DNA of 31,591 bases from Candidatus Sediminicultor tertius. Its GTDB lineage: Bacteria; Atribacterota; Phoenicimicrobiia; Phoenicimicrobiales; Phoenicimicrobiaceae. Where the stretch lies: NCBI GenBank assembly GCA_003527405.1, contig DPXH01000072.1, positions 1-31,591 of the forward strand. Direction: 5' to 3'. Of this stretch, positions 1 through 31,591 are shown piece by piece; within the stretch, counting starts at the first letter, position 1; the number at the start of each line of letters is the position of its first letter. Made by a program: the position numbers and the translations under genes. The notes below the pieces were generated by a model. The model worked only from the letters and a program-made list of their open reading frames with translations. It was not told the origin of the DNA and ran no database searches.

Positions 1-2
1 AT

Positions 3-263
3 CTTCTACTGGACCAGAACGAGGGAGCGGAAGAACAGGAGGAAGAGAAAGATTTTATAAATCAGCTTAACCCAAACTCCCTGGAAGTGTTAACCGATTG
101 TTTAGTGGAACCCAGTTTAGCCGGAGCGGTTCCCGGGAGCAGATACCAGTTCATGCGGAAAGGTTACTTTTGTGTCGATCCTGATTCAGCATCGGATAAG
201 TTAGTGTTTAACCGGATTGTATCTTTACGAGATAGCTGGGCTAAGATCCTCAAAGAAAATTAG
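3..263 (+). CDS. glnS: Glutaminyl-tRNA synthetase, C-terminal end (partial, runs in from the left edge)
   Basis: Manual translation from nt 3: [86 protein letters not shown]. It matches the GlnRS C-terminal pattern DF...LNP.SL...EPSL...QF.R.GYF..D.DS....VFNR.V.LRD.W. Not in the ORF track. Confidence 0.9.
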
Positions 264-395
264 AAGGAAAACTTGCGGCAGATTTATTTTTGATTACGAA
301 AGCCAATGAAATTAGCAGTTATTCTGCATCAAATGAAAAATATAAGGATTATAGATCGAAGATACCAGATATCCGTGAATATTATGAAATAAGAT

Positions 396-1076
396 ATGGA
401 AACCTCAAAAAATTTAGAGAATTGGAAAGTTGGAAATTTTAGGATGATCAATCTCTTTAAGCAAGAATTACAGGAGATATATTCTTTTTTTAATAACAAT
501 TATAAGGAAGCGGTTGTACTGTGCGCATCAACACTTTTCTTTGTTCTGGCAATTTGCCAACCGATAGGCACATCTTTGGTATTAAGTTATGCAGTATATT
601 ATGCGCTCCTTCCGATTCTTACTATTTTGATTATCTTGAGAAAAAATCCCCTTGATTTTGGCCTAAGATTCGGGGATTATAAGTTATGGAGTTTCTATGT
701 AGCCATAACGGTGGTCATCGCTGTCCCGGTATTGTATATCGGCTCTCTTTTTTCTTCAGTAGACCAGTATTATACTAAACCTTTTGATTACTACAGTTTT
801 TTCACTCAGATGGTCCCCCTTCTTTTTTTCTGGGAGTATATACTTCGTGGTTTTCTCCTGTTCGGACTTAAGGAAAGATTTAAAGAAGCCAGTATACTCA
901 TACAGATGGTTCCCTTTGTGCTTCTCCATATCGGAAAACCGGAAATAGAGATATTGATGTGTATCCCCATGGGATTGTGGTTCGGATATATTGCCTATCG
1001 GGGAAGATCGTTCTGGCCGGCCTTTATCACCCATACTTTCATTAACTTTACCCTTAAATATTTTGTGAATTTTTAA
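396..1076 (+). CDS. CPBP family (CAAX prenyl protease 2 / Abi) intramembrane metalloprotease
   Basis: Multiple hydrophobic segments; motifs WEYILRG (EExxxR-like), FVLLH (FxxxH) and HTFIN (HxxxN). Start codon uncertain. Confidence 0.8.
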   Translation: METSKNLENWKVGNFRMINLFKQELQEIYSFFNNNYKEAVVLCASTLFFVLAICQPIGTSLVLSYAVYYALLPILTILIILRKNPLDFGLRFGDYKLWSFYVAITVVIAVPVLYIGSLFSSVDQYYTKPFDYYSFFTQMVPLLFFWEYILRGFLLFGLKERFKEASILIQMVPFVLLHIGKPEIEILMCIPMGLWFGYIAYRGRSFWPAFITHTFINFTLKYFVNF

Positions 1077-1288
1077 TGGTAAATTAGAAAAAGACAATCA
1101 GTAACCCTTTAATAAGTAAACTAAAGGATTTTTAATTATTTAATTATAAAAAGAAGGATTTTAATGGATTTTATTGAATTATAAAATATAAGTAGTTTTT
1201 TCAAAAAAATTAAGCCCTTAAATTTTAAGAAAGTATTCTTTTTTTGAGAAAAGTTTTAAGGGGGAAGAAATTAGAGGTGAATTGAAGA

Positions 1289-1819
1289 ATGGAAAGAACA
1301 TTGGTGTTAATAAAGCCCGATGCCGTTAAAAGGGGTCTGGTTGGGGAAATTATTACGAGATTTGAAAGAGTGGGACTAAGCCTGGAAGAAATGAAAATAG
1401 TAAATGCTGCTACTGAAATTGTCGAACAACACTATCCCGATGATAAAAATTGGATTAGATCTATTGGTAAAAAGACTTTAGACACTTACCAAAAATATAA
1501 TTTAAATATTGTAGAGGATTTAGGTACTGATGATGCCCTGAAAGTTGGTAATCTGGTTAGGAAATGGTTGATTCATCAAATAACTTCAAAGCCGATAATT
1601 GTAATTATCTTAAGCGGAAACCATGCTATTGAAGTTGTAAGAAAAATAGTCGGGAATACGGTTCCTCTTTTTGCGGAATTAGGAACAATAAGGGGTGATT
1701 TTTCGATAGATTCACCCGATCTTTCTACCAAAGAAAAGCGGGCTTTACAGAATTTGGTTCATGCTTCAGCAACAATTAAGGAAGCGAAACGAGAAATTTC
1801 TCTTTGGTTTGAAGCCTGA
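1289..1819 (+). CDS. ndk: Nucleoside diphosphate kinase, long form with internal insertion
   Basis: ERTLVLIKPDAVKRGLVGEIITRFE, GTIRGDF, NLVHAS (catalytic His), EISLWF; GAGG RBS upstream. Confidence 0.95.
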   Translation: MERTLVLIKPDAVKRGLVGEIITRFERVGLSLEEMKIVNAATEIVEQHYPDDKNWIRSIGKKTLDTYQKYNLNIVEDLGTDDALKVGNLVRKWLIHQITSKPIIVIILSGNHAIEVVRKIVGNTVPLFAELGTIRGDFSIDSPDLSTKEKRALQNLVHASATIKEAKREISLWFEA

Positions 1820-1980
1820 GAATTGATGATAGGAAAATGTAAATTATAGTTGGTGTAAACTTTAGTAGGGCAGTTGGATTAAAAAGATTATACTTACATC
1901 TTTTTTCTACTTTCCCCTAATTTATTTTTTTTCTTTCTTGACCGATACTCGATACTATATACTCGATACTGATTTTAATA

Positions 1981-2009
1981 TAGACAAGGCATAGAAAATA
2001 TGCTAACAT
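1981..2009 (+). promoter_or_regulatory. Putative sigma70-type promoter for the NifU-domain gene
   Basis: TAGACA (1981-1986), 17-bp spacer, TAACAT (2004-2009) preceded by TGn (extended -10). Confidence 0.4.
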
Positions 2010-2108
2010 TATCTCGTTAAAAAGAGGGATACCACATTCACAATAATATTAATCTGTGTAATCTGATGGTAATCCGTTTAATCAATAATATTATGTTAGG
2101 AGGAAGTA

Positions 2109-2330
2109 ATGAAAGAAAGAGTGGAAGCAGCTTTAAAGAAGATAAGACCATCTCTTCAGGCAGATGGCGGAGATGTTGAATTGGTAGAAGTGACTCCAGA
2201 TGGAGTAGTAAAAGTAAAATTAAGCGGTGCCTGTGCGGGTTGTCCCATGAGAGAGATGACTTTACAGATGGGTATTGGCAGAGCATTAAAAGAAGAAGTC
2301 CCTGAAGTAAAAGAAGTCGTGGCCGTATAA
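2109..2330 (+). CDS. Stand-alone NifU C-terminal domain (Nfu-type Fe-S scaffold/carrier) protein
   Basis: IRPSLQADGGDVELV...VKLSGACAGCPM with CxxC; AGGAGG RBS. Confidence 0.92.
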   Translation: MKERVEAALKKIRPSLQADGGDVELVEVTPDGVVKVKLSGACAGCPMREMTLQMGIGRALKEEVPEVKEVVAV

Positions 2331-2378
2331 CAATAATCCAATAAAGCAATTACTGAAAAAATAAATATACATAGATGT

Positions 2379-2424
2379 AATAAGGGGTATGGTATTATAA
2401 TATATCGTGCCCTTTATTATTTTT
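2379..2424 (+). terminator. Possible intrinsic terminator after the NifU-domain gene
   Basis: Imperfect hairpin aataaggggtatggta...tatcgtgccctttatt followed by a T-rich run. Confidence 0.4.
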
Positions 2425-2582
2425 AAAGTTCGGTAAATAATTTCACTTCAAATACAGAAATCTTATTGGTGTAAGCTTTGGGTGAGATAGTTAGAAAAAG
2501 CCTTGATTTAATTGTAAAATGCGGTAGTTTTCAGTTATAATAAATATAATAATTATAATCCAAAAAGCAAATAAAATATAAT

Positions 2583-2668
2583 GTAGAGGCACGATGCATC
2601 GTGACCACAGAAAAAATGGGTAATAATATAGCGAGGGCACAATTCATTGTGCCCTTACAATTCAATTA
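2583..2668. repeat. REPIN-like doublet, type 2 (two convergent REP-like hairpins)
   Basis: GTAGAGGCACGATGCATCGTGACC (2583-2606) and inverted AGGGCACAATTCATTGTGCCCTTAC (2634-2668 region); same pair as at 11615-11691. Confidence 0.75.
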
Positions 2669-2824
2669 TAACCAACAAATCTAAAATTATTTACGATACA
2701 TACACTGTATATATATTTTGCTATTAAATATTTTTTAGTTTTTTGGGGAATAACCATATTTTAAAAGAAGCATTATTAATCTATAAATTTATATTAGCCC
2801 TAAAATGTTTTAGGATGGTAATTA

Positions 2825-5800
2825 ATGAATAAAGCTACGGTTAAAAAATTGCATAAAAAAATATCTAAAAGGATTTTGCACGCGCAAATATTGGATGACA
2901 TCTCTTTAGATAAAGAGTTGGTTAGAAAATATATAGAAGATCCTCTATTTTTAAAACAATTAACCTCTATGGTAAAAAATAAAGATTATAGTTGTCGTGC
3001 AGTATATTTTTTGTGCAAAGGCCTGCTTGTCGATATAGACAAAAAACATAATCCCGCCAACTGGCTTTATCGGGTGTTTCAGTTTGCCCTATCTAAATCT
3101 TTCCCTGAAACAGTAGACCTATCTGTTAAGGATATCTCCCCTGATTGCCGAAAAACTTTCTTGCTCTATTTAGAATTTTTAAGAGTAGTTTCAAATTTCC
3201 AAAAGTCGTCCGGTGATTCTACTTTTCACGGTAAATATCCCCTTAATTTTTTAACCCCTGAGGAAAAAAACAAACTGGAGAATCCTGTTGAATATAAAAG
3301 ATTCTTAAAAGCGTTTAATGATGAGTATATCTATGAGATGATGAAATTAAGCCAGGAAGTTTTAAAGTACAATACTCTTGACCATATATGCGGGGTAAAC
3401 CGGATTGCTCTATTTATCGGCAGGCAGTTATATAATCTGGGTCTTCCCGTGGATTTGGGGAGGATTTCCGGAGCAGCAGCAGGACATGATATCGGAAAAT
3501 ACGGATGCAAGGGTATAGAAGTAGAAAGGACTCCCTATTTACATTATTACTATACCGATATGTGGTTTGAAAAACATAATATCCCTTATATCGGACATAT
3601 TGCAGTCAATCATTCTGTTTGGGATTTGGAACTGGATAATTTGCCCCTGGAATCACTTATATTGATTTATTCTGATTTTCGGGTTAAAAATGCGAATAAC
3701 GGTCCCAAAGAGGAGATGAGAATCTTTAGTTTAAAAGATTCATTTCAAGTAATTTTAGATAAACTGGACAATGTCAATGAGAAAAAAAGAAAAAGATATT
3801 GCCATGTTTATGAAAAATTAAAAGATTTTGAAGATTACATGATAAATTTAGGGATAAATGTAGATGTAGAGAGTAAAGAGAGGAGCTCTTGTAAAAAAGA
3901 TAGAAACCCGCATTATCCTCTTATGCAGGGTCAAGAAGTTATCCAAAATATAAAATTTTTGTCCATAGAACATAATATAAATTTAATGCACGAACTTCGA
4001 GATGAATCTTCTCTTAATTCACTTTTAGAATTAGCTCGAAGCGAAAAAGACTGGAACAATCTACGGGAATATCTGCAAATATTTAATGAATATTCCACCT
4101 ACCTGACTCAAAAACAGAAGATGATTACCCTGAGATATTTATACGAACAGTTAACTCATCCGGAAGATGAAATAAGAAGGAGGAGCGCAAAACTTATCGG
4201 TTTACTGATTGCCAGTTTTGACGAAGATTACCGCAAAGAGATCCCTCAGAATGTTACCCTTAAACCTCCCGCGATTACCAGTGTTAATTTATTGGAAAGA
4301 TATTTAAAATATTTTTTACAGCCGAGCCATAAAAAGATTGCTCTTCATCAATCTCGAATTATTGATAGTGCTGAGAATATGATCTCTTCTCTTTTTTCTA
4401 ACTGTCGCAATAATCATCAGATAAGCAATTACAGAAAAAGCATTTTAAAACACTATAAAAAAGACCTGTATACCGATGAAGAAATTCAACTGTGTTTGAT
4501 AAAAACCGCCAAACATATATCAATCTGCTCAGATGAAAAATCTTTAAAGGTATTATTTGATTATATTATAAAGATGTTACAGAAGGAGAATCACAATCTT
4601 AGACTTACTGCTTTAGAGGTAGTCTATGATTTAATACCTCAAATTGATAAAAATTTTAGATTTATAAATAACTTAAGAAAAATATTTACCGGAAATATTT
4701 CCGTCTCAGAGCTCCCCGCCGAAAATTATTTAAATATGAAGATAGTTGAATTATTAGATTTGGATGAAAGTATTGTAAAAAAGTACATCGAATTTTATCG
4801 GAGAGATATAGAAAAGGTACAGTATATATTTCTAAGCAACCTTAAAACTTCAACCAGTGGAATAATTAAGAAAATTCAGATAGAACTTTTATTAGAACAT
4901 ACCTTAAAGAGCAAGCAGGAAGAAATCTATACCGCCTTGCATTTTTGTAATATTTTGAAAGTTAGCGGCATAGAAGATATTAGAAATTTGGCCGGTAAAA
5001 CCCTGGTAAATTTAATGCCTTCCTTATCTTTCCAACAGAGGAACGATATAGCCATTGAACTATTGCGGGCCTTAGAAATGGAAGATTATCAATTTACTAA
5101 ATATATTCCTTACTATTTGGGTCAATTAATACTCTATCTTACGCCTAATGAGTTAGAGGAACTTATTGATGATTTAATAGAAAAAATCAAACAGTCAGAT
5201 CCCAAATTAAGCTCATTGCTGCTTAGAACCATCGGTATAGCCATTGCTAATTACCCTAAGTACCGGGAAAGATTTTCAGAAGAAGAGAAATCATACGAAA
5301 ACAGACTTGGCAAGATGATTGGTATCCTTTTGAACGGCTTTGTACACTATAATTTAAAGGTGAAACAGGCAGCATTCAGAGTTATCGGTAAGGAAATATT
5401 TGGCTCAAGACATCTCAGCATAGAAGAGAAGAATCATATATTTAAACTTATAGCCAAAAAAATTCTTACTCTGTTAGCTCCCGTAAATAAAGAAGGACTG
5501 ATGTTTTTAATAAATTGTATCGGACTTAAGTATATGTATAAATTTATCTCTGATTATAATTTTTATAAGGGGAGCATAAACCTTGAAATCCCGAACAAAA
5601 TAGCTTTCTTCCCGGGAGCCTTTGACCCGTTTTCCTTAGGTCACAGAGAGATTGCCAGGGCAATAGAAAATCTTGGTTTTGAAGTATATTTGGCTGTTGA
5701 TGAGTTTTCCTGGTCAAAAAGGACTCAACCCCACCTCTTCAGAAAGAATATAATAAATATTTCGATTGCCGATGAACTTAATGTATATTTATATCCTGAA

Positions 5801-7750
5801 GATTTACCGGTTAATATTGCCAATCCGGATGATTTAAAGGCTTTGAGGGAAAATTTCCCCTATTCCGAGGTGTATATTGTAGTAGGCAGTGATGTGATAT
5901 TAAATGCCTCTGCTTATAAAAAGAAAAAAACAGAAAATTCAATCCATACTTTTCCCCATATTGTTTTTGATAGAAAGGCTTCAAATTCTACCGAGGAAGA
6001 AAAGAAAAAAGTTCAAATACCAATTGAAAGCATCGGAGAAAATACCTTTAGACTTAACCTTGCTACTCGTTATGAAGAGGTAAGTTCAACTCAGATAAGA
6101 AATAATATAGATGAAAATAGAGACATTTCCAGATTTATTGACCCTTTAGCCCAGAAATATATTTACGAAAATAGTTTATACCAGAGAGAGCCCCAATATA
6201 AGCGTGTAATACAGACTATCTCTACCGATGTGCAGGTAATTGAAGATATTACCCCGGATTTAATAAAAGAACTTTGCCAGAAAATACTTTTCAAATATAA
6301 TCGAAATAAAGCATCTAAAAAATTGCTTGAGTTTACTCGTAAATTAAACCCGAGAATTCTACTATTGCGTGATATCCGCCATAACGGAAAGATATTGGGT
6401 TTTTCGGCCTTTCACTGGGTTCGTTCAAATATTCTTTTCCAGGAGTTCAAGGACAATTTAATTTCTGAGTATATCCGGGAAAATGCGGTTGGCCGCACTA
6501 TAGTTATTGATGGTATTTTTACCATAAGTGATATGGAAAATAGATCAGGGCTGGAAAGCCTTGATCAGGTTATTCTTACCGAAACCCTTTCTTTTTGTAT
6601 AGAGAAAGATTACGATTATGCGATTTTCAGAAATGTATTAGATGATTATCCCTTAACTTCTTTAAACGAGAATTTAGAACTTATGGGGTTTTATCGCTTG
6701 CCTTTCAGCGATAAAGATAATCCGGTATTTGTAGTGAATATGAGTAAACCTTGTATAGTCAATCTGGATACCGAGACAATCATAAAGGAACCTTTCTGCC
6801 AAAATTTAAGCATCAAAAAATCAGTTATAGTATCCCGTAAACGATTATTAAGATCGTTTACTACTTTTTATCCCGGAAATGTTGTTTTACCATTTAATAT
6901 AAATTTAATAAATCAGGCTATTGTAAAGAAAATTTGTAAGATAAATGATGTTTCGACAACGCCGCTAACCCCCCGAACTTTAGGAAAGTCAATGTGTGTG
7001 CCCTTTGGGAAGATACTACATAAAATGGTAGTACCTAATACGGTAACCAAATCTCTCCATACAGAAAAAATATTTGCTTCCGATATGAGAAGTTTTGAGA
7101 TTGATGCCTTCCCCAATTATATGAGTCTGGAAAATCAGGTAAAGGTGATTCATTCATTTGATATGCCCGTAATTCTTATTGATGACTATTTGCATAAAGG
7201 ATATAGAATAAAGACCCTTGAGCCCCTGTTTAAAGAATATGATATTAAAGTCAAAAAGATAATTGTGGGGGCACTATCCGGTAGCGGGAAAGAGATAGCA
7301 ACCATATTAAATAGAGATGTTGATTGTGCCCACTTTATTCCCAATCTCAGGCTTTGGTTTAATGAAAGTGAATTGTACCCCTTTATTGGCGGAGACGCAT
7401 TAAAGAGAAAAATAAGGACTCAGGGAAATTTAGTTAGATCTATTAATCAGATACTACCCTATACTTTCCCTTCATTTATTAAAAATGTTTCTGCAAAAAC
7501 CGTCTACAATTTTTCCGAAGTTTGTATTGAAAATGCTTTAACTATATTAGAAGCTCTGGAAAATGAATACCAGGTAATTCAACAAAGGAAATTGACGCTC
7601 GATCATTTAGGAGAAGTAATTATTTATCCCCGATATCCTGACCAGGGAGAAGATATGGAGTATAATTTAAATCTTAGCCCTTCTCATTACTTGGGAAATA
7701 GCCTTGAACTTTTACGAAGAACCAAAGGGATAGCAGACAGAGAAAGGTGA
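2825..7750 (+). CDS. 1641-aa multidomain protein: HD phosphohydrolase + helical (HEAT-like) region + NadD/cytidyltransferase-like (HIGH-class) nucleotidyltransferase + GNAT-like + type I PRTase-like domain; function unknown
   Basis: HD site H187...HD221-222 (AAAGHDIGK)...H240...H263...D284; FPGAFDPFSLGH (929-940), VGSD, SSTQIR (1087-1092) and YIYENSLY as in NadD; ILGFSAF...IVIDGIF...LELMGFY (GNAT-like, weaker); VILIDDYLHKGYRI (DD1453-1454, PRPP-binding-like). Confidence 0.8.
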   Translation: MNKATVKKLHKKISKRILHAQILDDISLDKELVRKYIEDPLFLKQLTSMVKNKDYSCRAVYFLCKGLLVDIDKKHNPANWLYRVFQFALSKSFPETVDLSVKDISPDCRKTFLLYLEFLRVVSNFQKSSGDSTFHGKYPLNFLTPEEKNKLENPVEYKRFLKAFNDEYIYEMMKLSQEVLKYNTLDHICGVNRIALFIGRQLYNLGLPVDLGRISGAAAGHDIGKYGCKGIEVERTPYLHYYYTDMWFEKHNIPYIGHIAVNHSVWDLELDNLPLESLILIYSDFRVKNANNGPKEEMRIFSLKDSFQVILDKLDNVNEKKRKRYCHVYEKLKDFEDYMINLGINVDVESKERSSCKKDRNPHYPLMQGQEVIQNIKFLSIEHNINLMHELRDESSLNSLLELARSEKDWNNLREYLQIFNEYSTYLTQKQKMITLRYLYEQLTHPEDEIRRRSAKLIGLLIASFDEDYRKEIPQNVTLKPPAITSVNLLERYLKYFLQPSHKKIALHQSRIIDSAENMISSLFSNCRNNHQISNYRKSILKHYKKDLYTDEEIQLCLIKTAKHISICSDEKSLKVLFDYIIKMLQKENHNLRLTALEVVYDLIPQIDKNFRFINNLRKIFTGNISVSELPAENYLNMKIVELLDLDESIVKKYIEFYRRDIEKVQYIFLSNLKTSTSGIIKKIQIELLLEHTLKSKQEEIYTALHFCNILKVSGIEDIRNLAGKTLVNLMPSLSFQQRNDIAIELLRALEMEDYQFTKYIPYYLGQLILYLTPNELEELIDDLIEKIKQSDPKLSSLLLRTIGIAIANYPKYRERFSEEEKSYENRLGKMIGILLNGFVHYNLKVKQAAFRVIGKEIFGSRHLSIEEKNHIFKLIAKKILTLLAPVNKEGLMFLINCIGLKYMYKFISDYNFYKGSINLEIPNKIAFFPGAFDPFSLGHREIARAIENLGFEVYLAVDEFSWSKRTQPHLFRKNIINISIADELNVYLYPEDLPVNIANPDDLKALRENFPYSEVYIVVGSDVILNASAYKKKKTENSIHTFPHIVFDRKASNSTEEEKKKVQIPIESIGENTFRLNLATRYEEVSSTQIRNNIDENRDISRFIDPLAQKYIYENSLYQREPQYKRVIQTISTDVQVIEDITPDLIKELCQKILFKYNRNKASKKLLEFTRKLNPRILLLRDIRHNGKILGFSAFHWVRSNILFQEFKDNLISEYIRENAVGRTIVIDGIFTISDMENRSGLESLDQVILTETLSFCIEKDYDYAIFRNVLDDYPLTSLNENLELMGFYRLPFSDKDNPVFVVNMSKPCIVNLDTETIIKEPFCQNLSIKKSVIVSRKRLLRSFTTFYPGNVVLPFNINLINQAIVKKICKINDVSTTPLTPRTLGKSMCVPFGKILHKMVVPNTVTKSLHTEKIFASDMRSFEIDAFPNYMSLENQVKVIHSFDMPVILIDDYLHKGYRIKTLEPLFKEYDIKVKKIIVGALSGSGKEIATILNRDVDCAHFIPNLRLWFNESELYPFIGGDALKRKIRTQGNLVRSINQILPYTFPSFIKNVSAKTVYNFSEVCIENALTILEALENEYQVIQQRKLTLDHLGEVIIYPRYPDQGEDMEYNLNLSPSHYLGNSLELLRRTKGIADRER

Positions 7751-7755
7751 GGACA

Positions 7756-7812
7756 AAATTCGTATCTCGTATCCCCGTTTTCACGGGGACAAGTCTTGTG
7801 AATCGTATCTCG
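7756..7812 (+). repeat. 57-bp dispersed element (copy 1) with an internal CCCCGT-TTTC-ACGGGG hairpin flanked by CGTATCT heptamers
   Basis: Identical to 22266-22322; inverted near-copy at 28823-28875. Confidence 0.85.
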
Positions 7813-7878
7813 TTTAGGATTAGTTTGTTGGTTAGTTGGTTAAGAAAAAAGAAGAAAGAATGAAATACGTATTATAAT

Positions 7879-7902
7879 GTAGGGACACGATGCATCGTGC
7901 CC
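7879..7902 (+). repeat. Solo REP-like hairpin, type 2
   Basis: GTAGGGACACGATGCATCGTGCCC: GTAG foot plus imperfect palindrome. Confidence 0.75.
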
Positions 7903-7929
7903 AAAGGACTTGACTGTCTCTGAATTAAG

Positions 7930-8001
7930 GTAGGGGTTCGATTCATCGAACCCGTTAAAGAAATTACCAAATAACCCGGGGCGGATAAATCCGCCCCCTA
8001 C
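7930..8001. repeat. REPIN-like doublet, type 1
   Basis: GTAGGGGTTCGATTCATCGAACCCG (7930-7954) and inverted GGGGCGGATAAATCCGCCCCCTAC (7978-8001). Confidence 0.85.
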
Positions 8002-8048
8002 AGGATAAATATGAAAATACATAATCTTTACGGGGAGAAAAATCAAAG

Positions 8049-9293
8049 ATGTTCTTCTATAAGCTAAAAGATAGGATACTAATTTCCCAATCGGAATACA
8101 GTGAATTAAATAGAATATCCGAAAGCGAAGCCAAAGAGAGCAAAGAAATAATTTATATACTTAACCGGATAAACCCCTTAAAATCCAGAAGATATTTTAG
8201 CATTACCGACCCCTCCCTAATTTTTTTGAAAGAAGAGGGTATCCACCTGCTGCAAAAATCCAAGAAGATTGATTATGATTTACCCTTATGGCTTAATCAA
8301 AGAATAAAAGAAAAAAGAGTGAGTTCACTTAATACCGAATATCCTAACTGGCAAGAGGTATTAACTTATAAATTTCCCTCCCGGTGGAAAGTGAATATTG
8401 TAGGATTGGGTGATGTAGGAGGGGCTCTCCTTACCGGTTTGAGATTATTGGGAGGAAGTTGTATTGAATCTATCGGAATATATGATAAAAATATAAAGGC
8501 GATAAAAAGATGGGAATTAGAGGCAAATCAGATATTTTGTCCTTTTACTGATTACCAATTCCCTGAGGTTTACCAGTTAAGAGAAGAGAATATTTTTGAT
8601 TGTGATATGTTTGTATTTTGCGCAACTGTAGGAGTTCCTTCTTTGGGAGAAGAACAGGAAGATGTGAGAATGAAGCAGTTCGAAGGGAATTCTAAGATAA
8701 TCTCTGATTATGCCCGAAAAGCCCGGGAAAAATCGTTTAAGGGGATATTTGCAATTATCTCAGACCCGGTAGACTTATTGTGTAAAGCTGCTTTTCTAAC
8801 CGGCAATAAAGATGCAAGCGGAGAGTTTGATTTTAAAGGATTGGCAGCAGACCAGATAAGAGGGTATGGGTTAGGAGTGATGCATGCCCGGGCAGTCTAC
8901 TACTCAAAACAAAATCCTGAAACTGCTGAATACAATCGAGAAGGGAGGGCCTTTGGTCCTCATGGCCGGGGTTTGGTAATTGCTAACAGTTTAAAAAAAT
9001 ATAACGAAAGTCTTTCAGAGATGCTTACCGGTCAGACCGTAAAAGCAAACCTAAAAGTAAGGGAGACCGGTTTTAAACCTTATATCGCACCTGCCTTATC
9101 TTCCGGGAGCTATCCCCTTATTGCCACTATGAGTGGAAAATGGCATTATAGTGCAACCTTTATGGGAGGGGTATTTATGGGAGCAAAAAATAGATTGCTC
9201 AAATCAGGGACTGAAATTGAAAGGGTAGACCTTCCGGATATTTTAGTAGAAAAAATTAAGAAAAGTTATCAGGAATTGGGTAATATCTTATAA
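8049..9293 (+). CDS. Divergent lactate/malate dehydrogenase-fold NAD-binding protein with ~110-aa N-terminal extension
   Basis: VNIVGLGDVGG Rossmann motif, YD146 (NAD-preferring), R207-x6-N, SDPVD, GVMHAR, GPHG (His305); GGGGAG RBS. Confidence 0.8.
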   Translation: MFFYKLKDRILISQSEYSELNRISESEAKESKEIIYILNRINPLKSRRYFSITDPSLIFLKEEGIHLLQKSKKIDYDLPLWLNQRIKEKRVSSLNTEYPNWQEVLTYKFPSRWKVNIVGLGDVGGALLTGLRLLGGSCIESIGIYDKNIKAIKRWELEANQIFCPFTDYQFPEVYQLREENIFDCDMFVFCATVGVPSLGEEQEDVRMKQFEGNSKIISDYARKAREKSFKGIFAIISDPVDLLCKAAFLTGNKDASGEFDFKGLAADQIRGYGLGVMHARAVYYSKQNPETAEYNREGRAFGPHGRGLVIANSLKKYNESLSEMLTGQTVKANLKVRETGFKPYIAPALSSGSYPLIATMSGKWHYSATFMGGVFMGAKNRLLKSGTEIERVDLPDILVEKIKKSYQELGNIL

Positions 9294-9295
9294 TA

Positions 9296-9405
9296 ATTAA
9301 AAATTTAAACCGAAAAGCGAAAAACCATAATTCAAAGCGCAAAACTTTTTCTTTCGATAATAAATTTTAAATTTTAAGCTATGGTTTTGCGTTTTACGGT
9401 TTTTG
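9296..9405. repeat. A/T-rich inverted-arm element (MITE-like)
   Basis: Arms aaaccgaaaagcgaaaaaccataattcaaa (9307-9336) and tttaagctatggttttgcgttttacggttt (9373-9402) are imperfect inverted repeats; related arms recur at 17492/17769, 22333/22386 and 25040. Confidence 0.7.
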
Positions 9406-9440
9406 TTATATAACAATTAACGACAAGAGGGAATTATTTT

Positions 9441-10493
9441 ATGGAAAATATTTTTTTGATTATGCCGGGAAAAGTATCGGATAGTTTTGCCGAGATTGTC
9501 AAAATAGCCACTGAAAATTGCCCATTAAAAATTATAAAAACTGTTAAGGATCTTCCCGTTGATTTACAAAATAAAAAGATTATATTTGCTATTGAATTAG
9601 ATGAATGCGGATTTAATCTCCCTCTGTTTGAGATGCTTTTAAAATTAAAGAAAAGGGGAGATAATGTTCTTTCAGGTTCAAGAGCAGTCATTATAATCCA
9701 AAGTTCGAGTGAGTTATTTACCAAGAGCACCGCTCAGAAGATGATTTTTCTAACCAATCAGATGGGGTGCCGGTTCCCCGGTCATCCGGTTGTAGAGGCC
9801 ACTTATAATCTTAATAATTTTCTTACCTGGCAAAAAATATATAACCTGCCTCTTGTAGAGATTTACCGAGAACGGGCCAGGGAATTAGTAAAAAAATTAA
9901 AAGATGAGAACTTAAAATTAATTAATAGACCGAAGATACTTGTATTGCATTCGAGTTTGTTTAAGACATCTAATACTCTTATGCTCTGGAAGATGGTAAA
10001 AGAAAGCCTTGGCGGGGAAGATATAAGAGAACTCCACGTAGAAAATGGAACTGTGGTAGATTGCCGGGGGTGTTCTTATAAAACCTGTATTCATTACAGT
10101 GAAGAAAAAAGCTGTTTTTATGGGGGGATTATGGTAAAAGAAATTCTTCCTGCGATAGAAGAGGTTGATTGTATCATCTGGTTATGCCCCAATTATAATG
10201 ATGTAATATCCGCAAAGCTTATGGCAGTTATAAATAGGATGACTGTACTTTATAAGAGAGTGAAATTTGGGGATAAAACTCTATTTTCCCTTGTGGTTTC
10301 CGGAAATTCAGGGAGTGATTGTGTGGCTAAACAGCTAATAGGGGCTTTAAATATTAACAAAGGATTCAGACTGCCTCCTTATTTTGCTTTAACTGCTACT
10401 GCCAATGACCCCGGGTCAATAATGAATGTCCCGGGGGTAGACCAAAAAGCAAAAGAATTCGCTGAAAACATAAAAAGAGAGATTAAAAAATAA
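9441..10493 (+). CDS. Tandem flavodoxin-fold protein; C-terminal half resembles NADPH-dependent FMN reductase / iron-sulfur flavoprotein
   Basis: KILVLHSS...TSNT (FMN phosphate-loop-like), C208xxC211x4C216x8C225, IIWLCPNYND, VVSGNSG; N-terminal half looks like a degenerate second flavodoxin fold. Confidence 0.75.
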   Translation: MENIFLIMPGKVSDSFAEIVKIATENCPLKIIKTVKDLPVDLQNKKIIFAIELDECGFNLPLFEMLLKLKKRGDNVLSGSRAVIIIQSSSELFTKSTAQKMIFLTNQMGCRFPGHPVVEATYNLNNFLTWQKIYNLPLVEIYRERARELVKKLKDENLKLINRPKILVLHSSLFKTSNTLMLWKMVKESLGGEDIRELHVENGTVVDCRGCSYKTCIHYSEEKSCFYGGIMVKEILPAIEEVDCIIWLCPNYNDVISAKLMAVINRMTVLYKRVKFGDKTLFSLVVSGNSGSDCVAKQLIGALNINKGFRLPPYFALTATANDPGSIMNVPGVDQKAKEFAENIKREIKK

Positions 10494-10511
10494 AGAGATT
10501 TAATTTGTATT

Positions 10512-11540
10512 ATGCAGAAGAAAGATATTAAAAATTTTAGCTTAAACGAACTTCAGGAAGAGGTTAAAAATTTAGGGGTTGAAAGATATAGGGCAGCTCA
10601 ATTATTTAATCTGCTTTACAAAAAGGGCATAGAAGACTTCAGAGATATGCTGAGCCTACCAGCAGCATTTAGGGAATTACTTCAAGAAAATTTTTACATA
10701 AGCAAGATGGAGCTGGTAAATTTAGCCAAATCGAAAGACCAAACCGAAAAATATTTATTTAAGTTAGAAGATGGAAATTTAATAGAAAGCGTTCTCATAT
10801 TTTCTGGTAAAAGAGTGACCGAATGTATATCTTCCCAAATCGGCTGTAAATATAACTGTTTGTTTTGTGAAAGCGGCAAAAAAGGTTTTACCAGAAACCT
10901 TACGGTTAGCGAGATTTTAAATCAAGTTTTATTTGTAAAGAAAAAGATCGAATCTAATCTCAATAATATTGTATTTATGGGTATTGGTGAGCCTTTAGAT
11001 AATTATGATAATGTGGTAAAAGCCATCTGTATATTGAATTCTAAAGATGCTTTCAATATCGGGGCAAGAAAGATTACCATTTCTACCTGTGGGGTAATAC
11101 CGGCTATAAAAAGGTTACAAGAGCGTAATTGGCAGGTGGAGTTATCAGTTTCTCTGCATGCTCCGGAGAATAAACTAAGGTCTTACCTGATGCCGGTAAA
11201 TAATATGTATCCCTTACCCGATCTGATAGAAGTATGCAGGAATTATGCGGAAAAAACTAAAAGGCAGATTACTTTTGAATATATTTTAATCAAAGGAGTG
11301 AATGATTCACTGATTTACGCAGATAAATTAGCTAAACTGATTGGCGGATTTAATTCTAAAGTAAATCTAATTACCTTTAATCCTGCGCCCGATTCTTTAC
11401 TGCAGGCACCCGGTATTTCCCAAGTCAAATCCTTTAAAAATAAGCTGACAGCCGGGGGAATCCCAACCACTATAAGAATATCAAAGGGTGATGATATCTC
11501 TGCTGCCTGTGGACAGCTAAAGAGCCTGCACCTAAAATAA
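10512..11540 (+). CDS. rlmN: Dual-specificity RNA methyltransferase RlmN (radical SAM)
   Basis: DQTEKYLF, CISSQIGCKYNCLFC (CxxxCxxC), MGIGEP, SVSLHA, TFEYILI.GVND, KVNLI.FNP, DISAACGQL. Confidence 0.92.
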   Translation: MQKKDIKNFSLNELQEEVKNLGVERYRAAQLFNLLYKKGIEDFRDMLSLPAAFRELLQENFYISKMELVNLAKSKDQTEKYLFKLEDGNLIESVLIFSGKRVTECISSQIGCKYNCLFCESGKKGFTRNLTVSEILNQVLFVKKKIESNLNNIVFMGIGEPLDNYDNVVKAICILNSKDAFNIGARKITISTCGVIPAIKRLQERNWQVELSVSLHAPENKLRSYLMPVNNMYPLPDLIEVCRNYAEKTKRQITFEYILIKGVNDSLIYADKLAKLIGGFNSKVNLITFNPAPDSLLQAPGISQVKSFKNKLTAGGIPTTIRISKGDDISAACGQLKSLHLK

Positions 11541-11614
11541 GTTACCAGGGTATAGGCGATACGCCCCTATTTTTTACCTGTTATCCGATACTTGTTTTCA
11601 CAAGAAGGGCAAAG

Positions 11615-11691
11615 GTAGGCGCACGATGCATCGTGCCCCTGATAATCAGAATACAATAATATAAGAAGGGCACAATTCATTGTGCCCATAC
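11615..11691. repeat. REPIN-like doublet, type 2
   Basis: GTAGGCGCACGATGCATCGTGCCCC (11615-11639) and inverted AGGGCACAATTCATTGTGCCCATAC (11667-11691). Confidence 0.8.
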
Positions 11692-11783
11692 AAAATAGCA
11701 CCTGATTTCTTTATTTTCTTTCTTTCCCTATTATTTTTTAACCAGCTAATCAGGTAACCAACTAACCAAATAACTAATTCCTA

Positions 11784-11814
11784 ACGCAATACGCAATACG
11801 CAATACGCAATACG
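11784..11814. repeat. Perfect heptamer tandem array (ACGCAAT)4-ACG
   Basis: Read directly: acgcaat acgcaat acgcaat acgcaat acg. Confidence 0.9.
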
Positions 11815-11823
11815 AAAATATTC

Positions 11824-11851
11824 TTGACTTTATAAACATATCTGATATACT
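11824..11851 (+). promoter_or_regulatory. Sigma70-type promoter of the tRNA gene
   Basis: TTGACT (11824-11829), 16-bp spacer, TGnTATACT (11843-11851), 25 nt upstream of the tRNA. Confidence 0.65.
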
Positions 11852-11876
11852 TTTAACGAAGATAATGTTAGCTAAC

Positions 11877-11952
11877 GGGCCCATAGCTCAGCTGGCAGAG
11901 CAACCGGCTCATAACCGGTCGGTCCCTGGTTCGAATCCAGGTGGGCCCACCA
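11877..11952 (+). tRNA. tRNA with CAT anticodon, most likely tRNA-Ile2 (lysidine-modified)
   Basis: 76 nt: acceptor GGGCCCA/TGGGCCC + ACCA, D stem GCTC/GAGC, anticodon arm ACCGG-CTCATAA-CCGGT, T arm CCTGG-TTCGAAT-CCAGG. Normal G1-C72 pair (not initiator); C4/C5 acceptor pattern resembles Ile2 rather than elongator Met. Confidence 0.92.
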
Positions 11953-12047
11953 GAAATTGGTAATTATTAATTTTATTGATAATAGATAATACAGGTAGTG
12001 TGGAATTTATGATAAAACAAAAAATTATAAAAATACCAGAATATTAT

Positions 12048-12088
12048 AAAAACCTTACTTCTTTTATATAAGAAGTAAGGTTTTTTTG
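12048..12088 (+). terminator. Intrinsic terminator after the tRNA
   Basis: aaaaaccttacttctt-ttatat-aagaagtaaggttttttt: long perfect stem plus U-tract. Confidence 0.85.
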
Positions 12089-12134
12089 TTTTAAAGGGCT
12101 TTACAGCTGTGAAGAGAGGAGGAAGGAGTTATTA

Positions 12135-12848
12135 ATGGAAGAACAATATGATATCCTTTTGGAATTACAGAAAATCGATATTGATATCGATAAAGAAGAG
12201 AAAAAGAAGAGAAGTCTTCCTTCAATAATAGCAGGGATCACCAAAAAGATTCAGGGGATAAAAGATAGTTTAAAAAATAAGAATGAAGATTATAAGAGTT
12301 TGCAGATTAAATTGAAGAGAAAAGAATTGGATTTAGCTGAAAAATCTAATAAAATTAGCAAACATCAGGAGGATTTATACGGAGGGAAGATATCTGATAT
12401 AAAGGAGCTTAAACAGATACAGAAGGTCATAGCCAAGTATGAAGAAGAAAAAAATGGTATTGAAGAAGAAATTTTGGACATTATGGAAGAAATAGAAGAT
12501 CTTAATAAATCAATTTATAATCTCGAAGAAGATTTGAAAGGCAAAGAGAGAGAATTCAAAAAGTGCCAAGAGGAAATAGACTCAGCAATGATAGTAATTG
12601 AAAAGAGCACGAGTTCTTTAAATATCAAAAGAGAAGAAATATTAAATAAAATAACCGATAGCCGCCTTTTAAAAGAATATGAACTTTTAAGAAAAGAGAA
12701 GGGCGGAAAGGCTATTATGGAAGTTGACGGTTCTATCTGTCCGGGCTGTTATCTCGACCTCCCCAGCGATGTTATTTATCAATTAGAAAAGAATCGTAAA
12801 ATAATAATTTGTCCCAATTGCAGCCGAATTCTAATCTGGAAAGATTAA
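12135..12848 (+). CDS. Coiled-coil protein with C-terminal C4 zinc ribbon (DUF164 / CT398-HP0958-like)
   Basis: LLELQKID N-terminus, long heptad-rich helix, GGKAIMEV..SICPGCYLDLP...IIICPNCSRIL; AGGAG RBS. Confidence 0.88.
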   Translation: MEEQYDILLELQKIDIDIDKEEKKKRSLPSIIAGITKKIQGIKDSLKNKNEDYKSLQIKLKRKELDLAEKSNKISKHQEDLYGGKISDIKELKQIQKVIAKYEEEKNGIEEEILDIMEEIEDLNKSIYNLEEDLKGKEREFKKCQEEIDSAMIVIEKSTSSLNIKREEILNKITDSRLLKEYELLRKEKGGKAIMEVDGSICPGCYLDLPSDVIYQLEKNRKIIICPNCSRILIWKD

Positions 12849-12898
12849 CTCAAACCTCGATACGAATTTTTTCTGATTCTCGGTTTCTATTATCTTTG

Positions 12899-13043
12899 CG
12901 AGATACGTTCACGAGATACAATTTCGTTGTTCGTATCTAGTATCTCGAAAGAAAAATAAATTCAAATACACAACTTTTTTAATTTTTAAATATTTTAACT
13001 ATTTATTTCTTTGCGAGATACGATTCACGAGATACGAGATACG
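12899..13043. repeat. Cluster of CGAGATA heptamer arrays in both orientations, related to the 57-bp element
   Basis: cgagatacgttcacgagatac (~12899), ttcgtatctagtatctcg (~12929), cgagatacgattcacgagatacgagatacg (~13014-13043). The flank gattctcggtttctatta is shared with ~28799. Confidence 0.7.
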
Positions 13044-13054
13044 CATTAAGTTAA

Positions 13055-13083
13055 TTGACTTTATCAGGTTAAAATGATATTTT
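13055..13083 (+). promoter_or_regulatory. Putative sigma70 promoter of rnpB
   Basis: TTGACT (13055-13060), 17 bp, TGn-TATTTT (13078-13083). Confidence 0.5.
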
Positions 13084-13105
13084 AAAATTGAAAAAAAGAA
13101 TATTT

Positions 13106-13471
13106 GATAAGTAGGTCAGGTAATCGCGGAAGAAATAACATTTCTTCCGAGGAAAGTCCGAGCTCCATAGGGCAGAGTGCTGGGTAATCCCCAGTGAGGG
13201 TAACCTTAAGGAAAGTGCTACAGAAAATACACAGCCGGGAACTCTATTTTGAGTACTCGGTAAAGGTGAAAAGGCAGGGTAAGAGCCTACCAGTTGTTAG
13301 GTGACTAACAAGCTTAGTAAACCCCACTCGGAGCAAGACCAAATAGGAAGAGCTGTGGTGGCCCGCTGAATCTTCGGGTAGGTCGCTAGAGATGTAAGGT
13401 AACTTACATCCCAGATAGATGATTACCACCCTTATAAGGGGACAGAACTCGGCTTATACGATCTACTTATC
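13106..13471 (+). ncRNA. rnpB: RNase P RNA, bacterial type A
   Basis: GAGGAAAGTCCGAGCTCC, AGTGCTACAGAAAA, GGTGAAAAGG...GGTAAGAG, GGAGCAAG.CCAAATAGG, CGGGTAGG, TAGAT..ATGATTACC, ACAGAACTCGGCTTA. Terminal P1 pairing gataagtaggtc / gatctacttatc. Compensatory change in P11 (GTGCTA / TAGT..AC). Confidence 0.97.
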
Positions 13472-13486
13472 AAAATAAATTAATAT

Positions 13487-13527
13487 AAAGACATACGATA
13501 AAACATTTTATTGTATGTCTTTTTTTA
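13487..13527 (+). terminator. Intrinsic terminator after rnpB
   Basis: aaagacatacgataaaa-cat-tttattgtatgtcttttttt hairpin plus U-tract. Confidence 0.8.
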
Positions 13528-13719
13528 TTTTATCCCATCCAGATATTCTTTGTGAGAATTAACTTAATCACTGAAAATGGGTCGGAAATACGCTCAGAAA
13601 TAGCGTATCTACTATAGAGAAGACGCTAAATATGGGGTTTTTTAAAATTTTTTAAAAAAAATTAAATTATTTTCAAAAAAAAAGAGGGTTTTTTAAAAGA
13701 ATGTAGTATACTATATGTA

Positions 13720-13745
13720 GTGGAGCAAAGTGGAGCAAAGTGGAG
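13720..13745 (+). promoter_or_regulatory. MraZ operator: three GTGGAG boxes at 10-bp period
   Basis: GTGGAGCAAA GTGGAGCAAA GTGGAG, just downstream of a TATACT -10-like box (13707-13712) and upstream of mraZ; matches known MraZ direct-repeat boxes. Confidence 0.85.
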
Positions 13746-13767
13746 GATATAATATAAAGGAGATTTT

Positions 13768-14199
13768 ATGTTTTTAGGACAGTATGAGCACTCTATCGAT
13801 GAAAAGGGAAGAGTGATTGTGCCGGCAAAATACCGGGAATCTTTGGGTGATAATTTTATTATCACTTTCGGTCTCGATACTTGCCTTTTTGTGTATCCTC
13901 TGGAAGAATGGAAAAATTTATCAGAAAAAATGAAACAGCTTCCCCTGGGGCAGAGAGATGCCCGGGCATTTAAGCGGATACTATTTTCCCGGGCCACTGA
14001 TTGCACCATGGATAATCAAGGCAGAGTCATTATTATGAAATATCTGAGAGATTACGCCCGGATTAATAAAGAAATTATAATTATTGGTGTTTCAGATAGG
14101 GTAGAGATCTGGAGTAAAGATGTATGGCAAAAATACTCTAAAGAGGTTGAAGGCTCATATGAGGATATTGCCGAAAGAATATATGAACAAGAAGGGTAA
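13768..14199 (+). CDS. mraZ: Division/cell wall cluster transcriptional repressor MraZ
   Basis: MFLGQYEHSIDEKGRVIVPAKYR...DNQGRVII...IGVSDRVEIWS (two DxxGR motifs). Confidence 0.97.
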   Translation: MFLGQYEHSIDEKGRVIVPAKYRESLGDNFIITFGLDTCLFVYPLEEWKNLSEKMKQLPLGQRDARAFKRILFSRATDCTMDNQGRVIIMKYLRDYARINKEIIIIGVSDRVEIWSKDVWQKYSKEVEGSYEDIAERIYEQEG

Positions 14200-14202
14200 T
14201 CT

Positions 14203-15132
14203 ATGGTAAATTCCTTTCACACTCCTGTGTTAACAAAAGAGATCTTAAGTTATCTAAACATAGAGAAAGGAGGTGTTTATATCGATTGCACTTTAGGAGG
14301 TGGAGGACACTCCAAAGCCATTTTGGAGAACATTTATCCCCACGGCTTAGTAGTCGGCATCGACCAGGATATAGAGGCAATTGAAACAGCAAAAGAAGAA
14401 CTGAAAAGGTATATCGATAAAGTAAAATTAGTTAAAGGTAATTTTAAAAATTTAGAAGGAATTCTATCAGACTTAAAGATTGAAACAGTTTCGGGGATAG
14501 TCTTTGATTTAGGAGTGTCCTTCCACCAATTAAAAGAGAAAGAACGAGGATTCAGCTTTAAAAAAGACAGTCATTTAGACATGCGGATGGATCTAACCCA
14601 AAAATTTAACGCTGATACCCTGATAAATAGTTATCCGGAAAAAGATTTAACTGAAATATTTGAAAAATACGGAGAAGAACGGTTTTCCGGGAGGATTGCC
14701 CGTTTAATCGTAACAGAACGAAAAAAGAAAGCCATCACTACCACCAAGCAGTTAGCTGATTTAGTAGTAAGGTCTCTTCCCAGGGCTAAAAAAAGACGCA
14801 CCTGGAAAATTCATCCGGCAACCAGGGTTTTTCAGGCTATCAGGATTGAAGTAAACCAGGAGCTTAAAGCCCTGGAAAGCGGGCTGAATCAGGCAATTAT
14901 GGCTTTAAAGGATAAGGGTAGGATATGTGTTATTTCCTACCATTCATTAGAGGATAGGATAGTTAAACACCTGTTTAAGGAAACAGAAAAAGAAGGGAAA
15001 GAACAAAAGAATTACGGATTGAAGATTATAACTAAAAAACCGATTAGACCTTCTTCGGAGGAAGTAAGGGATAACCCCAAGGCAAGAAGCGCTAAACTGA
15101 GAGTAGCGGAGAAAATAATATCTGTAAATTAA
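14203..15132 (+). CDS. rsmH: 16S rRNA m4C1402 methyltransferase RsmH (MraW)
   Basis: HTPVL, DCTLGGGGHS, DLGVS, LDMRMD, HPATRVFQAIRIEVN, ISYHSLEDR, NPKARSAKLR. Confidence 0.97.
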   Translation: MVNSFHTPVLTKEILSYLNIEKGGVYIDCTLGGGGHSKAILENIYPHGLVVGIDQDIEAIETAKEELKRYIDKVKLVKGNFKNLEGILSDLKIETVSGIVFDLGVSFHQLKEKERGFSFKKDSHLDMRMDLTQKFNADTLINSYPEKDLTEIFEKYGEERFSGRIARLIVTERKKKAITTTKQLADLVVRSLPRAKKRRTWKIHPATRVFQAIRIEVNQELKALESGLNQAIMALKDKGRICVISYHSLEDRIVKHLFKETEKEGKEQKNYGLKIITKKPIRPSSEEVRDNPKARSAKLRVAEKIISVN

Positions 15133-15168
15133 TTAGCGGCTAACGACTAATTAAAGGAGTGATGAAAT

Positions 15169-15609
15169 ATGAGAGGAAGTAGTGTTATAGCTACTGGAAA
15201 TTACGAAAGTAAGAATACCTTAATTGTTTTTGGGTCATTTTTAATTTTAGTAATTCTTATCACTTCGATAATAATATTTTATATTTCTAATAATATTATA
15301 TTAACTGAGTTGGGATACAAATTGATGAAGTTAGAAAATGAAAAGATAGCCTTGGAAGAAGAAAATAGAAAACTTGAACTTACCGTGGAGACTCTTTCTG
15401 CTTTAGATAGAATTGAAAAAATTGCCTGTAATCAGTTAGGAATGATTAGACCAAAGGAAGTGAAGTTTATTGCTTTAAGCCCCAAGACTAAGGTTAATTC
15501 CGGAAATGATACCGGGATAATCAGTAATAATTATGAAGAGAAAAAGAATTTTTGGGCAAGTTTTGACCTAAATAAGATAAATGATTTGATTTTAGGGGTA
15601 TTAAAATAA
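15169..15609 (+). CDS. ftsL: Cell division protein FtsL
   Basis: One TM helix, coiled coil, L..LDRIEKIA..QLGM..P; located between rsmH and the PBP gene. Confidence 0.85.
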   Translation: MRGSSVIATGNYESKNTLIVFGSFLILVILITSIIIFYISNNIILTELGYKLMKLENEKIALEEENRKLELTVETLSALDRIEKIACNQLGMIRPKEVKFIALSPKTKVNSGNDTGIISNNYEEKKNFWASFDLNKINDLILGVLK

Positions 15610-15648
15610 TATACTTGTAGCAGTATAGGTTAAAGAGGGCGGAAATAG

Positions 15649-17334
15649 TTGTTACCTTCCAAAGAAAAAAAAGAACGTATTATTTTTTTACTTATAATAT
15701 TCATAATTCTTTATTTTTCATTAATTTATAGATTATATAACATTCAGGTTATTCAAACTGATAAATTTAAAGAAATTGCCCAACAAGAACACCTCACTTC
15801 TTTTTCTATTGAGGGAGAACGGGGCAACATCTATGATAGAAATTATAAAAAGTTAGCCGTGAATGTTAATGTTCAATCTTTGTTTGCCATCCCCTCTAAA
15901 GTTAAGAACCCCCAGGAAACTGCCCAAAAAATATCTTCAATATTAAATTTAAAAACAAGAGATGTGCTGGATAAATTAAACCAGAAAAAATCTTTTGTAT
16001 GGATAAAAAGAAAATTAACCGAAACAGAAGTTGCAGAGATTAAAAAACTAAATTCAGAGGGATTAAATTTTTTAGATGAGAGTAAAAGGTATTACCCCAA
16101 AAATTATTTAGCTTCTAATTTAATGGGATTTGTGGGAATAGACAATCAAGGGCTGGAAGGTTTGGAATCATTTTTTGATAAAGAGCTAAAGGGGTTGCCC
16201 GGTTTGGTAGTTTTAGAAAGAGATGCTTCGGGAGGCAAGGTGCCTCTAAGCATCAAGGGATTAACTCCCCATAAAGATGGCCATTCAATTGTATTGACCA
16301 TTGATGAGGTTATCCAATATATTACCGAAGAAGCATTGGATAAGGCTTTTCAAAAATCTAAAGCTAAAGCAGGAATTGCTATTGTAGTAGAGCCTAAAAC
16401 CGGGGAAATTTTAGCAATGGCAGTAAAACCTTCTTATGACCTCAATTATTTTAATAAATATCCTCGTGATCTTTGGAGGAACAGGGCAGTAACCGATGCC
16501 TATGAGCCGGGCTCGACCTTTAAAATTATTACTATAGCCACCGCCCTGGAAGAAAAAGTAGTCAATTTAAATGACCAATTTTATTGTAAGGGATGGATAA
16601 AATACAATGGGACTATTTTTCACGATATACACCAACATGGCCCTCAAGACCTTACCGGTATAGTGAAAAATTCCTGTAATATAGGAGTAATTCAAACCGG
16701 GACGAGATTAGATGAAAAGGTTTTTGAAAAGTCGATCAGAAGGTTCGGGTTTGGTACATTGACTGAGATAAATTTACCCGGAGAAATAAACGGCCTGGTA
16801 AGAAGTACAAAGGATTGGTCCAAAATTTCCCTGGCTTCTCTATCTATAGGTCAAGAAATTTCCGTAACTCCCCTTCAGTTGATAATGGCTGTATCGGCTA
16901 TAGCTAACCGGGGGACTTTGATGAAGCCGATGATAGTAAAGGAAATAATAGATTCTGAGCAAAATAAGGTTAAAATATTTAAACCAAAGCCGGTAAGACA
17001 GGTAATATCGGTTGATACTACTTTAACTATGACTAAAATATTAGAACAAGTAGTGAATGACGGAACTGGTACGAGAGCTAAACTTGCAGGATACCAAGCA
17101 GCAGGAAAGACCGGGACTGCTCAAAAATTTGATTTTTCTATCGGTAAATATTCTGAAGATAAATACAGCTCTTTATTTGTAGGCTATGTTCCTTCAGAGA
17201 ATCCCAAGCTATCCATCCTGGTTTTATTAGATGAACCCAAGGGGAGTTATTACGGAGGGACAGTAGCTGCTCCTGTTTTCCAGGAGATTGCTTCCAAGGT
17301 TCTCCCTTACTTGTCGGTGCCGACGAATGAATAA
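15649..17334 (+). CDS. ftsI: Class B penicillin-binding protein (FtsI/SpoVD-like), no PASTA domain
   Basis: TTG start, N-terminal TM, ERGNIYDRN, YEPGSTFK (SxxK), SCN (SxN), KTGTAQK (KTG), YYGGTVAAPVF. Confidence 0.92.
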   Translation: MLPSKEKKERIIFLLIIFIILYFSLIYRLYNIQVIQTDKFKEIAQQEHLTSFSIEGERGNIYDRNYKKLAVNVNVQSLFAIPSKVKNPQETAQKISSILNLKTRDVLDKLNQKKSFVWIKRKLTETEVAEIKKLNSEGLNFLDESKRYYPKNYLASNLMGFVGIDNQGLEGLESFFDKELKGLPGLVVLERDASGGKVPLSIKGLTPHKDGHSIVLTIDEVIQYITEEALDKAFQKSKAKAGIAIVVEPKTGEILAMAVKPSYDLNYFNKYPRDLWRNRAVTDAYEPGSTFKIITIATALEEKVVNLNDQFYCKGWIKYNGTIFHDIHQHGPQDLTGIVKNSCNIGVIQTGTRLDEKVFEKSIRRFGFGTLTEINLPGEINGLVRSTKDWSKISLASLSIGQEISVTPLQLIMAVSAIANRGTLMKPMIVKEIIDSEQNKVKIFKPKPVRQVISVDTTLTMTKILEQVVNDGTGTRAKLAGYQAAGKTGTAQKFDFSIGKYSEDKYSSLFVGYVPSENPKLSILVLLDEPKGSYYGGTVAAPVFQEIASKVLPYLSVPTNE

Positions 17335-17960
17335 GTATATCGTATATCGTAAAGAGAATAGAAGACAGAATTCAGAAGTCAAAATAGTATCACGTATCGC
17401 GTATCGCGCGAAGAAAAAAGCGGATAGCGTGGAGCGTATAGCATATAGTGTAGAGTAAAATTAGCGTATAGCGTAAAGGGAATATAGCGAAAAATTAAAA
17501 GCGCAAAGCGCAAAATCATAGCGCAAAACTAAAAATAAAAAAAGTAGTAGTTTATATAATTGTATTAAAAAATCTAAAACAAAAAATAAAAAGTGTAAAA
17601 TTATACACTCTTCTGTCATTCCCACGAAAGTGGGAATCAAGTGTTAGAAGATAAAAAAAAGATGGATTCCTATTTTCATAGCCATGACAAAAGATATGAG
17701 CAATAAAAAAAGATAAGAAAAAAATGTTGTACAGAGTATTTTTTCCTATACGCTAAAAGCTGAATAGGTTTTAAGTTTTGAATTATGGTTTTTCGCTTTA
17801 CGCTTTAAGTTTTTAGTTGGTCAAAACGTATCAAAAGACTGCCCCTGGCACGCATTGAAACGCAATACGCAATACGATATACTATATACGAGATTTAACT
17901 GGAGAACGGGCGTCTTATCTTTCATACTATACGCTAAACGCTGTACGCTATACGCTATTT
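17335..17960. repeat. Composite repeat-built spacer (ftsI-murE)
   Basis: GTATCGC and TAGCGTA heptamer arms (17336-17474), A-rich arm (17492-17535), GTCATTCCCACGAAAGTGGGAATC (17615-17638) with degenerate inverted partner (17663-17689), T-rich arm (17769-17818), reverse heptamer arms (17858-17957). Confidence 0.75.
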
Positions 17961-17980
17961 ATAATATTGAGGTATTTTTT

Positions 17981-19453
17981 ATGAAGTTGAGTAAATTAAT
18001 AACAAATTTAGACGCTAAGGAAATTATCGGTGATTTAAATTTAAATATCAAAGGAATTTATCATGACTCTCGGGAAATAAAGAGAGATTTTTTATTTATA
18101 TGCATAAAAGGTTTTACTTCTGATGGACACGATTTTATCGAGGAAGCCATTAACCGGGGAGCGATTGCCCTGGTAGTAGAAAAAAAAATTCCTCCCCGGC
18201 CGGGTATTACCATAATCAGGGTAGATGATAGCCGTAAAACCCTGGCAATTTTGGCTAACCGATTTTACGGTTTTCCTTCAGGTAAATTAAAATTAATTGG
18301 AGTAACCGGAACAAACGGTAAAACTACCATCACCTATATGCTAAGAGCTATTTTTCAGGAAGCAGGTTTCAAGACCGGACTTCTGGGTACTGCTCAAAAT
18401 ATAATCGGTGATAATATTAACTCCTCTAAGATGACTACTATGGAATCGGTAGATTTACAGAAAACCCTCAAAGAAATGGTTGAACAGAAGAATGATTATG
18501 CCGTAATGGAAGTGTCTTCCCATGCCTTGCAATTATCCCGCGTAGAAGGATGCGATTTTGATGCAGCCATCTTTACCAATATCAGCAAGGAACATTTCGA
18601 AATCCATAAAAACTTTTCTAATTATTTAAAGGCCAAGAAAAAATTATTTTTAAGCTTAAATAGAAGCAGGAAAGAGGCTTCTAAAAAATTTGCCATAATT
18701 AATATTGACGAAGAGCACAGTAAAGATTTTATAGATTGTAATCAGGTTAATTTAATTACTTATGGAATAGAAAAACAAGCTGAGTTTAGAGCAAAGAATA
18801 TAAAAATAGAGCTCAAAAGTTCGTCATTTGTGGTGGAAACACCTATTGGGGATAGTGAAATATTTTTAAATTTTAGCGGGAGATACAATATATATAATGC
18901 TTTGGCAGCTATTGCCACAGCTATTACTCAGGGTATCTCCCTTGATATAATTTCCCGAGCTTTTAGTAAATTTTATGGAGCTCCGGGGAGATATAAACTG
19001 CTCGAATATGGCCAGAATTATACTATTATTATAGATTTTGCCCATAATTATCATGGGTTAGGGAATATATTACAGAATCTACGAAATTTTGCTCCCCATA
19101 ATATTATTACCGTATTTGGACATGGCGGAGAGAAATATAGTAAGGTAAGGGCTACCATGGGAGAAGTTTTAGGGACATTTAGTGATTATGTGGTAATAAC
19201 TGCGGATAATCCTAAAAGTGAAGACCCTCTGAGAATTGCCCAAGAGATTGAAAGAGGGGTCAAAAAAACAGATAAAGATTATATTATAATTACTGATCGG
19301 GTAAAGGCGATTAAACATGCTCTGGGAAAAGCCAAAGAAGGGGATATAGTATTGTTAGCCGGAAAAGGGCCTGAGAATGAGCAGATTTATCATAATAGAG
19401 CTATCCATCATAATGATGAAGAAGTCGTGAGAAATATTTTAACAGGGAGATAG
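17981..19453 (+). CDS. murE: MurE-family Mur ligase (UDP-MurNAc-dipeptide:diamino acid ligase) with atypical motifs
   Basis: DSREIK, GHDFI, GVTGTNGKTT, MEVSSHAL, AK..LF, YN.YNALAA, DFAHN, FGHGG, DNPK.EDP, LAGKG. Start reassigned to ATG 17981 (GAGGT RBS); the ORF-track extension from 17855 is repeat-derived. Confidence 0.88.
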   Translation: MKLSKLITNLDAKEIIGDLNLNIKGIYHDSREIKRDFLFICIKGFTSDGHDFIEEAINRGAIALVVEKKIPPRPGITIIRVDDSRKTLAILANRFYGFPSGKLKLIGVTGTNGKTTITYMLRAIFQEAGFKTGLLGTAQNIIGDNINSSKMTTMESVDLQKTLKEMVEQKNDYAVMEVSSHALQLSRVEGCDFDAAIFTNISKEHFEIHKNFSNYLKAKKKLFLSLNRSRKEASKKFAIINIDEEHSKDFIDCNQVNLITYGIEKQAEFRAKNIKIELKSSSFVVETPIGDSEIFLNFSGRYNIYNALAAIATAITQGISLDIISRAFSKFYGAPGRYKLLEYGQNYTIIIDFAHNYHGLGNILQNLRNFAPHNIITVFGHGGEKYSKVRATMGEVLGTFSDYVVITADNPKSEDPLRIAQEIERGVKKTDKDYIIITDRVKAIKHALGKAKEGDIVLLAGKGPENEQIYHNRAIHHNDEEVVRNILTGR

Positions 19454-19457
19454 AAGA

Positions 19458-20891
19458 TTGGAAAACTGTAAGATTAAAGAATTGATAAAGACTGTCTCGG
19501 GAAAGGTAATTCAGGGAGATCAGGATTGCTTAATAAACAGGATTTCCATAGACAGTCGAACTTTAATTCCTGGTGATCTATTTTTTGCCATAGTTGGGCC
19601 CAATTTCGATGGACATGATTTTATTATGGAAGCTTTCGACAAGGGAGCGGTTGGGGCAATAGTCTGTAAAGGCGCGAGTACTTTATTGCAGGATAAACAA
19701 ATAGATAAAGATAAAATTATTATAGAAGTAAAAGATACCCTTTCTGCCCTGCAGGATTGGTCTAAGCATTATAAGGATAAATTTAAAACTTTTAATATCT
19801 GTGTAACCGGCAGCAACGGAAAGACCACGACCAAAGAGATTATCGCTCACACCATGTCTCAGGAGTTTCCTCTTTTAAAAACCTCCGGAAATTATAATAA
19901 TGAAATCGGAATTCCTCTTACCCTGCTGCAGCTTGATAAATCACATAAGCTATTGGTGGCAGAGATGGGAATGAGGGGTTTGGGCGAGATAAGAACGCTT
20001 ACCGATTTTATTCCTCCTGATTTAGCAGTGATTACCAATATCGGAGAGGCACATATCGGTCTATTAGGTTCAAAGGATAATATTTTTAAAGCTAAATCGG
20101 AATTATTACAATCATTGGATAAAGACGGTATAGCTATTCTGAACAGAGATGACCCTTATTTTTTTAAGATGCGGGAAATTGTTCAAGACAAGAAGGTATA
20201 TACCTTTGGCATTAAAAATAAGAGTGATATTATGGCTGGCAATATCAGAATGGTCAGTGATAAGGGAATGAGATTTACCCTAAAAGTGCAAAGTGGTAAA
20301 AGCCGAGAAATATATTTTCCCTTACTGGGGAAGTATAACATTTATAATGCTCTTGCCGCTTCTGCGGCTGCTTTTGCCCTGGGAATAGAATTGGATTTAA
20401 TTGAAAGAGGATTATCTTCCTTTAAACCGTTAGATCTGCATATGCAATTGAGCAATTTTTATAAGGGTATTAAAATATTAAATGATTCCTATAATGCGAG
20501 TCCCCTATCGGTAAAAAGTGCTTTGGAAACTTTGGCAGAAGTCGGGAAAACTAACAGAAAGATAGCCATCTTGGGAGATATGCTGGAATTAGGAGAAAAG
20601 GCTGACTTCTATCACCGGGAAATAGGAAAAGAAGCAGCAAAATTGTCTATTGATATACTGATAACTGTAGGTCCGGGAGGAAAGATAATTGCCCGGTCTT
20701 TCCGGGAAGAGGGGATGGCAGAAGAAAGTATTTTTTCTTTTGAGAAAGATGAGAAGCTAAATTTAGCCAAAAAGCTGTTAAGTTTAACCACACCCGGAGA
20801 TTTTATCCTATTAAAAGGTTCCCGGGATATGAAAATGGAAGAGATTTTAGAATTTTTACAAAAAGAGCATCAAAAAAATAATCCCGCCTAA
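19458..20891 (+). CDS. murF: UDP-N-acetylmuramoyl-tripeptide--D-alanyl-D-alanine ligase
   Basis: DSRTL, GPNFDGHDF, GSNGKTTTK, NYNNEIG, EMGM, NDSYNASP, GDMLELG, LKGSR; TTG start. Confidence 0.96.
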   Translation: MENCKIKELIKTVSGKVIQGDQDCLINRISIDSRTLIPGDLFFAIVGPNFDGHDFIMEAFDKGAVGAIVCKGASTLLQDKQIDKDKIIIEVKDTLSALQDWSKHYKDKFKTFNICVTGSNGKTTTKEIIAHTMSQEFPLLKTSGNYNNEIGIPLTLLQLDKSHKLLVAEMGMRGLGEIRTLTDFIPPDLAVITNIGEAHIGLLGSKDNIFKAKSELLQSLDKDGIAILNRDDPYFFKMREIVQDKKVYTFGIKNKSDIMAGNIRMVSDKGMRFTLKVQSGKSREIYFPLLGKYNIYNALAASAAAFALGIELDLIERGLSSFKPLDLHMQLSNFYKGIKILNDSYNASPLSVKSALETLAEVGKTNRKIAILGDMLELGEKADFYHREIGKEAAKLSIDILITVGPGGKIIARSFREEGMAEESIFSFEKDEKLNLAKKLLSLTTPGDFILLKGSRDMKMEEILEFLQKEHQKNNPA

Positions 20892-20901
20892 GGAGGAGAT
20901 A

Positions 20902-21855
20902 ATGACCTATTGGCCCTTAACTTTATTAGTTTCTTTTATAATCCCGATAATTACCCTGCCGTTTTTTATAAAATATCTAAAAAAACATAATGTGGGACAG
21001 AAAATTCGTCAGGAAGGGCCGGATCTTCATCAACATAAAATGGGAACACCTACCATGGGAGGGGCAATAGTTATTCTTACTTTGGCAATGGTGGTATTAA
21101 TCTTTGTTCCCTACAATAAATATGTTTTATGGTCGTTGGCGGCCACTGTCGGTTTTGGCCTTATCGGCTTGATTGACGATTTAATTAAATATCTTAAGAA
21201 GCGGTCATTAGGTCTTCTTACTATGCAGAAGCTGTTCCTTCAAATTGCTCTGGCTTTAATAGTTGCCTATGGTGTCCAACAAAACACTGATTTAGGTACA
21301 GAAATTTATCTTCCTTTTTTAAAAAATAGTATAGACTTAGGAATTATGTTTATGCCTTTTGTGGTCCTGGTGATGGTTAGTTCGGTCAATGCGGTAAATT
21401 TAACCGACGGCCTGGATGGGCTGTCAGCCGGGCTAATAATTATTACTATGCTAAGTTTTGCTTTAATTGCCTACATGCAAAATATGTTGCCTATGAGCTT
21501 ATTTCCCCTGATAGTTGCCTTTTCCTCTTTCGGTTTTTTAATCTATAATTTTTATCCGGCAAAGATATTTTTAGGAGATGTAGGTTCTTTGGCTTTAGGC
21601 GGAGCACTTGCTTCGGTAGCAATATTTACCAAAACAGAATTATTTTTGCTGATAATAGGCGGGGTATTCGTAATCGAAACCTTATCAGTGATACTTCAGG
21701 TTGCTTCGGTGAAATTAAGGGGTAAAATAATTTTTAAGATGAGCCCCATTCACCATCATTTTGAGCTTTGTGGGTGGAAAGAACCTAAAATTATCGTCAG
21801 CTTTTGGATAGCGGGGTTAATTTTGGGTTTTGTTGGCTTACTTGGCTATTGCTAG
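20902..21855 (+). CDS. mraY: Phospho-N-acetylmuramoyl-pentapeptide transferase
   Basis: GQKIRQEGP..H..KMGTPTMGG, IGLIDD, NAVNLTDGLDGL, FLGDVGS, E..SVILQV, FKMSPIHHHFEL.GW.E. Confidence 0.97.
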   Translation: MTYWPLTLLVSFIIPIITLPFFIKYLKKHNVGQKIRQEGPDLHQHKMGTPTMGGAIVILTLAMVVLIFVPYNKYVLWSLAATVGFGLIGLIDDLIKYLKKRSLGLLTMQKLFLQIALALIVAYGVQQNTDLGTEIYLPFLKNSIDLGIMFMPFVVLVMVSSVNAVNLTDGLDGLSAGLIIITMLSFALIAYMQNMLPMSLFPLIVAFSSFGFLIYNFYPAKIFLGDVGSLALGGALASVAIFTKTELFLLIIGGVFVIETLSVILQVASVKLRGKIIFKMSPIHHHFELCGWKEPKIIVSFWIAGLILGFVGLLGYC

Positions 21856-22505
21856 CGTGGAACATAGAGTAAAATTAGCGTACAGCGTACAGCGTAGAGC
21901 GTGGAGTTAGAGAAAAGAAGTAGACGAAATATAAAAACCAATTTCCCTCTGTCATTCCCACGAAAGTGGGAATCCAGGAGTGAAAGATAAAAAAAGATAT
22001 ATTTGCGTTTTCACGGGAATGACAGAGAATAACTCGGGGTGGATAAATCCGCCCCCTACAGGAAATAAAAGCCTGCAAATAGGCATTTTATAACAAATTA
22101 GTGAAATTTAATTTTAAACTGGTTAACCAAGTAATTGAGTGAATTATAAAAGAAGGGCACAATTCATTGTGCCCCTACGCCTGAACCTTATTTCTTTAAC
22201 GCGATACGCAGTAGGAGAGTGGATTGAAACGCAAAAAGCAACACGATATACTGTATGCGAAGTTTAAATTCGTATCTCGTATCCCCGTTTTCACGGGGAC
22301 AAGTCTTGTGAATCGTATCTCGGAATATCGCGAAAAATTAAATGCGCAAAACTATAACTTAAAATTCAAAATTAAGAGAGAAAAGTTTTTAGTTTTGAAT
22401 TATGGTTTTTCGTTTTTAGTTTTAACTTTTTAGTTACTATACTGAAAACTGTCAACTGAAAACCTGTATTTAATACTAATGACTATTCACTATTCACTAA
22501 CGACT
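21856..22505. repeat. Composite repeat-built spacer (mraY-ftsW) at the usual murD position
   Basis: TAGCGTA arm, ATTCCC-N8-GGGAAT pair (21951-22023), reverse REPs (22036-22059, 22154-22178), 57-bp element (22266-22322), A/T-rich arm pair (22333-22435), ACTATTC heptamers. Confidence 0.75.
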
Positions 22506-22525
22506 AATTATGGGGTTAATTTGAG

Positions 22526-23641
22526 ATGTTAATAGAAAAAAAATCTCCTGATTTATGGCTTTTTATAACGGTAATTATTCTAATGGCTATCGGCATATGT
22601 ATGGTTTTTAGTTCGAGTTACATTATGGCCTATAAATGGTATGGAGATAGTTATTATTTTTTAAAAAGACAATTAATTTATGCTATAATAGCCCTGGCAG
22701 TATTTTTTATCGCTATATATACCGATTATCATTATTACAAAAAAATTACTTTGCCTATCTTAATTTTATCCATTGTATTACTATCGATAGTCTATATTCC
22801 CAGCATCGGAAGAACTGCCGGCGGGGCAAGCAGATGGGTTAAGATAGGATTTTTTTCTTTTCAGCCTTCCGAAATTGCCAAATTCGCTTTGATCCTATAT
22901 ATGGCAGAGTCTTTAACCAGAAAGCAATTAAAGGATATAAAAACCTTTGTTAGAGGGGTATTACCCCCTTTAATTATTATGTTTGTAATGTTTTTATTAA
23001 TCCTGAATGAACCGGATTTTAGTACTTCCTTAATTATTTTGGGCATTTCTTTTATTATGTTATTTATTGGGGGGACCAGGATAATTCAGCTTTATGCCTT
23101 AATAGTAGCAGCAATCCCCCTGGGAATATTGATATTATCCAGAGAAGAATATAGAAGAACGAGATTGCTCTCCTTTTTGGACCCCTGGAAAGACCCGTTA
23201 GATAGCGGGTTTCACATAATCCAATCCCTGTTAGCTTTGGGGAGCGGTGGAGTTTTTGGAATCGGACTGGCAGAGAGCAAACAAAAATATTTCTATCTTC
23301 CCGACCAGCATACTGACTTTATCTTCTCAATAATCGGTGAGGAATTAGGGTTTATAGGTACTGTAATAATAATTATTCTCTTTACCGTATTATTGTGGCG
23401 CGGATTCAGGATAGCCCTGGATTCTTCTGATCAATTTGGAACTTTACTGGCTGCGGGGATTACCTCTATGATAGTTTTTCAGAGTATTATAAATATTGGA
23501 GTGGTAACCAAGATGATTCCCACTACCGGCATTACCCTGCCCTTTATTAGCTATGGGGGTTCATCTCTAATTGTAAATATGTTTTGTGCAGGAATTTTAT
23601 TAAATATTTCCCGGTATAAAGTAAAAGAGCAAGGGGTTTAA
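22526..23641 (+). CDS. ftsW: Cell division peptidoglycan polymerase FtsW (SEDS)
   Basis: G..MVFSSS, GASRW, FQPSEIAK, EPDF.T, GFHIIQSL.A.GSGG, LPDQHTDFIF, G.TLPFISYGGSS. Confidence 0.96.
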   Translation: MLIEKKSPDLWLFITVIILMAIGICMVFSSSYIMAYKWYGDSYYFLKRQLIYAIIALAVFFIAIYTDYHYYKKITLPILILSIVLLSIVYIPSIGRTAGGASRWVKIGFFSFQPSEIAKFALILYMAESLTRKQLKDIKTFVRGVLPPLIIMFVMFLLILNEPDFSTSLIILGISFIMLFIGGTRIIQLYALIVAAIPLGILILSREEYRRTRLLSFLDPWKDPLDSGFHIIQSLLALGSGGVFGIGLAESKQKYFYLPDQHTDFIFSIIGEELGFIGTVIIIILFTVLLWRGFRIALDSSDQFGTLLAAGITSMIVFQSIINIGVVTKMIPTTGITLPFISYGGSSLIVNMFCAGILLNISRYKVKEQGV

Positions 23642-23644
23642 TTA

Positions 23645-24754
23645 ATGGCGCTAAAGGTGATAATTTCGGGTGGTGGAACAGGGGGGCACATATATCCAGG
23701 AATTAGCCTGGCTTATGAGATAAAAGACAGAGACGTGAATAATGATATTCTGTTTGTGGGAACTGAAAGGGGTATGGAATCAAAACTTATTCCCCGGGAA
23801 GGTTTTAGGTTTATGAAAATAAAAGCCCGGGGCATTCAACGGAAAATATGTTTTGAAAATTTAACGGCTATTATCATTTTTTTAATTTCTTTATTTCAGT
23901 CATATAAAATTATAAAAAATTATAAACCGGATATAGTTATTGGGACAGGGGGCTATGTGAGCGGTTCGGTTGTTTTGATGGCTGCGATATCAGGCATTCC
24001 CACTTTTGTCCATGAGCAAAATGTAATACCCGGGATCACCAATAAGTTTTTATCTCGTTTTGCCAGGGCAACTTTTTTAAGTTTTAGTCAGTCAGAAGAA
24101 TATTTTAGCAATAAAGCAAATTTGATTTTTACCGGTAATCCCCTACGTTTTAAGAATATTAAACAGAGCACAGACAGAGAATATAAGGAATTTAACCTTG
24201 ATCCTTCAAAAAAAACCATATTGGTATTGGGAGGCAGCAAGGGAGCAGCTTCGATTAATCGAGCTGTTTTGGAAGGTATCGATTTAACAAAAGAGGTGAT
24301 AAAAAACGACTGGCAAGTTTTATTGATTAGTGGGCAAGATGACTATGATAGTATTATGGAAATATTAGGAGAAGACCAGAAAATATTTTCGGTAAAATCT
24401 TATCTGCATGATATTGAAAAAGCCTATTCACTGGCTGATTTGGTAATCTGCCGGGCGGGAGCTACAACTTTAGCCGAGATTGCAGCCCATGGTTTACCGG
24501 CAATTTTAATACCTTACCCTTATGCTACTCATGATCACCAGGGGATTAACGCTAAAATTTTTGAAAGAGAAGGGGCCGCGATATCAATTTTAGAAAAGGA
24601 TTTATCCGCTAAGAAATTAGCCCGGGTTTTTCTCGATATATTAAAAGATAAAAATCGATTAGAAATAATGTCCAAGAAGAGCAGAGAGTTAGGTAATGAA
24701 AATTCAGCCAAGAAGATAGTGGACTATATTTGTGATTACATTAAAAAAATTTAA
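23645..24754 (+). CDS. murG: Undecaprenyl-PP-MurNAc-pentapeptide GlcNAc transferase MurG
   Basis: GGGTGGHIYP, GTGGYVS, HEQN..PG.TN, GNPLR, GGSKGA, CRAGATT, HQ..NA. Confidence 0.97.
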   Translation: MALKVIISGGGTGGHIYPGISLAYEIKDRDVNNDILFVGTERGMESKLIPREGFRFMKIKARGIQRKICFENLTAIIIFLISLFQSYKIIKNYKPDIVIGTGGYVSGSVVLMAAISGIPTFVHEQNVIPGITNKFLSRFARATFLSFSQSEEYFSNKANLIFTGNPLRFKNIKQSTDREYKEFNLDPSKKTILVLGGSKGAASINRAVLEGIDLTKEVIKNDWQVLLISGQDDYDSIMEILGEDQKIFSVKSYLHDIEKAYSLADLVICRAGATTLAEIAAHGLPAILIPYPYATHDHQGINAKIFEREGAAISILEKDLSAKKLARVFLDILKDKNRLEIMSKKSRELGNENSAKKIVDYICDYIKKI

Positions 24755-24804
24755 AAAAATAAGAATTATTTTACCAACAAAGCAGGATAATTAATAATTT
24801 TATT

Positions 24805-25180
24805 GAAACTATAATATAGTATCGAGTATAGAGTATATAGTGAAGAAAGAAGAAGACAGAAGCCAGTATTCGGAAGCCAGAAGTAGGGGTTCGATTTATC
24901 GAACCCGCCAAATAAAATTAGTAAAATAACTCGAGGCGGATGAATCCGACCCCTACAAAATAAAATCATAAGTTTTTGAGTGTAGATATCTCTCCTGTAG
25001 TACTCTACGCTAAACGCTGTACGCTATACGCTAGAGAGGTTTTGAATTTTGAGTTATGATTTTTCGTTTTAAGTTTTTAATTTTAATTACATGTTCGTTT
25101 GATTTATAAAATCCGTATAAACAAATAAACATAGAAATTTTCCTAAATAAATCTGAACGCGATACGCGATACTCGATACT
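24805..25180. repeat. Composite repeat-built spacer (murG-murC) containing a type-1 REPIN-like doublet
   Basis: GTATCGA arm, REP 24883-24907 and inverted REP 24933-24956, TACGCTA arm, T-rich arm 25040-25088, GCGATAC arm 25155-25180. Confidence 0.75.
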
Positions 25181-25205
25181 AAAAAAAGGGGTGGAATTAT
25201 ATTTA

Positions 25206-26594
25206 ATGAATGAAAAAAAATTACACATACATTTTATTGGAATTGGCGGCTCGGGAATGAGCGGCTTAGCCTCAATACTTCTTGATTCGGGTCATAAGAT
25301 AAGTGGTTCTGATATTGTAACTTCAAAGATAACTAAAAGATTGACCGATAAAGGGGCAAATATTTTTAAGGGTCATAATGAAGATAATGTAGAAGGAGCA
25401 GATTTAGTAGTAGTTTCCTCGGCAATCCCCGCATCTAATTCGGAAATAACTGGTGCCAGGGACAGAAAGATTACCACAATCAAAAGGGCTGAAATGCTGG
25501 CAAGGCTTATGGATAATAAATATGGAATAGCCGTTGCCGGTACACACGGCAAGAGCACCACTGCTTCCATGATAAGTCTCTTATTAGAAAGGAACGGGTT
25601 CGACCCCACCGTAGTAGTAGGAGGAGAGTTAAACAATTTTAAAAATAATGCTAAATTAGGGAAAGGGAATCATATAGTTGTAGAAGCCGATGAAAGTGAT
25701 GGTTCATTTTTGGAATTGAATCCCCAGATGGTTATAGTTACTAATATAGAAGATGACCATTTAGATCATTATGAAAATCTGGAAAATATTCTGAAAGATT
25801 TTAGGAAGTTTATTAGTAATGTCCCCGATAACGGACGAATTATCTTGTGTAAGGACTGCGATAATGTAAAAGAACTGGTAAAACAATGTGAGAGAAGTTA
25901 TGTTTCTTACGGAATATCTACCGAAGCGGATCTTATGGCTAAAGATATAGAATTAGATAAGTTAAGTTCTAAATCAAAGATATACTGGCGGGGCGAAAAA
26001 ATGGCCGAACTTTATTTGAAGGTTGCCGGATATCACAATATTCTAAATGCTTTGGCGGCAATTGCTGTTGCTCTGGAACTGGGGATAAGTTTTAGGGAAA
26101 TTGCTAATACATTGGAAACTTTTCGAGGGGTACATAGAAGAATGGAAATTATTGCTAATTTGGACGACAAAATATTGATACTCGATGATTATGCTCATCA
26201 TCCTACCGAGGTTAAAACAACTTTGAGCGCCTTAAGAAGCAGCTGGCAAAACAGAAGAATAATCGCTGTATTTCAACCTCACCGCTACAGTAGAACCAAA
26301 CTTTTAGCGGAAAAGTTCGGTAAGGTATTTTTTGATGCTGATTACGTAATTATCAATGATATTTATTCCGCCAATGAATCACCGATATCCGGAATCAGCG
26401 GAGAAACCATATTTAAGGAAGTAAAAAAATCCAATCATAGGCAGATAAAATATTTGCCTTCCAAAGATGATATTTTAAGTTATTTATGTGAAATTATTCA
26501 AACGGGAGATATAGTAATAACTATAGGGGCAGGAGATATTTGGACGGTTGGACAGGAATTAGCTCAAAAATTAAAAAAAACAAAGGGATTTTAA
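25206..26594 (+). CDS. murC: UDP-N-acetylmuramate--L-alanine ligase
   Basis: HFIGIGGSGMSG, GSD, AGTHGKSTT, EADESD, HLDHY, GVHRR, DDYAHHPTE, FQPHRYSRT, GAGDI. Start is ATG 25206 or GTG 25191. Confidence 0.97.
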   Translation: MNEKKLHIHFIGIGGSGMSGLASILLDSGHKISGSDIVTSKITKRLTDKGANIFKGHNEDNVEGADLVVVSSAIPASNSEITGARDRKITTIKRAEMLARLMDNKYGIAVAGTHGKSTTASMISLLLERNGFDPTVVVGGELNNFKNNAKLGKGNHIVVEADESDGSFLELNPQMVIVTNIEDDHLDHYENLENILKDFRKFISNVPDNGRIILCKDCDNVKELVKQCERSYVSYGISTEADLMAKDIELDKLSSKSKIYWRGEKMAELYLKVAGYHNILNALAAIAVALELGISFREIANTLETFRGVHRRMEIIANLDDKILILDDYAHHPTEVKTTLSALRSSWQNRRIIAVFQPHRYSRTKLLAEKFGKVFFDADYVIINDIYSANESPISGISGETIFKEVKKSNHRQIKYLPSKDDILSYLCEIIQTGDIVITIGAGDIWTVGQELAQKLKKTKGF

Positions 26595-26606
26595 TATTAT
26601 TGGAAA

Positions 26607-27521
26607 ATGAATATAGATATTATAAAAGATGAGTGCAAAAGACAAGGAATTAGCCGTATAATTAAATACGATGAGCCATTAAATAATCATACTTCATTAA
26701 GAATTGGGGGATCTGCTGATATTTTTTGCAGCCCTAACAATATCGAAGATTTAAAAAAAGTCGTTTTTATTTCTAAAGAACATAATATGCCTTTCCGGGT
26801 TATGGGAAATGGAACAAACTTATTGATTTTGGATGGCGGGATAAGAGGTTTGGTGATTAATCTAAATAAAGATTTTAAAAAAATAGAATTTTCTGATAAA
26901 ATTATAAAAGTAGGTGCAGGAGTCTCATTAGCACTCTTAAGCAAGATGGCTTTGGATAGAGAATTGAGCGGGTTAGAATTTGCCTGTGCCATTCCCGGGG
27001 CTTTGGGCGGAGCAATAATTAATAATGCCAGTTTTAAAGGAGAATGCATGGCAGATGTAGTACAAAATGTAACTTTTTTAACCCGGGAAAATAGAATAGA
27101 AAAAATATCCAAATCTAATTTGAATTTTAATTATCGTGAATGTAATTTAAAGAGTGAGTCGGTAATAATTTTAGAAGCAACTCTGATGTTGAAAAAGGGG
27201 AATAAAGAAGAGATTGAATCTAAGATAAAACAAAATATTGAAATCAGGAAAACCAGCCAGCCTTTGGATAAATTCAGCGCGGGAAGCATATTTAAAAATC
27301 CACCCGGTTATTATGCCGGAGAATTGATCGAAAAGGTTGGAGCGAAAGGGTTAACTCGAGGTAAAGCGGAGGTCTCTACCAGGCATGCTAATTTTATTGT
27401 GAATAATGGTGGTGCGTCAGCCAGAGATATTCTATATTTAATTGAAGAGATTGAGAAAAGAGTAACGAAAAATTTTGGAATAAAATTAGAGCGCGAAATA
27501 GAAATTTGGGGAGAACCCTAA
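26607..27521 (+). CDS. murB: UDP-N-acetylenolpyruvoylglucosamine reductase
   Basis: HTSLRIGG, GNGTNLL, GLEF..AIPG.LGGA..NNA, SAGSIFKNP, HANFIVN, LEREI. Confidence 0.97.
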   Translation: MNIDIIKDECKRQGISRIIKYDEPLNNHTSLRIGGSADIFCSPNNIEDLKKVVFISKEHNMPFRVMGNGTNLLILDGGIRGLVINLNKDFKKIEFSDKIIKVGAGVSLALLSKMALDRELSGLEFACAIPGALGGAIINNASFKGECMADVVQNVTFLTRENRIEKISKSNLNFNYRECNLKSESVIILEATLMLKKGNKEEIESKIKQNIEIRKTSQPLDKFSAGSIFKNPPGYYAGELIEKVGAKGLTRGKAEVSTRHANFIVNNGGASARDILYLIEEIEKRVTKNFGIKLEREIEIWGEP

Positions 27522-27526
27522 TTTCA

Positions 27527-27838
27527 GTATCGCGTATCGCGTGAAGAAAATCAGAAATCAGGAGTCAGAATAAATTAGTATCGAGATAGTATTTAGTATG
27601 TAGTAGCATCACGACATTGCCGTGATGAAGCCAAAAGGCAGAATAGAAAATAGCGGGTAGTGTATAGGGATAGAATATATAGTAGTAAGTAGGGGTTCGA
27701 TTTATCGAACCCGCCAAATAAAATTAACCAAATAACTCGGGGCGGATAAATCCGCCCCCTACAAAACAAAATCATAAATTTTAAAGTGTAGATATTTCTC
27801 CTGTTATGCTCACGTTAAACGCTGTACGCTATATGCTA
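27527..27838. repeat. Composite repeat-built spacer (murB-ftsQ) containing a type-1 REPIN-like doublet
   Basis: GTATCGC arm after the stop codon, REP 27689-27713 and inverted REP 27739-27762, TACGCTA arm; right half closely resembles 24882-25033. Confidence 0.75.
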
Positions 27839-27863
27839 ATATCAAAGGGGATTTTCAATATAA

Positions 27864-28676
27864 GTGAATATAAAATTAGATGACGAGGATAAAGAAAGAG
27901 ATACAGAGGAGGAGGAAGAGGAAGAAGAAGGCAGAAGGAATCAGCCTTTAGCATTGAGAGTCACCAAAATATTAATTTTTTATCTGGCTTTAGGTTTTTT
28001 GGGTTGGAATTTTTTTTCTTTTATATTCAGTTCAAATTTTTGCAACATCAAAGAGGTCATTATTAAAGGCAATGATTATCTGAGTAAGGATGAAATATTT
28101 TATAAGTCCGGGATACAATTAGGCGAGAATATCTTTAAGTTAGATCTGAAAAAATCTATGGATTCCTTAAAACAAGAACCCCGGATAAAAGAAGTAGAAA
28201 TAAAACGGGTGATACCTAATAAAATCATTATTTCCTTAAAAGAAAGAAAAGCGGCGGCAATTGTCCACATCGGAGAAGAGTATTATTTTTCCACTAAAGA
28301 GGGAATAATTTTATCTAAAAGTGATAAACCGGAGGAAGAGTTTGTCCTGCCCCTGCTATCAGGATTAGAGATTGATGGAATAAAAATAGGAGAAATTATA
28401 GATAAACCTGAATTTAGGCTGGCATTAGAAGGCATTAATTCAGCGGAAGTGATATTACCCAGGAGATTTTGCCGGGTAGAAATATTATCCCCGGACGATT
28501 TTATGATTTGCAATGAGGATAATACCTTAAAAGTTAGAGTTAATAGGCCAGAGGTAATTATTAGTAAAGAAAATTTGTTAAGAGAAGCACTGGAAAAAAT
28601 TGAAAGGGGAAAATTATTAGTAGACTATATAGATATTCGCTTTAAAGACAGCCTGGTAATAAAATTAAAAAAATGA
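27864..28676 (+). CDS. ftsQ: Cell division protein FtsQ/DivIB
   Basis: Charged N-terminal tail, one TM, POTRA-like (I.EVII.GN..LS..EI...NIF..DL...P.IKEVEIKRVIPNKIII.L.ER), C-terminal YIDIRF; upstream of ftsA. GTG start uncertain. Confidence 0.88.
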   Translation: MNIKLDDEDKERDTEEEEEEEEGRRNQPLALRVTKILIFYLALGFLGWNFFSFIFSSNFCNIKEVIIKGNDYLSKDEIFYKSGIQLGENIFKLDLKKSMDSLKQEPRIKEVEIKRVIPNKIIISLKERKAAAIVHIGEEYYFSTKEGIILSKSDKPEEEFVLPLLSGLEIDGIKIGEIIDKPEFRLALEGINSAEVILPRRFCRVEILSPDDFMICNEDNTLKVRVNRPEVIISKENLLREALEKIERGKLLVDYIDIRFKDSLVIKLKK

Positions 28677-28822
28677 TGTTTATAAATTTGTAAAATAAAA
28701 GATATATGTTAGTATAAACTTTACTGGAGTAGTTAGATAAAAAAGAATAACATTGCTTTGTTTCCTTCTTTACCTAATACCCAATAAGAATTTGTTTTGA
28801 TTCTCGGTTTCTATTAGCTTTT

Positions 28823-28875
28823 CGAGATACGATTCACGAGACTTGTCCCTGTGAAAACGGGGATACGAGATACGA
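28823..28875 (-). repeat. 57-bp dispersed element, inverted copy
   Basis: Reverse complement tcgtatctcgtatccccgttttcacagggacaagtctcgtgaatcgtatctcg differs from the 7756 and 22266 copies at 2 positions. Confidence 0.85.
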
Positions 28876-28887
28876 GATTTTAGTCTG

Positions 28888-28916
28888 TTTACTTTAATTT
28901 CTCAGTAGTGTATGAT
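28888..28916 (+). promoter_or_regulatory. Putative internal promoter for ftsA-ftsZ
   Basis: TTTACT (28888-28893), 17 bp, TATGAT (28911-28916). Confidence 0.45.
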
Positions 28917-28938
28917 ATTTTTAAGCATGCAGGAGGTT

Positions 28939-30183
28939 ATGAATATGGGAATGGATGAAATTGTAGTCGGTCTGGATATAGGTTCCGGAAAAGTATGTAC
29001 AGTTGTAGGTGAATTAGGTGTGGGTGATGAGATAGAAATTATTGGCGTAGGTACATCCCCCTCCCTGGGAATAAGAAAAGGAATAATTATTGATTTGGAA
29101 CAAGCCATACAATCAGTAAAGGAATCTATTGAAAGCGCTGAACGTATGGCAGGAACTCGCATTAATTCTGCTTTTGTCTCTATCGCAGGAAGTCATATAA
29201 CCTCTGTAAATAGCAAAGGAGTTATTGCTATTTCCGGAGAGTCCCCGGAAATTACGGAAAATGACATTGAAAAGGTTATAGAAGCGGCTAAAGCAGGAAT
29301 AGTTTCTTCCGAGAAAGAATTAATTCATACCTTAAGCCGCGAATTTATAGTTGACGGCCAGAGCGGAATATCGGATCCTCTGGGAATGTCGGGGGCAAGA
29401 TTGGAGTGTAAAGTTCATATTATAACAGGTTCAATTACCGCTGTGCAAAATTTAGTTAAATGTGTAGAAGGAGTGGGGTTGGACATTGAGGAAATAATTT
29501 TTGGAACCTTAGCCTCCAGTAATGCAGTTTTAAGTAATGCCGAGAAAGATTTAGGAGTTTTATTAATTGATATTGGTGCGGGGACTACTGAAATAGCAAT
29601 TTTTGTTGAAGGGGGATTGGCTTATTCTGCAGTTCTACCGGTAGGAGGCATTCAAATAACTAATGATTTAGCCGTTGGTTTAAGAACTTCTATAGAGGAA
29701 GCCAAAAAGATTAAAATTAACTATGGAAGCGCAGTTGAAAAGAGTGTTTCTCCTGAAAAATTAATAGAGATTCTCAGTATAGACGGAAAGGACAAACATA
29801 ATGTATCTCAAAAGTACCTGGTAGATATAATTGAGCCCCGGGTAAGTGAAATATTTAGTTTGGTAAGAACTGAAGTTAGAAAATCCGGGTGTTATAATAT
29901 GATTCCCGGAGGAATAGTTATAACCGGAGGAAGTTCTTTACTGCCCGGTATCTCAGAGGTTGCAGAACAGGTCTTAAATTTACCCTCTCGATTAGGGAGA
30001 CCTCACTACGAAGGGGAGTTAGCAGATATGATAAACGACCCATCCTATTCTGAAGCAATTGGATTATTAAGTTTTGCTACCGAAAAATATTCTATCGGAA
30101 GATCATTCCACTTAACCAAAAGAAAAGCGGGAGCAAAAAATATTTTTACTCGAATCATTAATTGGTTGAAAGATTTTTTTTAG
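28939..30183 (+). CDS. ftsA: Cell division protein FtsA
   Basis: GLDIGSGKVC, GIRKG.I.D, DPLGMSGARLE, IDIGAGTT, GG..ITNDLA, ITGGSSLL.G. Start set at ATG 28939 after AGGAGG. Confidence 0.97.
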   Translation: MNMGMDEIVVGLDIGSGKVCTVVGELGVGDEIEIIGVGTSPSLGIRKGIIIDLEQAIQSVKESIESAERMAGTRINSAFVSIAGSHITSVNSKGVIAISGESPEITENDIEKVIEAAKAGIVSSEKELIHTLSREFIVDGQSGISDPLGMSGARLECKVHIITGSITAVQNLVKCVEGVGLDIEEIIFGTLASSNAVLSNAEKDLGVLLIDIGAGTTEIAIFVEGGLAYSAVLPVGGIQITNDLAVGLRTSIEEAKKIKINYGSAVEKSVSPEKLIEILSIDGKDKHNVSQKYLVDIIEPRVSEIFSLVRTEVRKSGCYNMIPGGIVITGGSSLLPGISEVAEQVLNLPSRLGRPHYEGELADMINDPSYSEAIGLLSFATEKYSIGRSFHLTKRKAGAKNIFTRIINWLKDFF

Positions 30184-30240
30184 TTTTTTTATTGCCATTA
30201 AATGGGCAAATATTCCATTATTTGTGGGGGAGGTTATAAA

Positions 30241-31299
30241 TTGTTTAACCTTAATAGTAAAGTAGGAGAATTTATCGAGATAAAGGTAATCGGTATAGGC
30301 GGCGGCGGCGGAAATGCGGTTAACAGAATGATTGACGCGAAATTACAAGGGGTTAATTATATTTCGGCTAATACCGATGCTCAAGTGTTAGCCTTTTCTA
30401 ATGCAGAACAAAAAATACAAATCGGCAGTAGGATAACCAAAGGTTTGGGTAGTGGATCGGATCCTGAAATTGGCCGTAAAGCTGCGGAAGAAGACAAAGA
30501 CAGGATTACTAAAACTTTAAAAGGAGCGGATATGGTATTCATCACCGCTGGAATGGGTGGCGGAACAGGAACCGGTGGTGCCCCTATCGTTGCTCGGATA
30601 TCCAAAGATTTGGGTGCTTTAACGGTGGGAATGGTAACCAAACCTTTTTCTTTTGAAGGCCATAAAAGGATGAAACAGGCTGAGGAAGGAATAAAATTAT
30701 TAAAAGAATGTGTAGATACTTTAATCGTAATACCCAATGATAGATTACTTCAGATTGTCGAGGAAAATACTTCTGTATTGGATGCTTTTAAAATTGCTGA
30801 TGAAGTTCTGCTGCATGGTATTCAGGGAATTACCGAAATCGTAGTCGAACCGGGTTTAATAAATGTAGATTTTGCGGATGTTAAAATGATTATAGAAAAT
30901 GCCGGCACAGCTATAATGGGATTGGGAAGAGCCAGCGGTGAAAACCGGGCTGTAGAAGCAGCTCAAAGAGCTGTAAACAGTCCAATTTTAGATACAAAAA
31001 TCGATGGAGCTAAAGGATTGTTGTTTAATATCAGCGGAAGTACAAGTTTAACTTTGCATGAAGTTAATAAAGCTGCTGAAATAATTTCTAAGGCAGCTAA
31101 TCCGGAAGCTAATATTATTTTTGGAGCGGTAATTGACAAAGGGTTAAATGACGAAGTGAAGGTAACGGTAATAGCTACCGGATTTGAAACCTTAGACAGA
31201 ATCACAGAAGAACCCAAGTTTGAGGAGATTGACTTCGATAAAGATAAGATAAGTTATAATGATTTAGATATTCCTACTTTTTTAAGGGAGAAAAAGTAA
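30241..31299 (+). CDS. ftsZ: Cell division protein FtsZ
   Basis: [43 protein letters not shown]-terminal DIPTFLR. Start set at TTG 30241 after GGGGGAGG. Confidence 0.98.
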
Positions 31300-31303
31300 G
31301 AAA

Positions 31304-31591
31304 TAGCGTGGAGCGTACAGCGTTTAGCGTTTAGGTTCGGGCTGCAAGTACAAGATTAATTAGTCTACCGATCTTCCAGTCTACCAGTCAGCCAATCAAA
31401 TTAGCCGTTAGTAATAGTTAGCGTAGAGCGCATAGTAATTTAGTATCGAGTATCGCGTTATAGTTAACCAGTTTAAAACTAGATTCCACTAATTTGTTGT
31501 CAGAAAATGACCTTTTGGCAGGTTTTATTTCTTGTAGGGGGCGGATTTATCCGCCCCTTTTTTAGTAACTTTAAGAGCGGGTTCGATAAAT
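31304..31591. repeat. Repeat-built region after ftsZ, ending in an inverted type-1 REPIN-like doublet truncated by the window edge
   Basis: tagcgtggagcgtacagcgtttagcgt, agtatcgagtatcgcg, GTAGGGGGCGGATTTATCCGCCCC (31534-31557), then cgggttcgataaat at the edge. Confidence 0.7.

Follow-up and report, generated by a model that had tools for sequence, protein, structure and literature searches.

A three-gene unit conserved among strict anaerobes, encoding a giant multidomain nucleotide-handling protein and two redox-type partners

Gene layout and intergenic repeats

The window (the whole stretch of DNA analyzed, 31,591 nucleotides) contains a single-copy operon of 7.7 kb that is set among housekeeping genes. 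Three co-oriented open reading frames had been claimed in a preliminary description of this DNA, and the ORF list placed them on the forward strand at exactly the positions given there: 2825-7750 (P0001), which codes for a giant, five-module nucleotide-handling protein of 1641 aa; 8049-9293 (P0121), for a 414-aa NAD-binding protein of the LDH/MDH fold with a 110-aa N-terminal extension; and 9441-10493 (P0122), for a two-domain flavoprotein of 350 aa. The housekeeping genes said to lie on either side were also located, namely NDK (1289-1819) and a small NifU-like ORF (2110-2331) before the operon and RlmN (10512-11540) after it.

Spacer 1 (7751-8048) consists of dispersed hairpin repeats of families D2, D8, D11 and D13, and spacer 2 (9294-9440) of dispersed repeats of families D1 and D6 together with the inverted repeats I3 and I5; all of these have copies elsewhere in the window. 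Both spacers are indeed made of repeats, as had been described. However, they do not belong to the system, since the same repeat families fill the intergenic space throughout the whole window. The spacer repeats are a genome-wide feature and are incidental to the operon. In relatives, the gaps between the three genes measure approximately 30-90 bp, and the equivalent of spacer 1 varies from 29 to 300 bp.

No terminator-like site was detected on the forward strand of spacer 1, and terminators and promoters within the spacers did not exceed chance. A search for riboswitches or other Rfam elements upstream of the genes found none in the window and none in 11 clostridial loci, and the upstream regions resemble plain sigma-70 promoters with short leaders. 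Public RNA libraries from two sediment metatranscriptomes contained contigs 90-95% alike across all three genes, which were interrupted at the variable repeat spacers. Because the contigs break at these spacers and DNA carry-over is possible, this match is taken as evidence of presence only, not of co-transcription.

Domain composition of the three proteins

All domains named in the preliminary description (HD, nucleotidyltransferase, GNAT, PRT, LDH-like, and FMN_red with four Cys) could be located. In the giant protein, an N-terminal helical region (residues 1-154) precedes an HD phosphohydrolase fold at 3287-3874 (residues about 155-350), which was recognized by VIA from a structure model with a pLDDT of 89.6 in this region. 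VIA Z scores against HD proteins were 8-9.7, and the YqeK-family chains 2o08 and 8wmy scored 9.4 and 8.0, respectively. Six residues (H187, H221, D222, H240, H263 and D284) are invariant in 76/76 homologues, and their H..HD..H..H..D pattern suggests that they serve as metal ligands. The Pfam HD model did not match the giant protein significantly (E = 0.21), and the YqeK HMM (COG1713/TIGR00488) gave no match at E <= 0.01 when run against all six frames of the genome, the giant gene among them; membership of the domain in the YqeK family was thus ruled out by HMM. The HD fold is followed by a HEAT-like helical repeat scaffold (4022-5539, residues about 400-905), indicated by weak Pfam HEAT matches; PF02985 is precomputed for several homologues of the giant protein.

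The next module is a nucleotidyltransferase domain of the NadD/PPAT type (HIGH superfamily; 5594-6187, residues 924-1121). It matched PF01467 (CTP_transf_like) with 29.3 bits and the NadD equivalog TIGR00482 with 46.8-51.9 bits, below the cut-off of 112.45, and profile matches in PDB included 3h05, NadD and PPAT chains. The nucleotide-binding motifs of NadD, (H/T)xGH and ISSTxxR, have counterparts in G-x-FDPF-[ST]-L-[SG]-H and ISS[TS]xIR, which are retained in 76/76 homologues. The HxGH equivalent is a conservative variant, with Ser or Thr as its first residue and Gly changed to Ser in most homologues; its His is present in 76/76.

A GNAT-fold domain occupies 6200-6784 (residues 1126-1320; model pLDDT 89.9). 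The fold was identified by Foldseek (probability 1.0) and VIA (Z 12-14 over model residues 8-182). Model confidence dips at the loop that joins strand 4 to helix 3, where the family consensus shows no conserved acetyl-CoA pyrophosphate loop Q/R-x-x-G-x-G/A. No Pfam acetyltransferase model matched this domain.

The C-terminal module (6797-7750, residues 1325-1641) has a type I phosphoribosyltransferase (PRT)-like fold, proper to about residues 1325-1525, and a helical tail. Foldseek matched it with a probability of 1.0 to XPRT and UPRT (TM by hit 0.41-0.48), and uncharacterized stand-alone PRT-domain proteins aligned with a TM by hit of 0.82-0.84. The PRPP-motif region includes the hydrophobic strand, D1453 (76/76 homologues) and D1454 (62/76), and a polar loop, PNTVTKxLHTEK, is nearly invariant among the 76 homologues. 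In the phosphate loop, K-G-[YH]-R takes the place of the typical T-x-G-x-T. Pfam Pribosyltran did not match the giant protein, and sequence profiles of its N- and C-terminal thirds yielded just a marginal HPRT match in PDB. In other phyla, the PRT-plus-tail module occurs stand-alone and also fused to a HAD phosphatase, which is consistent with a genuine enzyme that works on a phosphoribosyl product; sequence searches for stand-alone relatives yielded nothing but pieces of giant genes cut off at contig ends. Judged by the residues retained, the giant chain carries three sites with conservation of the catalytic type, a PRT-like, a NadD/PPAT-type and a binuclear-type HD site. Given the variant HxGH motif and K-G-[YH]-R in place of T-x-G-x-T, either transferase may alternatively be a ligand sensor.

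The LDH-like protein matched Ldh_1_N with 29.8 bits and could be aligned to L-LDH chains, whereas Ldh_1_C was not detected by Pfam and the equivalog TIGR01771 scored 30 bits (cut-off 303). It shares with the LDH/MDH superfamily the Rossmann GxGxxG, an acidic residue past beta-2 and equivalents of Arg109, Arg171 and His195, but differs in its N-terminal extension and in an Asp that replaces the Asn of NPVD. R207, R281 and H305 are invariant among 69 homologues. The catalytic set of L-LDH/MDH (Arg109, Asp168, Arg171, His195) is incomplete, as the Asp168 position is occupied by an invariant Met (M278). Tyr4 is near-invariant and is almost the sole conserved residue of the extension.

In the flavoprotein, an N-terminal domain with no family assigned (residues 1-160) is followed by an FMN_red domain with a four-Cys motif (residues 164-318), which scored 64.9 bits against PF03358 (cut-off 24). 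Across 64 homologues there is no variation in its four cysteines (C208, C211, C216 and C225; nt 10062-10115) or in the motifs S-N-T and P-N-Y-N of the FMN site, and an Fe-S cluster is predicted. FMN_red, these motifs and a compact four-Cys cluster are shared with the iron-sulfur flavoproteins of PF03358; the extra domain of 160 aa and the spacing C-x2-C-x4-C-x8-C are not. No solved relative of the flavoprotein was detectable by sequence.

Conservation and transfer of the three-gene unit

The similar gene arrangement that the preliminary description ascribed to anaerobic Firmicutes proved correct, with homologous loci in Clostridia. Homolog and neighborhood searches showed that the three genes cluster across genomes, in identical order in 63-68 of the 76 loci from three phyla (Atribacterota, many Clostridia and one Calditrichales). 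In many Clostridia, the LDH-like gene overlaps or directly adjoins the flavoprotein gene. The flavoprotein gene is absent from three loci (G034, L052 and L073), and no fourth conserved gene was found across the 76. Flanking genes vary by lineage and are ordinary metabolic ones, such as FAA hydrolase, DUF4883, peptidases, serine dehydratase and HPr kinase. Full-length homologues of the giant protein occur in Atribacterota, Clostridia and Calditrichales with 41-98% identity, and identity is 50-57% among the Atribacterota family of the window, a second Atribacterota family and Clostridia. Several hundred anaerobic species, among them Clostridia from gut and sediment and Atribacterota from the deep biosphere, share the operon, which across phyla is about 41-57% identical to the copies in the window; nearly all genomes of the two Atribacterota families carry it. 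A full-text search found no study of this operon. The view that the system is undescribed was therefore upheld, as the genes co-occur across genomes and match no known pathway: it is confirmed as a strictly conserved three-gene unit, apparently passed between phyla as a block and without described function.

The copies from Atribacterota group in a single clade inside Clostridia; this placement suggests that the block was transferred horizontally as a whole, and the trees of the giant protein and the flavoprotein are mutually consistent. Most likely, the Atribacterota order of this genome gained the block once, from a clostridial donor. A dN/dS of about 0.1 was obtained for the partner genes (one pair tested). 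In two relatives, the giant and flavoprotein genes are missing and the LDH-like gene is kept as an orphan; here the otherwise invariant R207 and D239 were lost in both genomes and H305 in one. This loss of catalytic residues speaks for a mutual dependence of the three proteins.

Possible functions

The preliminary description offered two options, a pathway for a nucleotide-derived compound or a reversible modification switch like GlnD/GlnE. Both are hypothetical; the former is the better fit because of the invariant catalytic-type residues at the HD, nucleotidyltransferase and PRT sites in 76 homologues, and the latter found weak support. Our leading reading, which we hold tentatively and at somewhat less than an even chance, is that one polypeptide both makes and hydrolyzes an NAD-like adenylylated ribonucleotide and is coupled to a two-protein redox module. 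The PRT domain would convert a base or other acceptor and PRPP to a ribonucleotide 5'-phosphate, from which the nucleotidyltransferase would form an NAD-like dinucleotide with ATP. The HD domain, by analogy with YqeK beside NadD, would break the pyrophosphate bond of this dinucleotide, either in turnover or in proofreading. The HEAT scaffold would hold the catalytic-type sites together, along with a GNAT-fold domain lacking the usual acetyl-CoA loop. The LDH-like protein, which keeps the substrate Arg and His machinery, probably binds a dinucleotide, and it may form a coupled redox pair with the FMN/Fe-S flavoprotein that produces or modifies the acceptor, or else takes the product as its cofactor. 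Together, the three proteins would make up a self-contained module for nucleotide and redox chemistry in strict anaerobes. This reading draws on the fixed gene order, the conserved active-site residues and modelled folds, the coexistence of canonical NadD and NadC, the decay of the orphan LDH-like gene, the NadD-YqeK precedent and the agreement of the trees. Weighing against it are the variant phosphate loop and HxGH motif, the unconserved cofactor loop of the GNAT domain, the loci that lack the flavoprotein gene and the missing complementarity of the operon with NAD-pathway genes in 86 Atribacterota genomes. It is conceivable, though doubtful, that the redox dinucleotide is an NAD analogue carrying another base, made from PRPP and ATP, with the LDH-like protein and the flavoprotein as its dedicated couple; if so, strict anaerobes would have a novel cofactor, one that travelled from phylum to phylum as a cassette.

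Conservation in several hundred anaerobic species across phyla suggests an important role. It is unusual for HD, HEAT, NadD-like, GNAT-like and PRT-like modules to be joined in a single chain, and the combination suggests a full make-and-break cycle for a nucleotide-derived compound together with low-potential redox chemistry; solving the operon could yield a new cofactor, a new route of NAD quality control or a new metabolic switch. The window adds to this the transfer of the block across phyla, the finding that it does not substitute for NAD synthesis, the decay of the LDH-like protein after partner loss and the incidental nature of the repeats.

Among the closest described systems is NadD-YqeK of Firmicutes and mycoplasmas, in which an NaMN adenylyltransferase and an HD diphosphatase occur as a pair or a fusion; YqeK cleaves the dinucleotide product of NadD and, when fused to it, proofreads NaAD analogues (PMC9426524). 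The giant protein shares with this system an adenylyltransferase of the HIGH superfamily with NadD-like motifs and an HD-fold hydrolase with the same H..HD..H..H..D pattern. It differs in that some 570 residues, including the HEAT scaffold, separate the two domains, that GNAT-like and PRT-like domains and two dedicated redox partner genes are added, and that the NadD and YqeK models both score below cut-off. A canonical NadD above cut-off is encoded elsewhere in the genome (G000:C152:4560-5063), as is NadC (G000:C26), and 38/41 relatives have a canonical NadD, also where the giant gene is absent. Strong NadC matches were missing from the second Atribacterota family, whether or not the operon was present. 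The operon as housekeeping NadD or as the source of NAD synthesis was rejected, since canonical NadD and NadC coexist with it; their presence alongside indicates that it has an extra function.

That function might concern the quality control or salvage of ordinary NAD(P), with the HD domain cleaving damaged or mis-made pyridine dinucleotides, the PRT and nucleotidyltransferase domains using the salvaged base to rebuild NAD, and the LDH-like/flavoprotein pair recognizing or re-oxidizing abnormal reduced forms. We consider this scheme rather unlikely. The proofreading YqeK-NadD fusion is a precedent (PMC9426524), and the LDH-like protein keeps its dinucleotide-binding motifs. However, the giant HD domain is unmatched by the YqeK model, and the carboxylate-binding Arg kept in the LDH-like protein is typical of 2-hydroxyacid substrates. 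The NAPRTase family was found in 0/86 Atribacterota genomes, a gap that a PRT of another fold would fill, but it is missing in operon-negative relatives as well, and across these 86 genomes the operon showed no complementarity with NAD salvage or de novo genes. Moreover, the PRT fold of the giant protein is type I, and the PRTs known to act on nicotinate or nicotinamide are of type II. A switch like GlnD/GlnE, in which GNAT- and PRT-like sensors (of acyl-CoA, PRPP or (p)ppGpp) would direct the nucleotidyltransferase and HD domains in adding a nucleotide to, and removing it from, the LDH-like or flavoprotein partner held on HEAT, appears improbable. Like GlnD and GlnE, the system places opposing transferase- and hydrolase-type domains and putative sensor domains on one large chain, here with a scaffold of the protein-binding type; the degenerate cofactor loop of GNAT, the resemblance of the PRT fold to the PRPP- and ppGpp-binding regulators PurR and XPRT, and the conserved Tyr4 of the LDH-like extension would also suit a switch. 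On the other hand, GlnD and GlnE use pol-beta-type domains, whereas the nucleotidyltransferase here belongs to the HIGH/Rossmann class (PF01467), whose known members act on small phosphorylated metabolites, and conservation at the PRT loop and its acidic residue resembles that of catalytic sites. The conserved partners are redox enzymes, and no PII or glutamine synthetase gene is part of the unit. Nitrogen-metabolism genes lie beside or inside it at a few outlying loci (amt and split gltB in L016, carAB in L022, gdh in L024); at just 4-5 or so of 76, this link stays a lead.

Two further readings have much lower probability. The compound 2'-(5''-phosphoribosyl)-3'-dephospho-CoA is known from citrate lyase, and CitC is a GNAT-plus-nucleotidyltransferase enzyme. 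By analogy, a PPAT-like nucleotidyltransferase with a substrate of the phosphopantetheine type, a PRT domain adding phosphoribosyl and a GNAT domain binding the CoA moiety could make a CoA-derived prosthetic group or cofactor. The adjoining GNAT fold and the PPAT chains among the profile matches are consistent with this, but NadD models outscored PPAT models, the CoA-binding loop is not conserved, and the conserved unit includes no acyl-carrier-type protein, citrate-lyase or malonate-decarboxylase genes; this makes for a very unlikely case. Least probable of all is an anti-phage defence or accessory island that consumes or modifies nucleotides. Transfer as a block between phyla is in keeping with such an island, and HD, nucleotidyltransferase and PRT-type domains are also found in some defence systems. 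However, PADLOC models matched 0/3 of the proteins at E <= 0.01, and the operon is single-copy among housekeeping genes with ordinary metabolic flanks, is near-universal in two Atribacterota families, and combines 50-57% identity of the giant protein between groups with the low dN/dS (about 0.1) of one partner-gene pair.

Conservation of the three-gene unit

The preliminary description proposed that three co-oriented genes of the window form one undescribed system. An ORF listing confirmed all three on the forward strand: a giant gene (2825-7750, 1641 aa), an LDH-like gene (8049-9293, 414 aa) and a flavoprotein gene (9441-10493, 350 aa), each preceded by its own ribosome-binding-type purine run. 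The window itself corresponds to contig C70 in a metagenome-assembled Atribacterota genome of 1.47 Mb (completeness 80%). Neighborhood analysis of homologs supported the idea of a single system, as the genes co-occur in a fixed order and do so across phyla. They are neighbors in unchanged order in 40 relatives from both families of the window's order. In the second of these families, a single genus includes genomes with and without the operon. Within Atribacterota the unit was detected in 41 of the 51 genomes from two families and in none of the 34 from five others.

A wider scan, with one genome per species, yielded at least 575 loci coding for a giant homolog. The best 80 were examined and 76 of them contained a full-length giant; these came from Atribacterota, many clostridial families and one Calditrichales. 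The LDH-like gene followed the giant gene in 68 of the 76 loci and the flavoprotein gene was found in 63, with gaps mostly of 0-100 bp and frequent overlaps. The partner most often absent was the flavoprotein (genome G034 and loci L052 and L073). No fourth conserved gene was detected, in that no further family recurred in the flanks of the 76 loci outside single lineages. An Rfam-type search of the window and 11 clostridial loci detected no riboswitch at the operon, and a literature search found no study of this three-gene operon.

Folds and candidate active sites

The only domain of the giant protein caught by sequence models was a NadD/PPAT-type nucleotidyltransferase at residues 924-1121 (PF01467, 29.3 bits; TIGR00482, 46.8 bits versus a cut-off of 112), whose PDB profile matches were 3h05 and NadD and PPAT chains. 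Two other parts were modeled, each from 35-sequence alignments. The model of residues 1-400 (pLDDT 89.6) was entirely helical, and the structure matches of residues 155-350 were nearly all members of the HD superfamily (VIA Z 9.7-8), including the YqeK-family chains 2o08 and 8wmy, YhaM, HD-GYP proteins and Rel/SpoT. Membership of this domain in YqeK itself was rejected, as the YqeK model was unmatched. The model of residues 1126-1641 (pLDDT 89.9) showed a GNAT fold (maximum Z 14), after which come a type I PRT fold and its helical tail. HEAT matches at residues ~400-900 were weak. In the ESM Atlas and AlphaFold DB clusters, the PRT-plus-tail module also occurs in candidate-phyla bacteria, either free-standing (~290-330 aa, TM by hit 0.82-0.84) or joined to a HAD (Hydrolase_3) phosphatase; all of these relatives are uncharacterized.

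Among the 76 full-length homologs, H187, H221, D222, H240, H263 and D284 of the HD domain were unchanged, and the nucleotidyltransferase motifs G-x-FDPF-[ST]-L-[SG]-H-K and ISS[TS]xIR had invariant His and Arg. At the end of the PRT strand, D1453 was present in all 76 sequences and D1454 in 62, followed by K-G-[YH]-R, and a polar loop, PNTVTKxLHTEK, was nearly invariant. Because these residues are conserved, all three candidate sites look to be in use, two of them deviating from textbook motifs. The GNAT fold had no conserved acetyl-CoA loop.

The LDH-like protein aligned to L-LDH across the NAD domain. Across 69 homologs it retained the glycine motif as well as residues equivalent to Arg109 (R207), Arg171 (R281) and His195 (H305). 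It differs from L-LDH at the Asp168 position, which is an invariant Met, and at the NPVD motif, which reads SDPVD. The 110 aa N-terminal extension showed little conservation except for an aromatic pair including Tyr4. The FMN_red domain of the flavoprotein contains FMN-site motifs and four invariant Cys arranged as C-x2-C-x4-C-x8-C, and is preceded by a 160-aa domain of no assigned family.

Transfer, loss and possible function

In a FastTree phylogeny of the 76 giants, the Atribacterota sequences formed a single clade (support 100) within a clostridial group (98), beside Tepidibacter and Alkalithermobacter; the Calditrichales giant was likewise nested among Clostridia. The flavoprotein tree was concordant with the giant tree (98) and the LDH-like tree was not in conflict with it. 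The unit appears to have passed between the phyla in a single transfer of all three genes together. Because the Atribacterota clade is nested in Clostridia, the transfer probably proceeded from Clostridia to Atribacterota, on a tree with a midpoint root only.

Both the giant gene and the flavoprotein gene have been lost from two congeneric Atribacterota genomes (completeness 93% and 83%), which retain the LDH-like gene at the old site (L091 in G037:C44, 8469-9743; L092 in G030:C25, 1521-2792). The orphan gene is intact, with dN/dS of ~0.1. In its product, however, the otherwise invariant R207 is replaced by Thr or Ser and D239 by Glu, and in one genome H305 by Ser, which argues that LDH-like catalysis would depend on the other two proteins. 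In some genomes the giant has a second, solo paralog with neither partner adjoining. Two of these adjoin orthologous kinases of the APH/fructosamine-kinase family with 41% identity (sites at L027 9040-9996 and L094 9905-10843, also L030 217-1128), and this kinase-linked arrangement may be a second variant of the system.

A canonical NadD (C152, above the cut-off) and a strong NadC (C26) are present in the window's genome and also in relatives with and without the operon. The other of the two families in the window's order gave no strong NadC match, its sole candidate being a weak QRPTase_C-like protein of 350 aa. No NAPRTase-family gene (PncB/NadV) was found in any of the 86 Atribacterota genomes (G000-G085). 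Operon presence therefore complements no gap in the NAD pathway, and this candidate role was rejected. A role in quality control or salvage of NAD is unlikely. We tentatively prefer a different possibility, which we still hold to be somewhat short of probable, namely that the PRT domain and then the adenylyltransferase domain would make an NAD-like dinucleotide, that the HD domain would split it, by analogy with NadD-YqeK (PMC9426524), and that the LDH-like/flavoprotein pair might be the supplier or user of this compound.

The preliminary description also raised a GlnD/GlnE-like switch. Three unrelated genomes have nitrogen-assimilation genes in contact with the unit: in one MAG, the giant is separated from its partners by genes for an ammonium transporter and a split glutamate synthase (L016, 14942-20145), the sole giant gene of a complete clostridial genome is translationally coupled to carAB, with both partner genes 1.5 Mb distant (L022, 5564-9894), and glutamate dehydrogenase lies just 3' of the unit in the Calditrichales genome (L024, 17692-19035). 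However, such neighbors were limited to 4-5 of the 76 loci, and we consider a switch less likely again than NAD salvage. Production of a CoA-derived prosthetic group is very improbable, and a defense system, for which PADLOC gave no match to the triad proteins, is the least credible reading.

Spacers and flanking genes

The repeat-filled spacers that had been described within the triad are real, as the 298-bp and 147-bp gaps are built of short hairpin repeats, but they do not distinguish it, since the same families fill most intergenic regions of the window (1900-2820, 7751-8048, 9294-9440, 11560-12130, 17335-17960, 21860-22520, 24760-25190, 27690-27860 and 31300-31591). Several short dispersed families occur in nearly all such regions, with stems including GGGGCGGATAAATCCGCCCC-type and GGGCACGATGCATCGTGCCC-type, and a 57-nt unit has identical copies at 7756-7812 and 22266-22322. 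The pattern resembles a REP/MITE-like invasion of the whole genome. The triad gaps are far shorter in relatives than in the window, and no terminator-like site was found on the forward strand of the two spacers. Public sediment metatranscriptomes contained contigs 90-95% alike across all three genes that break at the spacers, which shows that relatives are present in RNA libraries, not that the genes are co-transcribed.

On the 3' side, the triad is followed by RlmN, a tRNA, a CdsZ-like zinc-ribbon protein, RNase P RNA and the cell-division/cell-wall (dcw) gene cluster. On the 5' side are a CPBP protease, NDK and a small NifU-like ORF. The Pfam model of NDK (1289-1819) matched as two separate segments (residues 1-49 and 94-175), implying a central insertion of ~40 residues. 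The small ORF (2110-2331, ~73 aa) separates NDK from the giant gene, is shorter than the ORF length threshold applied and codes for a NifU C-terminal-type C-x-x-C motif.

Follow-up and report, generated by a model that had tools for sequence, protein, structure and literature searches.

What is accomplished by a protein that carries an HD-type metal site and a nucleotidyltransferase fold in one and the same chain is the question raised by this locus of Candidatus Sediminicultor tertius. In the window, i.e. the whole 31,591-nucleotide stretch of DNA analysed here, the giant gene occupies positions 2825..7750 on the + strand, and its single ORF encodes a five-domain protein of 1,641 aa. The domains follow each other in the order HD, HEAT/ARM solenoid, HIGH-type nucleotidyltransferase (NTase), GNAT-like and phosphoribosyltransferase-like (PRTase-like). 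Full-length homologues are 1,625–1,650 aa long at 52–98% identity, and no published characterisation of the family was found. The initial annotation of this DNA proposed a bifunctional synthetase/hydrolase and placed all the residues it named correctly, but its span, from nt 3383 (the start of H187) to nt 6190 (the end of residue 1122), was limited to residues 187–1122. It omitted the first 186 and ~520 C-terminal residues, among them the domain that is best conserved in the family, and it passed over a degenerate GNAT-like domain, a strongly conserved PRTase-like domain and two conserved redox partners.

Domain architecture outside the nucleotidyltransferase

The chain starts with a helical region ahead of the HD core (aa 1–149, nt 2825..3271, + strand), modelled by AlphaFold2 as helices H2–H149 with pLDDT 81–95, for which profile searches returned no family match. 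It is followed by a divergent HD-superfamily domain (aa ~150–345, nt 3272..3859, + strand) holding the candidate metal ligands H187, H221, D222, H240, H263 and D284, plus K225. The complete di-metal constellation that had been claimed is indeed present, and the six ligands as well as K225 show no variation across 44 full-length homologues (52–98% identity), nor across a more diverse set of 37 HD segments reaching down to ~41% overall identity. As judged from these alignments, the constancy of the ligands is far beyond chance. The motif H..HD..H..H..D is the signature of a dinuclear HD site (PMC8177086). In the AlphaFold2 model the region is purely helical; the ligands sit at the ends of helices, and pLDDT is mostly 85–95.

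The statistics behind this putative HD assignment are weak, with the Pfam scores falling below the cut-off and hhalign giving P values of ~1e-4. Pfam HD (PF01966), with a gathering cut-off of 22 bits, gives the giant protein 12.5 bits (E 0.18); at E < 0.1 it is matched by 12 of 28 homologues, the best at E 0.0026, and one homologue reaches 20.4 bits over profile positions 2–110 of 116, still below the cut-off of 22. In hhalign comparisons the pattern H..HD..H..D was aligned with that of HD-GYP (P ~1e-4), and the alignment with YqeK covered only 58 columns, corresponding to the H..HD stretch, at a similar P of ~1e-4. Among the 30 named feature hits in the ESM Atlas, 23 belong to a set labelled PF01966 HD, albeit PF01966 is carried by just 16% of the members in the cluster listed for that set. 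A PDB profile search with the HD segment gave 1xx7 as its sole match (E 0.18), and a homologue search on the HD region directed at shorter proteins was filled by fragments of this same family. The Foldseek structure lists obtained with the N-terminal model were dominated by HEAT matches, and a search of the same model against viral structures yielded nothing significant and exposed no HD matches.

The six-residue di-metal motif is common to YqeK, HD-GYP, PgpH and the HD oxygenases, and is thus not specific to YqeK. The proposal of a YqeK-like domain did not hold in the sense of family membership: the YqeK model TIGR00488 matched nothing in the genome at E <= 0.01, giant gene included, the hhalign correspondence is limited to H..HD, and in five clostridial carriers only separate yqeK genes match TIGR00488.

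The region between the HD and NTase domains, earlier read as ~600 aa of HEAT-like helical spacer, is an all-helical solenoid of ~550 aa by the combined evidence of AlphaFold2, Foldseek and Pfam HEAT (HEAT/ARM-like alpha-solenoid, aa ~370–915, nt 3932..5569, + strand). The model has a pLDDT of 88.5, with residues mostly at 85–96, and a pTM of 0.85. Its best Foldseek matches in the PDB were a designed ARM protein, importin-alpha/beta, CAND1 and PP2A-A (E 5e-6 to 2e-4, prob 1.0), and Pfam HEAT was matched by 18 of 28 homologues (best E 8e-6).

Beyond the NTase lies a GNAT-like domain (aa ~1130–1315, nt 6212..6769, + strand), recognised from its predicted topology, b1-a1-a2-b2-b3-b4-a3-b5-a4-b6 at pLDDT 80–97, and from a weak Foldseek match to NAT10. 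No Pfam match was obtained for it, and the acetyl-CoA pyrophosphate loop Q/RxxGxG/A is absent between b4 and a3, where the loop varies in length and sequence. With 47% column identity this is the least conserved domain of the protein, and it is probably not a canonical acetyltransferase.

The C-terminal PRTase-like domain (aa 1321–1641, nt 6785..7747, + strand) shows 65% column identity and 42 invariant columns. The equivalent of the PRPP loop reads VILIDDYLHKGYR, with D1453, G1459 and R1461 near-invariant. Among 98 cluster representatives, D1453 is conserved in 96, D1454 in 91 and G1395 in 96, the second Asp of the PRPP-like loop being D, N or T in some members; on the aligned sequences, this motif is the most constant feature of the superfamily. 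The assignment itself is a tentative one, and its statistics are weak: Pfam remains under its cut-off, hhalign gives a P of 1e-3 and the PDB offers no match. Specifically, PF00156 scores 15 bits against a cut-off of 26.3 and is matched by 5 of 28 homologues with a best E of 0.019 (separately, E 0.009–0.03); hhalign against PRTases gave P ~1e-3 at a probability of 4–24%, and a PDB profile search with the PRTase-like segment returned chance matches only and no PRTase. In the ESM Atlas a score of 0.95 to PRTase clusters was observed. The best 150 matches among protein representatives all belonged to the same superfamily, with no bridge to a named PRTase family.

Where the PRPP motif would be expected, the domain has a hydrophobic strand, then two acidic residues and a basic/Gly loop, which resembles type I PRTases and PRT-fold sensors such as PurR and PyrR. 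Unlike type I PRTases, the giant protein has HKGYR instead of T/S-G-x-T, all scores lie under the curated thresholds, and the domain, at ~320 aa, contains large family-specific blocks (VPNTVTKSLHTEK and WFNES..YPFIGGD). The best PRT match in hhalign is a subfamily of ~273 aa, consisting of an N-terminal extension and a PRT domain, which we take to be PurR-like.

The nucleotidyltransferase domain and the NadD question

The HIGH-type (Rossmann) nucleotidyltransferase with a NadD-like fold spans aa ~920–1125 (nt 5582..6199, + strand) and includes GAFDPFSLGH and ISSTQIR among its motifs. All motifs on which a Rossmann nucleotidyltransferase had been called are present, namely GAFDPFSLGH at residues 931–940, VGSD at 1020–1023, SSTQIR at 1087–1092 and YIYENSLY at 1112–1119. 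The key residues G931, F933, D934, H940, G1021, D1023, S1088, R1092, Y1114 and Y1119 are invariant in the homologues. Pfam and Foldseek agree with this reading: PF01467 is matched at 29.3 bits, over its cut-off of 21, and by 28 of 28 homologues, and the best 30 Foldseek matches are NadD structures (E 2e-7 to 7e-5, prob 1.0, TM (target) 0.6–0.7). Within the model, pLDDT drops below 50 at aa 959–981 and 1082–1131. The SLGH sequence, remarked upon earlier as standing in place of HxGH/TxGH, is a genuine conserved variant with the family consensus S/T-L-S/G-H, S/T taking the place of the first His in a manner comparable to the TxGH of PPAT.

The term NadD-like is apt for the fold and for the ATP motifs, but not for the acceptor site. 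In an alignment with six canonical NadDs, the ATP motifs GxFDP, H940 and ISSTxIR are retained, whereas the motifs that bind the NadD acceptor NaMN (PxxxPPHK, SYT and the stacking Trp) are replaced by an invariant VDEFSWSK, a 4-residue deletion and Y1031, respectively. Against the NadD model TIGR00482 the protein scores 46.8 bits, far under the cut-off of 112.45, and in a scan of the genome with the same model the giant gene obtained 51.9 bits as compared to 151.2 bits for a canonical NadD encoded elsewhere. A separate canonical nadD-yqeK pair is also kept by five out of five clostridial carriers. On these grounds, together with the missing TIGR00488 match, a housekeeping NadD/YqeK function was rejected; the giant protein is neither the NadD nor the YqeK of the cell. 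Public databases annotate the family as 'NaMN (nicotinate-nucleotide) adenylyltransferase' or 'cytidyltransferase'. The label is misleading, because the carriers own a NadD and the acceptor pocket is rebuilt, and the mislabelling bears on the reconstruction of NAD pathways in carrier organisms.

The best PDB sequence match of the NTase domain, albeit a weak one (E 1e-3 to 7e-5), was to VPA0413 (PDB 3h05), a NadD-like protein of the PRK08887 type deposited as 'uncharacterized'. The two have in common the P-S-L-G-H version of the HIGH motif and a C-terminal SxxxxR region; VPA0413 itself is a stand-alone protein of 177 aa and is devoid of accessory domains.

The three-gene cassette and its relatives

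The giant gene leads a self-contained cassette, comprising the giant gene, an LDH-like gene and the gene of an Fe-S flavoprotein, which is kept across phyla. At least 575 species genomes from Atribacterota, Clostridia and Calditrichales encode a relative, and the carriers include culturable bacteria such as Clostridium tagluense, Alkaliphilus and Sedimentibacter. Of 80 loci, 72 have the LDH-like gene immediately after the giant gene and 64–65 have the flavoprotein gene in third place, with no further conserved neighbour among these 80 loci; the same three-gene arrangement was met again in gut and rumen metagenome loci. Partner 1 (nt 8049..9293, + strand) is an LDH/MDH-fold protein of 414 aa with an N-terminal extension of ~110 aa, and matches Ldh_1_N at E 7e-7 and L-LDH in the PDB at E 1e-3; the L-LDH models match far under their cut-offs. 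Partner 2 (nt 9441..10493, + strand), a FMN_red-type flavoprotein of 350 aa with an N-terminal extension of ~160 aa, matches PF03358 at E 8e-18, and a CxxCx4Cx8C cysteine motif could be read from its sequence.

Genes flanking the cassette are conserved among close relatives only, exemplified by ndk and rlmN at the Sediminicultor locus, and no mobile-element genes adjoin the locus. An Rfam search over the whole window and the 1-kb upstream gap gave no riboswitch or leader, and scans for promoters and terminators performed no better than on shuffled sequences. Contigs of relatives, 90–95% identical, occur in three metatranscriptome libraries and between them cover all three genes, which attests to presence in these libraries and is proof neither of transcription nor of an operon structure.

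The superfamily also includes relatives that have no HD domain, that have dead HD ligands, or in which H940 is changed to Q or D. HD-less relatives (1,050–1,310 aa, e.g. P0349 at locus L187) display the same core of HEAT, NTase-fold, GNAT-like and PRTase-like domains, 27% identical to the giant protein over ~1,250 residues, and the His or Arg of the NTase site is lost in 8 of 18. Upstream of their genes lies a PPDK_N-domain gene of 874 aa, and at the two loci that include downstream flank (L187 and L195) neither an LDH-like nor a flavoprotein gene comes after them. Metagenome contigs were the source of the HD-less forms; 399 Clostridia genomes searched with the HD-less protein returned full-length forms only.

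Both the HD and the NTase site are intact in 64 of 96 representatives. An intact NTase accompanies 64 of the 72 intact HD domains, as compared to 13 of the 24 other representatives, corresponding to an odds ratio of 6.8 with kinship ignored. There are 13 representatives in which the NTase motifs are kept without a working HD domain, and in 8 the HD domain is kept while H940 is replaced by Q or the aligned ISSTxIR positions contain gaps; the two sites are therefore not strictly interdependent. As related subfamilies can be without the HD domain, or carry HD or NTase sites that are dead, against a PRTase-like motif that hardly varies, the pairing of a putative 'writer' with an 'eraser' is common, not obligatory.

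Candidate roles of the cassette

The reading that we favour, albeit tentatively, is that the three genes together serve a so far undescribed pathway of small-molecule nucleotides, the catalytic steps of which are suggested by the motifs. The PRTase-like domain would bind a 5-phosphoribosyl compound, or make one from PRPP. The NTase, with its NadD-type ATP motifs and rebuilt acceptor pocket, would adenylylate the phosphate of this compound (rather than NaMN), generating a dinucleotide-type product and PPi, and the di-metal HD domain would hydrolyse a phosphoanhydride or phosphoester bond, either in this product or in an erroneous one, in a turnover or proofreading role such as YqeK has for NadD. 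The solenoid could hold the catalytic domains in place and dock the two redox partners, the LDH-like protein and the flavoprotein would make, use or reduce the compound, and the GNAT-like domain may be structural or ligand-binding.

Precedent exists in the form of a NadD-YqeK fusion with a documented proofreading role (PMC9426524); NadD-YqeK of Firmicutes and mycoplasmas, as a pair or as a fusion, combines a NaMN adenylyltransferase with a di-iron HD diphosphatase (PMC9426524, PMC8177086). The giant protein has in common with it the HIGH-type adenylyltransferase of NadD-like fold and the six-ligand HD site, but here the HD domain comes first, the ~550 aa HEAT solenoid is placed between the two, and GNAT-like and PRTase-like domains as well as two redox partner genes are added. 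It is possible, if rather speculative, that the cassette makes and uses a new dinucleotide-type cofactor or signal in strict anaerobes: a base or ribosyl compound would be phosphoribosylated by the PRTase-like domain and adenylylated by the rebuilt NadD-like domain, and the product would be policed or recycled by the HD domain, with redox partners that depend on it or reduce it. A new nucleotide cofactor or signal would open an unstudied part of anaerobe metabolism, the carriers being hundreds of species among Clostridia, Atribacterota and gut/rumen anaerobes.

The same architecture could instead represent a sensor or regulatory scaffold. Its enzyme-like domains would then serve chiefly to bind metabolites, with PRPP or a nucleotide recognised by the PRTase-like domain and NAD-type ligands by the NTase fold, and the solenoid would relay this to control the LDH-like and flavoprotein partners, with catalysis being minor or absent. 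HEAT/ARM solenoids are typically interaction scaffolds, the GNAT-like domain is devoid of the CoA loop, and PurR and PyrR exemplify PRTase folds serving as PRPP sensors, the former being the presumed relative of the best PRT match. Moreover, the PRTase-like motif persists in relatives whose HD and NTase sites may be dead or missing. Still, the invariance of canonical HD and NTase catalytic residues in this branch over 41–98% identity is hard to explain by binding alone, both sites are intact in 64 of 96 representatives, and we regard a scaffold of this kind as unlikely. A strict writer/eraser, in which one specific small molecule or protein receives AMP from the NTase and loses that AMP again through the HD domain in the manner of GlnD, appears quite improbable. 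The conserved presence of both sites in one chain, the statistical association of their intact states and the synthesis-plus-hydrolysis precedent of the NadD-YqeK fusion all speak for it, and to this extent the bifunctional enzyme of the initial annotation is borne out: both domains are in one chain and their sites are strongly constrained in this branch. The pair is however not obligatory, as seen from the 13 HD-less or HD-dead representatives with an intact NTase and the 8 HD-intact ones with a variant NTase site, and both the PRTase-like domain and the redox partners are left unexplained. The likeness to GlnD, which also joins a transferase to an HD hydrolase within a single polypeptide, proved to be a superficial analogy. 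The transferase of GlnD has an unrelated fold of the Pol-beta type and acts on protein Tyr, whereas that of the giant protein is a PF01467 NadD-like Rossmann fold of the HIGH-type class, the substrates of which are small molecules modified at a phosphate, sulfate or carboxylate group; we know of no HIGH-type transferase that modifies proteins.

A redundant or specialised enzyme of the NAD pathway, uniting a NaMN/NMN adenylyltransferase, a YqeK-type Ap4A/NaAD hydrolase and a nicotinate-type phosphoribosyltransferase, would be in line with the public annotation 'nicotinate-nucleotide adenylyltransferase', with NadD as the best structural match and with a PRT-then-NMNAT sequence that mirrors the order of the Preiss-Handler pathway. 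It is nevertheless highly improbable considering the low TIGR00482 score, the replaced NaMN-binding motifs, the unmatched YqeK model and the separate canonical nadD of the Sediminicultor genome and nadD-yqeK of all five clostridial carriers. In addition, nicotinate PRTs are of type II, and the domain in the giant protein suggests a type I-like fold. A nucleotide-signal conflict or defence module was likewise considered, as conflict systems include nucleotide enzymes built of several domains, HD and PRTase among them, and a weak ESM Atlas match to PRTase_3 (score 0.80) was observed. The idea was rejected on the basis of PADLOC, which matched neither the giant protein nor either partner, and of a genomic context featuring a broadly vertical, housekeeping-like distribution over at least 575 species and no adjacent mobile-element genes; its probability is close to negligible.

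The natural variants of the superfamily, i.e. HD-less forms, forms with dead HD ligands and those with H940 changed to Q, all on the background of a PRTase-like motif that hardly changes, constitute ready controls for finding the core activity.

Architecture and conservation of the giant protein

The giant gene occupies positions 2825-7750 of the forward strand as a single open reading frame encoding 1,641 residues. The initial annotation had described it from nt 3383, the first base of H187, to nt 6190, the last base of residue 1122; it thus covered residues 187-1122, with every motif quoted recovered in the reading frame where it had been placed, and some 520 C-terminal residues had been missed. 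Across 44 full-length homologues (52-98% identity) the invariant positions comprise H187, H221, D222, K225, H240, H263 and D284 in the HD part, and G931, F933, D934, H940, G1021, D1023, S1088, R1092, Y1114 and Y1119 in the nucleotidyltransferase (NTase) part. The HD ligands are likewise invariant across 37 more diverse sequences from genome loci. At the level of these alignments the motif pattern is confirmed as real, and chance is excluded.

The protein was modelled in two halves (residues 1-920 and 911-1641) from an alignment of 44 sequences, its sole Pfam match being PF01467 (CTP_transf_like; residues 928-1093, 29.3 bits versus a cut-off of 21). Residues 1-920 gave a confident all-alpha model (pLDDT 88.5, pTM 0.85), for which the PDB matches obtained with Foldseek were HEAT/ARM solenoids (E 5e-6 to 2e-4, prob 1.0), including a designed ARM protein, importin alpha, importin beta, CAND1 and PP2A-A. 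A Pfam HEAT repeat was also detected in 18 of 28 homologues, and the helical, HEAT-like character first read from the sequence is thereby borne out. In the second half (pLDDT 79.9), residues ~1130-1315 are predicted to follow the strand/helix order of GNAT (pLDDT 80-97). This is the least conserved part of the protein (47% column identity), and the Q/RxxGxG/A motif of acetyltransferases is absent from its b4-a3 loop, the length of which is variable. Residues 1321-1641 are strongly conserved, with 65% column identity and 42 invariant columns, and contain VILIDDYLHKGYR, a hydrophobic strand that leads into two acidic residues and a loop of basic and Gly residues, at the position of the PRPP motif in type I phosphoribosyltransferases (PRTases). 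A PRTase fold is weakly, if consistently, suggested for this segment by an ESM Atlas score of 0.95 against PRTase clusters, PF00156 matches in 5 of 28 homologues (E ≥ 0.019) and in genome scans (E 0.009-0.03), and an hhalign P of ~1e-3; a PDB sequence search with the segment returned no match.

Relationship to NadD and YqeK

The transferase had been annotated as NadD-like, a description that holds for the fold and the nucleotide-binding motifs and fails for the acceptor motifs. The 30 top Foldseek matches for the first ~215 residues of the 911-1641 model were all NadD structures (E 2e-7 to 7e-5, target TM 0.6-0.7), the model having pLDDT < 50 at residues 959-981 and 1082-1131. NadD profiles matched the giant far below their cut-offs (TIGR00482, 46.8 bits versus 112.45). 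Alignment of 13 NTase domains of the giant family with six canonical NadDs showed that the elements for nucleotide binding, GxFDP and ISSTxIR together with the second HIGH-motif His, are shared. The first His of the HIGH motif is replaced by S/T, as in the TxGH of PPAT, and the PSLGH of VPA0413 (3h05) is identical to the version found in the giant. Conversely, the acceptor elements of NadD are substituted by family-specific invariants: the PxxxPPHK loop reads VDEFSWSK without variation, the SYT motif falls inside a four-residue deletion and the stacking Trp is Y1031. That the giant supplies the NadD activity of the cell was ruled out, as a canonical NadD is encoded on another contig of this genome (151 bits) and in 5/5 clostridial carriers tested (177-198 bits versus 42-49 bits for the domain of the giant). 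The simplest reading of these sequences is an active NTP-dependent transferase with an acceptor other than that of NadD. AMPylation of a protein in the manner of GlnD or GlnE is improbable, because transferases of the HIGH type act on small-molecule phosphates, sulfates or carboxylates; the parallel with GlnD drawn in the initial annotation is superficial, the GlnD transferase having an unrelated Pol-beta fold.

The Pfam HD profile gave only E 0.18 for the window protein; below E 0.1 it matched 12 of 28 homologues, the best at 0.0026, and one clostridial homologue, aligned with positions 2-110 of the 116-position profile, reached 20.4 bits, just short of the 22-bit cut-off. A profile built from the HD segment aligned with 1xx7, an HD protein, over its H..HD part, and hhalign gave P 1e-4 against an HD-GYP alignment, spanning H..HD..H..D, and P 7e-5 against YqeK, over H..HD only. 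The six-residue pattern H..HD..H..H..D is a published diagnostic of dinuclear HD sites, with H21, H50, D51, H83, H109 and D127 as the ligands in YqeK (PMC8177086). Taken together, the homologue matches, the hhalign results and the six invariant candidate ligands make a di-metal HD-superfamily domain, as originally proposed, well supported at the sequence level. In the ESM Atlas, 23 of 30 named feature matches were in a set labelled PF01966 HD, which serves as a lead only, since PF01966 is carried by 16% of the listed cluster members. A specific kinship with YqeK, also proposed, is not supported: the YqeK model TIGR00488 found no match in this genome, and in five clostridial carriers it matched only a separate canonical yqeK adjoining nadD.

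Distribution, gene context and natural variants

Databases list more than 2,500 members of the giant family, labelled 'cytidyltransferase' or 'NaMN adenylyltransferase', and at least 575 species genomes encode it. Among the matches listed, carriers were Atribacterota, many Clostridia and one Calditrichales genome, the closest relatives being Atribacterota proteins (76-97% identical); in an even sample of Clostridia the gene was present in 26 of 399 genomes. An LDH-fold gene lies directly downstream on the same strand in 72 of 80 loci (8049-9293 in the window), followed in 64-65 by a flavoprotein gene of the FMN_red type, encoding the motif CxxCx4Cx8C (9441-10493), the exceptions being mostly contig ends. 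No other gene cluster recurred in more than 9 of the 80 loci. The cassette was seen again in gut and rumen metagenome contigs, and three metatranscriptome libraries contained contigs matching each of the three genes at 90-95% identity, which is compatible with expression in relatives, short of proof. No riboswitch was found upstream by Rfam scans of the window and the upstream gap, and PADLOC returned no match for the giant or either partner. At L050:11883-12839 (Clostridium sp. UBA1056 MAG), the homologue has an in-frame stop codon in its PRTase-like region, to be explained by pseudogenisation or by faulty assembly.

A search of 1.84 billion cluster representatives with the PRTase-like profile yielded 424 clusters, the best 150 of which were all members of the giant superfamily; 96 complete proteins among these were scored for their sites. 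All six HD ligands were intact in 72, and 64 of these kept both H940 and R1092 (H940 was replaced by Q in seven HD-intact representatives). Six retained the HD fold with ligands lost (H940 and R1092 both kept in three), and 18, of 1,050-1,310 residues with their own start codons, had no HD domain (both kept in 10). Intact HD sites went together with intact NTase sites (odds ratio 6.8; p 6e-4 in Fisher's test), in a set of clusters that are not phylogenetically independent. The suggested pairing of writer and eraser in one chain is thus the usual state of the superfamily, with both sites intact in 64/96, and that of the window protein; it is not obligatory, 21/96 being discordant. In the PRTase-like domain, D1453, D1454 and G1395 are nearly constant (96/98, 91/98 and 96/98 representatives), and this domain seems to form the superfamily's core. 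The HD-less forms are genuine genes: P0349, which aligns to residues 381-1638 of the window protein with 27% identity, is encoded on a contig of 143 kb and is flanked by 6 kb on either side (locus L187).

Immediately upstream of all five HD-less metagenome loci and of two HD-bearing relatives lies an 874-residue PPDK_N-domain gene (PF01326, the ATP-grasp domain of PEP-utilising enzymes; L187:3365-5989, L188, L190, L191, L194, L195 and L254), ending ~10 bp ahead of the giant-like gene. These loci form a divergent branch, mostly without the HD domain. The LDH-like gene is absent downstream at L187 and L195, and the PPDK_N gene is possibly an alternative partner replacing the LDH-like and flavoprotein pair. 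In three full-length cluster representatives of ~1,550-1,590 residues (P0316, P0321 and P0347), changes affect all three sites, namely the HD ligands, the His/Arg of the NTase and the loop of the PRTase-like domain, which reads DDCE or DDGE; these proteins may be paralogues devoid of any catalytic activity. Stand-alone forms of ~495-500 residues (P0175, P0193, P0207, P0215 and P0239) correspond to residues 1-488 only, a stretch that comprises the helices of the N terminus, the HD domain and the initial HEAT repeats; some lie on contigs of 29-76 kb, a Blautia example has 41% identity, and truncation, splitting or pseudogenisation may account for them.

Proposed pathway and surroundings of the gene

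Beside the demonstrated architecture, conservation, context and non-identity with NadD and YqeK of the giant, a role can be proposed whose chemistry we infer throughout: the three gene products probably carry out a so far undescribed small-molecule nucleotide pathway. The PRTase-like domain would handle a phosphoribosyl compound, which the rebuilt NadD-like domain would adenylylate; the HD domain could hydrolyse the product or mis-products, for which NadD-YqeK proofreading offers a precedent (PMC9426524). The solenoid may act as a scaffold for both partners, the LDH-like protein and the Fe-S flavoprotein. The individual folds are all known, and the architecture and operon are uncharacterised; a full-text paper search found no description of the family.

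The intergenic gaps of the window are filled by REP-like repeats, short palindromes rich in GC that belong to several families, at 2577-2668, 7756-8009, 9288-9414, 11609-11693, 17415-17957, 21865-22435, 24881-25089 and 27687-27838, both gaps within the cassette included; GGGGCGGATAAATCCGCCCC and GGGCACAATTCATTGTGCCC, for example, each occur in 4 copies and GTAGGGGTTCGATTCATCGAACCC in 3. Because they fill it, the gap between the giant and LDH-like genes measures 298 bp, versus a median of ~11 bp elsewhere. Contig depth over these stretches is very high in runs of both metagenomes and metatranscriptomes; position 2601 is connected with 7914, and 2660 with 7973, by contigs that cross them. The non-coding gap upstream of the giant (1820-2824) is unusually long at 1 kb and contains REP-like repeats; Rfam gave no match there, and the corresponding gap in close relatives is ~120 bp (L005), ~580 bp (L007) or ~800 bp (L004). 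Between the cassette and the dcw cluster (mraZ-mraW-ftsL-PBP) lie a bacterial RNase P class A RNA (13108-13473, 312 bits) and a tRNA (11877-11949). The nucleoside diphosphate kinase gene at 1289-1819 encodes 176 residues versus a norm of 135-140, and its profile matched in two stretches (residues 1-49 and 94-175), which implies an insertion of ~40 residues.

Follow-up and report, generated by a model that had tools for sequence, protein, structure and literature searches.

Polarised heptamer arrays in the intergenic spacers of Candidatus Sediminicultor tertius as probable arms of small PF05635 cassettes

Intervening sequences (IVS) of 23S rRNA are inserted in helix 9, 25 or 45. In Coxiella, RNase III cuts the 23S IVS, whose S23p/PF05635 gene is enclosed, along with tandem heptamers, by a 28-bp stem (PMC4990558). 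The GGGAATC arrays of Xanthomonas are paired convergent heptamer arrays for which no gene was named (PMC4692102), and Geobacter metallireducens possesses paired tandem hepta- and octanucleotides described as 'global regulator sites' (PMC2700814). The heptamer-armed PF05635 cassette is described in print only in part, by the Coxiella IVS and by the Xanthomonas and Geobacter arrays. Here we analyse the heptamer arrays in a stretch of 31,591 nt from the Atribacterota genome of Candidatus Sediminicultor tertius (GCA_003527405.1 DPXH01000072.1:1-31591), called the window in the following. With a probability of roughly 0.6 these arrays are the inverted terminal arms, many of them orphaned, of small intergenic PF05635/TIGR02436 cassettes, and the spacers are gene-less mosaics.

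Period-7 arrays far exceed chance. In the whole genome 75 strict arrays (CGTA or TACG, at least three repeats) were found at period 7, whereas periods 4-6 and 8-11 yielded not a single one. CGTA/TACG doublets number 206+180 at period 7 compared to 0-7 at other periods, and the backwards-read pattern, used as a control, gives 0+1 hits compared to 55+43 for the true pattern. About 93% of the arrays (269 out of 288, genome-wide) are intergenic, a share which is based on crude ORF calls. The arms follow the unit profile (C/A)GT(A)(T)N(G/T), a conserved core of 4-5 nt with a variable remainder, and comprise 3-5 units each; the forward units in the window are of the types CGTAYNN, AGCGTAN and AGTATNN. 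The polarity proposed in an earlier, sequence-only reading of the window is confirmed by the genome-wide orientation scan: in the sense of the flanking genes, the post-stop half of the spacers contains 73 forward (CGTAYNN-type) and 19 reverse arrays, whereas 49 reverse-complement and 7 forward arrays are found in the pre-start half. The bracketing of spacers by both arms, also proposed there, is a tendency. The forward array precedes the reverse one in 20 out of 20 spacers with both kinds, but in the window the spacers 7751-8048, 11541-11876, 28677-28911 and 31300-31591 contain one kind only.

All individual arrays named in that reading are present, namely the forward types at 7761, 17335-17489, 21877-21905, 24811-24841, 27527-27542, 31304-31334 and about 31443, and the reverse-complement types at 1943-1970, 11784-11814, 13009-13043, 17860-17958, 25006-25033, 25157-25180, 27811-27838 and 28861-28878. 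The single CTAACGACTAA unit after rsmH (15133-15150), proposed as a possible minimal version of the element, is too short to judge and as one unit indistinguishable from chance. GC-rich hairpins of the REP type, separate from the arrays, share the same spacers.

Several arrays in the first half of the window are orphans. Four CGATACT units (1943-1970) form a reverse-type array about 140 nt upstream of a NifU-like gene (2109-2330). Reverse arrays of TAACCAAC (period 8) and ACGCAAT (4.4 units) at 11739-11814 stand 63 nt upstream of a tRNA gene (11877-11949) and match the right arms of three PF05635 cassettes (L001, L002 and L051). GAGATAC-type reverse arrays (12893-12920 and 13009-13043, within 12893-13043), 97-100% identical to arms of CGTATCT-type PF05635 cassettes, are located 65 nt upstream of the RNase P RNA (13108-13473), which together with the one tRNA represents the only Rfam matches in the window. 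The forward arm of the CGTATCT type at 7755-7812 (+ strand) begins 5 nt past the stop of a 1641-aa gene and has no reverse partner in its spacer. It is interrupted by a 22-nt hairpin insert (7772-7795), and its 57-nt arm module occurs in at least 14 copies with 96-100% identity in the genome. A period-8 array, GTTAGTTG, is found in its forward form at 7823-7842 (+) and in its reverse form at 11739-11774. A small but complete gene-less hairpin is present at 9294-9440 (+), where a forward AAAGCGC-type arm (about 9305-9349) pairs with a reverse arm (9364-9414).

In the cell-division cluster, a stack of forward arrays (GTATATC, GTATCGC, AGCGTNN and AAAGCGC; 17335-17535, +) lies right behind the PBP stop, and a stack of reverse arrays (17739-17958, +) ends 22 nt before the murE ATG (17981). 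Nested cargo, as had been suggested, is found insofar as other repeat modules lie between and inside the arms, but the nesting is not strict, the order in the spacer 17335-17980 being a b c ... c' a' b'. Between mraY and ftsW a forward AGCGTAC arm with a 116-nt module (21876-22024, +) equals, with 89-96% identity, the left part of a PF05635-pseudogene cassette on contig C101. The right part of this spacer (22203-22513, +) is a mosaic with reverse-type modules among its parts. The 57-nt arm module recurs here in a second forward copy (22266-22322), and the reverse arm at the terminus, ACTATTC/ACTAACG (22465-22513), is the same as the right end found in congeners' cassettes of the TAGTGAA type. 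After murG follow a forward AGTATNN array with a purine-rich AGAAGNC module (24811-24880, +) and, before murC, reverse arrays (25001-25180, +) of four TACGCTA (25006-25033) and 3.3 ACGCGAT units (25157-25180), the latter ending 10 nt before the murC start, with a period-8 module (25039-25089) in between. Forward arrays of GTATCGC, AAATCAG and TAGTATN (27527-27605, +) begin 6 nt past the murB stop, and a reverse ACGCTNN array (27806-27838, +) lies 25 nt before the ftsQ start. The insert of about 183 nt at the ftsQ-ftsA junction (28709-28886, +) contains a reverse copy of the 57-nt arm module (28823-28880) without the forward arm. Past the ftsZ stop the forward arrays TAGCGTN (4.4 units, 31304-31334) and AGCGTAG/AGTATCG (about 31420-31460) are found (31301-31460, +), the partner of which lies past the contig end or is absent.

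Eight of the ten PF05635 genes of this genome have a forward array 27-100 nt to their left and a reverse array to their right, and the arms of the window share 92-100% identity over 24-116 nt with the arms and leader of gene-bearing cassettes (blastn; L001-L009, L047, L068). A full-length cassette encodes only a four-helix-bundle protein of about 120 aa, the '23S rRNA intervening-sequence protein', which belongs to TIGR02436 and matches PDB 2GSC at 8e-24. Neither a transposase nor an integrase was found within a cassette, close relatives of this PF05635 protein subfamily were not found on viral contigs, and the four Y1_Tnp genes and two reverse-transcriptase genes of the genome lie outside cassettes. 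Arms of the same type flank PF05635 genes in congeners and at most of 103 loci from Atribacterota, Planctomycetota, Omnitrophota and Desulfobacterota. The assumption that the arrays are arms of an element family, and the statement that such arms elsewhere often flank genes of the 23S-IVS-protein type, are both supported. At 83% of the 103 loci the upstream flank and the reverse-complemented downstream flank have at least three 8-mers in common, compared to 22% of mismatched loci, and 60 of 76 loci carry an identical unit in both arms. Every arm class occurs in several phyla, and the same classes accompany proteins of 65-77% identity across phyla, into GC-rich flanks; on the protein tree the arm class changes 15 times, compared to a mean of 45 (minimum 39) in shuffles. 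The PF05635 gene is co-oriented with its upstream neighbour at 101 out of 106 loci and with its downstream neighbour at 93 out of 94.

The spacers of the window contain neither a PF05635 ORF nor a remnant of one (tblastn best E 0.05), in agreement with the ORF-less state that had been noted. Because they are gene-less, the window copies represent derivatives and not full members of the heptamer-armed PF05635 cassette family, and it is the arms and one leader module that speak for their descent from gene-bearing copies. Arrays are also abundant in two genomes, both incomplete MAGs, without a detected PF05635 gene (G001 with 53 hits, G033 with 109), and a resident gene is therefore not needed.

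The empty-site comparison that had been proposed reveals presence/absence polymorphism among congeners at two junctions. The mraY-ftsW gap ranges from 48 to 670 nt; in two congeners (G009 and G017) it contains an intact PF05635 gene between AGCGTAC-type arms, in this genome a gene-less mosaic. The ftsQ-ftsA gap comprises 51-54 nt in 13 congeners compared to 235 nt in G000 and G004, and the block of about 183 nt, absent from these 13, is present or absent as one unit. The TTAGT/TAGT at both edges of this insert is the sole candidate for a target duplication, with one filled/empty pair resolved. Between murB and ftsQ the congeners have forward-only stacks; the forward array right behind the murB stop is kept in most of them, while its unit type changes. 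Among congeners both the number and the type of units vary at a fixed site.

It is the shared architecture and sequence of window arms and gene-bearing cassettes, the polarity, the site polymorphism and the spread across phyla, all observed directly, which argue for cassette arms. Read in the sense of the host genes, a full cassette consists of a forward arm (3-5 units), a short purine-rich leader, the gene and a reverse-complement arm. In sense orientation it occupies the gap from one gene's stop codon to the ribosome-binding site of the following gene. Because of this position it is probably read through with the operon, and the cassettes, presumably selfish inserts, may be tolerated because they are placed exactly between cistrons. 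The mosaics of the window were probably built by repeated gain of cassettes, which lost the gene and in many cases one arm, modules of 20-60 nt being shuffled and small hairpins entering the arms as secondary insertions.

If both arms survive, the transcript would fold into a long stem, by analogy to the 23S IVS excised by RNase III, and such stems might be RNase III substrates with an effect on gene stoichiometry, as had been suggested; an RNase III gene is present in the genome. The suggestion that the spacers form long irregular stems holds only for the 4-5 spacers of the window which are predicted to fold end to end, but the spacers with orphan arms show no excess folding (z 0.1, 0.06 and -1.6). 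A long terminal stem is predicted for the spacers 17335-17980, 24755-25190, 27522-27863 and 9294-9440. The reverse stack before murE pairs with 17420-17535 (whole-spacer z -6.45), the ACGCGAT array with 24817-24841 (z -3.6) and the reverse array before ftsQ with 27590-27605 (z -5.0) in the predicted folds; the arms of the small hairpin pair in the MFE structure, but with a z of only -1.2. In a gene-bearing cassette on contig C128 an arm-arm stem of 24 bp encloses the gene in the predicted fold (z -3.9). RNA runs contain only 5-11% of the words. Among arm-arm mismatches G·U is not in excess (59 G·U, 57 A·C) and hence there is no sign of selection for pairing in the sense RNA. What preserves the complementarity is apparently a process acting on the DNA, either copying or a symmetric recognition of GT-core units, and not RNA-pairing selection.

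Against an origin from cassette arms stands that, in gene-less spacers, most strict arrays are without a complementary array in the spacer concerned. Partners of at least 85% complementarity exist for 22% of the strict arrays there compared to 17% in other spacers, and with these values and the forward-only stacks of the congeners the description of the arrays as terminal inverted arms fits less well. The persistence of the stacks after murB looks like maintenance rather than decay. A rather unlikely alternative is that the arrays are working cis-elements kept by selection and not debris. The GT-core heptamers would then be putative multi-site RNA or DNA platforms for an oligomeric protein, possibly a ring-shaped four-helix-bundle protein in trans, which sets mRNA processing, stability or translation at cistron boundaries. 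The conserved unit core with its variable rest, the number of units per arm, the strict placement a few bases from stops and ribosome-binding sites, the retention of the post-murB array despite the change of unit type, the co-variation of protein clade and arm type, and the interpretation of the Geobacter sites (PMC2700814) would all suit such platforms. However, linkage alone would also yield the co-variation, arrays exist in genomes without a detected protein gene, many congeners have empty gaps of 48-54 nt at the same junctions, and the content of one site can be wholly unlike between genomes with 96% identical genes (G000 and G004, the spacers of which are not alignable). Somewhat more doubtful still, the GT-core arrays might be wrap-around sites for a pentameric four-helix-bundle protein that contacts one unit with each subunit, much as TRAP does with its triplet repeats. 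If so, cassette and dispersed gene-less arrays would form a transposase-free system in which either the cassette moves by a mechanism not yet described, or the small protein acts in trans at the boundaries of many operons, the cell-division cluster included; this would also account for heptamers as an over-represented long repeat in bacterial intergenic DNA.

It is improbable that the arrays are ordinary SSRs from polymerase slippage in place, with inverted pairs made by template switching, and that four-helix-bundle genes merely land there. Heptamers are the long SSR that bacteria favour. Intergenic heptamer SSRs are over-represented in many bacteria, with convergent pairs in Xanthomonas (PMC4692102), and the variable units at a fixed site would fit slippage, but slippage does not predict the fixed forward-then-reverse polarity, nor does it agree with a compound 57-nt module in at least 14 near-identical copies, a 183-nt block present or absent whole, or arm classes travelling with proteins of 65-77% identity across phyla into GC-rich flanks. 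That the reverse-type modules before genes are mainly portable promoters is highly improbable: TTGAAA-N17-TATACT (10/12 matches) occurs in both module copies (17854-17898 and 22223-22267) and tRNA and RNase P RNA genes are also preceded by reverse arrays, but promoter-like matches are common in this AT-rich DNA (90 found, 63 expected), most reverse arrays lack such hexamers, and the forward arrays and enclosed genes would be left unexplained.

REP and REPIN sequences are single imperfect palindromes, often with a GTAG foot, which form inverted doublets and are accompanied by a Y1 (RAYT) transposase; since the arrays consist of contiguous tandem units and are not palindromes, this assignment was rejected. 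The PF05635/TIGR02436 cassette protein is a distant relative of DGR Avd, with a weak match to NF033474 (E 6e-7 to 1e-10, below the cut-off). Unlike in DGRs, no cassette is present on the two contigs with reverse-transcriptase matches (C174 and C180), and no template/variable repeat pair was noticed. Elhai et al. reportedly described in 2008 small dispersed repeats of Nostoc nested in tandem heptamers, which are not known to have been linked there to a four-helix-bundle gene. The 22-nt hairpin within the arm at 7755-7812, spread with the arm to at least 14 sites, resembles these repeats, although phylum and sequences differ.

As in MITEs and foldback non-autonomous elements, there are more than 10 gene-less derivatives for every gene-bearing copy, the ends are inverted, orthologous sites are filled or empty, and near-identical module copies are dispersed; the one possible target duplication of 4-5 bp would be a further likeness to MITEs. 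Unlike in MITEs, the full-length form has no transposase, elements are not conserved in their entirety, tandem arrays make up the ends and many copies have a single arm. A related transposase-encoding autonomous element, typical of MITEs, is missing. With the Xanthomonas and Geobacter arrays the elements share tandem units of period 7/8, about 90% intergenic and near gene ends, which often converge in pairs a variable distance apart, for the most part in gaps that separate co-directional genes, and which vary in length and sequence among close relatives. The papers on those arrays name no enclosed gene family and read them as G-quadruplex formers or regulator sites, whereas the present units, AT-rich and built on a GT core, show sequence ties to PF05635 cassettes. 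An assignment to the G-quadruplex-forming heptamer SSRs of Xanthomonas and Nostoc was rejected as the unit profile has no G-runs.

By location the window arrays are no 23S rRNA IVS: their neighbours are protein-coding, tRNA and RNase P RNA genes, and no 23S rRNA was found in the assembly. Furthermore the arms themselves are tandem heptamer arrays here, the window copies are without gene and often one-armed, and RNase III excision, established for the Coxiella IVS, is putative for the window spacers. The 23S rRNA IVS with ORF (Coxiella burnetii helix 45, Leptospira; Warrier et al. 2016, PMC4990558) enclose S23p/PF05635 just as the full-length cassettes do. Both have a mobile origin proposed without a known enzyme, both contain a gene prone to decay with adjoining tandem heptamers in strain-variable number, and in both terminal inverted repeats make a stem around this gene, a predicted one in the cassettes.

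The genome that carries the window is a metagenome-assembled genome (MAG) of 1.47 Mb in 217 contigs, about 80% complete and with 33% G+C; among named genomes, those nearest to it are Atribacterota MAGs. The window, contig C70 of this MAG, encodes a CAAX protease, NDK, a NifU-like gene, a 1641-aa multidomain gene, an LDH-like gene, an FMN reductase, rlmN, a tRNA, a CT398-like gene and the RNase P RNA, and on the + strand the division/cell-wall cluster mraZ, rsmH, ftsL-like, PBP, murE, murF, mraY, ftsW, murG, murC, murB, ftsQ, ftsA and ftsZ, in which several internal junctions are 235-670 nt long. At the place of the NifU-like gene (73 aa, 2109-2330, + strand, PF01106 with E 8.5e-29) the list of ORFs from 80 aa contains nothing but an antisense ORF (2038-2349, - strand).

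Every heptamer array which a sequence-only reading had listed in the window was found again by Tandem Repeats Finder and direct reading. Forward arrays (period-7 units of the CGTAYNN type) mostly follow stop codons, and reverse arrays of the reverse-complement type mostly precede starts. Genome-wide, runs of at least three CGTA or TACG occur 75 times at 7-base spacing and never at spacings of 4-6 or 8-11, doublets of these words occur 386 times at spacing 7 versus 0-7 times at other spacings, and the pattern read backwards gives one match versus 98 for the true pattern. With genes delimited by crude ORF calling, 269 of the 288 arrays are intergenic. Between 30 and 70% of spacer sequence is covered by repeated 14-mers versus 12% of coding sequence (12-mers were uninformative in this AT-rich genome, and 14-mers were used instead). 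The proposed polarity is clearly non-random throughout the genome: relative to the direction of the flanking genes, the stop-proximal halves of spacers contain 73 forward versus 19 reverse arrays and the start-proximal halves 49 reverse versus seven forward arrays, and the forward array comes first in all 20 spacers containing both kinds. Because an inverted pair is identical on both strands, orientation relative to genes and the forward-then-reverse order represent a single test.

The suggestion that such arms enclose genes of a four-helix-bundle family holds for this genome, which has 10-11 PF05635 (23S_rRNA_IVP) genes. Eight out of ten have a forward array on the left, at a distance of 27-100 nt, and a reverse array on the right, forming a small intergenic cassette, and the neighbouring genes are co-oriented with them wherever called. 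The cassette protein belongs to TIGR02436 ('four helix bundle protein') and matches the pentameric XCC0516 (PDB 2GSC) at 8e-24 and, weakly, Avd of diversity-generating retroelements. We know of no function for the four-helix-bundle family of 23S rRNA intervening sequences. Several of the PF05635 genes carry internal stops; those at C101:2872-3180, C27:4949-5230 and C68:27820-28110 have one to three internal stop codons with the arms still flanking, and are decaying copies within the same genome. The genome also possesses an RNase III gene, four Y1-transposase genes and two reverse transcriptases, none of which lies in the cassette flanks examined; nothing connects the transposases or reverse transcriptases to the arrays.

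The arrays in the window are 92-100% identical to cassette arms. In the C101 cassette, whose PF05635 gene is a pseudogene, the left arm together with a 116-nt module equals the window segment 21876-22024, and 22465-22513 equals the right end of TAGTGAA-type cassettes from congeners. Judged by this similarity, window arrays and cassette arms are the same thing. That the window itself encloses no such gene stands, as tblastn with 40 cassette proteins and E up to 5 gave nothing credible, neither a trace nor a remnant. A 57-nt module (7755-7812) represents a CGTATCT arm interrupted by a 22-nt hairpin with a CCCCG...CGGGG stem. At least 14 copies of the module exist in the genome with 96-100% identity: eleven lie 0-93 nt past a co-oriented stop codon and in most cases precede a purine-rich AGAAGNC module, two are reversed ahead of a start, and one (22266-22322) is forward in mid-spacer. 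The hairpin insert is found at 7772-7795, 22283-22306 and 28840-28863 (- strand), and resembles the small dispersed repeats reportedly nested in heptamers in Nostoc. We give a probability of about 0.6 to the reading that the window arrays are gene-less, partly orphaned arms of the cassette family, accumulated and reshuffled in spacers in which their presence is hardly harmful.

The comparison with relatives, which the sequence-only reading had proposed, reveals presence/absence polymorphism at mraY-ftsW, murG-murC and ftsQ-ftsA, where filled and short gaps coexist. Among congeners with FtsW 90-94% identical, the mraY-ftsW gap is 48 nt with only a reverse array in G001, 542-552 nt in G009 and G017, where AGCGTAC-type arms enclose an intact PF05635 gene, and 86-128 nt with mini-hairpins in others, versus 670 nt without a gene in the genome studied here (G000). 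The sister family of the order has 40-66 nt at this junction, and no arrays there. ftsW directly follows mraY, without murD, in this genome and all relatives sampled (window 21856-22525; loci L012-L040); as the sister family also lacks murD at its short gap, the missing slot is old and not caused by repeats. At murG-murC the gap length ranges between 36 and 436 nt, and four congeners have an 85-nt arm-loop-arm hairpin there. At ftsQ-ftsA 13 congeners have 51-54 nt versus 235 nt in G000 and G004, and the roughly 183 extra nt are flanked on both sides by TTAGT/TAGT, the only candidate target duplication, at the only junction which allowed such a search. G000 and G004 are about 96% identical across genes, and their murG-murC and murB-ftsQ spacers are unalignable. 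In most congeners the murB-ftsQ spacer lacks a reverse arm and consists of stacked forward arrays and purine-rich leaders, and the array that follows the murB stop is kept in most of them despite a changing unit type.

Array matches per genome are numerous in nearly all congeners (14-166), and only two in G010. They are numerous as well in G001 (53) and G033 (109), incomplete MAGs in which no PF05635 gene was found and whose assemblies are often broken by repeats; the gene is either outlived by the arrays or hidden in unassembled repeats, and absences are provisional because all genomes compared are MAGs. Species-representative genomes, scanned with a five-sequence alignment of the cassette protein, yielded 80 loci with 63-93% protein identity in Atribacterota, Planctomycetota (Sedimentisphaerales, Pirellulales), Omnitrophota, Desulfobacterota (Smithella) and others; a search of viral contigs gave no relative of the subfamily. 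Together with the relatives' loci, 103 loci had complete flanks, and in 83% of these the upstream flank shares at least three 8-mers with the reverse-complemented downstream flank, versus 22% for mismatched loci and 21% in direct comparison. Period 7 dominates in 96 of the 102 flanks with a clean tandem run, and an identical unit occurs in both arms at 60 of 76 loci. The PF05635 gene is co-oriented with its upstream neighbour at 101 of 106 loci and with its downstream neighbour at 93 of 94. The arm classes CGTATYG, CGTATWT, CGTATCT, CGTGAAG, AGTATNN and TAGTSRW are each found in several phyla, and class changes on the protein tree number 15 versus 39-45 in shuffles, a fit which means linkage and not co-evolution because kin share labels. 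At ten Planctomycetota loci (L083-L086, L093, L094, L097, L098, L125, L131) the cassette occupies one junction shared by many Pirellulales and Sedimentisphaerales MAGs, just upstream of a DnaJ-like gene beginning MAKRDYYEVLGV; either the insertion is old or the site is preferred.

Aligned arm units read (C/A)GT(A)(T)N(G/T), the GT positions carry 1.5-1.75 bits, and the median arm comprises 3.6 units. The conserved GT core, the 3-5 units per arm and the persistent array following murB would suit the main rival explanation, namely that the arrays function at cistron boundaries as platforms to which protein binds, which we consider rather unlikely. CRISPR, REP/REPIN and G-quadruplex SSR identities are rejected by the anatomy of the arrays.

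If the arrays are gene-less cassette arms, the cassettes would have spread selfishly and the spacers would be co-transcribed with the operon; where both arms survive, a stem and putative RNase III cleavage would follow. The expected pairing of arms is borne out in part. Four window spacers beat shuffles in predicted folding (z -6.5, -8.2, -3.6 and -5.0), and in three of them the arrays are predicted to pair mutually; 9294-9440 is a fifth, weakly pairing spacer, while spacers with orphan arms, which lack a complementary partner, show no excess structure over shuffles. For the cassette on contig C128 a 24-bp arm-arm stem enclosing the gene is predicted (z -3.9). Genome-wide, a partner of at least 85% complementarity within the same spacer exists for only 22% of the strict arrays of gene-less spacers, versus 17% in other spacers; as this hardly exceeds the control, the notion that every spacer is a hairpin was dropped. 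Arm-arm mismatches in gene-bearing cassettes comprise 59 G·U and 57 A·C pairs, thus without the asymmetry expected of RNA-level selection: G·U would be expected to prevail if the sense RNA were under selection, and equal numbers suggest that the arms are maintained at the DNA level or that the two strands count alike. Within the cluster the one strong intrinsic terminator on the + strand comes after ftsZ, which is consistent with read-through of the spacers. RNA runs contain only 5-11% of the sampled words.

A GC-rich hairpin, GGGGCGGAT..ATCCGCCCC, has copies at 31530-31565, 7978-8005, 22036-22060 and 27739-27771. A T-run comes next only in the copy after ftsZ, the last cluster gene, which therefore resembles an intrinsic terminator; those within operon spacers have the opposite orientation and are non-terminating. 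Reverse-type modules at 17854-17898 and 22223-22267 contain the same promoter-like hexamers, TTGAAA-N17-TATACT, and 11778-11822 a weaker version, such matches being frequent in this AT-rich DNA.

Arrays and cassettes are homologous, polar, polymorphic and spread across phyla. About one tenth of a conserved cell-division operon is probably gene-less cassette debris with a turnover far faster than that of the genes, which makes the family testable by protein-repeat binding, RNase III mapping and strain-level insertion polymorphism. For annotation this is a warning that a long spacer in an operon of a MAG does not necessarily conceal a missing gene.

No paper connecting PF05635 genes outside rRNA with heptamer arms came up in our literature searches. 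The Geobacter metallireducens genome paper (PMC2700814) describes tandem hepta- and octanucleotide sites in pairs and interprets them as regulator sites, and Xanthomonas has intergenic GGGAATC arrays, about 70 of them in convergent pairs, for which no gene family was named (Rehm et al. 2015, PMC4692102). [quoted passage not shown] 2016, PMC4990558). Three loose ends possibly have one cause: the excess of intergenic heptamer repeats in bacterial genomes, the paired arrays of unexplained role in Xanthomonas and Geobacter, and a very large four-helix-bundle family first met in 23S rRNA intervening sequences. The window may represent a late stage of this common cause.
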